NCBI GenBank assembly: GCA_016342645.1
Contig: JAEINX010000006.1
Coordinates: 1 to 62,901, forward strand
Source of the DNA: Bacteroidales bacterium
GTDB lineage: Bacteria > Bacteroidota > Bacteroidia > Bacteroidales > JAEINX01
Length of the DNA stretch: 62,901 bases
Reading direction: 5' to 3'
This document shows positions 1-62,901 of this stretch, piece by piece (the stretch's first letter is position 1; every line of letters starts with the position of its first letter). Below the pieces are notes generated by a model. The model had not been told where the DNA came from. It made no database searches and saw only the letters and a program-made list of their open reading frames with translations. The translations under genes and the position numbers were made by a program.

Positions 1-202
1 TTTTGTGGATTATTATTGCAAGAAAATAATATTAAAATGAAAAGAAAAATGTAAACTATTGTTTTAAAAGTGAATATTCTCATTTGTATAAAATTTCATA
101 TTAACAAAGCAAAAATACTAAATCTTTTAAGGTAGGCTGACATAAATTAAAAGTCAGTATATTTATTTTTCTTTTATTTTATACTTTTTTTACAATGTTT
201 AT

Positions 203-262
203 TTATTGTTTTACGATAATTTTTTAACTTTGTACAATATTTAAATATTGTTTTACGTTATT
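203..262 (+). promoter_or_regulatory. Bacteroidota -7 promoter box (TAACTTTG, 225-232) flanked by two copies of an imperfect palindrome TATTGTTTTACG; putative operator of the downstream HTH regulator
   Basis: ttattgttttacgataa (203-219) and aatattgttttacgttatt (244-262) lie either side of a TAnnTTTG match upstream of the DUF2975/HTH operon. Confidence 0.55.
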
Positions 263-302
263 ATCACATAATTAATTAATTTATAAATTTAAAACCCTTA
301 TT

Positions 303-935
303 ATGAAAACATTAAAATCTTTTCGTTTTAAAACAATTAATGTAATAATTTATATTACTTTAATTTGTTTAATTTTTGGAATCATTGTTAAAATTTGGGA
401 TGCAACAGACAAAATTGCAATTAATCCCCAAAAACTGGACGATTTAAATATTGAACGACCTATTATCAGGCCATTTAATGATGTGTTTTTTTATTTAAAA
501 TCAGAAGTTTTAAAAAACAATAATGAATTATTTAAAGAAATACAAAAAAATGAATTACTACTTGAAGCCATCACAAGTATTGTTTTTTCGATATTTTTTA
601 TTTTGATAATGCTTCAATTGAAATCCCTTTTTTATTCACTAAAAAACAAAACATTCTTTCTTAAAGAAAATCTTTTTTGTGTTAAAAGAATTTCATACTT
701 GCTATTCTTATGGGTAATTACAGATTTTATTATTTATCAGTGCATTCAATTTTTTATTCCTCTTTCAATAATTGCTGAAAATATAAATTATGTACCTATA
801 AATAAGAATTTGTTTTTAACCTTCTTATTTTCTATTAATTTCAATATGCTTATAGCAGCTTTTGCATTTTATGTAATCTCGGTGGTTTTTCGAGAAGGAT
901 TTAGTTTAAAACAAGAATCGGATTTAACTATTTAA
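303..935 (+). CDS. DUF2975-family membrane protein
   Basis: About four hydrophobic segments; C-terminal VFREGFSLKQESDLTI motif typical of DUF2975; followed by the usual HTH partner gene. Confidence 0.8.
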   Translation: MKTLKSFRFKTINVIIYITLICLIFGIIVKIWDATDKIAINPQKLDDLNIERPIIRPFNDVFFYLKSEVLKNNNELFKEIQKNELLLEAITSIVFSIFFILIMLQLKSLFYSLKNKTFFLKENLFCVKRISYLLFLWVITDFIIYQCIQFFIPLSIIAENINYVPINKNLFLTFLFSINFNMLIAAFAFYVISVVFREGFSLKQESDLTI

Positions 936-946
936 ATATAAGCAAA

Positions 947-1156
947 ATGGCTATAATTATCAATTTGGATGTAATGCTGGCAAAAAGAAAAATGAAGCTA
1001 AATGAATTATCGAAATCAGTAGGTATAACAGTTCCTAATTTGTCAATATTAAAACAAGGGAAGGCAAAAGCTATTAAATTATCTACATTAGATTCCATTT
1101 GCAAAACTTTAGATTGCCAACCCGGAGATATTTTAGAGTTTAGAGACGAAGAATAA
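947..1156 (+). CDS. Cro/C1-type HTH transcriptional regulator (YozG-like)
   Basis: MAIIINLDVMLAKRKM...NLSILKQGKAKAI...LDCQPGDIL. Confidence 0.9.
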   Translation: MAIIINLDVMLAKRKMKLNELSKSVGITVPNLSILKQGKAKAIKLSTLDSICKTLDCQPGDILEFRDEE

Positions 1157-1263
1157 AAAATTCATCTTTTTTATTGTAAAACACTAAGCATAGAAATTAA
1201 AAAATATGTTTATGGCTTTTAATAGAATATATTTTATTTCTAAATCTACATATTATATTAATT

Positions 1264-3072
1264 TCACATAGTTATGCCCATTTGCTTCATTAAAAATGTA
1301 GCATTCAGGTTTTTGGAAATTCCGTTTTTAAGTTTGTAATCGAAAATTAGTTTTTCATTTTCAATTTCAACTTCAAAGCAATGGTTAACAATATTTCGGG
1401 GGTAAATATCTGCGAGACTTCCAAGGGCAAGATCGTGAGTTGCTATTATTCCCGACGAATACAAATTTATAAGTTGTTTAAGGAGTGCTTTTGATCCTTC
1501 TTGTTTGTCTTTTGAATTTGTTCCTTTTAGAATTTCATCAAGGATAATAAACAATCGTTCACCATTATTCAGCTTGCTAATTATTATCTGTAGCCTTTTT
1601 AGCTCAGCATAAAAATAGGATTCGTTTTTTTGCAAGGAATCCTTTGTTCGGATACTCGTGAAAATTTCAACCGGAGTGAATTTAAAAGATTTAGCACAAA
1701 CTGTTGAGCCTGTCATAGCCAAAACCAGATTTACACCAACTGTACGCAAATAGGTGCTTTTGCCAGCCATATTGGCTCCGGTAATGATTAAAAATTGTTT
1801 CCAGTCATTAATAACAAAATCATTATCAACTCTTTCTTTTCTATCAATCAAAGGATGTCCAAGTTCAGTTGAAATTATCTGAAAATCGGATTTTGAAATT
1901 TCAGGGAAAACAGAATTGGGATTATTAAAACGGAAATTTGCAAAAGCGCTTAAAGCATCAAATTCTGCAATAACTTCAAACCAAAGCGGAAGATTTTGCT
2001 TATGTTTTTTTTGCCAGTTTTCCATTCTATAAATCTGCAAAAGGTCCCAAAGCAAAAAAATATTCAGGATTGCACCTACCAACATATTCAGGCGTGCATC
2101 GAAAGCATTTGTAATTTTCGATAATTTTTTAATATAAAAACTTGCGGAATGTTTTTTGTCATAAAGAATCTTTTGGCTTCTTTTTAATAATTCCGAACCA
2201 AAATCATAATTTTCAATTTCCGACAATAATGTTGCATATTTCGACAACAATTGTGATTTTTTGCTTATTTGATTGTGGATTTTATTGCTTCGTCTTAAAT
2301 AAAAACCTGCTATTCCCATTGGAAGCATTAAGTATAAAATCAAGTATGCCAGCTCTATAACATTAAAAGAATATAGAAAAAACATTGAAAATGTAAGAAT
2401 TGGCACAAAAATTATTATGAATTTAAAATGTCCTTTATCAAACATTTTCCTTCCGTTAAGCCAGTCAATAATTTGTTCTTTTTCATCATTATTTTCATGA
2501 ATAGTAAAAGATTTCGCCATAAAATTTTGCCTCCAATCAATCATTTTCGAAAGTTCGGAAACAGCCTCTTGCTTCGATTTAATTCTTTTTGATTTTTTTT
2601 CGGGTTGAGAAAACTCTTGAGCGAGTTTAGATTTTCCGATTGCCGTTGTAGTTCTATTAAAATATTGAAAAATTGATGATTCTCCAAAAATATCAAGATC
2701 GGATGTGAAAGGATGATTATGGTCAATAAATTCCTTGCCATCAGCGAACGAGCTAAAATCTCCATCAATTGCTTTTATTTCATCAATATTAATCTTTACA
2801 AGGTTTTCATAATATTTCTTTTTATTAAAAACAAAAGTGTGCTTTCGTACGAGAAACAGAAACAGAACTAAGGAAACACTTAATGAAACAATTAAAAATA
2901 AAGCATTGGAATTTATCCCAAAATAAACCAAAACAATCCCGGCAAGAAACACAAATAAACGCAGAAATGAAATCCAGGCAAGTTGTTTTTTAATCTTCTG
3001 TAATTTAAAATTGTATTTTTCAAGTCTGGAGGAGTATTCTTTTTTTATTTCATTAATTGAGCTTGGTTTCAT
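1264..3072 (-). CDS. Membrane-anchored MutS-family ATPase (domain V, no mismatch-recognition domain)
   Basis: Walker A TGANMAGKST, ILDEILKGTNS, IIATHDL; N-terminal transmembrane segments. Confidence 0.85.
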   Translation of the reverse strand: MKPSSINEIKKEYSSRLEKYNFKLQKIKKQLAWISFLRLFVFLAGIVLVYFGINSNALFLIVSLSVSLVLFLFLVRKHTFVFNKKKYYENLVKINIDEIKAIDGDFSSFADGKEFIDHNHPFTSDLDIFGESSIFQYFNRTTTAIGKSKLAQEFSQPEKKSKRIKSKQEAVSELSKMIDWRQNFMAKSFTIHENNDEKEQIIDWLNGRKMFDKGHFKFIIIFVPILTFSMFFLYSFNVIELAYLILYLMLPMGIAGFYLRRSNKIHNQISKKSQLLSKYATLLSEIENYDFGSELLKRSQKILYDKKHSASFYIKKLSKITNAFDARLNMLVGAILNIFLLWDLLQIYRMENWQKKHKQNLPLWFEVIAEFDALSAFANFRFNNPNSVFPEISKSDFQIISTELGHPLIDRKERVDNDFVINDWKQFLIITGANMAGKSTYLRTVGVNLVLAMTGSTVCAKSFKFTPVEIFTSIRTKDSLQKNESYFYAELKRLQIIISKLNNGERLFIILDEILKGTNSKDKQEGSKALLKQLINLYSSGIIATHDLALGSLADIYPRNIVNHCFEVEIENEKLIFDYKLKNGISKNLNATFLMKQMGITM

Positions 3073-3201
3073 AATTTCGGACTTTTCCTGATTTCTAAAA
3101 ACAAAGAAAAGTATTTTATCTTGTTACTGAGAATGATTTTTTGTTAAAAATTATTAATTTAATTTTATGGAAGTCAATTTTCAGTAGTATATTTCCCTTA
3201 C

Positions 3202-3413
3202 GGTGGGGTGAACGAAATAGTGTTAATCCGTCCTAATATTTTTATTGATATTTACTTTATAAAACCGTTAAAACGGTTCATTATTTCATATTTCATTAGT
3301 AACCCACGACTTAAGTCGTGGGCTGCTTAGGTCGAGTAATTTCACTAAGCATTTTAATGGTTCATAAATGAACTAACATTTTTTCAAATTAATTTAATTT
3401 AACTCACCCCACC
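3202..3413. mobile_element. MITE-like non-autonomous element, 212 bp
   Basis: Terminal inverted repeats ggtggggtga (3202-3211) / tcaccccacc (3404-3413); flanking direct repeat cttac (3197-3201 and 3414-3418); no ORF. Confidence 0.65.
3263..3322. repeat. REP-like palindromes inside the MITE-like element
   Basis: Perfect 20-bp palindrome cccacgacttaagtcgtggg (3303-3322) and hairpin aaccgttaaaacggtt (3263-3278). Confidence 0.8.
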
Positions 3414-3414
3414 C

Positions 3415-4134
3415 TTACGGTTTAATTTCTATTCTTCTTCTTTTTCCAATTGGGCAAACCGCAACACATAAACCGCATATTTTTATATCAGTATTTAGTT
3501 TTTGTTTTGCTAATTCACCGCATTTGTCCCTGCATTTATGTGAATCAAAAAACTCATCTCTATGAATGTTTATATTCCACAATTTCCCATTTGCAGCCTT
3601 TGCCGGACATTTTTCAACACAAATATTACATTCCCCACATTTACTATAATTAATAGGAATGGATTCTGTACCGGGATTTTTATTGATCAATATACTTACT
3701 AATCTTAGACGCGGCCCAAATTCATTGGAAATAAACAAAGCTGTTTTTCCAATCCAGCCTAATCCTGCTCTCGTGGCAATCATCTTGTGAGAAACTTCAT
3801 AAGTCAGAGTATTAAAATTTCCCTTAAACTCCTTTTCTGTTATTAATGTAGTTGGTTTTATGATAAGCGAGCTAATGTTGTTTTTTTGCAACTCATTTTT
3901 AATTTTTTCAGCAATCTCCAATAATTGTGAATTTGTAAGCTGGTAGTGCTCAAAATATTCTAAAGTGGGGCCATTTTTAATTGCATCAATTATTTTATCA
4001 TCCAATCTTTTTCCAATAGAAATTCCAAATTGATGGTCTGAAAATTTCTTATTAATCAATCCCCTCAAATCGGCAGTTCCATAAATAAAATCCTCAATAG
4101 GAAATAAATTGTCTTGCAATATTTTACTTATCAT
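3415..4134 (-). CDS. Epoxyqueuosine reductase (QueG)-like 4Fe-4S protein
   Basis: SHKMIATRAGLGWIGK, FGPRLRL, CGECNICVEKCP and CGLCVAVCP motifs. Confidence 0.75.
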   Translation of the reverse strand: MISKILQDNLFPIEDFIYGTADLRGLINKKFSDHQFGISIGKRLDDKIIDAIKNGPTLEYFEHYQLTNSQLLEIAEKIKNELQKNNISSLIIKPTTLITEKEFKGNFNTLTYEVSHKMIATRAGLGWIGKTALFISNEFGPRLRLVSILINKNPGTESIPINYSKCGECNICVEKCPAKAANGKLWNINIHRDEFFDSHKCRDKCGELAKQKLNTDIKICGLCVAVCPIGKRRRIEIKP

Positions 4135-4490
4135 TTCTGATTGAATTTGTTTACAAACTGCACCTAAAAAAACTTTGCATGCTCATATTGATTATAAATT
4201 TTTAGACAAAAATAGTAGTTTTATAATTCAATTATTTTTAATATTTTTAGCAAAGCCTTACTACGACCTAAAACCAGAAAGGATTTTAACGAGTTTGAAT
4301 AAATGTGTTTCTAATAAGAAATGCCTGTATTTTAACTATTTTAATGGTTTTTTAATAATTTTATGAATTAATCAAGATAAGATAGTTTATGATTTTTTTT
4401 AAAATAAACGACAATGTATAGGAATAATTTATAAATTCGCTTTTGAGAAAATTTAAACAATAAAAAATATAACAAATTAATACTTGAAAA

Positions 4491-6590
4491 ATGAAAAAAT
4501 ATTTATCGTTCGTACTGTTAATTGCATTGTTTTCATTAATAAGTTGTGAAGCAGTAGATGAACACAAAAAAACAAAAGACAGCGCTCCATTAATCGGAAA
4601 ACCCGATATTAAATTAAAAAGCGACAGGATGACCCCTGAAGTTTTATGGTCGTTCGGTAGAGTAAGCGATCCACAGGTTTCGCCTGATGGAAAAGCAGTT
4701 TTATATGGAGTTTCTTATTATTCAATTGATCAAAACAAGGGTAACCGTGAATTGTATTCCGTTGACGTAGATGGAAAAAACTACAAACAACTTACAAAAT
4801 CACCAAATAGTGAATATAATGCTATTTGGAGGCCCGATGGTAAAAAAATTGGATTTCTGACCTCCGAGAGCGGTTCTTATCAATTATGGGAAATGGATAC
4901 CAGCGGCGAGGGCCGGACCCAAATTTCAGATATTGAGGGAGGAATCACAGGCTTCAAATATGCTCCCGATCAGAAAAAAATTGTTTATACTAAAGAAGTT
5001 GTTCTTGAAAATAAATTCAAAAATTTATACAAAGGTTTACCTGAAGCTACAGGCCGTTTGATGAATGACGCAATGTACAGGCATTGGGATCAGTGGGTTG
5101 ATTCATATAGCCATGTTTTTGTTGCTGATTATGATGGCAAAAAAGTTTTTAACGACAAAGACCTTATGAAAGATGAACCTTATCAATCGCCTTTAAAACC
5201 CTTTGGTGGCATAGAACAAGTTGAATGGTCAGCCGATAGCAAAGTTGTTGCATATACTTGTAAGAAACTTTACGGCAAAGCGGCCACACTTTCTACTAAC
5301 TCGGCTATTTATTTTTACAATACAGAAACCGGAAAAACCGAGAACATGACCAAAGGAATGATGGGTTTTGATGTTGCACCGGTTTTTTCGCCTAATGGAG
5401 ATTACATGGCTTGGGAAAGCATGGAAAGAGATGGTTATGAATCTGATAAAAATCGTTTATACATTATGAACTTGAAAAACGGCAAGCTTACTTATGCCAC
5501 CGAAGGTTTCGATCAAAATGCCGGAAGCATATGTTGGTCGGCTGATAGTAAAGCGATCTATTTTACCAGCGACTGGCATGGAGCATTTCAGGTTTATAAA
5601 TTCAATTTAAGCACAAAGAAAATTGATCAAATAACCAAAGGTTTACATGATTATCGCAGCGTAACAATTGCCGGCGGGAAACTTATTTCGGCAAAACAGA
5701 CAATGTCATTTCCAACTGAATTATTTTCTATTAACGAAAAAGACGGTTCGGCTGAGCAAATTACTTTTACAAACAAAGATTTACTCGCTAAGCTGACAAT
5801 GGGAAAAACCGAAGAGCGCTGGATAAAAACCCATGATAACAAAGATATGCAAGTTTTTGTGATTTATCCGCCAAATTTCGATAAGAATAAAAAATATCCA
5901 GCAATACTTTATTGCAAGGGAGGGCCTCAAGGTCCGTTAAGTCAAAGTTTCCACTATCGTTGGAATTATCAGATTATGGCTGCTAACGATTATATTATTG
6001 TTGCACCTGCTCGTAGAGGGGTTTCTGGTTTCGGCCAAGCTTGGCAGGAACAGATCAGTGGTGATTATCATGGCAAAAGCATGCAGGATTACTTGACAGC
6101 TATTGATGAACTTGCAAAAGAACCATTTATTGATGAAAATCGGCTTGGGGCTTTAGGAGCAAGTGCAGGAGGTTATGCTGTTTATTATCTTGCCGGAAAT
6201 CATAACAAAAGATTTAAAGCATTTATAGCTCACGACGGAATTTTCAACGAAGAAGCCCAATATCTTGAAACAGAAGAAATGTGGTTCGAAAATTGGGACA
6301 AAGGGGGGCCTTTCTGGGAAGAAAAAAATCGCGTAGCTCGGGAAGCATATGCTCATTCGCCACATAAATTTGTTCAAAATTGGGATACACCTATACTTAT
6401 TATTCATGGTGAACTGGATTACAGAGTTGTATTCACCCAAGGTATGACAGCTTTTAATGCAGCGATATTAAGAGACATTCCGGCAGAATTCCTGTTTTTC
6501 CCCGATGAAAATCATTGGGTATTACAGCCTCAAAACGGTATTCTTTGGCAAAGAACATTTTTTGATTGGTTAGATAAATGGTTGAAGTAA
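4491..6590 (+). CDS. S9-family (prolyl oligopeptidase / DPP5-like) serine peptidase, lipoprotein
   Basis: Lipobox LISC; beta-propeller repeats; GASAGG nucleophile, HGELDYRV, PDENHWV. Confidence 0.9.
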   Translation: MKKYLSFVLLIALFSLISCEAVDEHKKTKDSAPLIGKPDIKLKSDRMTPEVLWSFGRVSDPQVSPDGKAVLYGVSYYSIDQNKGNRELYSVDVDGKNYKQLTKSPNSEYNAIWRPDGKKIGFLTSESGSYQLWEMDTSGEGRTQISDIEGGITGFKYAPDQKKIVYTKEVVLENKFKNLYKGLPEATGRLMNDAMYRHWDQWVDSYSHVFVADYDGKKVFNDKDLMKDEPYQSPLKPFGGIEQVEWSADSKVVAYTCKKLYGKAATLSTNSAIYFYNTETGKTENMTKGMMGFDVAPVFSPNGDYMAWESMERDGYESDKNRLYIMNLKNGKLTYATEGFDQNAGSICWSADSKAIYFTSDWHGAFQVYKFNLSTKKIDQITKGLHDYRSVTIAGGKLISAKQTMSFPTELFSINEKDGSAEQITFTNKDLLAKLTMGKTEERWIKTHDNKDMQVFVIYPPNFDKNKKYPAILYCKGGPQGPLSQSFHYRWNYQIMAANDYIIVAPARRGVSGFGQAWQEQISGDYHGKSMQDYLTAIDELAKEPFIDENRLGALGASAGGYAVYYLAGNHNKRFKAFIAHDGIFNEEAQYLETEEMWFENWDKGGPFWEEKNRVAREAYAHSPHKFVQNWDTPILIIHGELDYRVVFTQGMTAFNAAILRDIPAEFLFFPDENHWVLQPQNGILWQRTFFDWLDKWLK

Positions 6591-6980
6591 AATGTTTTTC
6601 CGATAAAATCATTTGTAAATTATTGCTTGAATTGGCGATATTTCTATTGAGTTCAAAAAACCAGAAGTCTTTCTTTGTTGGTTAGTATTTTTCTACTTTT
6701 ACTTTTTTTGCAAAATTAAAAAAGTTTTTTAGCCATTGGCATTGATACTCGTGGGGAAAGGGATTCAGGTGAAAAATTGGCGTTTTAGGGCAGCCACTAT
6801 TTAGTTAAACCTCAATTAAAACTTCAAAAAGAAGAAAATCCAAGAAACGAAAAATAAAAGAATCAGAAAATCTTTTATCCAATTATCACAATTAATCTTT
6901 TAATAACAATCTAAATTAATTCGTTCCATTAGCGTAATTCGATGATAAAAAATCGAATTCTATAAACAACATATATTTAA

Positions 6981-7463
6981 TTATCTATTAGTTCTAAGTC
7001 TAACATTAATATATCCTCCTTTTATCCAATAGCAAGTTTCATCACATTCGCTGGAGTTTTTTTTGGCTTTTATTTTGTCACCGTCAACTGCAATTATTGT
7101 TTTATTCCCGCTTTTATATTTTGCTTCAACCGAATAATATTCATCAACTTTTACCCATAAATAATAATCCTCGCAAATTGCAGTGTCAATATAATCAATA
7201 TTCTGGTCTTCAATTTTTCCTTTATATATTACAAGAGGAACCCATGGGTTTTCGCTGTTGATTGTAACTTTAACGCTTAAGTCGGCCGAATCCGGTTTTA
7301 TCTGATAACATTCCGAGCAATCAAATTTTTCTAATGAAAATTTTGTATTTCTTTCACAGGAAATTAATATTACAATTAACAGTAAAACAAATATATAAAA
7401 GTGTTTCTTGAATTCTATTTTCATATGTAATAGTATCTTTTTTGTTAGACATAAAATCATCAT
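6981..7463 (-). CDS. Cys-containing hypothetical lipoprotein
   Basis: Hydrophobic signal ending LISC; CSEC and CDETC motifs; true start may be a later Met (MKIEF). Confidence 0.7.
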   Translation of the reverse strand: MMILCLTKKILLHMKIEFKKHFYIFVLLLIVILISCERNTKFSLEKFDCSECYQIKPDSADLSVKVTINSENPWVPLVIYKGKIEDQNIDYIDTAICEDYYLWVKVDEYYSVEAKYKSGNKTIIAVDGDKIKAKKNSSECDETCYWIKGGYINVRLRTNR

Positions 7464-8875
7464 AAACTAATAAAAGCTTTGTTTTTTTCTTTGTATTTTG
7501 TTGTATTCAAATAAAATCCTATTCCAAAATTTAAACGATGCGGCGAAATAGGCTCCGTATGAAAATTCAAATATTCGTAGCCGAGAAAAATTTTATAAAA
7601 GCCTTTTTTATAAAAAAAATTAATACCCGGAGCAGCTAATAATTTATTTTTAGGTTTTAAAGTGGAACCCCTATAATTGCAAAATGTATATGCCGCTTTT
7701 AATTGTGCATCCAAACCAAAATTACAATTTTCACTAAATGAATAAAGTGAAAAACTTTTTGATAGACTTAGGGTTATCATCGATCGGTGTTCCCAAAATT
7801 GATAAAAAATATTCTTTTCTTTTTCTAACAAAACATTTCTTGTCCAAGGCCTGACATGAAAGCCAAAAAGCAAAATTGTCCTTGTTTTCTCTTCAGCAAA
7901 GCCTATTTCAAGGCCTGTCATAAAATCTTTTGTATTCCCCGAAGAATTTAAATTAACTACAAATTTATTAACATATAATTTATTAACTGTAAATGCACCA
8001 TTCGATTTTAAAATTTCAATAATATCTTTGTTTTTATTAAGCTTTGCAAGTGACAAAGGTTTCAAATAAGGATTTATTTCAACGTTGACGTCTGCACCAT
8101 TGTCGATTAGGATTTTTACAATTTCAACATGATTGTTTTTTATTGCCAAAGATAAAGCATCCATTCCAAAAACATTTTTCTGCAAAACATTGGCACCTTT
8201 ATCTATTAATAATTCAACTATTGAAAAATCACCAATTTGAGAAGCAAACATAAGTGGAGTAAAGCCCTCGTTATCAAAAGCGTTCAGATCAGAACCATTT
8301 CTTATTAATAGTTCAATAATATCATAATCGGAGTTCGTTACTGAAATCATTAAAGGCGTATTGCCCTGAGAATCCTTTTGTTCGATATTCGCACCATAAA
8401 AAATAAGCATATCGCTTAATATAAATTTGTTATTAGCAACGGAATACCATAAAGAAGAGCGATTTACAAAGTCGATTGCATTTATTGAGGCCTCATTTAG
8501 TATCAAATGTTCAACAATTTCTTCATAATTGTTTTTCGCTGCACTAATTAATGCCGTTGTTCCTTCATTAGGTGTTGCATTAACATCAGCACCGTTGAAG
8601 ATTAGAATTTTAACAATTGACAAATATCCACCCTGAGACGCATACATCAAAGGTGTAATTCCTTCATAAGTACTTGCATTTTCATTTGCACCAAGCTTCA
8701 AAAGTTTCAAAACTTTTTTTTCATTTCCTTCATATGCGGCATTTAATAATTCAAAATTTAGTTCATCTTCCGAAAGAAATTTTGCTTTTTGTAAACTATC
8801 ATTTTCCTGAGAAATAAGCACTTTGGACAGAATAAGAAATGAAATAAAAATTATGTAGATTGGTTTTCCTATCAT
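7460..8875 (-). CDS. Exported ankyrin-repeat protein with a probable C-terminal outer-membrane beta-barrel
   Basis: Signal peptide; repeated GxTPL...A...GADVN units; C-terminal alternating hydrophobic strands ending RLNFGIGFYL. Confidence 0.8.
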   Translation of the reverse strand: MIGKPIYIIFISFLILSKVLISQENDSLQKAKFLSEDELNFELLNAAYEGNEKKVLKLLKLGANENASTYEGITPLMYASQGGYLSIVKILIFNGADVNATPNEGTTALISAAKNNYEEIVEHLILNEASINAIDFVNRSSLWYSVANNKFILSDMLIFYGANIEQKDSQGNTPLMISVTNSDYDIIELLIRNGSDLNAFDNEGFTPLMFASQIGDFSIVELLIDKGANVLQKNVFGMDALSLAIKNNHVEIVKILIDNGADVNVEINPYLKPLSLAKLNKNKDIIEILKSNGAFTVNKLYVNKFVVNLNSSGNTKDFMTGLEIGFAEEKTRTILLFGFHVRPWTRNVLLEKEKNIFYQFWEHRSMITLSLSKSFSLYSFSENCNFGLDAQLKAAYTFCNYRGSTLKPKNKLLAAPGINFFYKKGFYKIFLGYEYLNFHTEPISPHRLNFGIGFYLNTTKYKEKNKAFISL

Positions 8876-9014
8876 AATAATAAATTAATTCAAAAGCCAT
8901 AATAAATAACAATTTTTATACCATCATAATTAAAAATAAAAAAAAATCTTTGGTCGTTTGATTATCATTATATTGTAATTCAACGGTCATTTCAGTAGTA
9001 TAAGTTATTTTCTA

Positions 9015-9070
9015 TATTTCCCTTATTTCCCTTATTTCCCTTATTTCCCTTATTTCCCATGTTCCCCTTA
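9015..9070. repeat. 9-bp tandem repeat (TATTTCCCT) x ~6
   Basis: Read directly from the sequence. Confidence 0.9.
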
Positions 9071-9156
9071 CATACTCAAAAAGAAATTATCACTTTCAAT
9101 TTAATAGATCCGTAACAAATTTCTTATATTGCAAATAATTTTAAAATCATTATTCT

Positions 9157-11031
9157 ATGCAAATAACTGTAAAGCGAAAATCAAACCGATTACATCCTGA
9201 CGCATCCCGTGTTATCATAAGATATTGTATTCCAGAATCACCAAAAAGATTAATTCAAGAAATTATGGAATTTCCAGATAAAAAATGTGATATTTTATTA
9301 ACTCAAACTCTAAGGGAGTTCTCGAGTCGTCATAGGAATATTTCAAGAACCCTGAAAAATTATTTTGACAAATCAATAAACATTATTAATGAATTAAAAA
9401 TTGATCCAAATTCTATTTCCAATGAACGTCAACTTTTAATAGGATCATATTTTGCAGGAGAATATTCTATTGAGTCGGCGGCATTTTTCAATCCTTCAAT
9501 AGTTGAAGACCCCGATCAGACTAATCTTGGTCCTAATGAAAAGCGTATAATAGTAAGTTTCAGAGCAACAGGCGAAGGACATATTTCATCGGTTGTTTTT
9601 AGAGGAGGAATTATTGATAAGAAAAATAATTTAAGTTTTAATCCTCAAGGAATTTATCTTGATGAGCCTGAATTCATTAAAAAGCAAATTTATAATAAAG
9701 AGAAATTTATTAATAAGTTGAACGAAATGAATATCAAAAAGGATATTATTTCGGTGGTAATGAATCAATTGAATGATAATTTCACTTATAAAGAACTGAC
9801 AAAAACCATACAGAAGGTCTCCGCAGAAACAAAACTTTCTTATACAAAGAAAAAAGTGTTACAAGCAATTAACTGGCTTGCAAGCTCTCACTACGAAATT
9901 AGTTTTTCTCTTGATACGGCAATTTCCGAAAGGGTGATATTCCCAATAATTTCGGATGAAAGAAACGGAATTGAAGATGCACGTTTTGTAAAATTTACTT
10001 ATGATGACGGAAAAATTAAATATTATGCAACTTATACTGCCTATAACGGATATGCAATTTTACCTAAACTAATTGAAACCGAAGACTTTTATCATTTCAG
10101 AATAATGCCCTTACATGGAAAATATGCCCAAAACAAAGGCATGGCACTTTTCCCACGAAAAATCAACGGGAAATATGTAATGCTTTCAAGAATTGATGGT
10201 ATTAATAATTATATTATGTATTCGAATGATATTAATATTTGGGAAAATGCCAAGATAATTCAAAAACCGATGCAAGGATGGGAGTTAATTAAAATCGGGA
10301 ATTCAGGCTCCCCTATTGAAACCGAACACGGCTGGCTTGTTATTACTCACGGAGTTGGGAATATGAGAAAATATTGTATCAGCGCCATTCTCCTCGACCT
10401 TGAGGATCCTTCAAAAATTATTGGAAAATTAGATGAACCTTTAATTTCGCCAAATACAGAAGAAAGAGAAGGTTATGTACCTAATGTAGTTTATTCGTGT
10501 GGATCGATAATTCATAATAATGAGTTAATTATTCCTTATGCAATGTCGGATTACGCATCGACTTTTGCCAGCGTGCGTTTAAATGAATTGTTCAATGCTT
10601 TGATTCCTTCGAGATTGAGTTTTAAGAAAAAAGAAAAACCTTTGAATAAATTCAGAATTTTGATTGTTGAAGATGATTTAATTCAACAAAAAATATTTTA
10701 TAAGCTTCTTGTTCAAGAGGGCTACGAAGTAGAAGTTGCTGATAATGGAGCAGATGCGTTACTATATATTGGAAAGAAAAAATTCGATATAATTCTCTCA
10801 GATTTACTAATGCCTGACATGGATGGATTTGGCTTAATAAAATTCCTGAATTCAAAAAACATTAAAATTCCCGTAATTTTTATCACAGGAGAGGAAGACA
10901 AAGAATCTGAGTTAAAGGGCTTGCAACTTGGAGCAGTCGATTATCTTACTAAACCTGTCGATAAAGAAATATTATTAATCAAATTGGAAAAATTTTTAAT
11001 AAAAAATGGATTGTCATTTAATGGTCATTAA
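9157..11031 (+). CDS. GH130/DUF377-like glycosidase or phosphorylase fused to a C-terminal receiver domain
   Basis: AAFFNPS, GIEDARFV, NKGMALFP, EREGYVPNVVYSCG; receiver motifs IVEDD, DLLMPDMDG, ITG, KP. Confidence 0.85.
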   Translation: MQITVKRKSNRLHPDASRVIIRYCIPESPKRLIQEIMEFPDKKCDILLTQTLREFSSRHRNISRTLKNYFDKSINIINELKIDPNSISNERQLLIGSYFAGEYSIESAAFFNPSIVEDPDQTNLGPNEKRIIVSFRATGEGHISSVVFRGGIIDKKNNLSFNPQGIYLDEPEFIKKQIYNKEKFINKLNEMNIKKDIISVVMNQLNDNFTYKELTKTIQKVSAETKLSYTKKKVLQAINWLASSHYEISFSLDTAISERVIFPIISDERNGIEDARFVKFTYDDGKIKYYATYTAYNGYAILPKLIETEDFYHFRIMPLHGKYAQNKGMALFPRKINGKYVMLSRIDGINNYIMYSNDINIWENAKIIQKPMQGWELIKIGNSGSPIETEHGWLVITHGVGNMRKYCISAILLDLEDPSKIIGKLDEPLISPNTEEREGYVPNVVYSCGSIIHNNELIIPYAMSDYASTFASVRLNELFNALIPSRLSFKKKEKPLNKFRILIVEDDLIQQKIFYKLLVQEGYEVEVADNGADALLYIGKKKFDIILSDLLMPDMDGFGLIKFLNSKNIKIPVIFITGEEDKESELKGLQLGAVDYLTKPVDKEILLIKLEKFLIKNGLSFNGH

Positions 11032-11091
11032 GTGGTCATTCTATTGTCATCTAATAGTCATTAAGTGGTCATTAATTGGTCATTAATTGGT
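11011..11091. repeat. 11-bp tandem repeat (TGGTCATTAAN) x7 overlapping the stop codon
   Basis: Read directly from the sequence. Confidence 0.85.
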
Positions 11092-11138
11092 TCACCGGTT
11101 GATTCTGATGAAGTATAAAAGTATATAATGAATTTCGG

Positions 11139-11219
11139 TAGTTTCCATATTTCCACTATTTCCCTTATTTCCTTTATTTCCTTTATTTCTCCTATTTCCT
11201 TTATTTCCCTTACTTTCCC
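11139..11219. repeat. 9-bp tandem repeat (TATTTCCYY) x9
   Basis: Read directly; same unit as 9015-9070. Confidence 0.9.
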
Positions 11220-11315
11220 CATCCACAATAATACTTGTTCTTAATTTTTCGTGCATGTTAAACCTGATTAGTTGCAAATTTTTACTTATTTTGCCCGGTC
11301 ATAATATAATCAAAT

Positions 11316-12623
11316 ATGCTGTTAATTTTTTCTCCAAAGATAAGTAAACGTTTAAAATATATTTTTAAACTGATTTTTAAAGATATCATTGGAACTGAAT
11401 TTGAAATAACAAATAATTCAGAGAAATTTCAATTTTTTGAAGGAATAAAAATAAATTATTCAACAAAATCATTTAAAGATGAAATATTTTTTTATTCTTC
11501 AAATTTTTTATTCGAAATCGGTATTGTCGAGCAAGAATTAAAATTTATTGATTTTGAAGATACCAAAGCATTTTTCCCTAATAATGAAAAGAAATCAGCA
11601 TTAACTTTTGATCCATTTGCTGTTAGTTTTTACCTCGTAAGCCGCTATGAAGAATACCTGCCTTATGTTAGAGATAAATACAGCCGTTTTGAGGCCAAAG
11701 AAAGCATTGCGTTTAAAAATGGTTTCTTGCAAAAACCACTCGTCAATATTTATGCTCATAAAATTGCTCAAATTATTTCAAATAAATTTCCAGAATTTAA
11801 ACCAAAAACCCGAAAATTTTCTTTTTTCCCAACCATTGATATTGATGCTGCTTATTCATATAAATGTAAAGGCGTTTTTAGGAGTTTGGGAGGATATTAT
11901 AAATCAATAATTAAACTTGATTTTCAAGAAATATTAGAAAGAACAGAGGTTATTTTAGGGCTAAAAAAAGATCCTTTCGACTCTTATGATTTTCAATTTA
12001 AGATTCAAAAAAAATATGGACTAAAACCAATTTATTTCATCCTTTTTGCCGATTACGGCCTTAACGATAAAAATATTTCGGTTAATAATTTTAAGTTCCA
12101 AACTTTAGTCAAATCACTTGGTGATTATGCCGAGCTTGGAATTCACCCTTCATATGGTTCGAATTCGAATACTGAAAAACTGAAAAAAGAAGTAAAAAAA
12201 CTTTCTCAGATTCTCAAAAAAGAAATCACTAAAAGTCGTCAACATTTTCTTAAACTTAGCTTGCCAACAACTTATCGTAATCTTTTAAACCTTGATATTA
12301 CGGATGATTATACAATGGGTTATGCGTCCGAACCCGGTTTCAGGGCAAGTATTTGCGATACATTTTACTTTTATGATCTTGACCTTGAAACAGAAACAAA
12401 CCTGCGAATCCATCCATTCGCATTTATGGATGGAACTTTAAGGGATTATAAGCAACTTTCTGACAAAGAATCTTTAATAATTATTAAATCATTAATTGAA
12501 GAAATAAAAAAAGTTAATGGAACTTTTATAAGTATATGGCACAACGAATCATTAAGTAATAAAAAACGTTGGGAAGGATGGAGAAATGTTTATGAAGAAA
12601 TGATTAAAATTAGTAAGAATTGA
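11316..12623 (+). CDS. Polysaccharide deacetylase-family protein
   Basis: PTIDID, ELGIHPSY, SRQHFL, DYTMGY, WHNE NodB-like motifs. Confidence 0.8.
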   Translation: MLLIFSPKISKRLKYIFKLIFKDIIGTEFEITNNSEKFQFFEGIKINYSTKSFKDEIFFYSSNFLFEIGIVEQELKFIDFEDTKAFFPNNEKKSALTFDPFAVSFYLVSRYEEYLPYVRDKYSRFEAKESIAFKNGFLQKPLVNIYAHKIAQIISNKFPEFKPKTRKFSFFPTIDIDAAYSYKCKGVFRSLGGYYKSIIKLDFQEILERTEVILGLKKDPFDSYDFQFKIQKKYGLKPIYFILFADYGLNDKNISVNNFKFQTLVKSLGDYAELGIHPSYGSNSNTEKLKKEVKKLSQILKKEITKSRQHFLKLSLPTTYRNLLNLDITDDYTMGYASEPGFRASICDTFYFYDLDLETETNLRIHPFAFMDGTLRDYKQLSDKESLIIIKSLIEEIKKVNGTFISIWHNESLSNKKRWEGWRNVYEEMIKISKN

Positions 12624-12683
12624 GATTTAAGATTTTTGATTTGAAGTTTGGAAATGCTTAAAATAAAATGAAAAAATAAAATC

Positions 12684-13616
12684 ATGATTAAATATTTGAA
12701 GCATAAAGAAATTGATAAAAGAAAATGGGATGATTGTATCAGATGTTCCGTCAATGGAATTATTTATGCTTATTCGTGGTATTTGGATGTGGTTTGCCCT
12801 GATTGGGAGGCTCTTGTTGAAGGTGATTATGAGCGAATCTTCCCTCTGACATGGCGAAGAAAAAATAAAATATTTTACCTTTTTCAGCCTGTTTTTTCAC
12901 AGCAATTAGGAGTTTTCTCAAGGAGTTTTCTGTCTGAGGAAATTGTTGATGCGTTTTTGAATGCCATTCCTTCGAAATTCAAACTTATTGAAATAAACTT
13001 AAACACCCATAATAAAACAAATAACACTGAATTCAAATGTTTTCAGCGAGTTACTTATGAGCTTGACTTGATTGATTCGTATGAAAATATTTACACAAAA
13101 TATTCAACTAACACAAAACGAAATATTAAGAAAGCCATAAAATCTAAGATTACAATTTCTCAAAATGTCAGACCGGAGGAAATAATAAAAATTTTTAGGA
13201 AACATCGTGGAAAAGATTTTAATGATTTAAAAGACACAGATTATCAAATTTTGTCAAGGTTGATGTATTTATGTCTATTTAAATCATGCGGATATGCTTA
13301 TGGAGCATATACAGAACAAAATGATTTATGTGCCGGTGTTTTTTTCGTAAAAAGTAATAAGAAGGTAATTTTCCTGTTTTCGGGCGTAAATAAAACAGCA
13401 AGAGAAAACGGTGCCATGTCTTTATTGATTGATCGCTTTATTAAAAACAATTCTCAAACTGCTTTGACTCTCGATTTCGAAGGCTCAATGGATGCAAATT
13501 TAGCAAGGTTTTATAAAAGTTTTGGTTCAACAAAATGTAAGTATTTACAAATCAGAAAAAATTCATTGGTTTTTTTCATTAAAATAGGAATGAAACTTAT
13601 TAAAGCCCTAAAATAA
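12684..13616 (+). CDS. FemAB/GNAT-fold acyltransferase
   Basis: IDKRKWD, YAYSWYLD, QQLG, LDFEGS...LARFYKSFG. Confidence 0.75.
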   Translation: MIKYLKHKEIDKRKWDDCIRCSVNGIIYAYSWYLDVVCPDWEALVEGDYERIFPLTWRRKNKIFYLFQPVFSQQLGVFSRSFLSEEIVDAFLNAIPSKFKLIEINLNTHNKTNNTEFKCFQRVTYELDLIDSYENIYTKYSTNTKRNIKKAIKSKITISQNVRPEEIIKIFRKHRGKDFNDLKDTDYQILSRLMYLCLFKSCGYAYGAYTEQNDLCAGVFFVKSNKKVIFLFSGVNKTARENGAMSLLIDRFIKNNSQTALTLDFEGSMDANLARFYKSFGSTKCKYLQIRKNSLVFFIKIGMKLIKALK

Positions 13617-13671
13617 CAATGTTTTAATTTTTGTGACCTCCTAATAAATTTGCTAATTACTACAGACTTTG

Positions 13672-13679
13672 TATATTTG
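13672..13679 (+). promoter_or_regulatory. Bacteroidota -7 promoter box upstream of upp
   Basis: TATATTTG matches TAnnTTTG about 40 nt before the start codon. Confidence 0.55.
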
Positions 13680-13717
13680 CATTATATAGTTGTTACTGTT
13701 TTAATAAAATTAAAATA

Positions 13718-14368
13718 ATGTTAAAAGTTTTAGGAAAACAAAATTCGTTGCTAAATCAGTATATTTCTGAAATTCGTAATGTTAACATACAAAAAGACAG
13801 CATGAGATTCAGAGCAAACTTCCAACGAATAGGTGAAATTTTTGCCTACGAAATAAGTAAGACATTGGAATATAATGAAGAAAACATTACTACATCTCTC
13901 GGGCAAATTGAAGGTTTGGAATTAAAGCAAATACCTGTTTTGGCTACTATTATGCGGGCCGGACTTCCATTCCATCGTGGGATGTTAAATTATTTTGATC
14001 ATTCTGAAAATGCCTTTGTTTCTGTATTTCGTAAGCATCACAAAAGTCGAAAAGCAGAAACAAAAGTTGAGTCAATTTCAAGCCCCGATCTCAGCGATAA
14101 GGTTATGATTTTAGCTGATGCAATGCTTGCCTCCGGTATTTCAATGGTGCTGTCTTACAAAGAATTGATTACAAGAGGAAAACCTATTCATACACACTTA
14201 GCCGTAATTGTAGCAAGCGAACAAGGAATTAATTATATTCAAAGAAAGCTTCCTGATGATAATATCACGATTTGGGTTGGAGAAATTGATGATGAATTAA
14301 CTGCTCAGGGATATATTGTTCCGGGCCTTGGTGATGCCGGTGATCTGGCTTTTGGTAGTAAAAAATAA
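13718..14368 (+). CDS. upp: Uracil phosphoribosyltransferase
   Basis: MRAGL, PRPP-binding DAMLASG, YIVPGLGDAGD. Confidence 0.9.
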   Translation: MLKVLGKQNSLLNQYISEIRNVNIQKDSMRFRANFQRIGEIFAYEISKTLEYNEENITTSLGQIEGLELKQIPVLATIMRAGLPFHRGMLNYFDHSENAFVSVFRKHHKSRKAETKVESISSPDLSDKVMILADAMLASGISMVLSYKELITRGKPIHTHLAVIVASEQGINYIQRKLPDDNITIWVGEIDDELTAQGYIVPGLGDAGDLAFGSKK

Positions 14369-14378
14369 ATAAATTATT

Positions 14379-15620
14379 ATGAATGCCAAGATAATTGAAA
14401 ATATTAGAATATCAATCGAATCAATTAAAAGTCATATTGTTCGTACAATCTTGACTGTTCTTATTATTGCGGTAGGAATAATGGCATTGGTTGGTATTTT
14501 GACAGCCATCGATTCTATAAAATTTTTTCTTAATGAAAATTTTACAATGATGGGCGCAAATACTTTTACAATTAGAAACAGAGAATTAGTTGTTAGGATA
14601 GGAAATAACAGAAATCAGGCAAAACGCTTCTCTCCAATTACTTATGATGAAGCAATGAGTTTTAAAGAAGAATTTGAGTTTCCGGCCTATACAACAGTTT
14701 ATGTTTGGGCAACCGGCACGGCTACACTAAAATATGAAGCAGAGAAAACTAATCCTAACACAAGAGTATTGGGCACTGATGAAAACTATTTAATTACTTC
14801 AGGATTAGAGATTGAAGAAGGAAGGAATTTTACACAAAATGAAGTTTTTTATGGGTCGAATGTAGTAATTATAGGTAGCCAATTAGTTAATAATTTATTT
14901 AAAAATAAACAAAGCCCGATTGGGAAAATAATTTCAATAGGGCCAGGAAAATATAAAATTATTGGAGTTTTAAAAGAAAAAGGTTCGAGCATAGGATTTA
15001 GTGGAGACAGAAGTTGTTTACTGCCATTAACTAATGTGCGACATTATTTCGCCCGGCCCAATATGACTTACACAATTAATGTTATGACGAAAAACCCTCA
15101 AGAACTTGAGCCTGCAATTGGCGAAGCAACCGGTTTGTTCCGTATCATTAGAAAAGATAGAATTGGCGATGAAGATACTTTTGGGATTTCAAAAAGCGAC
15201 AATATTGCTAAAATGTTGATTGATAATATTAAATACATTACTCTTGCAGCTACTATTATAGGTTTAATAACTTTATTTGGAGCTGCAATCGGATTAATGA
15301 ATATAATGTTGGTTTCGGTTACCGAAAGAACCCGAGAGATTGGAATAAGAAAAGCCATGGGAGCAACACGAAAAACTATTAGAAACCAATTTTTGGTTGA
15401 AGCTATCGTGATTGGACAATTCGGAGGTATTTTTGGTATAGTTTTGGGAATTCTTATTGGAAATATTGTTTCAATGATTATCGGAAGTAGTTTTATTATT
15501 CCTTGGCTTTGGATATTGCTTGGTGTAGCATTATGTTTCGCTGTTGCTTTGCTCTCAGGTTTTCTTCCTGCAACAAAAGCATCAAAACTTGATCCTATCG
15601 AATCGCTCAGGTATGAATAA
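14379..15620 (+). CDS. MacB/FtsX-family ABC transporter permease
   Basis: LMNIMLVSVTERTREIGIRKAMGA; KASKLDPIESLRYE. Confidence 0.9.
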   Translation: MNAKIIENIRISIESIKSHIVRTILTVLIIAVGIMALVGILTAIDSIKFFLNENFTMMGANTFTIRNRELVVRIGNNRNQAKRFSPITYDEAMSFKEEFEFPAYTTVYVWATGTATLKYEAEKTNPNTRVLGTDENYLITSGLEIEEGRNFTQNEVFYGSNVVIIGSQLVNNLFKNKQSPIGKIISIGPGKYKIIGVLKEKGSSIGFSGDRSCLLPLTNVRHYFARPNMTYTINVMTKNPQELEPAIGEATGLFRIIRKDRIGDEDTFGISKSDNIAKMLIDNIKYITLAATIIGLITLFGAAIGLMNIMLVSVTERTREIGIRKAMGATRKTIRNQFLVEAIVIGQFGGIFGIVLGILIGNIVSMIIGSSFIIPWLWILLGVALCFAVALLSGFLPATKASKLDPIESLRYE

Positions 15621-15764
15621 ATTTGATAAATAAATCCTTCCCGAGTAAAAATCCATCTCCTAAGAAGGTTAATTTTTTGTTAAATTTTAGAATTAACGGT
15701 CTAATTAAAAGAAAACAGCAATATCCTGATTATTCTTGACGGAATTTTGAATGTTTTTGTGTAA

Positions 15765-16268
15765 CTATCCTTTACTTGCAGGTTTAAGTTTATCTTCTTT
15801 AATAAATTTCTTAAAAACAGGGAGGAAAGAATAATACAATATAAATGAAAGTGGTATTGAAATAATTAACCATGCCAGAATTCCAAGTAAAGTTTGGAAC
15901 CATATATGTTGAATTGCAAATATCCAATTTTCCTTGAACATATTAATGATTTCATTTACAGAATATGAAACGAAGGAATAGCCAAAAATAATTTTCCCCA
16001 GCCTTATTAATGGAATAATTAGAAGTATTTGAAGAGGGTATAATGAGAAATTTATAAGAAGAATTACAGCTTTGTTAAGCCTGAAAATAAATGCAGCAAG
16101 TAAGCATAAAATTGTAGTAAAACCTATAATGGGAAAAATCCCAAAAACAACACCAAAAACAATTGTCAGCGATAGTTTTTCAGGTGTAATTCCTTGCTTA
16201 AGAAATCCTAAAATTGGAATCCAAAGTTGATATTTGAAATAATTTTTCGTTTTTAGCTCAAAAATAAT
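15765..16268 (-). CDS. DUF2062-like membrane protein (not in ORF track; no canonical start codon)
   Basis: Open frame ...FLKQGITPEKLSLTIVFGVVFGIFPIIGFTTILCLLAAFIFRLN...YPLQ... ending at TAG 15765-15767; only ATT codons near the 5' end. Confidence 0.7.
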   Translation of the reverse strand: MIFELKTKNYFKYQLWIPILGFLKQGITPEKLSLTIVFGVVFGIFPIIGFTTILCLLAAFIFRLNKAVILLINFSLYPLQILLIIPLIRLGKIIFGYSFVSYSVNEIINMFKENWIFAIQHIWFQTLLGILAWLIISIPLSFILYYSFLPVFKKFIKEDKLKPASKG

Positions 16269-16291
16269 AAAAAATGTTTTAAAATTTTATT

Positions 16292-16954
16292 TTATTCTCC
16301 AAATTGCTTGTTTTTATTAAACATAAAATTATTCGAAAATCTCTTTCCATTATTAAAATATCGAGAGTTTCCTTTTGAAACCCCAAATCCACCTTCAATT
16401 GAAAAGTTTTCATTAATAAAATATTGAAACTCCAACATTATTCCTTGGTTTTCAATATCAAATGCACGTGGATTAATTTTCGGATCATTTTGCAAGTTAC
16501 TTTCACGAAACAGCATTCCTTTAATTGAAAGCTTATCGTTTATCCAATATTGCCCTTCACCGTATAAACAAGTGTATGTAAAATTCCCTTTTTCAGGAAA
16601 GTAGTTTAACAATTCATTTGATGAATTAAGGAAATTATTCCTTCCAAGTATCATGCCTCCATTAAAACTAAGCTTCGGACTAACAATATAGGAAAATTGA
16701 GGTATAATAAAAGAATTCGAAAAAGTTGTGTTTTGAAAACCCAAACCAAAGCCTGCACCAACTTCCAATCTAATTTTTAATTTCTTTTCAAGAGAATCAA
16801 ATAAACCTAACGTATCATTTTGATTTAATTCATAATAATTATTGGGCTGATTGAAATAATTAACTCTATTAATATATTGGCCGAATACATTATTTACTAT
16901 GAAAAATATAATTGTTATATTTAAAAATATTTTCATATATTTCATTTCAAACAA
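16292..16954 (-). CDS. Hypothetical exported or outer-membrane beta-barrel-like protein
   Basis: Signal peptide; amphipathic strands (FQYFINENFSIEGGFGVS). Confidence 0.65.
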   Translation of the reverse strand: MFEMKYMKIFLNITIIFFIVNNVFGQYINRVNYFNQPNNYYELNQNDTLGLFDSLEKKLKIRLEVGAGFGLGFQNTTFSNSFIIPQFSYIVSPKLSFNGGMILGRNNFLNSSNELLNYFPEKGNFTYTCLYGEGQYWINDKLSIKGMLFRESNLQNDPKINPRAFDIENQGIMLEFQYFINENFSIEGGFGVSKGNSRYFNNGKRFSNNFMFNKNKQFGE

Positions 16955-17067
16955 AAATTTTTAAAATTTACTTCCTGCAAAAATTAAAAATATTTGGAAC
17001 AGGAACATTCAGTCCGCTAAATTAACTTTTTTTACTATAAATCCACTAAATTCAAACATATGTCCGT

Positions 17068-17114
17068 AAAAAAAAACTTCGCTCAGACCATAAACTTAGT
17101 CTGAGCGAAGTTTT
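17068..17114 (-). terminator. Rho-independent terminator of the T9SS cargo gene
   Basis: Stem aaaacttcgctcagac / gtctgagcgaagtttt with an adjacent A-run (U-tract on the minus strand). Confidence 0.85.
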
Positions 17115-17168
17115 AACTATTATAAATTTTTAAATGTAAATAAAAGTAATGTATATTGTTAATAAGAT

Positions 17169-18812
17169 TTATTGAACAATAAGCTTCCTTGTTACTTCAT
17201 TTCCGGTTTTTTCGTTGATAATATTCACGAAATAAACACCTTCGGAAAGATTATCAATATTGATTTCGTTCAGTTGCTTATTTATATTGGTTTTTAAAAC
17301 AAGCTTTCCAACAATTGAATAAATGTTAACGGTCAAACTATTTGTTAAATTAGCTTTAATATAGAAATGTTCAGATGCAGGGTTTGGATAAACATTAATA
17401 TTTTCGTTATTAACAATATCGCCAATTCCTTGTGATGCATTTCCTAAAACTAAAATATCGTCAACTTCCCATGTTGCAGATTCGGTATCAGTAGATTGGT
17501 ATCGGAAAGCAAGATAAACTGTTCCGTTATAGCTTGAAATATTAATTTCGCCCGAAGGAGTCCATTCAAAAAATCCTGGTGATAATTCTGCCTCAATGTT
17601 TGACCATGTTGCAGTATTAGGATCACCGGTGCCATCATAATCATTTGAAATTTTAACTTCAAAGTCTGGGCCTGTATAACTCATAGCAGTAACAAAACTA
17701 AAGGTTTCATTAATATAGTCATCAAAATTAAGTGCCGGTGATATCAACCAATCTTCATTTGCGTGGCTTTCTCCTTCTTCATATCCAGACATTTTAGCAA
17801 AATCATCACTACCATAACTGTCGGCATACCATATTTGAGTTCCTGTTACACTGTATTGGCTCCATGAACCGAGTGTTTGATCGTTGAAATTTTCGGAGTT
17901 AATAATTGTTAAGTCGGCAGTTGTTGCATTTGCAGCAGGAGGCGTTCCATCTGTTTTATAATCAATTGCAGCTCCTCCATTAGTATAAGAGAAAATTTTA
18001 AAATAATAGCTTGTATTTGCCAAAAGATTTAGAAATGAATATGCCTCAACTCCATTCCCAATATTCATAATACCGCTTCCATCAGCAAGATCGGCATCGT
18101 TAGATTCAGGTACACCATCAACAGGCAATTCAATATTATCTTCATTGCTTGCTTTTATTAAATAAGCAGTAGGTAATTGTTCGCCAATTGCGTCAACCCA
18201 TGACAGATTGATTGTGACACCTGAAGCATTAGCAGCAAAAGTTGTAGGGTAATTGGTCGGTTCGGGGGCAGGAGTACTTGAGGTAATAGAAAAATCATCA
18301 TAATAAACCGATCCTCCGAAAACAGTACCTTGTTTATAGACTCTTACCTCAAACCTAAAACCGGTTGCATTTGCAGGTGCAGTTAAAGTTACGCTGTAAT
18401 TAATCCAATCAGGATTGTCAACAGAATATTCAGATGAGCGTAATTCGTCTGCATTATCAGTTAGTGTAGTGGTTTCATTTTCCAACCAATATGACCAAAT
18501 TCGTGTACTAGCCTCAGGGTCATTGTCGTAATACCAGTAACTTATTTCATAAGTTTGGCCTCCGGTAATAGTCATTACATTTTGTTGTAAATCTTTTGAT
18601 GAGCTTGCAGAAGTATGCATAGCTGAGTATGTTCCGCCATGAACCAAATCAGTTGCCTGAGTGATGTTTTCGGCTTTGGTCCAGTCGGTGGGAGTGTTTG
18701 GGTCTGTCCATGCTTCTAAATTACCGTTTAAAACCTGATTTTGTGATTTAGCAATAAATGCCCCCGATAATAAGAAGATTGATAAAATTGTAAAAAGTAA
18801 AGTTTTTTTCAT
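17169..18812 (-). CDS. T9SS type A CTD secreted protein with carbohydrate-binding/adhesin-like beta-sandwich domains
   Basis: Signal peptide; NGNLE...W and VYYDDFS (CBM-like); NEDWLISP (cleaved-adhesin-like); CTD VYPNPA...GVYFV...KLIVQ. Confidence 0.85.
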   Translation of the reverse strand: MKKTLLFTILSIFLLSGAFIAKSQNQVLNGNLEAWTDPNTPTDWTKAENITQATDLVHGGTYSAMHTSASSSKDLQQNVMTITGGQTYEISYWYYDNDPEASTRIWSYWLENETTTLTDNADELRSSEYSVDNPDWINYSVTLTAPANATGFRFEVRVYKQGTVFGGSVYYDDFSITSSTPAPEPTNYPTTFAANASGVTINLSWVDAIGEQLPTAYLIKASNEDNIELPVDGVPESNDADLADGSGIMNIGNGVEAYSFLNLLANTSYYFKIFSYTNGGAAIDYKTDGTPPAANATTADLTIINSENFNDQTLGSWSQYSVTGTQIWYADSYGSDDFAKMSGYEEGESHANEDWLISPALNFDDYINETFSFVTAMSYTGPDFEVKISNDYDGTGDPNTATWSNIEAELSPGFFEWTPSGEINISSYNGTVYLAFRYQSTDTESATWEVDDILVLGNASQGIGDIVNNENINVYPNPASEHFYIKANLTNSLTVNIYSIVGKLVLKTNINKQLNEINIDNLSEGVYFVNIINEKTGNEVTRKLIVQ

Positions 18813-18956
18813 GTTTTAATTATTTAAATAAGTATTTTATTTTTTATAGTGTAAAATTACTAAATATTTTAGTTCTACTTTTGTTTTAGTGGAAATAATA
18901 TCAGAAACAAAATTATTAATATATTTGTTAAAGAAATTTTATTAAAAACAAAACAA

Positions 18957-19187
18957 ATGGAAAAGTTAAAAACCGGTGATATAGTGCAATTAAAAACAGG
19001 TGGCCCGAAAATGACTATTCAAAGATTTATTGGAGTTGAACACGAAGTCTCATTTCAAATGGTCGACGATTATATTAAGATGATGAAAGGCTTTAAAGAT
19101 GGCGATATAATTTGCCAATGGTTTGAAGGTAACGAACTTAAAAGTGGAACCTTCTCTAAAGAGTCGATAATAAGAATCGAAGAATAG
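18957..19187 (+). CDS. DUF2158/YodC-family small protein
   Basis: KTGDIVQLKTGGPKMTI...CQWF; TATATTTG promoter box at 18920-18927. Confidence 0.85.
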   Translation: MEKLKTGDIVQLKTGGPKMTIQRFIGVEHEVSFQMVDDYIKMMKGFKDGDIICQWFEGNELKSGTFSKESIIRIEE

Positions 19188-19333
19188 TAAAATAGTATTT
19201 TTTGATTTTTTTTAGCATACCAAAAAAATCAAAAACAAATAGTAGAAAAAATAAATTCCCTTAATGATAATTGTGGTTTAAATTATTTAATTTCGCACAA
19301 GAAATTATATAAATATAAAATACCTATTAGCAA

Positions 19334-20644
19334 ATGAATAAGACAGTTGGTATCAGGCATGAGGATAAATATCTAATGGAAAGACGCGTTGCAATTTCAC
19401 CAAAACATGTTAAAAAAATAATAAAAGAACATAATTTGAAGTTTTTAGTCGAAACTTCACCAAAAAGAATATTTAGTGATAATGAGTTTGAAGTCGCAGG
19501 AGCAGAAATCGTTAGTGAGTTAACAAAGGCTCAAGTTATTTTTGGTGTTAAAGAAATGCCAATTTCTTTTTTTGAAAAAGGAAAGACATACATCTTTTTC
19601 TCGCATGTAATTAAAGGGCAAGAATATAATATGCCTATGCTAAAAAAAATGATGGAAATGGAGTGTAATTTAATTGATTACGAAAAAATTGAAAACGAAG
19701 AAGGAAAGCGGCTTATCTTTTTCGGGAAATATGCTGGACTGGCAGGAATGATAAATTCATTATGGTCGTTAGGATTAAGGTTAAAAGAATTCGGATACGA
19801 AACCCCTTTCTTAAAACTCAAACAATCACACAAATATAATTCGCTCGAAGAAGCTAAAAATGACATTTCTGAAGTTGGTTTTGAAATTGCAGAAAAAGGT
19901 TTGCCGAAAGAGTTATGTCCTCTCACAATAGGAATCACCGGTTATGGTAATGTTTCAATCGGTGCTCAGGAAATTGCTCATCTTTTGCCGATAAAGGAAG
20001 TTTCGCCAACTGAACTTCTTGAATTAAAAGAGAATAAAAATCTACCGAATAATATTTTATATAAAATAATCTTTAAAGAAGAAGACCTTTCGGAACCTAT
20101 TGAAGATAAATATGAATTCGATTTACAGGATTATTATCAACATCCCGAAATGTACAAAAGTCAATTTGAAAAATACATACCTCACCTAACTATTCTAATG
20201 AATTGTATGTATTGGAATGACCGATACCCGAGAATTGTTACAAAAAAATATTTAAAAGTATTATTTAAAGACAACAAGCCCAAACTAACTGTAATCGGTG
20301 ATATTACCTGCGATCCTAACGGCTCAATTGAATGCACCCACAAGGGAACTGAAATAGAAGACCCTATTTTTGTTTACAACCCACATTCAGACACTTATAA
20401 AATGGGAGCAAAAGGCGAAGGCTTATTAATTATGCCTGTTGATATTTTACCGAGTGAATTGCCCCGCGAATCATCAATTTCGTTTGGCGATGCAATGCTG
20501 AAATATGTAAAAGACATAGTTACTGCTGATTATAATGTTCCTTTTGAATCAATAAATCTTCCAAACCCGATTAAAAAAGCACTCATTCTTCATAAAGGAA
20601 AACTAACCCCCAACTATAAATATATTTCTGAATACTTAAAATAA
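19334..20644 (+). CDS. Lysine-ketoglutarate reductase-like protein (AlaDh/PNT superfamily; LKR half of AASS)
   Basis: GIRHED...ERRVAISP, GVKEMP, FFSHVIKGQ, LIDYE, FFGKYAGLAG, GDITCD, VDILPSELPRESS. Confidence 0.8.
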   Translation: MNKTVGIRHEDKYLMERRVAISPKHVKKIIKEHNLKFLVETSPKRIFSDNEFEVAGAEIVSELTKAQVIFGVKEMPISFFEKGKTYIFFSHVIKGQEYNMPMLKKMMEMECNLIDYEKIENEEGKRLIFFGKYAGLAGMINSLWSLGLRLKEFGYETPFLKLKQSHKYNSLEEAKNDISEVGFEIAEKGLPKELCPLTIGITGYGNVSIGAQEIAHLLPIKEVSPTELLELKENKNLPNNILYKIIFKEEDLSEPIEDKYEFDLQDYYQHPEMYKSQFEKYIPHLTILMNCMYWNDRYPRIVTKKYLKVLFKDNKPKLTVIGDITCDPNGSIECTHKGTEIEDPIFVYNPHSDTYKMGAKGEGLLIMPVDILPSELPRESSISFGDAMLKYVKDIVTADYNVPFESINLPNPIKKALILHKGKLTPNYKYISEYLK

Positions 20645-20787
20645 TAACTTGCTTATCGAATTCGTTTCATTAGGCTAATTTGAAAAATATAATAGAATTA
20701 TAAAACAAAATAATTATTAATAAGAAAATTAAGAAGCTTTAATAAAAAAGATTTTTTCAATAAAATCAAATTAAAAATTGTAGAAAT

Positions 20788-22125
20788 ATGAAAAAAGTAT
20801 TAATTCTTGGAGCAGGAATGGTTGTAAAACCAATAGTTCAATATCTTCTAAAACAAGGATATGCCGTAACTGTTGCAACCCGAACAAAATCAAAAGCAGA
20901 GAAAATGATAGCCGGACATCCAAACGGAACCGCCTTAAAATGGACAGTTGATGATGAAGAAACCTTAGATCAGCTTGTAAAAGGCCACGATCTTTCAGTT
21001 AGTTTATTGCCTTATGCTTATCATGTTATGGTTGCAAAAAAATGCATCAAACATAAAAAGAATATGGTAACAACATCTTATGTAAAACCTGAAATGAAGG
21101 CTTTGGACGAAGAAGCAAAAAATGCGGGTATTCTTATCTTAAACGAAATAGGACTTGATCCGGGAATTGATCATATGTCGGCAATGCGAATTATTGACAA
21201 TGTTCATAATAAAAATGGGGAAATAAAAGAATTTTACTCTTTCTGTGGTGCCTTGGTAGCTCCCGAGGTTGAAAAAAATCCTTTCGGATATAAATTTTCA
21301 TGGGCACCTAAAGGAGTTGTAATGGCCGGAAACAATGATGGAAATTATTTACGTCATGGAAAAGTGCATTATGTTCCAACCGAAGACCTATTTAAAAATC
21401 CAATAAAATTAACTTTTCCTAAAGTTGGAGAATTAGAGGTTTATCCGAACAGAGATTCTTTACCATACACCGAACTTTACGGCATTCCCGAAACCGAAAC
21501 AATATTCCGTGGAACATTCCGCTATGATAAATGGTGCGAAATACTTGATGCTTTGAAAGCTATCAAATTATTATCTTATGATAAATATGATTTTGAAGGA
21601 ATGACTTTTGCCGATTTTATGGCAAAAATGATTGGAGCAGGTAATTCAAATGACATTAAGAAAAAAGTAGCCGAGAAGTTAAATATTAAAATTGATTCTT
21701 CTCCGATAATTGCAATGGAGTGGCTTGGCCTATTCTCAAAAGAACCGATGAACAGAAAAGAAGATTCGGCATTTGAGATCGTTTCCGATCTTATGATCGA
21801 AAAAATGATGATTGGCGAAGATGAACGCGATATGGTTGTTATGCAACATACTTTTTTGGCCAAATATCCTGACGGAAAACAAGAAGTTATTAAATCAAGA
21901 ATGCTTGATTTTGGTACTTTAAAAACCGATACTTCAATTGCCAGAACCGTAGCTTTGCCTGCTGCCTGTGCCGTTGAAATGTTACTTGAAGGAAAAATCA
22001 AAACAACAGGTGTTCATATTCCGGTGATTCCTGAAATATATAATCCAATTCTCGATCATCTTGAAACTATGGACATAAAAATGATCGAAGAATATGGTTT
22101 ACCTATAAGTGAAAATATTTCTTAA
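20788..22125 (+). CDS. Saccharopine dehydrogenase (glutamate-forming, LYS9/SDH-like)
   Basis: LGAGMV, VSLLPY, VTTSY, NEIGLDPGIDHMSAM, YKFSW, YPNRDS, RDMVVMQH. Confidence 0.9.
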   Translation: MKKVLILGAGMVVKPIVQYLLKQGYAVTVATRTKSKAEKMIAGHPNGTALKWTVDDEETLDQLVKGHDLSVSLLPYAYHVMVAKKCIKHKKNMVTTSYVKPEMKALDEEAKNAGILILNEIGLDPGIDHMSAMRIIDNVHNKNGEIKEFYSFCGALVAPEVEKNPFGYKFSWAPKGVVMAGNNDGNYLRHGKVHYVPTEDLFKNPIKLTFPKVGELEVYPNRDSLPYTELYGIPETETIFRGTFRYDKWCEILDALKAIKLLSYDKYDFEGMTFADFMAKMIGAGNSNDIKKKVAEKLNIKIDSSPIIAMEWLGLFSKEPMNRKEDSAFEIVSDLMIEKMMIGEDERDMVVMQHTFLAKYPDGKQEVIKSRMLDFGTLKTDTSIARTVALPAACAVEMLLEGKIKTTGVHIPVIPEIYNPILDHLETMDIKMIEEYGLPISENIS

Positions 22126-22161
22126 TTATTTAATCCTGGGAAGAGGTATTATCTAATTATT

Positions 22162-22266
22162 GATGTCATTGCAACATTATTGAGGCAAAGCTAAGCTGTG
22201 TAAAATCAGCCTATTCAAAATTAAAAAATGAATTTGCTCGTCTTAAGTTGCAATGGCATTTTTTTT
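22162..22266 (+). ncRNA. Candidate structured RNA or complex terminator (family not recognised)
   Basis: Outer stem gatgtcattgcaac/gttgcaatggcatt, second stem ttgaggc/gtcttaa, inner hairpins gctg/cagc and attca/tgaat, followed by a T-run. Confidence 0.4.
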
Positions 22267-22324
22267 AGTATTTTTACATTGATTTTTAAAAACTTAGTTA
22301 ATGTAAAACATAAACAAAAAAGAT

Positions 22325-23173
22325 ATGACATATATAATAATCATCTTTGTAATAGGTATCATAGTTTATCTTGTAATGAATTATAATAAAAAACAAGAAC
22401 ATCCATATGAAGAATCAAACAAAAACAATGATCAAAATTCAGCGAAAGCAACACCTAAGAAGTCATATGGTAAATGGATAGGAGGAGGGCTTGGTTGGGC
22501 CTTCGGCGGCCCGATAGGAGCAATTATGGGTTTCGCTTTCGGTTCGATGTACGATGGAATGCAAACAGGAAAATATGAGTACAAACCCACGCAATCAGGT
22601 GATTTCAGTGTCAGTTTATTGATTCTATCTGCTGCAATTATGAAAGCAGACGGACGTATTATGCGCTCGGAATTAGAATATGTTAAACAATTTTTTATTC
22701 GCCAATTCGGAGCTTACGAAGCACAGCAAAAAATTAAACTATTAAAAGAAATCCTAAAGCAGGAAATTAACGTCCAGGATGTTAGTTCACAAATCAAGCA
22801 ATATATGGACTATCCGGCCCGATTGCAATTGCTTCATTTTTTGTTTGGAATTTCATCTGCCGACGGACAATTTCATTCACAAGAAGTTGACACTATCGAC
22901 TCAATCAGTGCGTACCTCGGAATTAGCAATAATGATTATAATTCAATTAAAGCAATGTTTGTCAAAGACATTGATAGTGCCTATAAAATTCTTGAAATCT
23001 CTTCCGAAGCAAGTGATGATGAAATCAAAAAAGCTTACCATAAAATGGCCGTAAAATATCATCCCGACAAAGTAGCTCATCTTGGTGAAGATATTAAAAC
23101 CGCAGCCAAAGAAAAGTTTCAGAAACTAAATGCTGCTTATGAGGAAATTAAAAAGCAAAGAGGGGTAAAGTAG
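22325..23173 (+). CDS. DjlA-like co-chaperone (TerB domain plus J domain)
   Basis: KWIGGGLGWAFGGPIGA, MKADG, C-terminal YHPDK J domain. Confidence 0.85.
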   Translation: MTYIIIIFVIGIIVYLVMNYNKKQEHPYEESNKNNDQNSAKATPKKSYGKWIGGGLGWAFGGPIGAIMGFAFGSMYDGMQTGKYEYKPTQSGDFSVSLLILSAAIMKADGRIMRSELEYVKQFFIRQFGAYEAQQKIKLLKEILKQEINVQDVSSQIKQYMDYPARLQLLHFLFGISSADGQFHSQEVDTIDSISAYLGISNNDYNSIKAMFVKDIDSAYKILEISSEASDDEIKKAYHKMAVKYHPDKVAHLGEDIKTAAKEKFQKLNAAYEEIKKQRGVK

Positions 23174-23182
23174 GAGGTTTCT

Positions 23183-25042
23183 TTAATCCAACTTAAACTC
23201 TTCTTTCCAATTAGAATCGTGAGCAAGTTCCTGCTGTTGGGTTTTATCGAACAGATAGTTACCCAAAACGAGATAATCCATTTCGGTTCGCATAAAACAG
23301 CGAAAGCCATCATCGGGAGTGCAAACAATTGGCTCACCTCTGACATTAAAACTTGTATTTACGATCACACCATAGCCGGTAAGTTTTTTAAACTCATTGA
23401 TTACTTTCCAGTATCTTGGATTTGTTTCTTTCTTAACACTTTGAATTCGTGCCGAAAAGTCAATGTGCGTAATTGCGGGAACATCTGAACGAACATGATA
23501 TAAACGATCATATAATTCTAAATTATTATAGCCTTCGGGAGTTGGATTACATCTGTCTTCTTTTACGGGAATCACTAATAACATATATGGAGAAGGTTTA
23601 TCCAAAACAAAATATTCCTGAATATCTTCTTCGAGAACTGTTGGAGCAAAAGGCCTGAAACCTTCACGATATTTAATTTTCAGGTTCATTTTTTTCTGCA
23701 TTTCGGGGCTTCGGGCATCACCCAAAATACTACGATTTCCGAGAGCACGGGGCCCATATTCCATCCTTCCCTGAAACCATCCGATTACTTTTCCTTCGTC
23801 AATGTGTTTTGCAACAACTTTGGTAAGTTCATCGAAATCCTCAAAATATTGATATTTTGCATTATATTTTCGAATCACTTTCTTAATATCATTATCACCA
23901 AATTCGGGGCCGAGATATGCTCCCTTCATCGAATCGGGCGAAGAATTTACCTTCCGTTCTTTGCCTTTCCAAATATACCAACCTGCATAAGCTGCACCAA
24001 GTGCTCCGCCGGCATCTCCGGCAGCAGGCTGTATCCAAATATCATCGAAAATACCGCTTGCCAATAATTTTCCGTTTGCAACACTGTTTAGAGCAACACC
24101 TCCGGCCATTACAAGGTTTTTACTACCTGTGAGTTCTTTTGCGGTTTTTGCTAATTTTATTACAACATCCTCGGTAATTTGCTGAATTGCCAAAGCCATA
24201 TTCATATAATCCTGAGTTAATTTTGATTCTTCCGTTCTTGGTGGAATACCAAATAATTCTGTCCACTTTTTGTCGTTCGACATTTTCAAGCCGGTTGCAA
24301 AATTGAAATACTTCATATTTAAAAGTATTGAACCGTCTTCGCGAATGTCAACGAGTTCACTCAGTATTTTCTCTTTATATTCGCGAAGTTGATCGGAATC
24401 GGGATTTCCGTAAGGAGCTAATCCCATTAGTTTATACTCACCGCTATTTACCTTAAATCCGGTGTAATATGTAAAAGCAGAATATAATAATCCTATTGAA
24501 TGTGGGAAATCCAGTTCTTTTTTTATCTCAATTTGATTGCTTTTTCCGTAACATATTGTCGAGGTAGCCCATTCACCAACCCCATCGATTGTTAGGATGG
24601 CAGCTTCTTCAAAGGGTGAAGGATAAAATGCGCTGGCAGCATGCGATAAATGATGTTCGGGAAATAATATCTGTATATTTCCTTTGCCAAGCTTTCGCAA
24701 TTCTTCTCTCAACATTTTTTTCATAAACAGCTTTTCCTTTATCCAGACCGGAATGGCCGAAAGAAAACTTCTTAAACCTTTTGGAGCAAAGGCGTGATAG
24801 GTTTCAAGCAGTCGCTCGAATTTTATTAATGGCTTATCGTAAAATGCTATTGCAAGCAAATCACCATATTCAATTCCCGTTTCTTCAAGAACATATTTTG
24901 CTGCATTGATAGGAAAAGAATAATCGTGTTTTTTTCTTGTAAAACGCTCTTCGTGGGCTGCTGCAATTATTTCTCCATCAACAATAATTGCTGCCGCACT
25001 ATCGTGATAATAAGCTGATATTCCTAAGATTGCTTCTGGCAT
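23183..25042 (-). CDS. O-carbamoyltransferase (NodU/CmcH/SxtI family)
   Basis: LGISAYYHDSAA, EERFTRKKH, EHHLSHAASAF, DGVGE, GPRALGNRSIL, NTSFNVRGEPIV. Confidence 0.92.
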   Translation of the reverse strand: MPEAILGISAYYHDSAAAIIVDGEIIAAAHEERFTRKKHDYSFPINAAKYVLEETGIEYGDLLAIAFYDKPLIKFERLLETYHAFAPKGLRSFLSAIPVWIKEKLFMKKMLREELRKLGKGNIQILFPEHHLSHAASAFYPSPFEEAAILTIDGVGEWATSTICYGKSNQIEIKKELDFPHSIGLLYSAFTYYTGFKVNSGEYKLMGLAPYGNPDSDQLREYKEKILSELVDIREDGSILLNMKYFNFATGLKMSNDKKWTELFGIPPRTEESKLTQDYMNMALAIQQITEDVVIKLAKTAKELTGSKNLVMAGGVALNSVANGKLLASGIFDDIWIQPAAGDAGGALGAAYAGWYIWKGKERKVNSSPDSMKGAYLGPEFGDNDIKKVIRKYNAKYQYFEDFDELTKVVAKHIDEGKVIGWFQGRMEYGPRALGNRSILGDARSPEMQKKMNLKIKYREGFRPFAPTVLEEDIQEYFVLDKPSPYMLLVIPVKEDRCNPTPEGYNNLELYDRLYHVRSDVPAITHIDFSARIQSVKKETNPRYWKVINEFKKLTGYGVIVNTSFNVRGEPIVCTPDDGFRCFMRTEMDYLVLGNYLFDKTQQQELAHDSNWKEEFKLD

Positions 25043-25078
25043 AACCTGTGTTTTAAGATGTTTGTATTTTTTTCTGAA

Positions 25079-25285
25079 AATGATTGAATGATAGAATGCT
25101 TAAATGCGTAAATAAAATAAATGCATGTGTTATTTTCCATTCTCTCATTCTCTCATTAAATCATTTTCTCATTCTCTCATTAAATCATTCTCTCATTAAA
25201 TCATTCTCTCATTCTCTCATTAAATCATTCTCTCATTCTCTCATTAAATCATTCTCTCATTCTCTCATTCTCTCATTCTCTCATT
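25079..25285. repeat. 8-bp CATT-NNNN tandem array (18 units, 25138-25281) with an inverted AATG-NNNN arm (25079-25110)
   Basis: Units cattctct / cattaaat / cattttct; inverted arm aatgattg aatgatag aatgctta aatgcgta. Confidence 0.9.
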
Positions 25286-25433
25286 AAAATAAGGTGTAAA
25301 TAAAAGGTGCAATGGCTGAGCCACTTGTTAGTACTATTAAAACTCCGAATATTAATAAAACAATGATTAAAGGCAATAACCAGAATTTTTTACGCACTTT
25401 CAAAAATGCCCATAAATCTCTTAAAAATTCCAT
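25284..25433 (-). CDS. DUF5989/SxtK-like small membrane protein, 49 aa (not in ORF track)
   Basis: MEFLRDLWAFLKVRKKFWLLPLIIVLLIFGVLIVLTSGSAIAPFIYTLF; lies between the SxtJ-like gene and the carbamoyltransferase. Confidence 0.85.
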   Translation of the reverse strand: MEFLRDLWAFLKVRKKFWLLPLIIVLLIFGVLIVLTSGSAIAPFIYTLF

Positions 25434-25446
25434 GTGAAATATGTTT

Positions 25447-25851
25447 TTAAAATGGTTTTTCCAAATCGGCGGCTACGAAAGTTTGATTACGAGTTTTCAT
25501 TACCGATTCATTAGATTTTTTAAATTTCTTTAATAATAGAGTGTCTTTTCCAAACAATCGCCTTAGCAAAGCAATTGGCAAAACGACAATAAAAAAAACA
25601 ACAGAAAGTAAAATCTTTGAAACTATTGTCCCCAACATGTTTGCTAATCCGAACCAAAAAACAGCAAAGGGATAATAAAACATAGGATATATCATATTCA
25701 TTAATAATACAGCTAATGTTATTTTAAAAAATAAATCATTATTTGTATAAAATCCGATTATCATTAGAATCAGCATTATAGCCATTCCACTATCCTTTGC
25801 CTGATCCTTTGTGATTGATGTTGAAAAAAACCTTGAAGACCTGTTTGTCAT
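25447..25851 (-). CDS. SxtJ-family membrane protein
   Basis: W...LG...SKILLSVVFFIVVLPIALLRRLFGKD...DLEKPF. Confidence 0.8.
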   Translation of the reverse strand: MTNRSSRFFSTSITKDQAKDSGMAIMLILMIIGFYTNNDLFFKITLAVLLMNMIYPMFYYPFAVFWFGLANMLGTIVSKILLSVVFFIVVLPIALLRRLFGKDTLLLKKFKKSNESVMKTRNQTFVAADLEKPF

Positions 25852-25974
25852 ATTTTTATCAATTTAAAATAAATACAAATTTACTCTATTTTTTTGCTAA
25901 AATAGAAAAATTAATATTTAAAGATAAATAAAAAATATCATCTAATAAATTTCAATGTTTCATAAAAATATTTT

Positions 25975-25982
25975 TAACTTTG
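25975..25982 (+). promoter_or_regulatory. Bacteroidota -7 promoter box upstream of serC
   Basis: TAACTTTG about 60 nt before the start codon. Confidence 0.5.
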
Positions 25983-26040
25983 CTTTTTTAAATTATAAAT
26001 AATCTAAATAAGAACAATATTCACTAAATCTCAATTACTT

Positions 26041-27111
26041 ATGAAAAAACATAATTTTTATGCCGGGCCTTCAATACTACCGGAGTTCACAATAAAAAAT
26101 ACTTCGGAAGCAATCCTCAATTTTGCTGACATGGATTTATCTATTATGGAAGTTTCTCATCGAAGTAAACAATTTGTTGCCGTTATGGACGAAGCAACTT
26201 CATTATTTAAAGAATTACTTGATATTCCTAAGGGATATTCAGTATTATTTCTTGGAGGGGGAGCAAGTACGCAATTTGCTATGGTTCCATTTAATATTTT
26301 AAACAAAAAAGCAGCATACCTTAATACAGGTGCTTGGGCAAAGAAAGCAATAAAAGAGGCAAAACTATTTGGCGAAGTTGATGTTGTTGCATCTTCAGAA
26401 GATAAAAACTTCAATTATATCCCAAAAAACTACACAGTTCCTCAAGATGCCGATTATTTTCACATCACAACCAATAATACTATTTATGGTACTGAAATCA
26501 GAAAAGACCTCGAAGTTGGAATTCCATTGGTAGCCGATATGTCATCAGATATTTTCAGCCGAAAAATTGATGTTTCAAAATATGCCATCATTTATGGCGG
26601 AGCACAAAAAAACCTAGCCCCTGCCGGAGTAACTTTTGTTATAATCAAAGATGACATTCTTGGTAAAGTTGATAGAAAAATACCAACTATGTTAAATTAT
26701 CAAACTCACATTGACAAAGAATCAATGTTTAACACTCCTCCTTGTTTACCAATATTCGCCGCTCTTCAAACATTAAAATGGCTTAAAGCTAATGGTGGAA
26801 TTGAAGCAATGGAAAAAATCAATATCGAAAAAGCCGGTATTTTATATGACGAAATCGACAGAAACCCATTATTCAAAGGAACTGTAAACAAAGAAGACCG
26901 TTCAATAATGAATATTTGTTTTATTATGAATGATGGTTATGAAGAATTTGAAAGTGAATTCTTTGAATTTGCTTCTTCAAAAGGCATGGTTGGAATTAAA
27001 GGACATAGGTCGGTTGGTGGCTTCAGGGCTTCAACTTATAATGCAATGCCAAAATCAAGTATTGAGTTACTTGTTGAAACAATGAAAGAATTTGAAATAA
27101 TGAAATTATAA
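26041..27111 (+). CDS. serC: Phosphoserine aminotransferase
   Basis: [36 protein letters not shown]. Confidence 0.95.
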
Positions 27112-27135
27112 ACTTATTTAAAAAATCATATAAAA

Positions 27136-28059
27136 ATGGCAAAAGTATTAATAGCAACCGAAAAACCCTTCGCTCCCGCTGCAGTAAATGAAATCAAAAG
27201 TGTTTTTGAAAAAGCTAACTATGAAGTTATTCTTCTTGAAAAATATGCCGATCAATCAGATTTTATAAAAGCTGTAAAAGATGTTGATGCTTTAATTATC
27301 AGAAGCGACAACGCAAACAGAGAAGTTATTGAAGCTGCCGATAATTTAAAAATAATTGTCAGAGCCGGTGCAGGCTACGATAATATCGACCTTGAAGCTG
27401 CTACGGAAAAAGGAATTGTTGCGATGAACACACCCGGCCAAAACTCAAATGCCGTTGCCGAACTTGCGGTAGGAATGATGGTTTATCTGGCAAGAAATCA
27501 ATTTAACGGAAAAGCAGGAACCGAATTAAAAGGCAAAAAAATTGGGATTCATGCTTATGGAAATGTTGGGAAATATGTTGCACAAATTGCAAAAGGCTTT
27601 GGAATGGAAGTTTATGCTTTCGATCCTTTTATCCCCAAAGAAACAATTGAAAACGATGGAGTAACAGCTTTGGATTCAGTCGAAGAACTTTACAAAACCT
27701 GCCAATATATTTCTTTGCATATACCCGCAAATGAAAAAACTAAAGAATCTATAAACTATGATCTTTTGAAAATTATGCCTTTGAATGCTACTCTTGTTAA
27801 CACTGCCAGAAAAGAGGTTATTTGTGAGGAATCATTATTAAAAATATTTGCAGACCGACCCGATTTTAAATATATCTCTGATATTGCACCAAATTGCAAA
27901 GATGAAATTGTTGAAAAATTTGAGGGAAGATATTTCTTTACACCTAAAAAAATGGGTGCACAAACCTCAGAAGCTAATATTAATGCAGGTATTGCATCAG
28001 CAAATCAAATTATCAATTTTCTTGAAAAAGATGATACTACTTTTCAGGTAAACAAATAA
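27136..28059 (+). CDS. serA: D-3-phosphoglycerate dehydrogenase (short form)
   Basis: RAGAGYDNID, NTPGQNSNAVAE, VNTAR; directly follows serC. Confidence 0.85.
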   Translation: MAKVLIATEKPFAPAAVNEIKSVFEKANYEVILLEKYADQSDFIKAVKDVDALIIRSDNANREVIEAADNLKIIVRAGAGYDNIDLEAATEKGIVAMNTPGQNSNAVAELAVGMMVYLARNQFNGKAGTELKGKKIGIHAYGNVGKYVAQIAKGFGMEVYAFDPFIPKETIENDGVTALDSVEELYKTCQYISLHIPANEKTKESINYDLLKIMPLNATLVNTARKEVICEESLLKIFADRPDFKYISDIAPNCKDEIVEKFEGRYFFTPKKMGAQTSEANINAGIASANQIINFLEKDDTTFQVNK

Positions 28060-28068
28060 ACAATAAGA

Positions 28069-28548
28069 ATGGAAGATCAAATTGAAAACCAAGTTGAAAA
28101 AGCCTATACCTTTTTTAGATTTGAAGATTTGAGGATTTATCACAAATCTATCGAATATATTGAAATGGTTTACGATAATACAGAATTATTTCCTGATAAT
28201 GAAGCCGATGGGTTAAAGTCAAAATTAATTGAGACATCCCAGTCAATTACTCTCAAAATTGCCGAAGGTTCATCAAGGAATAAAACTCAATTTATTCATT
28301 TTTTAAAGTTAGCTAAAAGCTCTGTTCGCGAATGTCTTATTTATACCACTTTAGCAAAAAATCGACAATATATTTCTCAAATTGCCGAAGAAGAATCAAG
28401 GAATATTCTAATTGAGATGACCAAGATGATAGGTGCATTAATAAGTTCTTTACAAAAAAGCTTAACGAGAGAGCCTAACCATAATAATTATCCCAATAAC
28501 TCTTCGAATAATAATCATTCTAAAAATTCAGATTATAACGAATATTAG
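28069..28548 (+). CDS. Four-helix-bundle protein (23S rRNA intervening-sequence protein / bAvd-like family) with an Asn-rich tail
   Basis: FRFEDLRIY, LFPDNEADGL, SITLKIAEGSSR, FLKLAKSSVREC. Confidence 0.85.
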   Translation: MEDQIENQVEKAYTFFRFEDLRIYHKSIEYIEMVYDNTELFPDNEADGLKSKLIETSQSITLKIAEGSSRNKTQFIHFLKLAKSSVRECLIYTTLAKNRQYISQIAEEESRNILIEMTKMIGALISSLQKSLTREPNHNNYPNNSSNNNHSKNSDYNEY

Positions 28549-28716
28549 GATAATTGTTTTCTGAAAAAAATATTGGATAATATTTAATAAATAATATTTT
28601 TCTAAAATTAAAGTTTTAAAAGACTCTAATTGTTGGAGAAGTTATTATGTATAAATATTTACAAAAATAAACCTTGAGGGTTTTTTAATCATTAAAAAAT
28701 TTAAAATCATAAGAAA

Positions 28717-29964
28717 ATGGCAATACTAAAAGCATTTAAGGGACTACGGCCACCAAAAAAAATATCTAAAGACTTAGCATCAAGGCCATATGACGTACTT
28801 AATTCGGAAGAAGCACGTGAAGAAGCAAAAGGTAATGAATACTCTTTGTTGCATATTATTAAACCGGAAATTGACTTACCTGAGGATGTAGATATTCACT
28901 CTCAAGCAGTTTATGATAAAGCAAAAGAAAACTTTGAAAAATTCAAAAACAAAGGATTTCTTGTTCAGGATGAAAATGAGAACTTATACATTTACGCTCA
29001 AACCATGAATGGGAAAACTCAATATGGTATTGTTGGTTGTGCTGCTGTTGATGACTATTTAAATGAAATAATCAAAAAACATGAGCTGACACGTAAAGAC
29101 AAGGAAGAAGATAGAATGAAACATGTTCGCATTACAAACGCAAATATGGAACCTGTTTTCTTTACCTATCCTGCTGTTAAAGAAATTGATAAAATCGTTG
29201 AAGAATTTGTAAAAAATAATGACCCAATTTATGACTTTACTGCTGATGATGGATTTGGCCATCATTTTTGGGTTATAAAGGATAAAGAAATTATTAAAAA
29301 AATTATTGATCATTTTTCAAAAGTTCCTTACACCTATGTTGCAGACGGCCATCATCGTACTGCGGCTGCAGCTTTGGTTGGAAACGAAAAACGAAAAAAC
29401 AATCCAAATCACACAGGAAATGAAGAATATAATTTCTTTTTGGCCGTTCATTTTCCCGATAATCAGCTTACTATAATTGACTACAATAGAGTTGTTACTG
29501 ATTTAAACAATCTTTCAAGCGAGGAATTCACTCAAAAACTTGATAAAGTATTTGAAATAAAAGAAATGGGTACTGAAATTTATAAACCCAATCAGCTTCA
29601 TAACTTCAGTATGTACCTTGACGGAAAATGGTATTCAATGACTGCAAAAGAAGGGACTTATAATGATGATGATCCGATTGGAATACTTGATGTTACAATT
29701 CTTTCAAAATTAATTCTCGACAATATTCTTGGAATTAAAGACCTTAGAACCGACAAACGTGTTGATTTCGTTGGAGGTATCAGGGGTTTGGGAGAATTAA
29801 AACGAAGAGTTGATAAGGGTGAAATGAAAGTTGCTTTTGCTTTATTTCCTGTTTCGATGAAACAATTAATTGATATTGCAGACACAGGGAACATAATGCC
29901 ACCAAAAACAACCTGGTTCGAGCCTAAATTAAGAAGTGGATTGGTTGTTCACAGCCTTGATTAA
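28717..29964 (+). CDS. DUF1015-family protein
   Basis: SRPYDV, IKKHELTR, VADGHHR, MPPKTTWFEPKLRSGL. Confidence 0.9.
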   Translation: MAILKAFKGLRPPKKISKDLASRPYDVLNSEEAREEAKGNEYSLLHIIKPEIDLPEDVDIHSQAVYDKAKENFEKFKNKGFLVQDENENLYIYAQTMNGKTQYGIVGCAAVDDYLNEIIKKHELTRKDKEEDRMKHVRITNANMEPVFFTYPAVKEIDKIVEEFVKNNDPIYDFTADDGFGHHFWVIKDKEIIKKIIDHFSKVPYTYVADGHHRTAAAALVGNEKRKNNPNHTGNEEYNFFLAVHFPDNQLTIIDYNRVVTDLNNLSSEEFTQKLDKVFEIKEMGTEIYKPNQLHNFSMYLDGKWYSMTAKEGTYNDDDPIGILDVTILSKLILDNILGIKDLRTDKRVDFVGGIRGLGELKRRVDKGEMKVAFALFPVSMKQLIDIADTGNIMPPKTTWFEPKLRSGLVVHSLD

Positions 29965-30015
29965 TTAATGAATAGCTTAAATTGTTAAATTATTATATCA
30001 CAACAATATAACAAT

Positions 30016-30948
30016 TTAACTCAATATTTTCTGAAATAACTCTGGTAGTCTTTTAATAAGTACTAATTCTCTCCATTTTTTTCCTGCTTCTATCGCGGGA
30101 ATACCAAAATAGGTTTTGCCTCCTTCAAGAGATTTTCCGACACCTGATGTTGCCAATATTACAGTTCCTTTACCAATTACAAGGTCCTTATCAATACTAA
30201 CTCTCCCCCAAATAATAACATCATCTTCAATTTTTGTAACACCCGCAATTGCTGAATGTGCACCTATCAAACAATTTTTACCAATTACGGTGTCATGGCC
30301 TACCTGAATATGATTGTCTAACTTTGTACCCATACCAATTATAGTATCGCCTGTAACTCCCTTATCGATTGAGGATAAACTTCCAATTTCTACATTATCG
30401 GCAATTACTACCCTGCCGCAGGATTCAAATTTCATATAAGCATCGTTCCTTTTCTGAAAATAAAAAGCATCAGCACCGATAACAGAGTTGGAATGAATAA
30501 TAACATTATCACCGATAATACAGTGATCGTAAATGCTTACGTTTGCATGGATAAGGCAGTTGTTTCCGATTTTTACATTATTACCGACAAAAACGCCAGG
30601 CTGAATTATTGTCCCCTCTCCTATTTCAGCCTTTTTGCTGATAGGATGCTCACATTTTTCAAATTTTCTGAATTTCTTTATTAAAGTTAAGAAGTCAGAA
30701 AACGGATCTTTTGAAATTAATAATGCTTTGCCTTCGGGGCATTCAACTTTCTTATTAATTAATATTATTGTAGCTTTTGAATTTAAAGCTTTATTATAAT
30801 ATTTTGGATGATCAACAAAAGTAATATCTCCGGACTGAACCTTGTGTATTTCATTCAGGCCTGAAACAATGAAATCAGGATCACCAATAAATTCGCAATT
30901 AATAATTTTTGCAACTTCCTTTAATTTTAAAAAAGAATTAAATTCCAT
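30016..30948 (-). CDS. LpxD-like hexapeptide N-acyltransferase (second paralog)
   Basis: GLNEIH, TFVDHPKY, hexapeptide repeats, KLDNHIQVGHD. Confidence 0.85.
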   Translation of the reverse strand: MEFNSFLKLKEVAKIINCEFIGDPDFIVSGLNEIHKVQSGDITFVDHPKYYNKALNSKATIILINKKVECPEGKALLISKDPFSDFLTLIKKFRKFEKCEHPISKKAEIGEGTIIQPGVFVGNNVKIGNNCLIHANVSIYDHCIIGDNVIIHSNSVIGADAFYFQKRNDAYMKFESCGRVVIADNVEIGSLSSIDKGVTGDTIIGMGTKLDNHIQVGHDTVIGKNCLIGAHSAIAGVTKIEDDVIIWGRVSIDKDLVIGKGTVILATSGVGKSLEGGKTYFGIPAIEAGKKWRELVLIKRLPELFQKILS

Positions 30949-30976
30949 TTCAATAGTTTTATGTGCAATAAAAAAA

Positions 30977-31540
30977 TTATTTTACTCTCTCAGAGTACTC
31001 TCCTGAACGTGTGTCAACTTTAATTTTTTCACCTGTATTGATGAACAAAGGAACTTTCACAATAGCACCTGTTTCAACCTTAGCATCTTTAAAAGTATTA
31101 GTTGCCGTATTTCCTCTTTCGCCGGGTTCGGTATAAGTAACTTCGAGGACCACATAAGCCGGCATATCGCATGTTAGGGCTGTTTCTGTATCGGCATGAA
31201 ATAGAATTTCAACATCTTGTCCTTCTTTCAATAAGGCAGGAGCAGAAATTATACCCTCATCAATAAAAGTTTGCTCAAAAGTTTCGGAATTCATAAAATG
31301 GTAGGCCGAACCGTCATTATATAAATACTGATATTTTCGTCTTTCAACTCTTGCAGTTTCAATTTTCACACCTGCAGTAAAAGTATTGGGGATTACTTTT
31401 CCGGTTTTTAAGTTTTTAAGTTTTGTTCGGACAAAGGCAGGCCCTTTTCCGGGTTTAACGTGCTGGAATTCAACAATGGTGTATAACTCTTTATTAAAGA
31501 TAATACATAAACCGTTTTTAAAATCAGAAGTAGAAGCCAT
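30977..31540 (-). CDS. efp: Elongation factor P
   Basis: FQHVKPGKGPAFVRTKLKN, VPLFINTGEKIKVDTR. Confidence 0.97.
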   Translation of the reverse strand: MASTSDFKNGLCIIFNKELYTIVEFQHVKPGKGPAFVRTKLKNLKTGKVIPNTFTAGVKIETARVERRKYQYLYNDGSAYHFMNSETFEQTFIDEGIISAPALLKEGQDVEILFHADTETALTCDMPAYVVLEVTYTEPGERGNTATNTFKDAKVETGAIVKVPLFINTGEKIKVDTRSGEYSERVK

Positions 31541-31605
31541 AAAAAAAATGTTTAATTAATTTTGAAATTTTTGACAAAGATAAATTAAATTTACTAAGTA
31601 GCAAA

Positions 31606-32403
31606 TCAAGCCTGATCGGGTTTAAATCGTGAATATCCCTTCATTATTCCTCTTGCTGATTGTGAAATAAATGTAAGAATTTCATCACGCTCTGCCGTTG
31701 CCGGAACGTCTGCTTCAATTATTGAAACTGCCTGAGAAACATTATAGCCTTTAAGATATATAATTCTATAAATACCTTGAATCTCATTAATTTTTTCGCT
31801 TGAAAAACCTCGCCTTCTTAAACCGATTGAATTAATACCAACATAAGATAAAGGTTCTCGTGCTCCTTTTGTAAACGGGGGCACATCTTTTCTCGCCATA
31901 CCACCTCCAGAAATCATAGCATGAACTCCAATATTTACAAACTGATGAACGGCAGCCAAACCTCCTATTATAGCCCAGTCGTCGATTCTCACATGGCCGG
32001 CAAGGGTTGCAGCATTAGCCAGAATACAATTATTTCCAATTATACAATCATGAGCAACATGAACGTATGCCATTAAAAGACAATTATTTCCAATAATAGT
32101 TTCATAATTTGCTTTTGTACCTCTATTAATTGTAACAAATTCACGAACAGTAACATTATCACCAATTTTCACTAAGGTATCTTCACCTTTAAATTTTAAA
32201 TCCTGAGGAACTGCCGATATTACAGCACCGGGAAAGATTTTACAATTTTTACCGATTCTGGAGCCTTCCATTATTGTAACATTGGAACCTATCCATGTAC
32301 CCTCATCAATTTCAACATTTCTTTCAATATTTACAAAAGGTTCTATTACAACATTTTTTGCTACTTTTGCCTGCGGGTTTACGTATGCTAATGGTTGATT
32401 CAT
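31606..32403 (-). CDS. lpxA: Acyl-ACP--UDP-GlcNAc O-acyltransferase
   Basis: PQDLKF, REFVTINRGT, MAYVHVAHDC, VHQF. Confidence 0.95.
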   Translation of the reverse strand: MNQPLAYVNPQAKVAKNVVIEPFVNIERNVEIDEGTWIGSNVTIMEGSRIGKNCKIFPGAVISAVPQDLKFKGEDTLVKIGDNVTVREFVTINRGTKANYETIIGNNCLLMAYVHVAHDCIIGNNCILANAATLAGHVRIDDWAIIGGLAAVHQFVNIGVHAMISGGGMARKDVPPFTKGAREPLSYVGINSIGLRRRGFSSEKINEIQGIYRIIYLKGYNVSQAVSIIEADVPATAERDEILTFISQSARGIMKGYSRFKPDQA

Positions 32404-32454
32404 CTATTTTTTTATAAGGATTGCTAACACAAAAAGTTAACAATGGTTAAACAT

Positions 32455-33858
32455 TTATTTTTTAACTATTTGTGCCATCATTTCAGCTTCCATAACAATA
32501 GTTTCTCCAACAGAAGCAACACCTTTCATGTGACAAATACCCCTTCTAATCGGAGAAATTAGTTTCAATTCAAATATTATTGTATCTCCGGGAACAACTT
32601 TTTGCCGAAATCTTACATTATTGATTTTCAGAAAGAGAGTCAAATAATTTTCCGGATCCGGAACATTACTCAATAATAATATTCCGCCGGTTTGAGCCAT
32701 AGCTTCTATTTGAAGAACTCCCGGCATAATTGGTTCATCTGGAAAATGTCCAACGAAATAGTGTTCATTCATGCTTACGTTTTTCAATCCAACCACATAT
32801 TCATCTCCCATTTCCAATATTTTATCAATTAAAAGAAATGGTGGCCGATGTGGAAGGATTTTCATTATTTGATTGATGTCATACAAAGGAGTTTTGTTTA
32901 AATCAAATTGACGAACTTTAGTCATTTTCTTTTTTTTAATATTGTTATTATTATGTTGTTTTTTAATCAGTTTAGCAAATTCAATATTTGAATAATGACC
33001 GGGCTTTTTTGCATAAATTTTACCCTTTATCGGCTTACCTGCCAAAACAAGATCGCCGACTACGTCTAATAATTTATGCCTCGCCGGTTCATTATCAAAA
33101 TGAAGATCGAGATTATTTAAAATTCCTTCATCACAAATCTTTACTTTTGGTTTTTGAAACAAGTCAGCCAAACGGTCCAATTCCAACTGAGAAACTTTTC
33201 GATTCACAAAAACAATGGCATTATTCAAATCTCCACCTTTAATCAAATTATTATTAAGAAGATATTCAAGCTCATGTAAAAAAACAAAGGTTCTGCATTT
33301 TGCGATTTCTTTTTCAAATTCGTCTAAGCCATTTAAGAATGCGTTTTGTTTTTTTAAAACTTTTGATCCGTAATCAATATCGACTTCAAGGCTAAAAGAA
33401 TCATGTGGAATGGCAACTAATTCGATATCATTCTTTTCATCATAATATCGAATTTCCGAATCAATATGAATAAATTCTCTTTCGGCATCTTGTTCAACGA
33501 CTACAGCTTTTTTTAGTGCTTCGACGAAATGCTTGGAACTACCATCCATTATTGGAGTTTCTATTTGATTGATTTCTATAATTATATTATCAATTCCAAA
33601 ACTTGAAACAGCAGCCAAGACATGCTCAACAGTATTAATGAGTACGTTATTTTTTCCGATTGTTGTCCCCCTTGAGGTGTCAACAACATTTTCAACTATT
33701 GCTTCTATCTCCGGCTTTCCTTTAATGTCTATTCTGTAAAATTTAATTCCTGAGTTTACATCAGCAGCTTTGAAGGTCAATGTACCGTATTCCCCTGTAT
33801 GCAGCCCCGAACCGGAGATTGAAACTTCATTTTTTATTGTTTTCTGCTTTTCTATCAT
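32455..33858 (-). CDS. lpxC-fabZ: Bifunctional LpxC/FabZ
   Basis: GSGLHTG, TVEHVLAA, PIMDGS, RHKLLD; C-terminal LPHRPPFLLIDK and FVGHFP...MPGVLQIEAMAQ. Confidence 0.95.
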   Translation of the reverse strand: MIEKQKTIKNEVSISGSGLHTGEYGTLTFKAADVNSGIKFYRIDIKGKPEIEAIVENVVDTSRGTTIGKNNVLINTVEHVLAAVSSFGIDNIIIEINQIETPIMDGSSKHFVEALKKAVVVEQDAEREFIHIDSEIRYYDEKNDIELVAIPHDSFSLEVDIDYGSKVLKKQNAFLNGLDEFEKEIAKCRTFVFLHELEYLLNNNLIKGGDLNNAIVFVNRKVSQLELDRLADLFQKPKVKICDEGILNNLDLHFDNEPARHKLLDVVGDLVLAGKPIKGKIYAKKPGHYSNIEFAKLIKKQHNNNNIKKKKMTKVRQFDLNKTPLYDINQIMKILPHRPPFLLIDKILEMGDEYVVGLKNVSMNEHYFVGHFPDEPIMPGVLQIEAMAQTGGILLLSNVPDPENYLTLFLKINNVRFRQKVVPGDTIIFELKLISPIRRGICHMKGVASVGETIVMEAEMMAQIVKK

Positions 33859-33921
33859 AGAATTGCTTACAAAATTAATACATTTATAAAAACCGCTGCA
33901 AATTTAAAAAATTTGATGAAA

Positions 33922-36249
33922 CTAAAACTTATAAATAATTTGTCCGCTTATGTATCTTCCGGGACAACGTTGAAAGCGATTGTTTATATAAATTTTATCG
34001 AAAATATTATTAAGATTTACAACTACCGAGAAGCCGGTATAAAATTCATGCTTTAGTTTAGCATTACAAATAACATATGCCGAAAATTTATCGGTATGCA
34101 AATATTCATCATCAACTTCATTCAAATCGTTAATCCATCTTGAGCCAATATATTTAGCTGACAAACTTATATTCGCAATTCTATTCTTCCAAATTAAGCC
34201 GGCAGCAAGTTTGTGGTTTGGAATATTAGTCAAGTATTTATTGTTAAGGTCTTCGTCGGCTTCCGAATCTTTAGTTTTAAATTTTTTAATTTGCGAAATA
34301 TTATATGTGTAATTCAAATATCCGGCAAATGATTCATTCAATTGATATTCCAAATCGGTTTCCAATCCGTAAATGTGCACTTTGCTTATGTTATCAATTA
34401 TATAAATGGGTGATATTTTATAACCCATATTTACCGAATCACCGGTGCTGATAATATACATAAAATCTTTTCCTATAGAATAATAGGCAGATTGTTTTAT
34501 CGTTAAATTTTTAAAAATTGAATAATCAACTCCTATCTCAAAATTATCAACTGTTTCCGGTTTTAGCTCTGGATTTGAAAGCCTAAAGCTGTTTCTTTTC
34601 TTTGAAGTCCGGCACATATCGTCAAGCAAGGGAGCTTTAAAACCTTTTCCATAAGAAAAATAAACTCTTGTTTGGTCGTTAAACCATTTTTGTATAGATA
34701 GTTTCGGGCTAATTGAATTCCAAAAATGAGGATTAATTACCGTATCCTGAAAATCGGTCATAAATTCTATCGAATATGAAGGATATTTCACTGAAAATAA
34801 GCCGTCATTAAAATCAGCAAAATCCAATCTTAAACCAATATTAATTTGAATGTTTTTTGATTTAAAATCAATTTCGTCCTGGAAATATAGTGCGTAAATA
34901 TTCATTTTCCCGGCATTACTAATTAAATCAGTCGAAGTATAATAAGTGTCGGTTGCATCAACGCTGCCGTGTTTATACATTATTCCTGAAGAAAATGTGT
35001 GTTTGTTTTTTGTTAAAGTAAAATCAAGGTTTGCACCCAATTCATGCCTTTTTGAATCAACATCATACAAAAGATACTCCCCCTCTTTCATATATTCATA
35101 AATCCTTTGATAGTGTTCATCAAGCATAAAGAAATCGGATTTCAGATTAAAATTTTTATTCTTATATTTATATTTTAATACTGAAAACCAAGTGTCGTGC
35201 TCGGAGAAAGCACCATAATCGTCAAAAACTTTTATTCCGTTTCCTCTTTTATCGTCAAAGAAATTTGCAAAAAATTCTATGCTGTGTTTTTCATTAAATA
35301 AATATGCGAGCTTAAGGCTTGAACCCACTTCATCAAGAAACACAGGAACAATAATACTATCGTTAACTTCAATGTATTCATCAAGTTCAGTGATATAACC
35401 ATCGCTTTTCTTTGCCGAGCCCATAATATTCCAATAAAAACTGTCTCCGTTTTTAGAATTTACAATTCCCGACAAATTCATGCTTCCTGAAAAAGTATTA
35501 TAAGTACCGTAACTCGTTTTTATATTGCCAGAAAATTTCTTAATCGGTTTTTTTGTAATCACATTAATTACGCCGCCCATTGCATTGCTGCCATATTTAG
35601 CCGAGCCCGGGCCTTTAATAATTTTTATGGCTTCAATGTTTTCATTATTAATAAGATTCCAATTCACAGAACCGCCATCAGATTTATTTAAAGGAATATC
35701 ATCAATCAATACAAGTGTTCTTGATTGATCGGTTCCACTTAATCCACGTAAGGACACAACAGCATGACTCGAAAAAATCCCAAGAGTATTATCAACGTTT
35801 ACTCCTGAAATATTACTTAGAATATCGGCCATATTTTGCTCCGAACTATTTTCAATTTTTTCAACAGGAATAACCTTTATGCGTGAAGGGATTTTTTTTA
35901 CGTATTCATATTTATCAGCAATAATTGTTACATCATCTAAGGTGAGATTTTTTTTGTTCAATTTTATTTTAAGAAATAGATTTTCGCCATTAACCTCAAG
36001 ATCAATTCTCTCAGGCAAATATCCCAGATGAGAAATTTTCAGAGTATATTTTCCATCATTAAATTCATCAATTGAAAACTCGCCATTTTCATTTGTTGAG
36101 CTTCCCTTTTTCAACTCTACAATAAAAACATTCGCACCACTGAGTGATGTTTCTGTTTTATCTGATACAACTCCTGAAATTTTACAAGAGTTTTGCGTAA
36201 CAGCAAATAGAGGAAAAAATAAAAACAGCAGAAATAAGTTTCTGATCAA
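33922..36249 (-). CDS. TonB-dependent outer-membrane receptor
   Basis: N-terminal carboxypeptidase-regulatory-like domain; plug motif KGPGSAKYGSNAMGGVINVIT; NPELKPE; C-terminal YKF. Confidence 0.9.
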   Translation of the reverse strand: MIRNLFLLFLFFPLFAVTQNSCKISGVVSDKTETSLSGANVFIVELKKGSSTNENGEFSIDEFNDGKYTLKISHLGYLPERIDLEVNGENLFLKIKLNKKNLTLDDVTIIADKYEYVKKIPSRIKVIPVEKIENSSEQNMADILSNISGVNVDNTLGIFSSHAVVSLRGLSGTDQSRTLVLIDDIPLNKSDGGSVNWNLINNENIEAIKIIKGPGSAKYGSNAMGGVINVITKKPIKKFSGNIKTSYGTYNTFSGSMNLSGIVNSKNGDSFYWNIMGSAKKSDGYITELDEYIEVNDSIIVPVFLDEVGSSLKLAYLFNEKHSIEFFANFFDDKRGNGIKVFDDYGAFSEHDTWFSVLKYKYKNKNFNLKSDFFMLDEHYQRIYEYMKEGEYLLYDVDSKRHELGANLDFTLTKNKHTFSSGIMYKHGSVDATDTYYTSTDLISNAGKMNIYALYFQDEIDFKSKNIQINIGLRLDFADFNDGLFSVKYPSYSIEFMTDFQDTVINPHFWNSISPKLSIQKWFNDQTRVYFSYGKGFKAPLLDDMCRTSKKRNSFRLSNPELKPETVDNFEIGVDYSIFKNLTIKQSAYYSIGKDFMYIISTGDSVNMGYKISPIYIIDNISKVHIYGLETDLEYQLNESFAGYLNYTYNISQIKKFKTKDSEADEDLNNKYLTNIPNHKLAAGLIWKNRIANISLSAKYIGSRWINDLNEVDDEYLHTDKFSAYVICNAKLKHEFYTGFSVVVNLNNIFDKIYINNRFQRCPGRYISGQIIYKF

Positions 36250-37130
36250 TTTACAATTAGCTTACTAATGTGAATTGAATCAAAACCTATCAATTTTGTG
36301 CGGATCATATAATTCCCAGGTGCCAAATCATCTGTATAAATTTTTGTATAATCATCAACTTTATTAATCTGTTTCACTAATTTCCCCTGCATATTATGAA
36401 TTGATATTGATTGAATTTCGTTCGTGCTTTCAATATTAACAAAATCATGAGCGGGGTTTGGATAGATTTTCAAATTGTTGGAATAAAGAATATCATCAAC
36501 TCCTGAATTTGAAGTTCCCAATAAAATCACATCGTCAATTTTAGAAATACCATCGGTAAGAACAGGCTCTCCCGAAGTACTTATGTCAGAAATCATAATC
36601 CATCTAATATACATTGATGACGATCCCGGATTGTTAAATTCGGCAGGTAAAGGCAATTCATTAACAACTCCACTTGTCCAATTATTTGAACAAATAACTG
36701 TCCCTCCCTGAATATCAACCCAGTCTTCACCACTAAAACGACATTGTAATTTCCAATCACGTGGGCCGGGATTAGTTTCATCCGAAAATTGTTTTGATGA
36801 AATTCTTAGATTTGTGTAACCTTCGGCTTTGAATTTAATAGACCATAATTTTGCGTTTGCACCGTTTTCCCAACCATCTACCGTTCCGGCATAATCACCT
36901 AAACCACCAACTCCTTCAGTCATTGAAATATGGCGAAGAACAGTATTAGGCCAAGCAACAGTATCTTCTGCAGATATATATCTGCCTGAATTTGACGATA
37001 ATCCTGCATTTGGATAAATATCGGTAGTATCAACTCCTGTTGGAAATGTATATGCAGTTATTGTGTCGTTCTGTGCATATAATCCGGTGCTTAACAAAGC
37101 ACAAAAAATAATTAGTAAATGTTTATTCAT
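36246..37130 (-). CDS. T9SS type A CTD secreted protein
   Basis: Signal peptide; CTD IYPNPA...GNYMI...KLIVN; stop overlaps the receptor start. Confidence 0.85.
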   Translation of the reverse strand: MNKHLLIIFCALLSTGLYAQNDTITAYTFPTGVDTTDIYPNAGLSSNSGRYISAEDTVAWPNTVLRHISMTEGVGGLGDYAGTVDGWENGANAKLWSIKFKAEGYTNLRISSKQFSDETNPGPRDWKLQCRFSGEDWVDIQGGTVICSNNWTSGVVNELPLPAEFNNPGSSSMYIRWIMISDISTSGEPVLTDGISKIDDVILLGTSNSGVDDILYSNNLKIYPNPAHDFVNIESTNEIQSISIHNMQGKLVKQINKVDDYTKIYTDDLAPGNYMIRTKLIGFDSIHISKLIVN

Positions 37131-37163
37131 AAATTTAAATTTTAGATTATTATTAAAACTGTA

Positions 37164-38090
37164 TTAAAATTGCATTTTTATTGAAAATTCCATTGAGCCG
37201 GCCTCAAATTCGTCGGCGCGAATAACTCTTAAAAGCCCCTTTTTCCCATTTATAGTTTGAAACGGAATAACCTTCCCAGCCGTTGCCCATTTGAATTTCT
37301 TTTTACCCCAGACTTCATTGAAACTTACAATTATCAAACTGTCGTTCTGGCAGTTATTATAATCGTTTGCCGAAATAGGTTCCGTATCAACACTAATATC
37401 CCATAATGTAAAATTTCTTGTTGTCCAGTAGGGGATTGAGGGATAAAATCCTGAGGCTTCCAAACTGAAATTATCATACTCGCCTGATGAGGACAAAACC
37501 GGTGAAGGAAGATTCTCATCTTCTATATAATATGTCAATATCTCAATATCCGATTGCAATATTTTTGCCGAATCCTCAAAATATGTATGACCGTTTTTTA
37601 AATTCAAAAATTGTCCGAACTCCGTATTGTTTTGATATCCCATTGTGATCGAAGGATAATATATAATCCCTCCAAACTCTGAGTTCGGGTCTTTATAAAC
37701 TGTCATTGAAATTTCGGAACTTAGCCTGTTTTTATCCATAACTACACATGTCCACTCAACTACTTCTTCAACATTTTGGTAAAACACTTTTTCAATATCA
37801 AGCGACATTGAATACATGCCCGTATCCATCACAACCTTATAACTATTATCGGGAAACACTTTTTTTATCACAAAATTAGTTATCTCAGTATCCGAACCTC
37901 TGGCCTGAATACCAAACAACAAAGCCCCGCCAGTTTTTACAGTATCATTATTATGAACAAATTTTTCATTGGTTTTGAAATTTATTGCCGGAGGCATTTT
38001 TTCGTCTTTGTCCTTTTCGCACGAAAAAAAAGTAATTAATACGAAAACAAAAATAATTAGTTTTGAAAATCGGGTAGAGAATAAATACAT
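37164..38090 (-). CDS. Hypothetical surface lipoprotein
   Basis: Lipobox FFSC followed by a charged stretch (EKDKDEK); C-terminal FQTINGKKGLLRV. Confidence 0.75.
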   Translation of the reverse strand: MYLFSTRFSKLIIFVFVLITFFSCEKDKDEKMPPAINFKTNEKFVHNNDTVKTGGALLFGIQARGSDTEITNFVIKKVFPDNSYKVVMDTGMYSMSLDIEKVFYQNVEEVVEWTCVVMDKNRLSSEISMTVYKDPNSEFGGIIYYPSITMGYQNNTEFGQFLNLKNGHTYFEDSAKILQSDIEILTYYIEDENLPSPVLSSSGEYDNFSLEASGFYPSIPYWTTRNFTLWDISVDTEPISANDYNNCQNDSLIIVSFNEVWGKKKFKWATAGKVIPFQTINGKKGLLRVIRADEFEAGSMEFSIKMQF

Positions 38091-38171
38091 ATTTTATAGT
38101 TTTATTTTTCGAGTTTTTAATTTATTTTATTAATAAATTCTAAAACTCATTTATAAAAAAAATAAATTTAT

Positions 38172-38206
38172 CGATATGCAAAAGAATGCATATCGTTGCA
38201 AAATTA
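38172..38206 (-). promoter_or_regulatory. -7 promoter box (TAATTTTG on the minus strand) adjoining the palindrome CGATATGCA-N6-TGCATATCG
   Basis: caaaatta at 38199-38206; inverted repeat 38172-38180 / 38187-38195. Confidence 0.55.
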
Positions 38207-38374
38207 TTATTATTTTTTTAAAACAAAACCTTTTTTTAAATTAAATTCACTAAAAATTTCATGGAACTTTTAAAAGAAATGTTTTGTAAAAACTATTATG
38301 AAAAAGTCTATAAAATATGTTTAAGCAGAGAAATTTAAAATTTTTCTTTTTGTAAAAAATATTTGAGATTAGAA

Positions 38375-39397
38375 TTACGAATGTTTCTTCTCAAGTTCAT
38401 TGATTCTATCGACAATATTATTTAAATTTCTGAAATGTATATAAGAATGCATATATTTTTTGACTTCAAAAGCAGGTGAGCCTTGGACGATGCTTCCCTT
38501 TTTCAGAATATTTTTAGATAAGCCCGATTGAGCGGCAATTTTAACTTCGTCGGCGATAATCAAATGCCCGATTATTCCCACTTGTCCACCGATCATGCAA
38601 TTCTTCCCAATTTTTGTTGAACCGGAAATACCAGTTTGTGATGCAATAACTGTGTTCTCTCCAATTTCAACATTATGAGCGATCTGAATCAAATTGTCAA
38701 GCTTAACTCCTTTTCTGATAATTGTTGAGCCTAAAGTTGCTCTGTCGATTGTTGTATTTGAACCAATCTCAACATTATCTTCAACCAGAACATTACCGAT
38801 TTGAGCAATTTTTTTATAATTATTATTACTTTGGGGAGCAAATCCAAAACCATCGCTACCAATTACAACACCGGCATGAATTGTGCAGTTTTTTCCGATT
38901 TCACATTCCGAATAAATTTTTATTCCTGCAAATAGCATTGAATTTTCACCAATTTTCACATTGTCACCAATATATGTTTGAGGATAAATTTTTGCATTTT
39001 CACTAATGACAACATTCTCGCCAATGACAACGAAATCTCCAATATAAACATTTTTTCCAATTTTAGCAGAATCGGGAATGGAAGCCATTTTTGATATCCC
39101 TGTTTTATTCAATTTTATTTGATTATAAAAATCAAGTAACTGAGCAAATGCCGAATATGGATCATCAACTTTAATTAAAGTCGTAGAAATAGGTTTTTCT
39201 GGAGTAAAATTCTTTGCAACAATAACTGCCGAAGCATTTGTTGAATAAATGAATTTCTTATATTTTGGATTAGCCAAAAAACTTAATGAGCCTTCCTCCC
39301 CTTCCTCGATTTTCGAAAGTTTATTTAAGTTTACATCTTGGTTTCCTTCAACTTCGCCTTTTAATATTTCAGCAATTTTTTGAGCCGTAAATTCCAT
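38375..39397 (-). CDS. lpxD: UDP-3-O-acyl-glucosamine N-acyltransferase
   Basis: LSFLANPKY, GSDGFGFAP, TIDRATLG, KLDNLIQIAHNV. Confidence 0.95.
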   Translation of the reverse strand: MEFTAQKIAEILKGEVEGNQDVNLNKLSKIEEGEEGSLSFLANPKYKKFIYSTNASAVIVAKNFTPEKPISTTLIKVDDPYSAFAQLLDFYNQIKLNKTGISKMASIPDSAKIGKNVYIGDFVVIGENVVISENAKIYPQTYIGDNVKIGENSMLFAGIKIYSECEIGKNCTIHAGVVIGSDGFGFAPQSNNNYKKIAQIGNVLVEDNVEIGSNTTIDRATLGSTIIRKGVKLDNLIQIAHNVEIGENTVIASQTGISGSTKIGKNCMIGGQVGIIGHLIIADEVKIAAQSGLSKNILKKGSIVQGSPAFEVKKYMHSYIHFRNLNNIVDRINELEKKHS

Positions 39398-39426
39398 GCT
39401 TTCCGATTAAATTATTTCTGCAATTT

Positions 39427-40716
39427 TCAAAAAGCAAATTTAATTGTTTTTGGATAGCAAATAAAATATTTTGTTACCGGTTTTGACAAAACCGAAATAT
39501 TAAGTTGATCGGATGCTTCTGCAATATCAAGAATTTTTCCATCTTTAAAAAGAATTTTAATCTTACCTCCATGAGGATCGTAAGCATAGTTTGATGTGAT
39601 ATCCGAAAACACAAAATATTCAATTTCATCATCTTTGATGCTAAATTTCTTGGAAGTTTGCATTTTTATGGTTTGCAAATATTCATCCGAAAATTTCTCA
39701 TTTTGCAATTCAATTTTAAACAACCGCCGATAAACAAGGCTTTTGCTCAATTCCGACAAAATTATATCAGGATGATTACACCAAACTTTCAGAGAGGTGA
39801 AAATATCGTAATCATCAAGTTGAGAAAATTTATCAAGAAGAGTCTTATCATTTAAAAAATCGTTTTTAGTGAAATTATTTTTGAGGAATAATTTAAAAAT
39901 CGGTGTTGTAAAAAGATTTTCACCGTTTTCGCAAAGAATTTTTGCTCTTTTCAAAGCTTTCATCAACATATATTCAGATGCGAGAACGGTTTTGTGCAAA
40001 TAAACCTGCCAAAACATCAGGCGTCTTGCAATAATAAATTTCTCAATTGAATAAATCCCTTTTGCCTCAACAACAAGCTCATCATCAACAACATCAAGCA
40101 TTTCTATTATACGATCGGTACTAACAATTCCTTCGTAAACGCCTGTAAAAAAACTATCTCTTTTCAAATAATCAAGCCTATCAACATCAAGCTGGCTTGA
40201 AATTAGTTGATGAAGAAACTTTTTTTTGTAAGTATCATTAAAAATTTCGATGGCAAGACTCAATTTTCCGGAAAAAATTTCATTTAACCTGGCCATAAAA
40301 ATTTCGGAAAGGTCTTCGTGGCTCGTTTCAAAAATAATTGATTTTTCGAGAGTATGAGAATAAGGCCCATGCCCAATATCATGGAGAAGAATTGCAATTG
40401 TGGCAGCTTCGGCTTCTTTATCCGTAATTTCTTTTCCTTTCATTCGAAGAGCATTTATTGCCTGCGTCATCAAGTGCATTGCACCAATTGCGTGGTGAAA
40501 CCTTGTGTGCAAAGCTCCCGGATAAACTAAATGTGTTAAAGCAGTTTGTTTTATCCTTCTTAATCTCTGAAAATATGGATGTTCAATTATCTCAAAAACA
40601 ATATTATCAGGAATTGTAATAAAGCCGTAAACAGGGTCATTAAATATTTTTCTTTTAAAAGTCAGGCTCGAATTATTATTTTTTTTTCCGTCAGATTGTA
40701 AATACATCTCAAACAA
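39427..40716 (-). CDS. HD-domain phosphohydrolase (SAMHD1/dNTPase-like)
   Basis: DPVYG, FQRLRRIKQ, HTRFHH, LLHDIGHGP, DVDRLDYL; start codon uncertain. Confidence 0.9.
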   Translation of the reverse strand: MFEMYLQSDGKKNNNSSLTFKRKIFNDPVYGFITIPDNIVFEIIEHPYFQRLRRIKQTALTHLVYPGALHTRFHHAIGAMHLMTQAINALRMKGKEITDKEAEAATIAILLHDIGHGPYSHTLEKSIIFETSHEDLSEIFMARLNEIFSGKLSLAIEIFNDTYKKKFLHQLISSQLDVDRLDYLKRDSFFTGVYEGIVSTDRIIEMLDVVDDELVVEAKGIYSIEKFIIARRLMFWQVYLHKTVLASEYMLMKALKRAKILCENGENLFTTPIFKLFLKNNFTKNDFLNDKTLLDKFSQLDDYDIFTSLKVWCNHPDIILSELSKSLVYRRLFKIELQNEKFSDEYLQTIKMQTSKKFSIKDDEIEYFVFSDITSNYAYDPHGGKIKILFKDGKILDIAEASDQLNISVLSKPVTKYFICYPKTIKFAF

Positions 40717-40878
40717 TTTTAATATAAAATTACCGTTTTAATTGATAAATAAATCAAAGATTAAAAAAAAGCTTTTTAGTTTTTATTATTGTTAAAAAAC
40801 TATATTTCAATAATACAATTTTTTCTAAATATGGCTTTACTTTTTAATAATTAATTTTTTAAATATAATAACAAATAA

Positions 40879-42432
40879 ATGGACAATATACATATTTTAT
40901 GGGCTGATGATGAAATTGATTTACTAAAACCTCATATTATTTTTCTTGAGCAAAAAGGATATTCGGTTCAAACAGCGACAAGTGGAGACGAAGCACTTGA
41001 GTTTTTAATATCCAAAACTTTCGACATAATTTTTTTAGATGAAAACATGCCGGGCCTTTCAGGTATCGAAACTCTTATAAAGATTAAAGATACCAATCCA
41101 AATATTCCGGTTGTAATGATAACAAAAAGCGAGGAAGAAACAATCATGGAGGAGGCTATCGGATCGAAGATTTCAGATTATTTAATAAAACCTGTTAATC
41201 CGAACCAGATAGTACTTTGTTTGAAAAAAAATCTTGAAAAGAAAAAACTAATAAGTGAAAAAACTACTCATTCTTACCAGCAGGAATTTAGGAATATTGG
41301 AATGGAAATTGGCAATCAGCTTAATTATAAAGAATGGGTTGATATTTATAAGAAAATTATTAAATGGGAAATTGAGCTTGAATTATCGAACGATGAAGGT
41401 ATTAGAGAAATTCTGAGGATGCAAAAAGACGAAGCTAACCAGGTTTTTTCAAGGTTTATTGAAAAAAGATATATTGATTGGTTGAATTCATCAAGTGGCG
41501 AAAGTCCTGTTTTGTCTCATACTTTGGTCAGAGAAAAAATTCTACCACATATTTCCGATAACACTACAACCTTTGTAATTCTGATCGATAATTTAAGATA
41601 TGATCAATGGAAAGTTATTCAACCCATTATCGAAGAATATTATCATGTTGAGTCCGATGAAATATTTTTCAGCATTCTCCCAACAACAACCCAATATTCA
41701 CGAAATGCAATTTTTTCAGGTTTGATGCCTACCGAAATTGAAAAAAAATATCCTAAATATTGGAAATATGAAGAAGATGAAGGCACAAAAAACCAATATG
41801 AAAATGAATTATTGACCGAACAGTTGAAACGCTTTGGAAGAGATATTAAACACTCTTACACAAAAGTTCTTAGTCTTTCGGTTGGAAAGCGTTTGGTCGA
41901 AAACATACACAACCTAATGCAAAATCAGTTGAATTTTATTGTTTATAATTTTGTTGATATGCTTTCACATGCAAGAACCGAAATGGAAATTATTCGTGAA
42001 CTTGCCGATGATGACCCTGCATATCGTTCGCTAACTCTTTCTTGGTTTGAACATTCTCCATTATTGGAAATCATTAAATTCATAGCCTCAAAAAAAGCAA
42101 AACTTATAATTACATCCGATCATGGCTCAATTAGAGTGAATAATCCGGTAAAAATTATCGGTGATAAAAACACCAACACCAACCTAAGATATAAATGTGG
42201 CAGAAACCTTAATTTCAACAAAAAAGATGTCTTCGATATTCGTGAACCACAAAAAGCATATCTTCCTAAAAATAACGTTAGTACATCTTTCGTGTTTTGC
42301 AAAAAAAATGATTTTTTTGCTTATCCAAATAATTTTAATTATTATTCAAATTATTACAAAAACACCTTTCAACATGGTGGAGTTTCGATGGAGGAACTTA
42401 TGATTCCGATAATTTCCTTGAAAGCAAAATAA
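40879..42432 (+). CDS. porX: PorX response regulator (receiver plus PglZ/alkaline-phosphatase domain)
   Basis: LWADDEIDLLKPH, LDENMPG, IDNLRYDQW, TSDHG, TFQHGGVS. Confidence 0.9.
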   Translation: MDNIHILWADDEIDLLKPHIIFLEQKGYSVQTATSGDEALEFLISKTFDIIFLDENMPGLSGIETLIKIKDTNPNIPVVMITKSEEETIMEEAIGSKISDYLIKPVNPNQIVLCLKKNLEKKKLISEKTTHSYQQEFRNIGMEIGNQLNYKEWVDIYKKIIKWEIELELSNDEGIREILRMQKDEANQVFSRFIEKRYIDWLNSSSGESPVLSHTLVREKILPHISDNTTTFVILIDNLRYDQWKVIQPIIEEYYHVESDEIFFSILPTTTQYSRNAIFSGLMPTEIEKKYPKYWKYEEDEGTKNQYENELLTEQLKRFGRDIKHSYTKVLSLSVGKRLVENIHNLMQNQLNFIVYNFVDMLSHARTEMEIIRELADDDPAYRSLTLSWFEHSPLLEIIKFIASKKAKLIITSDHGSIRVNNPVKIIGDKNTNTNLRYKCGRNLNFNKKDVFDIREPQKAYLPKNNVSTSFVFCKKNDFFAYPNNFNYYSNYYKNTFQHGGVSMEELMIPIISLKAK

Positions 42433-42491
42433 ATTAGTTGTATTTGATTTATAGTGAGTTAATAAGCAAAAAGCCACTAATTCACTGATTT

Positions 42492-42583
42492 GAAATTGGA
42501 AATTAGGAAGAAGGACAAATTTCCAATTTCTGCGTATATTTGCATAATCCCTGCCCGACTTTGTCATTCAGGCGGCTGCAGGA
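42492..42583 (+). promoter_or_regulatory. 13-bp inverted repeat, -7 promoter box and GC-rich leader hairpin upstream of tsaE
   Basis: gaaattggaaatt (42492-42504) / aatttccaatttc (42518-42530); TATATTTG at 42535-42542; cctgc...gcagg stem. Confidence 0.5.
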
Positions 42584-42597
42584 ACAAATATAAACAC

Positions 42598-43023
42598 ATG
42601 GAGAAATTATTTGTTTGTAAATCTTTAGATGAATTAAGTCAAGTTGCTAACTTAATTCTTGAAAATTTTTCACAATATCGAGTTTTTGCCTTCTATGGAA
42701 AAATGGGAGTTGGAAAAACTACATTAATAAAGCATATTTGTAAAATATTAGATGTTGAAGATAATGTTGTAAGCCCATCGTTTTCTATTATAAACGAATA
42801 CAAAACTTTATCTAAGGAAAGTGTATTTCATTTTGATTTTTACAGAATAAAAAACCTTGTCGAAGCACTTGATATCGGCTACGAGGATTATTTTTATAGT
42901 GATTCATTTTGCTTCATTGAATGGCCCGAAAAAATCGAAGAACTTTTGCCTGAAAATTTCGTATATGTGCATATTGATATAAATGAAAATGATAATAGTC
43001 GTATAATAAAATTAAAAGATTAG
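42598..43023 (+). CDS. tsaE: tRNA t6A biosynthesis ATPase TsaE
   Basis: GKMGVGKTT, SPSFSIINEY, HFDFYR, IEWPE; ATG 42598 preferred over TTG 42490. Confidence 0.93.
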   Translation: MEKLFVCKSLDELSQVANLILENFSQYRVFAFYGKMGVGKTTLIKHICKILDVEDNVVSPSFSIINEYKTLSKESVFHFDFYRIKNLVEALDIGYEDYFYSDSFCFIEWPEKIEELLPENFVYVHIDINENDNSRIIKLKD

Positions 43024-43077
43024 GTTTAGCAAATAATTTGAAGTTAGGAAGCAATTAAATAATTTAATTCTCGTGAT

Positions 43078-44307
43078 ATGATGACTAATAGTAAGAATGA
43101 ATTTTTACATCCTTCACATTTTGAGCGATACTTACCTCAGGAAGAAATGCTTGAAACAAAGAAAAAACGCAGTGAACTTATTATAGGGCTACCTAAAGAG
43201 GCTTCTGAATTTGAGAATAGGATTTGTTTGATTCCCGATGCGGTCGGATTATTAGTTCAAAACAATCATAGAGTTTTAATAGAAACAAATGCCGGAAAGG
43301 AAGCAAATTTTTCGGATATTGAATATAGTAATGCCGGTGGAGAAATAATTCAAAATCATGAAGAAATTTTCAAAGCCGATATAATTGTTAAAGTAAATCC
43401 GCTTAGCTTGGATGAAATAAATTGCCTGAAATCAAGGCAAACAGTATTTTCTAAGCTGGAAATGCCTAACCAAAAGAAAGAATATTTTAAAAGATTAACT
43501 GAAAAAAAAACTACGGCGATTGCAAATGAATTTATTAAAGACCAAGCAGGTTCATTTCCTATTGTTCAGTCAATAAGTGAAATTGCAGGTAATTATTCCA
43601 TAATAATTGCTTCCGATTACTTAAGCAACCCTAAATTTGGCCAGGGAATATTATTAGGAGGAGTTCCCGGTATAAACCCCGCTGAAGTAATAATTTTAGG
43701 TGCCGGAACAGCCGGAGAAAATGCTGCACGAGCAGCCCTGGGATTAGGTGCATTCGTTAAAGTTTTCGATATTTCGATCTCAAAACTTAGAAAACTCCAG
43801 ACAAAATTAAATAATAAAATCTATACATCTGTTTTTCAACCAAGCATTCTAAGAAAATCTTTGAAAACCGCAGATGTCGTTATTGGAGCAATCAGATCCA
43901 AGGAAGGAAAAGCTCCAAACATTGTTTCCGAAGAAATGGTGAAAAAAATGAAATCAGGATCAATTATCATCGACCTAAGTATAGATCATGGAGGTTGCTT
44001 CGAAACTTCGGAATTAAGAACACATAAAGACCCTGCCTTTATCAAGCATAATGTTACTCATTACTGCGTTCCAAACATTTGTTCGCGAATAGCGCAAACT
44101 TCATCAATTGCTTTTAGCAACTTTCTGACTCCATTGTTAATAAACATAGGCAAAGAAGGAGGAATTAATAATTTAATTAAAACAGATTTTGGACTCAGAA
44201 ATGGAGTCTATTTATATAATGGTAAAGTTGTAAAACCTTTTATCGGCAATCAATTCAATATGCCTTTTCAAAATATTGATCTGCTTTTTGATACTTTGCC
44301 GAGTTAA
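43078..44307 (+). CDS. ald: Alanine dehydrogenase-family protein
   Basis: IGLPKE..ENR, SEIAG, LGAGTAG, IDLSIDHGGCFET, HYCVPNI. Confidence 0.75.
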   Translation: MMTNSKNEFLHPSHFERYLPQEEMLETKKKRSELIIGLPKEASEFENRICLIPDAVGLLVQNNHRVLIETNAGKEANFSDIEYSNAGGEIIQNHEEIFKADIIVKVNPLSLDEINCLKSRQTVFSKLEMPNQKKEYFKRLTEKKTTAIANEFIKDQAGSFPIVQSISEIAGNYSIIIASDYLSNPKFGQGILLGGVPGINPAEVIILGAGTAGENAARAALGLGAFVKVFDISISKLRKLQTKLNNKIYTSVFQPSILRKSLKTADVVIGAIRSKEGKAPNIVSEEMVKKMKSGSIIIDLSIDHGGCFETSELRTHKDPAFIKHNVTHYCVPNICSRIAQTSSIAFSNFLTPLLINIGKEGGINNLIKTDFGLRNGVYLYNGKVVKPFIGNQFNMPFQNIDLLFDTLPS

Positions 44308-44684
44308 TGTGTAAAAGCAAGTCAACGGTCGTGAATATTAATTAAGTAGGGGTTCGAAAAGTTTTTCCGATTTCAAGTTTTTGGCTTAAGGTTTTAATGT
44401 GGCTCATTGTTATTTCCTAAATGGATTTGACAGCAACTTGTTGGTTTTTTCGCGTTGATGAAGCATTCACTGAAAAGCAATAACTTACACTGTATTAATC
44501 AGTAAGCTATTTAAATAAAGACACAAATTTCACCAAATTACACTAATTTCATATTACTAAAACACATGAAGCTTCATTGTTTAATTAACTCATTTGGTCA
44601 AAAATAATTAGAGTAATTGCAGATTTAAAGTATTACAATAGTATATTTTTTGAATTTTTTCGGCTCAATTTCTTTAGATGCGAA

Positions 44685-46124
44685 TTATTTTTTCAACCAT
44701 GATCTTGCTTCTTTTGAAGAACATACTTTTCCTTCGTTGAAATAATTTTCATGATTTGCAATTATTTTATTTAATTTGTAGTAGTAATTCACCATTATAC
44801 CGGCAGATTGTTTTAATCCGTTTTCAGAAGTATCTCCAAGCCAATTAATTCGTTGCATTTTTGCACCATTCATCAAATGAAAATGAGCAACAGGATCGAA
44901 TGCAATATCATTTCTTTTCTTTATATTTATCAGGTAATTGGCACATAATCGCATCAATGGTTTCTGGAGAGCATTTGAAATGTCATTGTTTTCGTTCCAT
45001 TTCGTATCTAAAATGCCAAGCAATATATTTTTGATTTGTTTTGATTTTGAGAACTTCTGAAGTTTTTTTTTCTCACTTTCTGTAATTAATTCCATATAAT
45101 TTTCGGAAGGAAGATTTTTTAGCCATTCAATAAATTTGGGAATTGGTGATAGGGTGGCAAAATTTTTAAGATTTGGGAATTCTGCTAACAACTCATTTAC
45201 AACTCGTTTGATTAAAAAATTTCCAAAACTAATTCCTTTTAATCCTTTTTGAGTACTTGAAATTGAATAAAAAATTGCAGAATCAGCTATATTCGGGTCG
45301 AGCGGAGGAATATTTCTATCCAAAAGGATTTGAATACTATTTGGTATTCCATGCACAAGAGCAACTTCAATGAAAATCAAAGGGTCGTTTGGCATTTTGT
45401 TATGAAAAAACGCAAATATTCTTCTATCGGTTTGAAGCCTATGTTTTAAATCCTTCCAAGAAAATATTTCGTGAACGGCTTCATATTCCATAAGTTTTTC
45501 GAGAAGAATTGCAGGTGAATTCCATGTAATTTCCTTCAAGTCTAAAAGGTTAATATCGAAATAAGTAACTAAAAGATCCTTAATATCAGCATCAAGTTTT
45601 CTTAGCCGTGGCATTGTTGAAATTAATGGGATAAGGTCACGACGCATATCTTTCAGAAAAAGAAAACCATTGGGCAAAGTAACAAGCTGCCTTAATATTT
45701 TTACTCGTGGAGGAGCAAGAGCCTTGCTTAGTTCCAGTTCGGCATTGATTCGCTCATTTTCTCCTTTTGATGCTTTAAGAGCATTGATTTTTTCATTCAA
45801 AAGACTTGTACTAATATCAAAATCACGAGCAAGTATTCTGAGAAATTTGCTTTTGCCTTTGTCTGTCAAATTTATATAAATAATACCTAAGTGTATGATC
45901 TTTGATTTTATTGAGATTTCCCCACCTTTTTCATTTACACAATCTTCCAATAAATTTCTAAGGGTTTCTTCATCACTTTTAGGAAGATCCGGTTTAATTT
46001 TTAGGGTAGAATTTCCCGATTCATTCCATGCACTAATTATTTTATTAATGGTTTGCCTACTAATGCCTGCAATCGAGTCATCAAATTTTATATCATGCTC
46101 TTTATTTCGTGAAAATATTTTCAT
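44685..46124 (-). CDS. Malonyl-CoA decarboxylase
   Basis: LLEKLMEYEAVHEI, PLIFIEVAL, FYSISSTQKGLKGISFGNFLIKRVV, ATLSPIP, DPVAHFHLMNGA. Confidence 0.9.
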   Translation of the reverse strand: MKIFSRNKEHDIKFDDSIAGISRQTINKIISAWNESGNSTLKIKPDLPKSDEETLRNLLEDCVNEKGGEISIKSKIIHLGIIYINLTDKGKSKFLRILARDFDISTSLLNEKINALKASKGENERINAELELSKALAPPRVKILRQLVTLPNGFLFLKDMRRDLIPLISTMPRLRKLDADIKDLLVTYFDINLLDLKEITWNSPAILLEKLMEYEAVHEIFSWKDLKHRLQTDRRIFAFFHNKMPNDPLIFIEVALVHGIPNSIQILLDRNIPPLDPNIADSAIFYSISSTQKGLKGISFGNFLIKRVVNELLAEFPNLKNFATLSPIPKFIEWLKNLPSENYMELITESEKKKLQKFSKSKQIKNILLGILDTKWNENNDISNALQKPLMRLCANYLINIKKRNDIAFDPVAHFHLMNGAKMQRINWLGDTSENGLKQSAGIMVNYYYKLNKIIANHENYFNEGKVCSSKEARSWLKK

Positions 46125-46243
46125 TTATTAGGTTTCGTTCAAAAAAATATTTGTTGTTAAAGGTACAATTATTTTTAATACTCAAATAATGAAAATATCA
46201 AAATTTGGTCTTTGATTAACAAATACTCAATTTGTTTTGAACT

Positions 46244-46957
46244 TTATTGGGCATCTTTTTTCAATTTTGCCAATAAATCCTCTTTAAACGACAAACCTAT
46301 CGGTAAGGATTCTTTATCAATATAAACACAATTGCCTTCAATAAAACTAATTCGTTTTAAGGGGATTATATACGATTTATGAATTCTTGCGAAAAGATGC
46401 TCAGGTAATTCGGAGATTAAATCCTTTAAAGTTTTATTACTTATTAAGGTTTTTTCCTCAGTAAAAATCTTAACATAATCGCCGCAGGATTGAAAATACA
46501 AAATGTCATCATAATCGGTTTTATAAATCTTTTTTTCGGCTTTTATCAGCAAATAGTTTTGCTCTTTGCTACCAGCCGGCTTTAGATTTTTCTCATCCTT
46601 GAGAGTATTTAATTTTATAATTGCTTTATTTACCGCTTTCAAAAACCTGTCGAATGAGAAAGGCTTTAATAAATAATCGACAACATCAAGCTCAAAGCCC
46701 TGAACAGCATATTCGGGATAGGCTGTTGTAAAAATTACCAAAGGAGGATTATTTAATGATTTTAAAAAATTTATCCCCGAAAGCTTTGGCATGTTTATAT
46801 CCAGAAAAATAAGGTCAATGCTTTGGTTTTGCAATACTTCGATTGCTTCAATAGCGTTGCTGCAAATAGCTATTAATTCTAATTGCGGGAAATCATTAAC
46901 GTAGCTTTCGACAACTTCTCGCGACAAGGGTTCATCATCGACTATTATACATTTCAT
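46244..46957 (-). CDS. LytTR-family response regulator
   Basis: VDDEPL, FLDINMP, DYLLKP, RIHKSY. Confidence 0.93.
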   Translation of the reverse strand: MKCIIVDDEPLSREVVESYVNDFPQLELIAICSNAIEAIEVLQNQSIDLIFLDINMPKLSGINFLKSLNNPPLVIFTTAYPEYAVQGFELDVVDYLLKPFSFDRFLKAVNKAIIKLNTLKDEKNLKPAGSKEQNYLLIKAEKKIYKTDYDDILYFQSCGDYVKIFTEEKTLISNKTLKDLISELPEHLFARIHKSYIIPLKRISFIEGNCVYIDKESLPIGLSFKEDLLAKLKKDAQ

Positions 46958-46971
46958 AAGTTTATTATTGT

Positions 46972-47033
46972 TTCCCGCAGATTACGCAGATTATCACTGA
47001 AAATTCTACGTACACATACGGAATCTGCGGGAA
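46972..47033. repeat. CGCAGATT-type repeat forming a 12-bp inverted repeat between the kinase and regulator genes
   Basis: ttcccgcagattacgcagatt ... aatctgcgggaa. Confidence 0.75.
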
Positions 47034-47039
47034 TTAAGT

Positions 47040-48077
47040 TCATTTTAAATTCAAATCTAATTTCACAATAAAGTTCTCATATTTATCATAAACATCCAAA
47101 GAATAATTATCTTTATAAATCAGTTCCAGCCTCTTTTTAACATTTTCCAGCCCTATTCCTTTATAGTCGCCGGCTTCGGTTTCATCAATTTCGCCTTTAT
47201 TATTTTCCGACAGAAAAGAAATTTTATCCTCACTAATTTCTATATTTATTTTCACAAAAGATTCACCAAGCGAAGCTTTTATTCCATGTTTAAAAGCATT
47301 TTCGATGAAAGGAATAAATAGAAGCGGGGCAATTTTATAATCGGAAGCATCGCCTTTAATCAATAATTCAATTTTCGCCTTCCCATCTGATCTTATTCGC
47401 TGCAACTCCACGTAATCACTAATAATATTGAGTTCCTTGTTCAGCAAGACAAACTGCTCTGTGGTTTCATATAACATATATCTCATTATTGAGGAAAGCT
47501 TAAGAATTATTTCGGGCGTTAAGGTCGATTGTTTTAATGAAAGTGAATATATATTATTCAGGCTGTTGAACAGAAAATGAGGATTTATCTGTGCCTTTAA
47601 AGCTTTCAACTCTGTGTTTATTTTTTCTTTTTGTAGCAACATTAATTTATTCCTTGATTCCATCAAACTAAACCAGTCTTTCGATAACTTTAATAATGAA
47701 GTAAAAAGAATATAAACAACTTGAAATTTCATTATGTCAAAAAAGTCGTAATAGGAAATGAAATAATAGCCCGGAAAAACCACACCCATCAATTTATCAA
47801 GGATAAAAATATTTAAACCCGTTGAGAATAAAATATCAATGATAAATAAAATGGAAAACAAGACATATTTCTTTTTGCTGAGTAAAAGCGGAATTAATAT
47901 TAAAAGATTTAGATAAACCCCAACGATAAGGCTTACATGAAAAACTGCAGTGTATATAAAATCTATTTTAACAATTCGGCCTGTTAAAGAAAACAAATTA
48001 AGTAGTATGTAATAAGATAATGCCCAAAAAGCAAGGTGTTGAGCAATTCGAATTATGTATTTGTTTTTCACATTCAT
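47040..48077 (-). CDS. LytS-type membrane sensor histidine kinase
   Basis: LKAQINPHFLFNSLN, FIENAFKHG, GIGLENV. Confidence 0.93.
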   Translation of the reverse strand: MNVKNKYIIRIAQHLAFWALSYYILLNLFSLTGRIVKIDFIYTAVFHVSLIVGVYLNLLILIPLLLSKKKYVLFSILFIIDILFSTGLNIFILDKLMGVVFPGYYFISYYDFFDIMKFQVVYILFTSLLKLSKDWFSLMESRNKLMLLQKEKINTELKALKAQINPHFLFNSLNNIYSLSLKQSTLTPEIILKLSSIMRYMLYETTEQFVLLNKELNIISDYVELQRIRSDGKAKIELLIKGDASDYKIAPLLFIPFIENAFKHGIKASLGESFVKINIEISEDKISFLSENNKGEIDETEAGDYKGIGLENVKKRLELIYKDNYSLDVYDKYENFIVKLDLNLK

Positions 48078-48144
48078 TTCACTTTCTTATTACAAACATA
48101 ATATAAAATATTCAGAGAAGGTATTAGTTTTTTAGCTGTCATCC

Positions 48145-48304
48145 TATTCAATCATTCAACCATTCAACCATTCTCTCCTTATATCATTATAGCATTCTAT
48201 CATTATAGCATTCTCTAATTATACCATTCTCTCATTATATCATTATAGCATTACATCATTATAGCATTCAATCATTCTATCATTCTATCATTCACTCCTT
48301 CTCT
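48145..48304. repeat. 8-bp CATT-NNNN tandem array (20 variable units)
   Basis: Units such as cattcaac, cattctct, cattatag, cattctat, cattacat in strict 8-bp register. Confidence 0.9.
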
Positions 48305-48914
48305 CTATCAACTGCTTTTTCCTCTTAAGTTTAGTAGGTTCAATAAAAGCATTTTCATCATCGGCATATTTCTTTACGAAAGCCTGTAATTCTTCGGTTG
48401 AAGCAGTAAGTAAAATTTGTTCATCATTATCAAAAGGATATTTATTATCATATGGATACTTTAAAACCTCATGGGGGATTCTTATCTTATGTTGTTTAAA
48501 CAAATTTTCTATCCAGCCATAATCGAATAATGAAATCTCAGCTTCGTTTTCATTAACTGTTATCTTTCCAAAACTGTGAACATAAATTTCATGAGTTTGA
48601 AAGAAATCGTTTACATTGCAATTTACATCATCGCTATTTGGAAAAAAATCAATAAACATGTCATCGCCAAGTTTTACTAAATGAATATAAAAGTCTGACA
48701 ATATGCTATCTTCAACATAAGCAAGATTATAAGAATCATCCTCAAGCTTAGTAAAAGTCCATGTATTATTATTACCATCTTCTTCCCAATCGCCAAGCAA
48801 ATTGGAATCAAACACACAATCATCCTTTGTATATAAAGGATGTAGGGAAGGGATACAGCCTCCTATCATAAGTAATAAACCTATCACAAATGCAATTCTC
48901 TTTTTTGATTTCAT
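48288..48914 (-). CDS. Hypothetical lipoprotein
   Basis: Lipobox IGGC followed by IPSLHPLY; LLTASTEELQAFV. Confidence 0.75.
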   Translation of the reverse strand: MKSKKRIAFVIGLLLMIGGCIPSLHPLYTKDDCVFDSNLLGDWEEDGNNNTWTFTKLEDDSYNLAYVEDSILSDFYIHLVKLGDDMFIDFFPNSDDVNCNVNDFFQTHEIYVHSFGKITVNENEAEISLFDYGWIENLFKQHKIRIPHEVLKYPYDNKYPFDNDEQILLTASTEELQAFVKKYADDENAFIEPTKLKRKKQLIERRSE

Positions 48915-49040
48915 AATTTTTATTTTTAATTAATAATCGGCAAAATAACTATTGAAACCATGAAAATTCAATTTTATTCGATGAACGATATAAAAGGCAG
49001 GATGAAATATTAATTTTTAAACTTATCCTTGATTGAAATA

Positions 49041-49070
49041 AATCTGCGTTATTCTGCGAAATCTGCGGGA
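49041..49070. repeat. AATCTGCG repeat x3 (reverse complement of the 46972 repeat)
   Basis: aatctgcgttattctgcgaaatctgcggga. Confidence 0.7.
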
Positions 49071-49104
49071 GAAAAAAGTTATCTAAACAGTTCTCCAGAT
49101 TATG

Positions 49105-49578
49105 TTAAACCAGACCAAGAATTACTACATAATTTTTTCCATACTTTTTTGCACATTTCGGGCAGGTTGTGTACCACATGTACATTTTTTTTATGTTTTG
49201 ATTTTTACTTTGTGCAAATTTTTCAAAATCCTTACACCATTTACCTGTGTCTTTAAACGGCCCTTCATATACTTTTGACAAAAATTCCCCGCTGATAATT
49301 ATATTATTGGCATCCGGTATTTCCTTATCAACAGCAAGATAAACATCCATATTCCATTTCGATGTATGGTCGGATAAACAAAGCCAATCGGGAATTTCTG
49401 CATTAGCATTTTTGACTGTTTTATCAAGCTTTTTCATTACTTTTCCAAAATTCATTGGCATATAGAATAAAGTGCAGACTTTATCTTTAATGAATTTTTT
49501 GTTTTCCCATTCAAAAGTTTTTTCATCCCAGGGTGTCGGATCAAACTTTGGGCAGCATTCATCTTTGTGTGAGTTCAT
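49105..49578 (-). CDS. Conserved Cys-rich protein, possibly GyrI-like fold
   Basis: CCPKFDP..WD, KVYEGPFK, WYTTCPKCAKKYGKNYVV. Confidence 0.65.
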   Translation of the reverse strand: MNSHKDECCPKFDPTPWDEKTFEWENKKFIKDKVCTLFYMPMNFGKVMKKLDKTVKNANAEIPDWLCLSDHTSKWNMDVYLAVDKEIPDANNIIISGEFLSKVYEGPFKDTGKWCKDFEKFAQSKNQNIKKMYMWYTTCPKCAKKYGKNYVVILGLV

Positions 49579-49742
49579 AGTTTTTTGTTTTGTTATAAAA
49601 TATCATTCACAATTGAAACTATTCAAAACTACAAAAAATTTTATAATAAGAAAATGGACAAAGAACTAAAAGATATGAAATTGTTAAGTGTTATTACTAC
49701 TTTTTTTGTCTAACGCAGTTTTTTGTAATTTCCAGAGCCCGA

Positions 49743-50594
49743 TTAATTATGTTTTTTTGCCAATAATATCCGATACTCCCAAAGCTCTTTCTTAAGAGCT
49801 TTATATTGATAATATCCCGACTGATAATGCGTTTTTGAAAATTTTGAAGTATTATGAAATAGATTATATAATATCGTAGGGATCATACCAAACACATATG
49901 AATAATATAATCGTTTAGATGAGCGATGAATATTCTTGGTAAAATTACTATTTTTAATAATTTTAAATCCATTTTCACTTAATGTTTCATTAAGACTGCT
50001 TAAAGCAAGAAAATTATCAACAGCCCATTTCTCTCCCCACTTTTTAACGTAAGAGTTTTTATCAGCCTCTCCGGCAGAGGTTAAGAAATAATCGCATAAA
50101 ACCAATTTTCCTCCGGGTTTTAGCACCCTATATGCTTCATTAAAAAATGCTTCTTTAGGATTTGCATGGCAAACACTTTCACAAGCCCAAACAACATCAA
50201 ATGAGTTTTCCTTAAAGTTAGTTTGAGTGAAATCCTGAATTTCAAATTTGACTAAGTCTTTCAACTTTGACTTTTGAAGTTCATTATTTGCAATTATTAG
50301 TTGCTTTTCACTCAAAGTGATACCCTTTACTTTACATCCAAAATTATTCGCCAAATAAAAAGCTGCCCCTCCTACTCCACAGCCGGCATCCAAAACATGA
50401 TGATTAGCTTTGATGCCGGTAACTTCAGCCATTTTTTTGTTTACATTAATTAAAGCCTCACTAAATGACTTAGTATCATTATCCCACAATCCGGAATGAA
50501 TTGCCAAAACTTCAGACAACTGCCACCAATTTTTATAGTGGTTTATGGTTTGGTTGTAATAATCAGCAATATCTTCTTTGGTGAATGAAATCAT
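49743..50594 (-). CDS. Class I SAM-dependent methyltransferase (tocopherol/sterol methyltransferase-like)
   Basis: IHSGLW, VLDAGCGVGG, GITLS, FDVVWACES, RVLKPGG. Confidence 0.85.
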   Translation of the reverse strand: MISFTKEDIADYYNQTINHYKNWWQLSEVLAIHSGLWDNDTKSFSEALINVNKKMAEVTGIKANHHVLDAGCGVGGAAFYLANNFGCKVKGITLSEKQLIIANNELQKSKLKDLVKFEIQDFTQTNFKENSFDVVWACESVCHANPKEAFFNEAYRVLKPGGKLVLCDYFLTSAGEADKNSYVKKWGEKWAVDNFLALSSLNETLSENGFKIIKNSNFTKNIHRSSKRLYYSYVFGMIPTILYNLFHNTSKFSKTHYQSGYYQYKALKKELWEYRILLAKKHN

Positions 50595-50611
50595 TAATGT
50601 TTTATTTGGTT

Positions 50612-51526
50612 TTATATTTTCTCAACCCCTTTATTACTTGTTTTTGTTTTGTAAACCTTAACAAAATGTGGATTTTCGGCAAAAGCTTTTTCCATAATTC
50701 CGGCGATTTCATCAATATTATTTTCATTGCAAAGTGCAAAAACCGATGAACCGCCACCACTAACGTTGCAGCCGTAAGCTCCAACTTTTAACACATTTTC
50801 TTTAACAAAATTATATTCGGGAATGGCAGCCGACCTAACAGGCTCTGCAATATAATCAACACTTACAGCTTTGCCAAACTCAACAATATCTTTGGTATGA
50901 ATTGCATGAATTACTCGCGAACATCTTGCCATTTGTTCTTTCAATTTTTCCTGGCCTATTTCATAAGTTATAAATCCGCGGGTTGTTCTTTGGCTTTTAC
51001 GAATAGCAGCCAAAGCAATTGGAAAGTCGGGCAGATCAAGTTTAAGAACATCGATAGGATTATATGATTTTACTAAAACAAAACCTCCGAGCAAAGCTGC
51101 CGCCACATTATCGGCATGAGGTGATCCACCTGAGGCAACTTCTCCCATTCGAGCAAGGTCAATTATTTCATTATCTGAAAGTTTTAATCCTAATAATTCA
51201 TTTAAACCAAAAATACATCCCGCTGCCGAGGCTCCGGTTGTTCCCATTCCACCTCCCGATTTCATATTTTTTATTATACGAATGTGGATTCCTTGTTTGA
51301 TATTGAATTTTTTTACTAAAGCCAATGCGGCTAATCCGGCCGTATTATCATTAATATCGGTCGGTATATTTTGGGTGTCGTTGATAATTTCAATTGTAAT
51401 CTTATTTGAATCGTTTAATTCAATTTCTATTTCGTCGTAAGGCATTTGCAGAGCCATTGCAAAAATATCGTATCCCGGTCCAACATTTGCACTGCTTGCC
51501 GGCGCTCTCAGTTTTATTTTATTCAT
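50612..51526 (-). CDS. thrB: Homoserine kinase-like GHMP kinase
   Basis: PASSANVGPGYD, HADNVAAALLGG, VSGGGSS; P-loop is divergent (MKSGGGMGTTGAS). Confidence 0.7.
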   Translation of the reverse strand: MNKIKLRAPASSANVGPGYDIFAMALQMPYDEIEIELNDSNKITIEIINDTQNIPTDINDNTAGLAALALVKKFNIKQGIHIRIIKNMKSGGGMGTTGASAAGCIFGLNELLGLKLSDNEIIDLARMGEVASGGSPHADNVAAALLGGFVLVKSYNPIDVLKLDLPDFPIALAAIRKSQRTTRGFITYEIGQEKLKEQMARCSRVIHAIHTKDIVEFGKAVSVDYIAEPVRSAAIPEYNFVKENVLKVGAYGCNVSGGGSSVFALCNENNIDEIAGIMEKAFAENPHFVKVYKTKTSNKGVEKI

Positions 51527-51539
51527 TTTTTATTGGTTT

Positions 51540-51797
51540 TTAATCATAATGAAATCTACACTTTATTATCCGAATTTCTTCATCTTTCACTTGATAAATT
51601 AGTCTATGCTCTTCATCAATTCTTAGGGACCAAAAACCTTGATACTTATGTTTCAAAGGTTCTGGTTTTCCAATTCCGGAAAATGGGTTCCGTGAAATAT
51701 CCCTGATTAACTCATTTATCTTTTTCAAATTCTTTTTATTGACCTTTTGCCAATATAGGTAATCTTCCCATGATTCATCAACGAATACATATTTCAT
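51540..51797 (-). CDS. yoeB: Txe/YoeB toxin
   Basis: WEDYLYWQ, GIGKPEPLKH, WSLRIDEEHRL, CRFHY. Confidence 0.93.
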   Translation of the reverse strand: MKYVFVDESWEDYLYWQKVNKKNLKKINELIRDISRNPFSGIGKPEPLKHKYQGFWSLRIDEEHRLIYQVKDEEIRIIKCRFHYD

Positions 51798-52048
51798 TCT
51801 TCAATGAGTTCTTTTTGAAATGATAAATTCTTCTTAAATTTATTAATTGCCGAATCTAATCTTTTTTCATTTATCCGGGATGAGAGTTCGTGTTGTGTCG
51901 AACATAATGCGTTATATTCATCTAATGAAATTACTACAACACCTTTGTCTTTTCCTCGATTAATTACTAAAGTTTCAAAATTATCAATAACGCTATCAAG
52001 GTATTTCTTAATGTCTTTTCTAAAATCCGAAATTGTTGTTGTAATCAT
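51794..52048 (-). CDS. yefM: Phd/YefM antitoxin
   Basis: ISDFRKDIKKYLD, VVISLDEYN; overlaps the toxin start (ATGA). Confidence 0.9.
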   Translation of the reverse strand: MITTTISDFRKDIKKYLDSVIDNFETLVINRGKDKGVVVISLDEYNALCSTQHELSSRINEKRLDSAINKFKKNLSFQKELIEE

Positions 52049-52062
52049 GTTTATTTTGTTTT

Positions 52063-52082
52063 TTGTACAAAATTATGTACAA
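52063..52082. promoter_or_regulatory. yefM-yoeB operator: two TGTACA palindromes 12 bp apart
   Basis: tgtaca at 52064-52069 and 52076-52081, matching the architecture of the E. coli yefM-yoeB operator. Confidence 0.75.
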
Positions 52083-52181
52083 ATTTTGGATTTTCCAAAA
52101 TTTTTTATCAATAATTTACGAAACAATACATCCAATTAATAAGTTTCCAGCTAATCGAAAGGATACTTCTCTGATTTACAT

Positions 52182-53066
52182 TTAAATCAATCCATTATCC
52201 TCCATAATAGATTTAAGGATTTTTGTTTTTGGTTCGCTAAGAGGAGTTAAGGGAAGTCTTACCCCTCCGGCTGCTTGACCTGAAAGATTCAAAGCCATTT
52301 TTGCCGCCATCGGATTGGTTTCAAAGCGTAATGCTTCAAAAAGTCGATAGTATTTATGATGAATTTCTTTTGCTTTCGTAATTTCTCCTTCAAGAGAATA
52401 ATCAATCATTTGTTTCATTATTTCGGGGACAATATTTCCGGCAACCGTAAAAGTTCCACTTCCGCCCGAAGCAACAAACGGAAAAGCGGTAGTGTCTTTT
52501 CCCGTAAAAACTTCAAAATCGTCATCTTTGGTCAAATAAACAACCTTAGCCAAATGATCTAATTGTTTGTTTCCGTCTTTAACCCCTATAATGTTAGGAT
52601 GTTTTGCAAGCTTTGCAGTAATTTCGGGAGTTAGCTCAACACATGTTCTGCCTTTTGCATTATGTAAAATAATTGGTAATTCGGAATAATCGGCAAGTTT
52701 TTCGTAAAACTCAATCAAACCGTCAGGTTTTGGGAGAACAAAAAACGGTGCAAAAACCGAAACATAATCAGCCCCGCAATCAGCATATTGTCTTACTCTT
52801 TCTCTCGCTTTCCATAAGCTCATCGCACATGTATCAGGTACAATTTTAGCTTTACCTTTTGCATTTTCAACAACTATTTTTAAAACTCTTATTACTTCAT
52901 CGTCTGTCATCAAAGTATTTTCGCCTGTAACACCCAAAGGTGCAATTCCATGAATACCTGATTCTACTTGTTTCAATACATTTTGCTTTAAACCTTCTTC
53001 ATCAAGAGTTTGATCTTCGTTGAAAGGAGTTATTAACAATGTGTATGCTCCCTTTTGCATTTTCAT
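52182..53066 (-). CDS. DapA/NAL-family class I aldolase (atypical active site)
   Basis: LITPF, LGVTGE, Schiff-base Lys in IGVKD, ETNP, VRLPLTPL. Confidence 0.8.
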   Translation of the reverse strand: MKMQKGAYTLLITPFNEDQTLDEEGLKQNVLKQVESGIHGIAPLGVTGENTLMTDDEVIRVLKIVVENAKGKAKIVPDTCAMSLWKARERVRQYADCGADYVSVFAPFFVLPKPDGLIEFYEKLADYSELPIILHNAKGRTCVELTPEITAKLAKHPNIIGVKDGNKQLDHLAKVVYLTKDDDFEVFTGKDTTAFPFVASGGSGTFTVAGNIVPEIMKQMIDYSLEGEITKAKEIHHKYYRLFEALRFETNPMAAKMALNLSGQAAGGVRLPLTPLSEPKTKILKSIMEDNGLI

Positions 53067-53243
53067 AATTATATATTTTTACTATTAAACTTTATTTAAA
53101 ATCATTATAAATTGCTGCAAAGGTCGAGATAAAATATATTACTTTCAAGGGAAAAAATAATATTTTTAAAATAAGCTTTATAAATAAAGGTAATAAGGTG
53201 ATTGTTTTAATAAAAAAATATTGCCAAAAAATAATATTTAGTT

Positions 53244-53301
53244 AAATTTCTATACATTTTTAAAGTTGAACTTTAAAAATGTATAAAAATTTGTATATTT
53301 G
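53244..53301 (+). promoter_or_regulatory. 49-bp near-perfect palindrome abutting the -7 box of the AAA ATPase gene
   Basis: tatacatttttaaagtt-g-aactttaaaaatgtata (53251-53285), extendable by aaattt; TATATTTG at 53294-53301. Confidence 0.7.
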
Positions 53302-53305
53302 CACC

Positions 53306-54466
53306 ATGATAATTAAAAGAACAATACAAGATGAGTTAATTAGTTTAATGAAGGAATACCCTGTTGTTACACTTACAGGACCAAGACAATCAGGCAAAAC
53401 CACCCTGGCAAAAATCACTTATCCGAACTTTATTTATTGTAACCTCGAAAATCCTGAGATTCGTAAACTGGCAGAGACAGACGCAAATGCTTTTTTTAAT
53501 ACTTTCAGATTCCCAGTAATTATTGACGAAATACAAAGAGTGCCACAGTTGTTATCATATATTCAAACAATTGTAGATCAAGAAAATGAAAACGGCATGT
53601 TTTTAATTACCGCTAGTCATCAATCATCGTTAGATGAAGCAATTTCCCAATCGCTTGCAGGAAGAACAGCTCTTTTACAACTTTTACCCTTTTCAATTGT
53701 GGAACTTAAATCATTTAACCTGAATTTAAACAGGGATGCACAAATTTGTAAAGGTTTTTTACCACGTATTTACGAAAAAAAACAAAACTCTTTCAAAGCA
53801 TATAGGAATTATTTTCAAACCTACATTGAACGTGACTTGCGACAAATGATAAAATTGAAGGACTTAAGTATCTTTGATGACTTTATCAGACTATTAGCAG
53901 GAAGAGTTGGTCAGATTTTAAATATTCATTCACTGTCAAATAATTTAGGTGTTTCTTCTCCAACTATTACTCAATGGTTGTCAATATTAGAAGCGTCATT
54001 TATTATTTTTAGGTTAAAACCCTATTTTGAAAATTTCGGTAAGCGGATTATTAAATCTTCAAAAATTTATTTTACGGATGTTGGGCTGGCCTCATACCTT
54101 TTGAGTATTGAAAATCAAGAACAGGTTCATCGTGACCCCCTTCTCGGTGGGTTATTCGAAAATATGGTTGTTTTGGAAGCAGTTAAAGCAAGATTAAACC
54201 AGGGTCTTGATCCTAACCTTTTCTTCTTTCGTGATAATAACGGCAATGAAGTTGACCTTATCTTCAAAACACAAAATTCTCTTATCCCAATAGAAATTAA
54301 AGCTGCTATGACTTTTAATGAAAAGCTTCTTAAAGGGATAAATTATTTTCACAATATCTGTGATAAAGCTAAAGATGGCTATTTAATTTATTCCGGGGAA
54401 CTAAGTTTTAAAAGCCGTTATTATGAAACAATTCATTACTCAAAAACACACGAAATTTTTTCATAA
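53306..54466 (+). CDS. AAA_14 / DUF4143 ATPase
   Basis: GPRQSGKTT, IDEIQ, ISQSLAGR, KIYFTDVGL, FFRD..GNEVD, PIEIK; ATG 53306 preferred because the promoter box lies inside the longer ORF. Confidence 0.88.
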   Translation: MIIKRTIQDELISLMKEYPVVTLTGPRQSGKTTLAKITYPNFIYCNLENPEIRKLAETDANAFFNTFRFPVIIDEIQRVPQLLSYIQTIVDQENENGMFLITASHQSSLDEAISQSLAGRTALLQLLPFSIVELKSFNLNLNRDAQICKGFLPRIYEKKQNSFKAYRNYFQTYIERDLRQMIKLKDLSIFDDFIRLLAGRVGQILNIHSLSNNLGVSSPTITQWLSILEASFIIFRLKPYFENFGKRIIKSSKIYFTDVGLASYLLSIENQEQVHRDPLLGGLFENMVVLEAVKARLNQGLDPNLFFFRDNNGNEVDLIFKTQNSLIPIEIKAAMTFNEKLLKGINYFHNICDKAKDGYLIYSGELSFKSRYYETIHYSKTHEIFS

Positions 54467-54485
54467 TTTAAGCCACTATTAGTCA

Positions 54486-56621
54486 ATGGATATTAAAAGA
54501 ATATCAATCTATATTTGCTCGGGATGCGAGATCGGGAATTCCATCGATATTGATACACTTAAAGATATTTCTGAAAAAGAATTTCAGATCACATACTTCA
54601 AACAACATCCAAATCTATGTTCAAAAAACGGTATAGAGCTGATAAAAAATGACCTGAATGAAACATCGGCAAATGCCATTATTATTGCCGCTTGTTCACC
54701 TCGACAAAACACAAAAACATTTTCATTTGATGATGTTATTGTCGAACGCTTAAATTTCAGAGAACAAGTTGTTTGGCCACATGAAGCTAATGATGAAGAT
54801 ACCCAAATGCTTGCAGAAGATATTCTTAGAATGGGAATTGCAAAAGTCAACTCAATTATTAAACCTATTCCTTTCATAATTAATGATTTTTGTGCTGATG
54901 TTTTGGTAGTTGGCGGTGGAATCACAGGAATTACTTCGGCTATTGAAGCAGCCAAAACAGGCTATAAAGTTTTTCTTATTGAAAAAGAAAATGAACTGGG
55001 AGGCTATTCGGCAAAGCTACATAAACAAATTCCTTTTCGCTATCCTTATATAAAAATTGAAGAGCCTCTTGTTTTTGAAAAGATAAAAGAAATTGAAAAT
55101 CATCCGAAAATTAAAGTTTTCAAGTCCACAGAAATTAAAGAAATTGGCGGACAACCGGGTGAGTTTTCAGTAAAACTGAATACTAATGGAAATAAGAATT
55201 CTTTAAAAGCCGGAGCAATCGTAATGGCCACAGGATGGAAACTCTACGATGCTTCAAAACTTTCGGTATTTGGGTACGGAAATTTCAATAATGTCGTAAC
55301 AAATCTTGAAATGGAAAGCCTCGCAAAAAAAGGTAAAATATTAAAACCTTCGGATGGAGAGGAAGTTAAAAGTGCTTTATTTATTCAGTGTGCAGGTTCG
55401 CGTGATCAGGAACATTTGCCTTATTGTTCAAATTATTGTTGTGGAACAGCCCTAAAACAAATTAAATATCTGCGTGAAGCAAATATTGATTCAAATGCTT
55501 TTATTGTTTATAAAGACATCAGAACCCAAGGACATTACGAAAACTTTTACAAAGAAATTCAAAACGATAACAGAGTTTTCTTTACAAAAGGTGAGGTGAA
55601 ATCAATTGCCGAAAACGAAGAAAAATTATTAATCACAATTGATAATTCACTTCTCAATGAAGAAATTCAATTGGAAGTTGATCTTGTTGTACTTGCACTC
55701 GGAATGACTCCTGCTAATTCCGCTGAATTGAATCTAAATTACAGAATGGGAAAAGGTTTGCCGTCTTTAAAATATGATTTCCCCGATTCTCATTTCATTT
55801 GTTTTCCTTATGAAACGCGGCGAACAGGAATTTATGCTGCCGGTTCTTTGCGCTCACCGATGGATATTACGGCAAGCATTGAGGATGCCTGCGGAGCCAC
55901 GATGAAAGCTATTCAATGTATTGAAGCAACAAAACGCGGCGAATCTGTCCACCCTCGTTCCGGCGATCGTTCCTATCCTGAACTTTATCTTGAAAGATGT
56001 ACCGATTGCAAACGCTGTACTGAAGAATGTCCTTTTGGAGCTTACGATGAAACCGAAAAAGGAACTCCCCTTCCAAATCCATCACGTTGCAGGCGTTGCG
56101 GCATTTGTTTGGGTGCATGCCCCGAGCGAATAATTAATTTTAGTGATTTTTCTATCAATAGTGTTTCATCAATGATAAAAGCAGTTAATATTCCTGACGA
56201 GTTTGAAGAAAAACCCAGAATACTTGTTTTTGTTTGCGAAAATGATGCTTATCCCGCTTTCGATATGGCAGGATTCAAACGCTTAAATTATAGCTCATTC
56301 GTTAGAATAATTCCTGTAAGATGTATTGGCTCGGTTAATAAAGTGTGGATTTCTGATGCACTTTCGCAAGGCTTCGACGGAATTTTAATGATTGGTTGCA
56401 AACCCGGCGATGATTACCAATGTCATTTTATTCATGGAAGCGAACTTAATGAAACACGTGGAGAGAACATCAGCGAAACCCTCGAAAAAATGATGCTTGA
56501 ACCCGAACGCCTTAAAACCGAATTCCTTGAAATAAATGAGTATAACAAAATCCCGGAAATTATAAACAATTATGTTGAAACTATCGAAGATATTGGACCG
56601 AATCCTTTTAAGGAAATGTAA
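54486..56621 (+). CDS. qmoB: QmoB-like protein (HdrA-like FAD/FeS module plus C-terminal MvhD domain)
   Basis: VGGGITG, IQCAGSRD..CSNYCC, two CxxCxxCxxxCP motifs, FVCENDAY, VRCIGS, GCKPGDDYQCH. Confidence 0.85.
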   Translation: MDIKRISIYICSGCEIGNSIDIDTLKDISEKEFQITYFKQHPNLCSKNGIELIKNDLNETSANAIIIAACSPRQNTKTFSFDDVIVERLNFREQVVWPHEANDEDTQMLAEDILRMGIAKVNSIIKPIPFIINDFCADVLVVGGGITGITSAIEAAKTGYKVFLIEKENELGGYSAKLHKQIPFRYPYIKIEEPLVFEKIKEIENHPKIKVFKSTEIKEIGGQPGEFSVKLNTNGNKNSLKAGAIVMATGWKLYDASKLSVFGYGNFNNVVTNLEMESLAKKGKILKPSDGEEVKSALFIQCAGSRDQEHLPYCSNYCCGTALKQIKYLREANIDSNAFIVYKDIRTQGHYENFYKEIQNDNRVFFTKGEVKSIAENEEKLLITIDNSLLNEEIQLEVDLVVLALGMTPANSAELNLNYRMGKGLPSLKYDFPDSHFICFPYETRRTGIYAAGSLRSPMDITASIEDACGATMKAIQCIEATKRGESVHPRSGDRSYPELYLERCTDCKRCTEECPFGAYDETEKGTPLPNPSRCRRCGICLGACPERIINFSDFSINSVSSMIKAVNIPDEFEEKPRILVFVCENDAYPAFDMAGFKRLNYSSFVRIIPVRCIGSVNKVWISDALSQGFDGILMIGCKPGDDYQCHFIHGSELNETRGENISETLEKMMLEPERLKTEFLEINEYNKIPEIINNYVETIEDIGPNPFKEM

Positions 56622-56622
56622 A

Positions 56623-56680
56623 GGATATTGGATATTCGATACAAGATACTGGATGCTGGATGCTGGATGCTGGATGCTGG
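56623..56680. repeat. 7-bp tandem repeat (GGATGCT / GGATATT) x8 between qmoB and qmoC
   Basis: Read directly from the sequence. Confidence 0.9.
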
Positions 56681-56693
56681 TTGAAAAAATAAA

Positions 56694-57797
56694 TTGGAAA
56701 TTGTGGATATAATTAAACCTGATATAGATTTTATTGAGAAGCTTTCAAAGGATAGTGGTGCTCCATTAAAACAATGTATGCAATGTGGAACATGTTCGGT
56801 TGTTTGTAAGCTTTCGCCCGAAGATAATCCTTTTCCTCGCAAAGAAATGATTTGGGCAGGCTGGGGTTTGAAAGAAAAACTTTTGGGAGACCCCGATATT
56901 TGGCTTTGTCATCAATGTGGCGATTGCACAACTTATTGCCCACGTGGTGTGAAGCCCGGCGATGTATTTTCTTCTTTACGATTTATGAGTTATTTGCATT
57001 ATTCAAAACCAAAGTTTCTCGCTGCATTTTTAAGTAAAATTCAAAACCTTCCATTTATTATTTTAATACCAACAATAATCATCCTTGGAATTATTTATTT
57101 TGTTACCGGTTTGGAAATTCCTCCTGGAGAAATAATTTATTCTAAGTTTTTTCCACATAAACAGCTTAATATTTCATTTTCAATTTTAGTGCTACTAACT
57201 ATTTTTGGGATGATGTTTAGCATTAGAAATTTTTTGAAAGACTTGAAAAAAAATATGCCACCAAAAAAAATAAAAAATACGGTTTTAAAGAGCTTTTTTG
57301 AAGCTTTCAAAGAAATTTTATCCCATCGAAAATTTAATAAATGTGATAATAACAACTATAGATATTCGGCTCATCTGATGGTTTTTTATGGTTTTATAAC
57401 TTTGTTATTTGTTACATTTTTTGCTATAATTTCAGTAATATTTTTCCAATATCCTTTGACATTTTTTAATCCAATAAAAATTGCAGGAAACCTTGCGGCA
57501 GTTTCACTTTTAATAGGGCTTTCAACAATGATTTTCAAGAGATTAACTAACATAGAACTCTCAGGTAATTCAACGTATTTCGACTGGATTTTCTTAATTT
57601 CCCTCTATTTATTGGTTATCACCGGAGTTTTAGTTGAAATTGCACGATTTGATAGTTGGAAATTTGCTTACCATATTTATTTTGTGCATTTGGTTTTAGT
57701 TTGGGTTGTAATTGTTTATTTACCTTATACAAAATTTGGGCATATGATATATAGATTCACTGCACTCACTTATTGTAAATTTATTGGAAGAGAATGA
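56694..57797 (+). CDS. qmoC: QmoC-like membrane subunit (HdrC-like 2x[4Fe-4S] plus heme b membrane domain)
   Basis: CMQCGTCSVVC, FPRKEMIWAGWG, CHQCGDCTTYCPRG, transmembrane helices with His, LPYTKFGHM. Confidence 0.85.
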   Translation: MEIVDIIKPDIDFIEKLSKDSGAPLKQCMQCGTCSVVCKLSPEDNPFPRKEMIWAGWGLKEKLLGDPDIWLCHQCGDCTTYCPRGVKPGDVFSSLRFMSYLHYSKPKFLAAFLSKIQNLPFIILIPTIIILGIIYFVTGLEIPPGEIIYSKFFPHKQLNISFSILVLLTIFGMMFSIRNFLKDLKKNMPPKKIKNTVLKSFFEAFKEILSHRKFNKCDNNNYRYSAHLMVFYGFITLLFVTFFAIISVIFFQYPLTFFNPIKIAGNLAAVSLLIGLSTMIFKRLTNIELSGNSTYFDWIFLISLYLLVITGVLVEIARFDSWKFAYHIYFVHLVLVWVVIVYLPYTKFGHMIYRFTALTYCKFIGRE

Positions 57798-57894
57798 TTT
57801 CAGAACTCACTAAAACCGGCAATGGCCAAAAAAGATTTGCAAAAGCCTCAAAATTATTTGGAATTTAAATACTTTTAAAAAAAATCAATTTGAT

Positions 57895-58371
57895 ATGCAA
57901 AATATTATAATCAAACCGATCGGCATTATTCACACTCCATATAAAACCCCAAAGGACATTCCAATACAAGGCATTTTCAAAAATAATATTGAAGGGTTTT
58001 TAAGTTTAAATGAGAAATACTGCGAAGGATTAAAAGATTTAGAAGCTTACAGTCATGCAATTCTTATTTATCATTTCGATAGATCGCAAAAAGAAGATTT
58101 GATTTCCAAACCATTTCTTGAAAATGAGGAGCATGGAATCTTTGCCATCAGGAGCCCACACCGGCCAAATCATATCGGTTTATCGATAGTAAAAATCAAA
58201 AAAATAATAGAAAACAAGGTATATTTCACGGAAGTTGATATGTTAGACAAAACACCCTTGATTGATATAAAACCTTTTGTAAAACAGTTTGATAATCGTG
58301 AAAATGTTGTTTCGGGCTGGGTTGATAAGCACTTTACAAATGGCAATATCCCCGATAGAGTAATTTTATAG
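57895..58371 (+). CDS. tsaA: tRNA m6t6A37 methyltransferase TrmO/TsaA
   Basis: PIGIIHTPY, GIFAIRSPHRPNHIGLS, TPLIDIKP. Confidence 0.85.
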   Translation: MQNIIIKPIGIIHTPYKTPKDIPIQGIFKNNIEGFLSLNEKYCEGLKDLEAYSHAILIYHFDRSQKEDLISKPFLENEEHGIFAIRSPHRPNHIGLSIVKIKKIIENKVYFTEVDMLDKTPLIDIKPFVKQFDNRENVVSGWVDKHFTNGNIPDRVIL

Positions 58372-58454
58372 ATGATTTTATATTACTGAAATTTATTCTG
58401 AACAACCTTAAAACATAAGGGCTGAAAAAATATTAAATCCATATTATACTTTTA

Positions 58455-59405
58455 TTAATCAATAATATAAGGGTATATGGATTTCCATTTTCGAGCTTTA
58501 GGTTCTTTAGCTTGAAAATAAATATAATAACCTATTGAAAATTCGTGGGTTCCAGAAGATTTACTTAACATCCCCTTCGCAGAAAACTCATAAGAATAAT
58601 TCAATACCAGACTCTCAGCAAGAGTCGCACCAATATTTATTCCCAAAATACCTCCTTTTCTTAATAGGACTCCAAACCAGTATTTATCCTCATTCTTGAT
58701 CAAAAAAGCAAGATCAAAAACTGAAGGTGAATATTTAGTACTCCTTAATACAAAATATGGTTCAAAATACCAATAATCATCAAGATCAATAATACTTGAA
58801 ACATGAAAAATCAGTGATCGCTCTCTTACTAAAAAGCGGTTGTTGTTGCTTTTATCAGTAATTGTGTGTTTCGATACTAATGTCGGTATAACAATACCTG
58901 TATATAATTTTTTATAATTATATAAAATGCTTGTTCCTGCATTAAGAGAAGTGCCTACAAGTTTTTGTTTACCGTAAATCACCGGATCATTTGCATCTTT
59001 AACAATTACATCTGTCAAGTCAATAACTGAATGATAAATACTACCCCACAAACTAAAAGAAAAATTATGTTCTTCCCATGCTTTCAAATGATAAGTATAT
59101 GAAAAATTAGCAGAAATATTTGAAATAATGTCTGTTTGATCATTTATTATACTCCCCCCAAGCCAAACTCTTTCGTTTACAGGTACAAATAAAGAAGCAT
59201 AACTTGTTTTTGGTGCACCCTCAATTTCTGACCAATCTCTACGAAAGTTAGCAAATAATTCAGGGCTGTTTCCAATGCCGGCATAAGAAGGAGACAATGA
59301 ATAGGGATTAATAATATATTGATTACTTAATGGAAATTGTTGAGCGAGACAATAATTTGTTAATAATAAAGCAACTATAATAAATATTTTTGATAATCTT
59401 ATCAT
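58455..59405 (-). CDS. PorP/SprF-family T9SS outer-membrane protein
   Basis: QQFPLSNQY..NP...PSYAG, W...EGAPKT, YSYE...GTHEFSIGY. Confidence 0.9.
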   Translation of the reverse strand: MIRLSKIFIIVALLLTNYCLAQQFPLSNQYIINPYSLSPSYAGIGNSPELFANFRRDWSEIEGAPKTSYASLFVPVNERVWLGGSIINDQTDIISNISANFSYTYHLKAWEEHNFSFSLWGSIYHSVIDLTDVIVKDANDPVIYGKQKLVGTSLNAGTSILYNYKKLYTGIVIPTLVSKHTITDKSNNNRFLVRERSLIFHVSSIIDLDDYWYFEPYFVLRSTKYSPSVFDLAFLIKNEDKYWFGVLLRKGGILGINIGATLAESLVLNYSYEFSAKGMLSKSSGTHEFSIGYYIYFQAKEPKARKWKSIYPYIID

Positions 59406-59416
59406 AAATCAAGCCA

Positions 59417-60454
59417 CTATCTTATTACATTAATTGCTCCCGTAAATTCTTCCATTGTTCCGGTTATAACCAAATAATAGTATGTTCCTTCAGGTAAAGG
59501 ATTTCCGTTTAATTTTGCATCCCAATCATTTTTATAATAAAAGCTTGCAAACACAGGGACTCCATATCTATTAAAAATTGTTACCTGACAGGGATGATAT
59601 TGGTCAATTTCAAAAATTTCCCATTTATCATTATATCCATCTCCATTTGGTGTGATAAGGTTCATTGCTTTTAGTGGGGCTCTTTCTTTAACCAAAACAT
59701 GTATTGATCTTGATTTAAAACATCCTTTTGAATAAGCGGTAGCAGTATAAATTCCGCTTGTTTTAACATAAATACGAGAGCGTTTCATTCCATTTGACCA
59801 AATAACACTATCATAACTGCCATAAACCCTCATCATCAAACTATCACCCTTATAAAACGTTGTGTCACCTGAAAACTCAATATTAATAACAGGTACTGAC
59901 CGAATTAAAACATCTTGGAAAATTGAATCTTTACAACCGATATTTGAAGTTAGAGCAAATTTCACATCAAAAGTGCTTACATAATCAAAAACATGGATTG
60001 GGTTTTCTTCGTAAACGTCTTCAGAAACATCACCGAAATTCCATTTATATACAGATATACTACCTTCTTTTATTGTTGATTCATTAAAAAAAAGTGTTTC
60101 TTCTGATTCGCAAGGATGTTCCCAATAAAAGTCAGGTTCGGGAAGATAATGAACCTTTACTTGTTTATAAATAGCTTTGGATAAACCTGTTTCTGTAATG
60201 ATTCGTAGTCCGGCAGTATTTTCACCCGGTTTTGGAAAAACGTATTTTATTGTATCGCCAGATGCATTATCAAATTTACCATCGCCATTCAAATCCCAAT
60301 CAAATCTAATAATTTTATCTTCACTAACCGAAGTGCTAATTAAAGTAGTTGAATTTCTATAACATACAGTATCGCTTTTGAAATCAGCAATTTGTGAGAA
60401 TATCAAATCCGTTTGAAAAAAAATAATCACTAAAATTAATATTGCATTTCTCAT
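59417..60454 (-). CDS. PKD-domain protein with a T9SS type B (gliding-motility-associated) CTD
   Basis: WDLNGDG and WNFGD PKD motifs; NLITPNGDGYND, IFNRYG, EGTYYY, GAINVIR; paired with the PorP/SprF gene. Confidence 0.88.
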   Translation of the reverse strand: MRNAILILVIIFFQTDLIFSQIADFKSDTVCYRNSTTLISTSVSEDKIIRFDWDLNGDGKFDNASGDTIKYVFPKPGENTAGLRIITETGLSKAIYKQVKVHYLPEPDFYWEHPCESEETLFFNESTIKEGSISVYKWNFGDVSEDVYEENPIHVFDYVSTFDVKFALTSNIGCKDSIFQDVLIRSVPVINIEFSGDTTFYKGDSLMMRVYGSYDSVIWSNGMKRSRIYVKTSGIYTATAYSKGCFKSRSIHVLVKERAPLKAMNLITPNGDGYNDKWEIFEIDQYHPCQVTIFNRYGVPVFASFYYKNDWDAKLNGNPLPEGTYYYLVITGTMEEFTGAINVIR

Positions 60455-60767
60455 TCAGATCAATTAATTATTTCAAATGCTTTTCATTTCTTATTTTGTT
60501 ATCTCGCTTAATATTAACCTATAAGAAAATAATAACAATTGTTTAATTCATTACTAATTTTTAAATTAATTTCTCAAAGATAAATAAATCAAATAAATTC
60601 TATGATTTTTGTTGATAAATTTATGAAACGAGCCTTCGAAATTCCATCTTATCTCTGAGAATTCCTCAAACCGAAATATTATAAAACCAAATTTTATTGA
60701 CTTGGAAAAAATGTAACCTTTAGCCTTTTATAAAACTTAAGAGCAACTCTTTAAATAAACTTAAAGC

Positions 60768-61946
60768 TTAGAAATTATTATATGTAATATCAAAAACCGA
60801 CCTTAAAATATCTTGCTCAATTTCATCAAATTTAAGGTTTCTTCTTTCATAAACTAATTTAGCAACCTCAATAGCTTTATTAACATCGAATTTTGAAAAT
60901 CCTGCATGCCCCCCCCATGAAAATGATGGGATGAAATTTCGTGGAAAACCTGAACCGAAAATACTCGAATTCACTCCAACAACGGTTCCGGTATTAAACA
61001 TTGTGTTAATCGCACATTTTGAATGATCGCCCATAATCATACCACAAAATTGCAAATCTGTCGGAATAAAAGATTGTTGAGGATAATTATATAATCTGAC
61101 TTCTTTATAGTTATTCTTTAAGTTGGAATTGTTTGTTCCGGCACCCAAATTACACCATTCACCAATAACCGAATGCCCTAAAAATCCGTCGTGTGCCTTA
61201 TTTGAATATCCGAAAATAACGCAATTATTTATTTCTCCTCCAACTTTTGAAAAAGGGCCAATAGTTGTGGCTCCATATATTTTTGTACCCATTTTTAAGG
61301 TAGAATAATCGCACATTGCAAAAGGCCCGCGTATTAGGCTACCTTCCATAATCTCAGCATTTTTACCTATATAAACAGGGCCGGTTGTAGTATTTATTGT
61401 TGCTTGAAAAATTTTGGCTCCTTCTTCAATAAAAAGCTTCCCGTTCCCAATCACCGAACAATTATTTCCCGGTTCAAGCGATTTACGTCCTTTTGTAATT
61501 AATTCAAAATCATCAATTATTGCTTGTTTGTTTAAAGCAAAAATATCCCAAACATTATTAATTTTCAGAAAATCTGACTTAAACTCCAACTCTTTAAATC
61601 CTTTAGTATCTTCAACTTTTTCCAATTCTTTGGATTCAAGATGCATTGCAATTATAACTTCGTCGGCAGCAACTAATACTTCATTTGATTTTAAAGCCTT
61701 AATTTCCTTAATTAATTTTTCATTTGGGCAAATCGAAGCATTGATAAGTATGTTGTTTTCTTCTTTTACGACAGGAAATTTTTTCCGAAGATAATCTTCG
61801 GTGAGGGTAGAAGTTTTTTTGCCTAAATAATTTTCCCATTTTTCACGAATTGTCAAAATCCCTATACGTATTTCGGAAACAGGCCTTGTGTAAGTTAGTG
61901 GAAGTAAATTATTTCTTCTAAAATTATCAAATAAAATGTAATTCAT
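60768..61946 (-). CDS. GlmU-like putative sugar nucleotidyltransferase / hexapeptide protein
   Basis: LLPLTYTRPVSEIRIGILTIREKW, SNKAHDGFLGHS, SNLKNNY. Confidence 0.85.
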   Translation of the reverse strand: MNYILFDNFRRNNLLPLTYTRPVSEIRIGILTIREKWENYLGKKTSTLTEDYLRKKFPVVKEENNILINASICPNEKLIKEIKALKSNEVLVAADEVIIAMHLESKELEKVEDTKGFKELEFKSDFLKINNVWDIFALNKQAIIDDFELITKGRKSLEPGNNCSVIGNGKLFIEEGAKIFQATINTTTGPVYIGKNAEIMEGSLIRGPFAMCDYSTLKMGTKIYGATTIGPFSKVGGEINNCVIFGYSNKAHDGFLGHSVIGEWCNLGAGTNNSNLKNNYKEVRLYNYPQQSFIPTDLQFCGMIMGDHSKCAINTMFNTGTVVGVNSSIFGSGFPRNFIPSFSWGGHAGFSKFDVNKAIEVAKLVYERRNLKFDEIEQDILRSVFDITYNNF

Positions 61947-61967
61947 TAAATTATTATTAATAGTGGA

Positions 61968-62840
61968 CTATTTTTTTAATACTTCGGCGACTTTCTCAGC
62001 AATATCGGCGGGTGAGTCAACCACGTGAACACCTGATTCTCGCATAATTTGTTTTTTAGCTTGGGCAGTATCGCTTTTTCCACCAATAATGGCTCCTGCA
62101 TGCCCCATAGTACGACCTTTTGGAGCTGTAGCTCCGGCGATAAAACTAACAACAGGTTTTGTCCCGTTTTGCTTTATCCATCTTGCAGCATCGCCTTCCA
62201 TTCTACCACCTATTTCGCCAATTATTACGATTGCTTCTGTTTTATCATCTTCCATAAACAACTTGACGGCATCAAGAGTGGTAGTTCCTATTAATGGATC
62301 TCCCCCAATACCTATGGCTGTACTTTGCCCGAGCCCAATCTTTGTTAGCTGATCAACTGCTTCATAAGTAAGAGTTCCTGAACGCGAAACAATCCCAACA
62401 GAGCCGGGAATGTGAATATATCCTGGCATAATCCCTACTTTAGCTTCACCGGGAGTTATTATTCCCGGGCAGTTTGGACCTATAAGTCGAGATTTTTTCT
62501 CTTTAAGCAATTCCTTAATCGGTATCATATCTTTGACCGGAATACCTTCTGTGATACAAATAATTAATTCAACCTCAGCAAATATTGATTCGATTATTGC
62601 ATCAGCAGCCGAATGACGAGGTACAAAAATAACGGAAACGTTTGCATTAGTCTTTTCAATTGCCTCATGGACAGTATTAAAAACCGGTCTGTCAAGATGA
62701 AATGTTCCACCTTTGCCTGGTGTAACGCCACCAAGAATATTCGTCCCGTAATCAATCATTTGTGTTGAATGAAAAGTGCCTTCGTATCCGGTGAAACCCT
62801 GAATTATTACTTTTGAATCTTTATTAACAAGAATACTCAT
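61968..62840 (-). CDS. sucD: Succinyl-CoA synthetase alpha subunit
   Basis: [40 protein letters not shown]. Confidence 0.97.
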
Positions 62841-62901
62841 AAAAATCTTTTTAATTTTTTTTGATATAAAAATTCAAAGATATAATCTTTTAAAATAATG
62901 G

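Follow-up and report, generated by a model that had tools for sequence, protein, structure and literature searches.

Short arrays and hairpins in the window

The window, that is the whole 62,901-nucleotide stretch of contig JAEINX010000006.1 from a Bacteroidales bacterium (genome G000), holds tandem arrays and hairpins of short units between its genes, and one four-helix-bundle gene. The features, from Tandem Repeats Finder (TRF), folding (z) and profile matches, are:

9015-9070, no strand assigned: solo 9-mer array in a divergent spacer, TATTTCCCT x6.2 on the + strand, TRF score 91
11013-11091, + strand: 11-mer array GGTCATTAAnT x7.2, partly self-complementary, TRF score 81
11148-11220, + strand: solo 9-mer array TATTTCCTT x7.8, sense strand pyrimidine-rich, TRF score 84
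12614-12635, + strand: weak 7-mer array TAAGATT x3.1 (TRF), overlapping the stop codon of the DUF7033 gene
25076-25120, - strand: short distal arm of 45 nt, about four AATGAnnn units on the + strand (TRF 25079-25113)
25138-25285, - strand: long stop-proximal arm, 8-mer AATGAGAG/AATGATTT x18.5 in sense, TRF score 184
28069-28548, + strand: four-helix-bundle gene, PF05635 (E 5e-20) / TIGR02436
29977-30019, no strand assigned: small hairpin of AACAATAT-family 8-mers in a convergent spacer, z -4.0
42492-42530, + strand: 7-mer hairpin (GAAATTG/GAAATTA) in the PglZ-receiver/tsaE spacer, z -3.1
44522-44551, no strand assigned: weak 9-mer repeat CACAAATTT x3.2, TRF score 37
46972-47033, - strand: CGCAGATT-type hairpin separating the histidine-kinase gene from that of the LytTR regulator, z -5.5
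48146-48297, - strand: solo 8-mer array GATAGAAT/CTATAATG x18.5 in sense, TRF score 121
49039-49067, + strand: three AATCTGCG-type units (TRF)
56623-56680, + strand: solo 7-mer array, GGATATT x2 then GATACTG/GATGCTG x5 (TRF 56623-56641 plus 56645-56680, x5.1, score 65)

A sequence-only reading of this DNA had named twelve sites with dispersed intergenic arrays of 7-11 bp units, and eleven of them correspond to a TRF row, the exception being 42492-42530 (TRF on the window). Six sites are strong by TRF; the rest are short (2-3.5 copies, scores 30-37) and not significant on TRF evidence alone. Three short sites are significant hairpins by folding: 46972-47033 (15 nt arms, 93% complementary), whose two-plus-one architecture recurs at C72 and C174, 29977-30019 (18 nt arms, 89% complementary, 7-nt loop) and 42492-42530 (13 nt arms, 100% complementary). 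At 44522-44551, the TRF score is the sole support and may reflect chance, and inverted matches reach just 11 nt.

Reverse-complement arms, reported by the same reading at several sites, were confirmed at four. One hairpin, 25076-25285, lies empty between the DUF5989 and carbamoyltransferase genes, its short arm being 71-76% complementary to the long arm (long-arm fold z -2.8). No partner arm was found for the arrays at 9015-9070 (both strands unstructured on folding), 11148-11220 (minimum free energy 0 kcal/mol), 48146-48297 (unstructured, z -0.25) and 56623-56680 (unstructured), and a search for an inverted partner of 49039-49067 returned none.

The claimed contact with stop codons can be read in the sequence at four places. 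The 11-mer array (fold z -2.8) itself provides the end of the GH130/receiver gene, its final codons and its stop (11029-11031), and the 11148-11220 array is stacked downstream of it. The 25138-25285 array overlaps, with its first unit, the stop of DUF5989 (25286-25284, minus strand), the final codons and stop of the upstream ORF (48288-48914) fall inside the 48146-48297 array, and the 56623 array begins one base downstream of the qmoB-like stop. The junction at 12614-12635 is spanned by an RNA-library contig (record 18), which does not by itself prove a single transcript.

A genome-wide population in few unit families

A genome-wide TRF search, the check suggested with the earlier reading, gave 153 arrays (period <=12, score >=50) versus 5-6 in simulated genomes (local order-2 Markov, 4.17 Mb), a chance count that corresponds, by proportion, to about 0.08 arrays in the window. 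At score >=80, 44 arrays are real and 0 simulated. Although crude ORFs cover 83% of the genome, 121 of the 153 arrays are intergenic. A looser set comprises 206 arrays, of which 174 could be assigned to 14 unit families. The 9015-9070 array belongs to a GGAAATA-type family with 36 loci, the 29977-30019 hairpin to the AACAATAT family with 26, and 49039-49067 is one of 9 intergenic CGCAGATT clusters. The units of 56623-56680 resemble, by reading, the CAGGATA/AAGATAC family, and family grouping left this array unassigned. The non-repeat flanks of the window arrays are single-copy in the genome, and therefore no larger element is shared.

Arrays as arms around four-helix-bundle genes

As the earlier reading had stated, a four-helix-bundle gene interrupts the ser operon: the gene at 28069-28548 stands between the serA-like and DUF1015 genes. 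It has no repeat arms, its flanks fail to pair (z -0.5), and it is kept at the same position in G001 and G002, two congeners, and in G026, from another family, the three relatives with which G000 was compared. PF05635 is the family of the 23S rRNA intervening-sequence (IVS) protein.

Elsewhere in the genome these genes keep close company with arrays. Of 14 PF05635 genes, 9 have an array at <=150 nt and 4 are flanked by arrays on either side; among 3333 other ORFs the counts are 288 and 14 (for the first comparison, odds ratio 19 and p 4e-7). Four PF05635 genes are enclosed by inverted arms, and 8 of the 14 unit families include an arm of a PF05635 gene: within this one genome, orphan arrays and the arms around PF05635 genes draw on common unit families. 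The expectation that arrays flank four-helix-bundle or GxxExxY genes thus held for the former; the genome, 93.5% complete, yielded no GxxExxY (TIGR04256) gene. Over four genomes, the flanks pair at z < -3 in 17 of 35 PF05635 genes, and in 15 of these 17 the upstream flank is richer in purines than the downstream one (counted from the fold table). The anatomy of the complete cassette, read directly at C188 and C176, runs from the host stop codon through a purine-rich arm and a short leader to the four-helix-bundle ORF, then through a complementary pyrimidine-rich arm to the intact leader of the next host gene.

Most loci are gene-less in this genome, comprising a few empty two-armed hairpins and mostly single purine-rich arms that touch or contain a stop codon. 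A profile of 35 PF05635 proteins, run against the six-frame genome, recovered one extra remnant at E < 0.1 (C27, E 0.044); a second candidate, at C63 (E 3.2), is supported by position alone. That scarcity of remnants genome-wide is a counterpoint to reading the arrays as cassette arms, as is the possibility that shared unit families stem from motif selection and not from descent.

Placement behind stop codons and strand polarity

Arrays are non-randomly placed at gene ends, in line with the enrichment at stop codons that the sequence-only reading had anticipated. Between same-strand genes, and on crude longest-ORF calls whose spurious small ORFs mis-orient some rows of the placement and partner-arm counts, 23 of 53 arrays lie <=10 nt from the upstream stop versus 6.8 expected, a number reached in 0 of 20000 simulated placements; 7 of 53 lie as close to the downstream start, which is chance level. 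Twenty of the 23 stop-proximal arrays are purine-rich on the sense strand. Stop-hugging is expected from any insertion process followed by selection in tight operons, and so alone is no proof of targeting. Most arrays are one-armed, a further counterpoint to the cassette-arm reading: away from PF05635 genes, a complementary partner arm was detected at z < -3 in just 5 of 45 stop-hugging arrays and at z < -2 in 8 of 45.

One alternative, in line with this polarity, is that the arrays act in cis as platforms to which a protein or RNA binds in trans, each unit family forming a small post-transcriptional regulon instead of debris. The binder could be the family's cognate four-helix-bundle pentamer; Avd-type relatives of this protein family bind nucleic acid. 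A general protein binding single-strand RNA, of the kind suggested for TAACTGA repeats, is the other candidate. A few families with many loci each, eight of which contain a PF05635 gene's own arms, would suit such a role, as would hairpins that stay in place across the three congeners, such as the one at C187 18905, and MacGregor 2015 argues that heptamer repeats regulate translation (PMC4679880). We nevertheless consider a regulatory platform unlikely. The arrays hug the upstream stop and not the downstream start (23 versus 7 of 53), the genes adjoining them share no common function, and the swaps of unit family between siblings and frequent absences described below are hard to square with conserved regulation.

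Orthologous junctions in related genomes

Across orthologous junctions, arrays shift copy number, vanish cleanly or give way to other units. The 9015 array is missing from the equivalent spacers of G001 (108 nt) and G002 (149 nt). The orthologues of the GH130/receiver protein in both relatives align up to residue 614 of 624, and the equivalent G001 spacer has no array; the 11148-11220 array is likewise missing in G001, and G002 carries a different small hairpin there. At the DUF7033 stop, G001 carries an ATTTTAG x5.6 array (L024 5275-5324). The DUF5989/carbamoyltransferase hairpin recurs in G002 with 3.5 copies, and the G001 sequence is a run of N at that point; in G002, a different hairpin (GAAATTA/AATTTCC) separates the histidine-kinase and LytTR-regulator genes and different units (AAGAAAC/AAACCCG) occupy the 48146 junction. 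The comparison of filled with empty junctions proposed earlier bore fruit at qmoB/qmoC: in G026 a PF05635 cassette fills this junction, in G002 the contig breaks there at another 7-mer array, and the G001 sequence is a run of N.

These comparisons show gene decay between surviving arms. At C187 2152-2430, G000 retains the arms and a spacer of about 85 nt, and G002 the arms and a PF05635 remnant; C27 11999-12271 holds a decayed cassette. They also show clean presence or absence of whole two-armed cassettes, the absent state being a clean short spacer. In L044 of G002, a copy of the C177-type gene (91-92% identical) sits between the same GAACAAG arms at another junction, which in G000 is a clean 43 nt. 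The proposal that arrays are scars or empty cassettes gains from shared families, filled and empty junctions and decaying cassettes, and loses from the mostly one-armed loci and the single remnant at E < 0.1. The idea that gene gain or loss leaves an array behind was not generally borne out: of five junctions filled in relatives, C72, C152, C161 and C182 have a clean short spacer in G000 and C102 keeps one hairpin, so gain or loss usually leaves no array.

Copy number was shown to change by whole units between sibling species, the same arrays counting 10.3/4.1/2.9 and 6.5/3.1/about 3 copies in the three. Such differences at one junction are what would be expected of plain long simple-sequence repeats, each arising locally through replication slippage where non-coding DNA permits it, unrelated by descent or function to the four-helix-bundle cassettes, both merely tolerating the same spots. 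The one-armed majority and the unique flanks of the window arrays agree with this, and arrays of 5-11 nt units, the long simple-sequence repeats of Mrazek and co-workers 2007, are known from scattered bacterial lineages as summarised in PMC4679880. Against this, 14 families account for 174 of 206 arrays, PF05635 genes, whose arms are built from the same families, are associated with arrays at an odds ratio of 19, and 20 of 23 stop-hugging arrays share a strand polarity. At C189 28862, moreover, three different arrays with unrelated units replace one another within flanking DNA that is 80-90% identical between species, and the entire C180 18997 array is missing from both relatives, which have clean 38-47 nt spacers. 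Slippage as the whole explanation appears quite improbable.

The same junction was shown to be occupied by different cassettes or arrays in sibling species, which would fit hot spots where pre-existing arrays or hairpins receive small genes, so that arrays would precede cassettes. The C116 junction holds three PF05635 genes, <45% identical and with different arms, one per congener; C189 28862 has its three arrays; in L040 of G002 the gene is bracketed by two copies of a hairpin that is single in G000; and different arrays are stacked behind one stop in the window (11013 and 11148) and at C174 26366-26910. However, splitting one direct array would yield direct arms, and the arms seen are inverted; four of five junctions occupied in a relative alone are padless in G000; and three genomes do not root the direction of events. 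We regard landing pads as very unlikely.

Relation to known elements

Cyanobacterial STRR heptamers are comparable short tandem repeats. With these, and with the repeats of Mrazek 2007 as summarised in PMC4679880, the arrays share unit length, tandem structure, patchy lineage distribution, copy change by slippage and a non-coding location when the unit is no multiple of three. As far as described, those arrays are treated as independent loci, whereas the present ones form a few dispersed families with a strand polarity, touch stop codons, pair as inverted arms and accompany one particular guest gene.

MacGregor 2015 describes intergenic direct repeats of TAACTGA and other heptamers in Beggiatoaceae, Cyanobacteria and five Bacteroidetes. 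In the sections available (PMC4679880), these too are intergenic and short-unit, occur in some Bacteroidetes as long arrays interspersed with other heptamers, are absent in close relatives with the same gene neighbourhood, differ by whole units between strains and break contigs. The BOGUAY repeats lie mostly just upstream of start codons, whereas the present arrays abut the upstream stop; those sections focus on a single heptamer and describe no link to four-helix-bundle genes or inverted arms, in contrast to the link and the about 14 families of 7-12 nt units seen here.

The Coxiella burnetii IVS with its S23p gene is an ORF-bearing intervening sequence of 23S rRNA. According to PMC4990558, a PF05635-type four-helix-bundle ORF, prone to decay, lies in the loop of a terminal-inverted-repeat stem, downstream of 2-3 strain-variable tandem heptamers, RNase III cuts at the first repeat, and the element is regarded as selfish; the cassettes described here resemble it in ORF, stem, variable tandem units, decay and a presumed selfish character. 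Unlike the IVS, which is placed in helix 45 of 23S rRNA, they lie between protein-coding genes behind stops, their arms are long arrays of up to about 18-29 units, at most loci the gene was lost or never present, and many loci are single-armed. RNase III cutting is a feature of the Coxiella element; the present cassettes are known from sequence alone.

Origin of the arrays

Taken together, these results partly support the earlier interpretation. We give about an even chance to the joint reading that the window arrays are part of one genome-wide short-unit population of about 200 loci and about 14 families, and that the arrays are arms, paired or orphan, of hairpin cassettes of the IVS type whose cargo is a PF05635 four-helix-bundle gene. 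Under this cassette-arm reading, cassettes or lone arms would be inserted or copied into junctions immediately behind stop codons, presumably because they do least harm there. Slippage would afterwards lengthen and shorten the arms, and loss of the gene and of one arm would yield orphan arrays. Orphan arms would survive only in the purine-rich sense orientation, possibly, as a speculation, because C-rich unstructured RNA invites Rho-dependent polarity. Once transcribed, paired arms would fold into a long stem like the one of a 23S rRNA intervening sequence, a possible substrate of RNase III.

Short arrays at the gene ends of the window

The window is contig C143 of genome G000, a 4.17-Mb draft in 198 contigs with 32% G+C; its gene products include type IX secretion domains (Por_Secre_tail, PorP/SprF, CHU_C) and an LpxC-FabZ fusion, a set that looks Bacteroidota-like, and no rRNA gene lies within it. 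The observation of arrays was confirmed: of the 12 sites that the sequence-only reading named, 11 have an entry in Tandem Repeats Finder (TRF). Strong arrays are found at six sites, and the remaining named sites hold 2-3.5 copies each, with significant small hairpins at three of these weak sites (all coordinates on the forward strand):

9015-9070, strong array, the only one of the window within a divergent promoter region
11013-11091, strong 11-mer array containing the last codons and stop of the upstream ORF
11148-11220, strong array
25079-25285, strong array at the end of the DUF5989 gene
48146-48297, strong array containing the last codons and stop of the upstream ORF
56623-56680, strong heptamer array beginning one base past the qmoB-like stop
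29977-30019, significant small hairpin at a weak site
42492-42530, significant small hairpin at a weak site
46972-47033, significant small hairpin at a weak site

Contact with stop codons, as had been proposed, was seen by reading the sequence at 11013, 48146, 56623 and DUF5989, where the stop overlaps the first octamer of the 25138-25285 array. The gene at 9157-11031, a GH130 (mannoside phosphorylase-like) domain fused to a response-regulator receiver, takes its final 10 residues and its stop (11031) from the 11-mer array. These residues are absent from the orthologues of the congeners G001 and G002, which align only to residue 614 of 624, indicating that the array supplies the tail of this protein. 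In fold tests, the solo arrays at 9015, 11148, 48146 and 56623 were unstructured and had no paired arm; at four window sites, arms form an inverted stem. None of the window arrays contains a gene of the PF05635 family, the four-helix-bundle proteins of 23S rRNA intervening sequences (IVS).

We considered several known kinds of element. The non-repeat flanks of the window arrays match only themselves in G000; a larger mobile element around them was thus rejected, and these unique flanks do not fit a MITE/REP-type dispersed element with a conserved non-repeat part. CRISPR was rejected on anatomy, as there are no spacers and the arrays sit behind stop codons. Nor do the arrays resemble phase-variation repeats, since they lie behind upstream stops and their neighbours are metabolic or housekeeping genes.

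Other repeats and neighbours were noted in passing. CGCAGATT hairpins share one fixed arrangement, with two units spaced 9 nt apart and the complementary unit following about 36 nt further, which is present at 3 of 9 clusters (window 46972-47033, C72 1566-1618 and C174 15185-15238); 34 of the 69 occurrences of the motif are intergenic, and these hairpins may be REP-like. Window 3199-3422 represents, at 92% identity, a dispersed repeat that spans about 200-225 nt, contains several palindromes and gave no Rfam match at E 0.01 or better. G000 has eight or more near-full copies, including one at C189 about 270-493 beside a AATGATGG array, and copies at 91-93% identity occur in G001 and G002. A YoeB/YefM-type toxin-antitoxin pair (51540-52048) separates GHMP-kinase and DHDPS-family genes.

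Arrays are abundant, fall into few families and follow a polarity rule

At a TRF score of 50, G000 yielded 565 merged arrays, 153 of them with a period of 12 or less, compared with 5, 6 and 6 in three simulated genomes (local order-2 Markov). This excess beyond composition is shared with long simple-sequence repeats and STRR-type arrays, defined by head-to-tail units of 5-11 nt. At a score of 80 or more, 44 real arrays remained versus none in the simulations. Most of the short-period arrays (121/153) are intergenic, while ORFs, called crudely as the longest ATG ORFs after greedy overlap removal rather than with a gene finder, cover 83% of the DNA. With a looser threshold, 174 of 206 non-coding arrays fell into 14 unit families, delimited by community detection, single linkage having lumped 191 arrays together. 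Window arrays belong to the two most populous families, one made of AATGAnnn octamers (39 loci) and the other of GGAAATA-type nonamers (36 loci). In the order, 34 of 41 genomes have PF05635 and 10 have four-unit AATGAnnn arrays, this single unit pattern being no proxy for arrays generally; its hits are concentrated in G000 (122), G017 (67), G002 (24) and G001 (16).

The enrichment at stop codons predicted by the sequence-only reading was confirmed genome-wide: of the 53 arrays with same-strand genes on both sides, 23 are no more than 10 nt from the upstream stop, where uniform placement predicts 6.8, and none of 20000 placement simulations reached 23. The arrays are thus not placed at random relative to gene ends. 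Proximity to the downstream start (7/53 within 10 nt) equals the chance expectation. The sense strand is purine-rich in 20 of the 23 stop-proximal arrays, and convergent spacers obey the same purine rule relative to the nearer gene.

Longer periods also stood out, with 112 period-21 arrays in G000 versus 17-20 in simulations (for example C2 27519-27756, C37 3396-3681 and C174 26551-26745), some with 9-13 near-identical copies. Periods 21 and 22 together comprise 137 arrays, of which the crude ORF set places 74 in intergenic DNA, and some period-21 arrays may encode seven-residue peptide repeats. At C174 26366-26910, four different arrays are stacked within 550 nt (AATG x11, CATTCTAT x11.5, a 21-mer x9 and GAACAAGGAACATC x10); the first two constitute an empty hairpin, and the 21-mer array holds a 68-aa ORF without convincing family.

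Many PF05635 genes lie beside arrays

G000 has 15 PF05635 matches, counted as 14 genes, one being split and one carrying an in-frame TAG. The suspected enrichment of arrays beside four-helix-bundle genes proved strong: an array lies within 150 nt of 9 of the 14 PF05635 genes versus 288 of 3333 other ORFs (odds ratio 19, p 4e-7), and arrays occur on both sides of 4/14 versus 14/3333. At C188 and C176, the host stop is followed by a purine-rich array, a leader of 25-50 nt, the ORF, the complementary array, and the leader and start of the next gene. This gene-between-arms arrangement is also present at C122 and C178, and in relatives. Over four genomes, the flanks of 17 of 35 PF05635 genes pair at z below -3, far better than shuffled sequences, and in 15 of these 17 the upstream flank is the more purine-rich. 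By contrast, the GxxExxY (TIGR04256) variant of the cassette was not found, with no match in G000 (93.5% complete), and whatever else array pairs enclose is ordinary (small ORFs for HTH proteins or a TadA-like deaminase) or lacks assignment.

All 14 PF05635 genes lie between or beside protein-coding ORFs, on 13 contigs and at unrelated junctions, which does not fit the layout of integron gene cassettes, stacked in one array. A link to a reverse transcriptase (Avd-like, DGR-type or retro-mobility) was also considered and gained no support; the two RVT_1 matches are on C7 and C58, and neither contig carries a PF05635 gene.

Two sets, the window ser-operon gene and the C163 gene, lack arms, and both are kept in place in all four genomes. 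The former, at 28069-28548 in a serC/serA-like/DUF1015 cluster, is the only PF05635 gene of the window and, at 159 aa, is longer than usual; its position is shared by G001, G002 and G026 (a relative from another family), and it looks like a long-settled copy.

Junctions are filled, decaying, empty or swapped among relatives

We compared 23 array-bearing G000 junctions with G001, G002 and less closely related genomes of the order and, in the reverse direction, located in G000 the genes that flank 20 PF05635 genes from G001, G002 and G026; loci L058-L060 were left out. The PF05635 profile used for this comparison and for remnant searches included one miscut 17-residue row (L023).

Whole-unit copy differences between close relatives, another feature of STRR, were observed at C187 1485 (10.3, 4.1 and 2.9 copies across three congeners), at C180 21565 (6.5, 3.1 and about 3) and in the window hairpin 25076-25285 (18.5 copies in G000 versus 3.5 in G002), and the cassette arms of C188 and C177 also vary. 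Slippage would drive such changes in copy number, and a rival reading takes the arrays to be products of independent slippage. At window 8876-9156, C180 18997 and C180 19981, an array or hairpin is present in G000 only, both relatives having short clean spacers (279 nt in G000 versus 47 and 38 at C180 18997). Unrelated units occupy the C189 28862 junction, GGAAATAA in G000, AAACAAG in G001 and AATCAGT plus AAGAAAC in G002, and units are likewise swapped at C189 25705, window 48078-48287 and window 11032-11315. On our reading, turnover at junctions would be frequent.

Filled and empty alleles, as anticipated, were found at qmoB-qmoC, which holds a solo heptamer array in G000 and a PF05635 cassette in G026, where the gene (E 2e-19) is enclosed by inverted arms occupying the spacer all the way from stop to start. 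At this junction, G002 has another heptamer array, within which its contig ends, and G001 shows a run of N; such runs, present at two G001 junctions, may be scaffold gaps. Decay was seen at C187 2152-2430, where the two arms persist in G002 around a PF05635 remnant (E 3.8e-6, small search) and in G000 around about 85 nt, and at C27, where the two arms remain in G000 with about 30 codons of the gene (E 0.044 genome-wide) and G002 has a copy with an in-frame TGA. Some observations indicate that cassettes move as blocks: a second copy of the C177-type gene in G002 (91-92% identical) has the same GAACAAG arms, and its junction is a clean 43-nt spacer in G000. At G002 locus L040, the gene is enclosed by two copies of a hairpin, one of which persists in G000; an empty hairpin could result if such copies recombined. 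Each of the three congeners has its own PF05635 gene at the C116 junction, and these genes are less than 45% identical and differ in their flanks. At a junction of the C116 type, G002 locus L042 (G002 C31 about 29300-29900), the PF05635 gene has no inverted arms; instead, about 55 nt from the leader of the downstream gene are directly duplicated around it. No target-site duplication was recognised in five filled versus empty alleles by global alignments, which are poor in A/T-rich spacers.

A proposed single family of IVS-like elements

The proposal that the arrays are empty cassettes stands in part: placement, the PF05635 link and the filled and empty junctions support it, but most arrays have no partner and GxxExxY genes were not found. 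Away from PF05635 genes, only 5 of 45 stop-hugging arrays have a complementary downstream partner (z below -3) and 40 do not. A single extra PF05635 remnant with E below 0.1 was detected across G000, and of five junctions that hold a cassette in a relative alone, four are clean in G000 and one retains a single hairpin. Together with the unstructured solo arrays and unique flanks, these results disfavour a simple empty-cassette reading. Stop-hugging alone is no sign of targeting, as any insertion process under selection in tight operons would produce it. Other rival readings regard the arrays as trans-acting binding platforms or as landing pads.

To our knowledge, intergenic bacterial arrays of 7-11 nt have been catalogued for decades without agreement on their origin or role, and we know of no function for the four-helix-bundle protein of rRNA IVS. 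Our literature searches found no paper tying PF05635 genes to tandem-repeat arms outside rRNA. IVS are inserted in helix 25 or 45 of the rRNA, whereas the G000 elements lie between or beside protein-coding ORFs. For two other IVS hallmarks the picture is mixed: a terminal inverted-repeat stem is seen at the 17 paired PF05635 genes and the four window sites with arms, and not at the solo arrays or at 40 of 45 stop-hugging arrays; a PF05635/S23p ORF in the loop is seen at C176, C188, C122 and C178 and in relatives, and not in the window arrays. The excerpted text on the Coxiella IVS describes strain-variable tandem heptamers at the RNase III site (PMC4990558), and by analogy the paired arms may act as RNase III stems. 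Heptamer arrays are reported in five Bacteroidetes, some long and missing from close relatives, in the excerpted text of MacGregor 2015 (PMC4679880), which makes no link to the PF05635 family or to inverted arms.

On the reading we favour, orphan arrays, hairpins without a gene and cassettes with one would be different states of a single family of IVS-like elements. A bolder scenario, which we consider unlikely, is that an active process without recognisable enzyme repeatedly writes arrays and whole cassettes right behind the stops of transcribed genes, new arrays stacking stop-proximal while older ones decay downstream, so that orphans are footprints of cassette exchange at operon junctions, and that this origin extends to the arrays of heptamers and octamers in Bacteroidota, cyanobacteria and sulfur bacteria.

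In practice, arrays supply stop codons and C-terminal tails, as for the gene ending at 11031, and break assemblies, and annotation is affected. In three sequencing runs, the contigs of a relative about 95% identical stop at the arrays. Taken together, G000 ties short arrays quantitatively to an IVS-type protein, with few unit families, a rule of position and polarity and a specific guest gene, and sibling species show the junctions filled, decaying, empty and swapped. A descriptive oddity thereby becomes a set of testable questions: which agent inserts the arrays, whether their stems are processed, and whether the protein recognises its own repeats.
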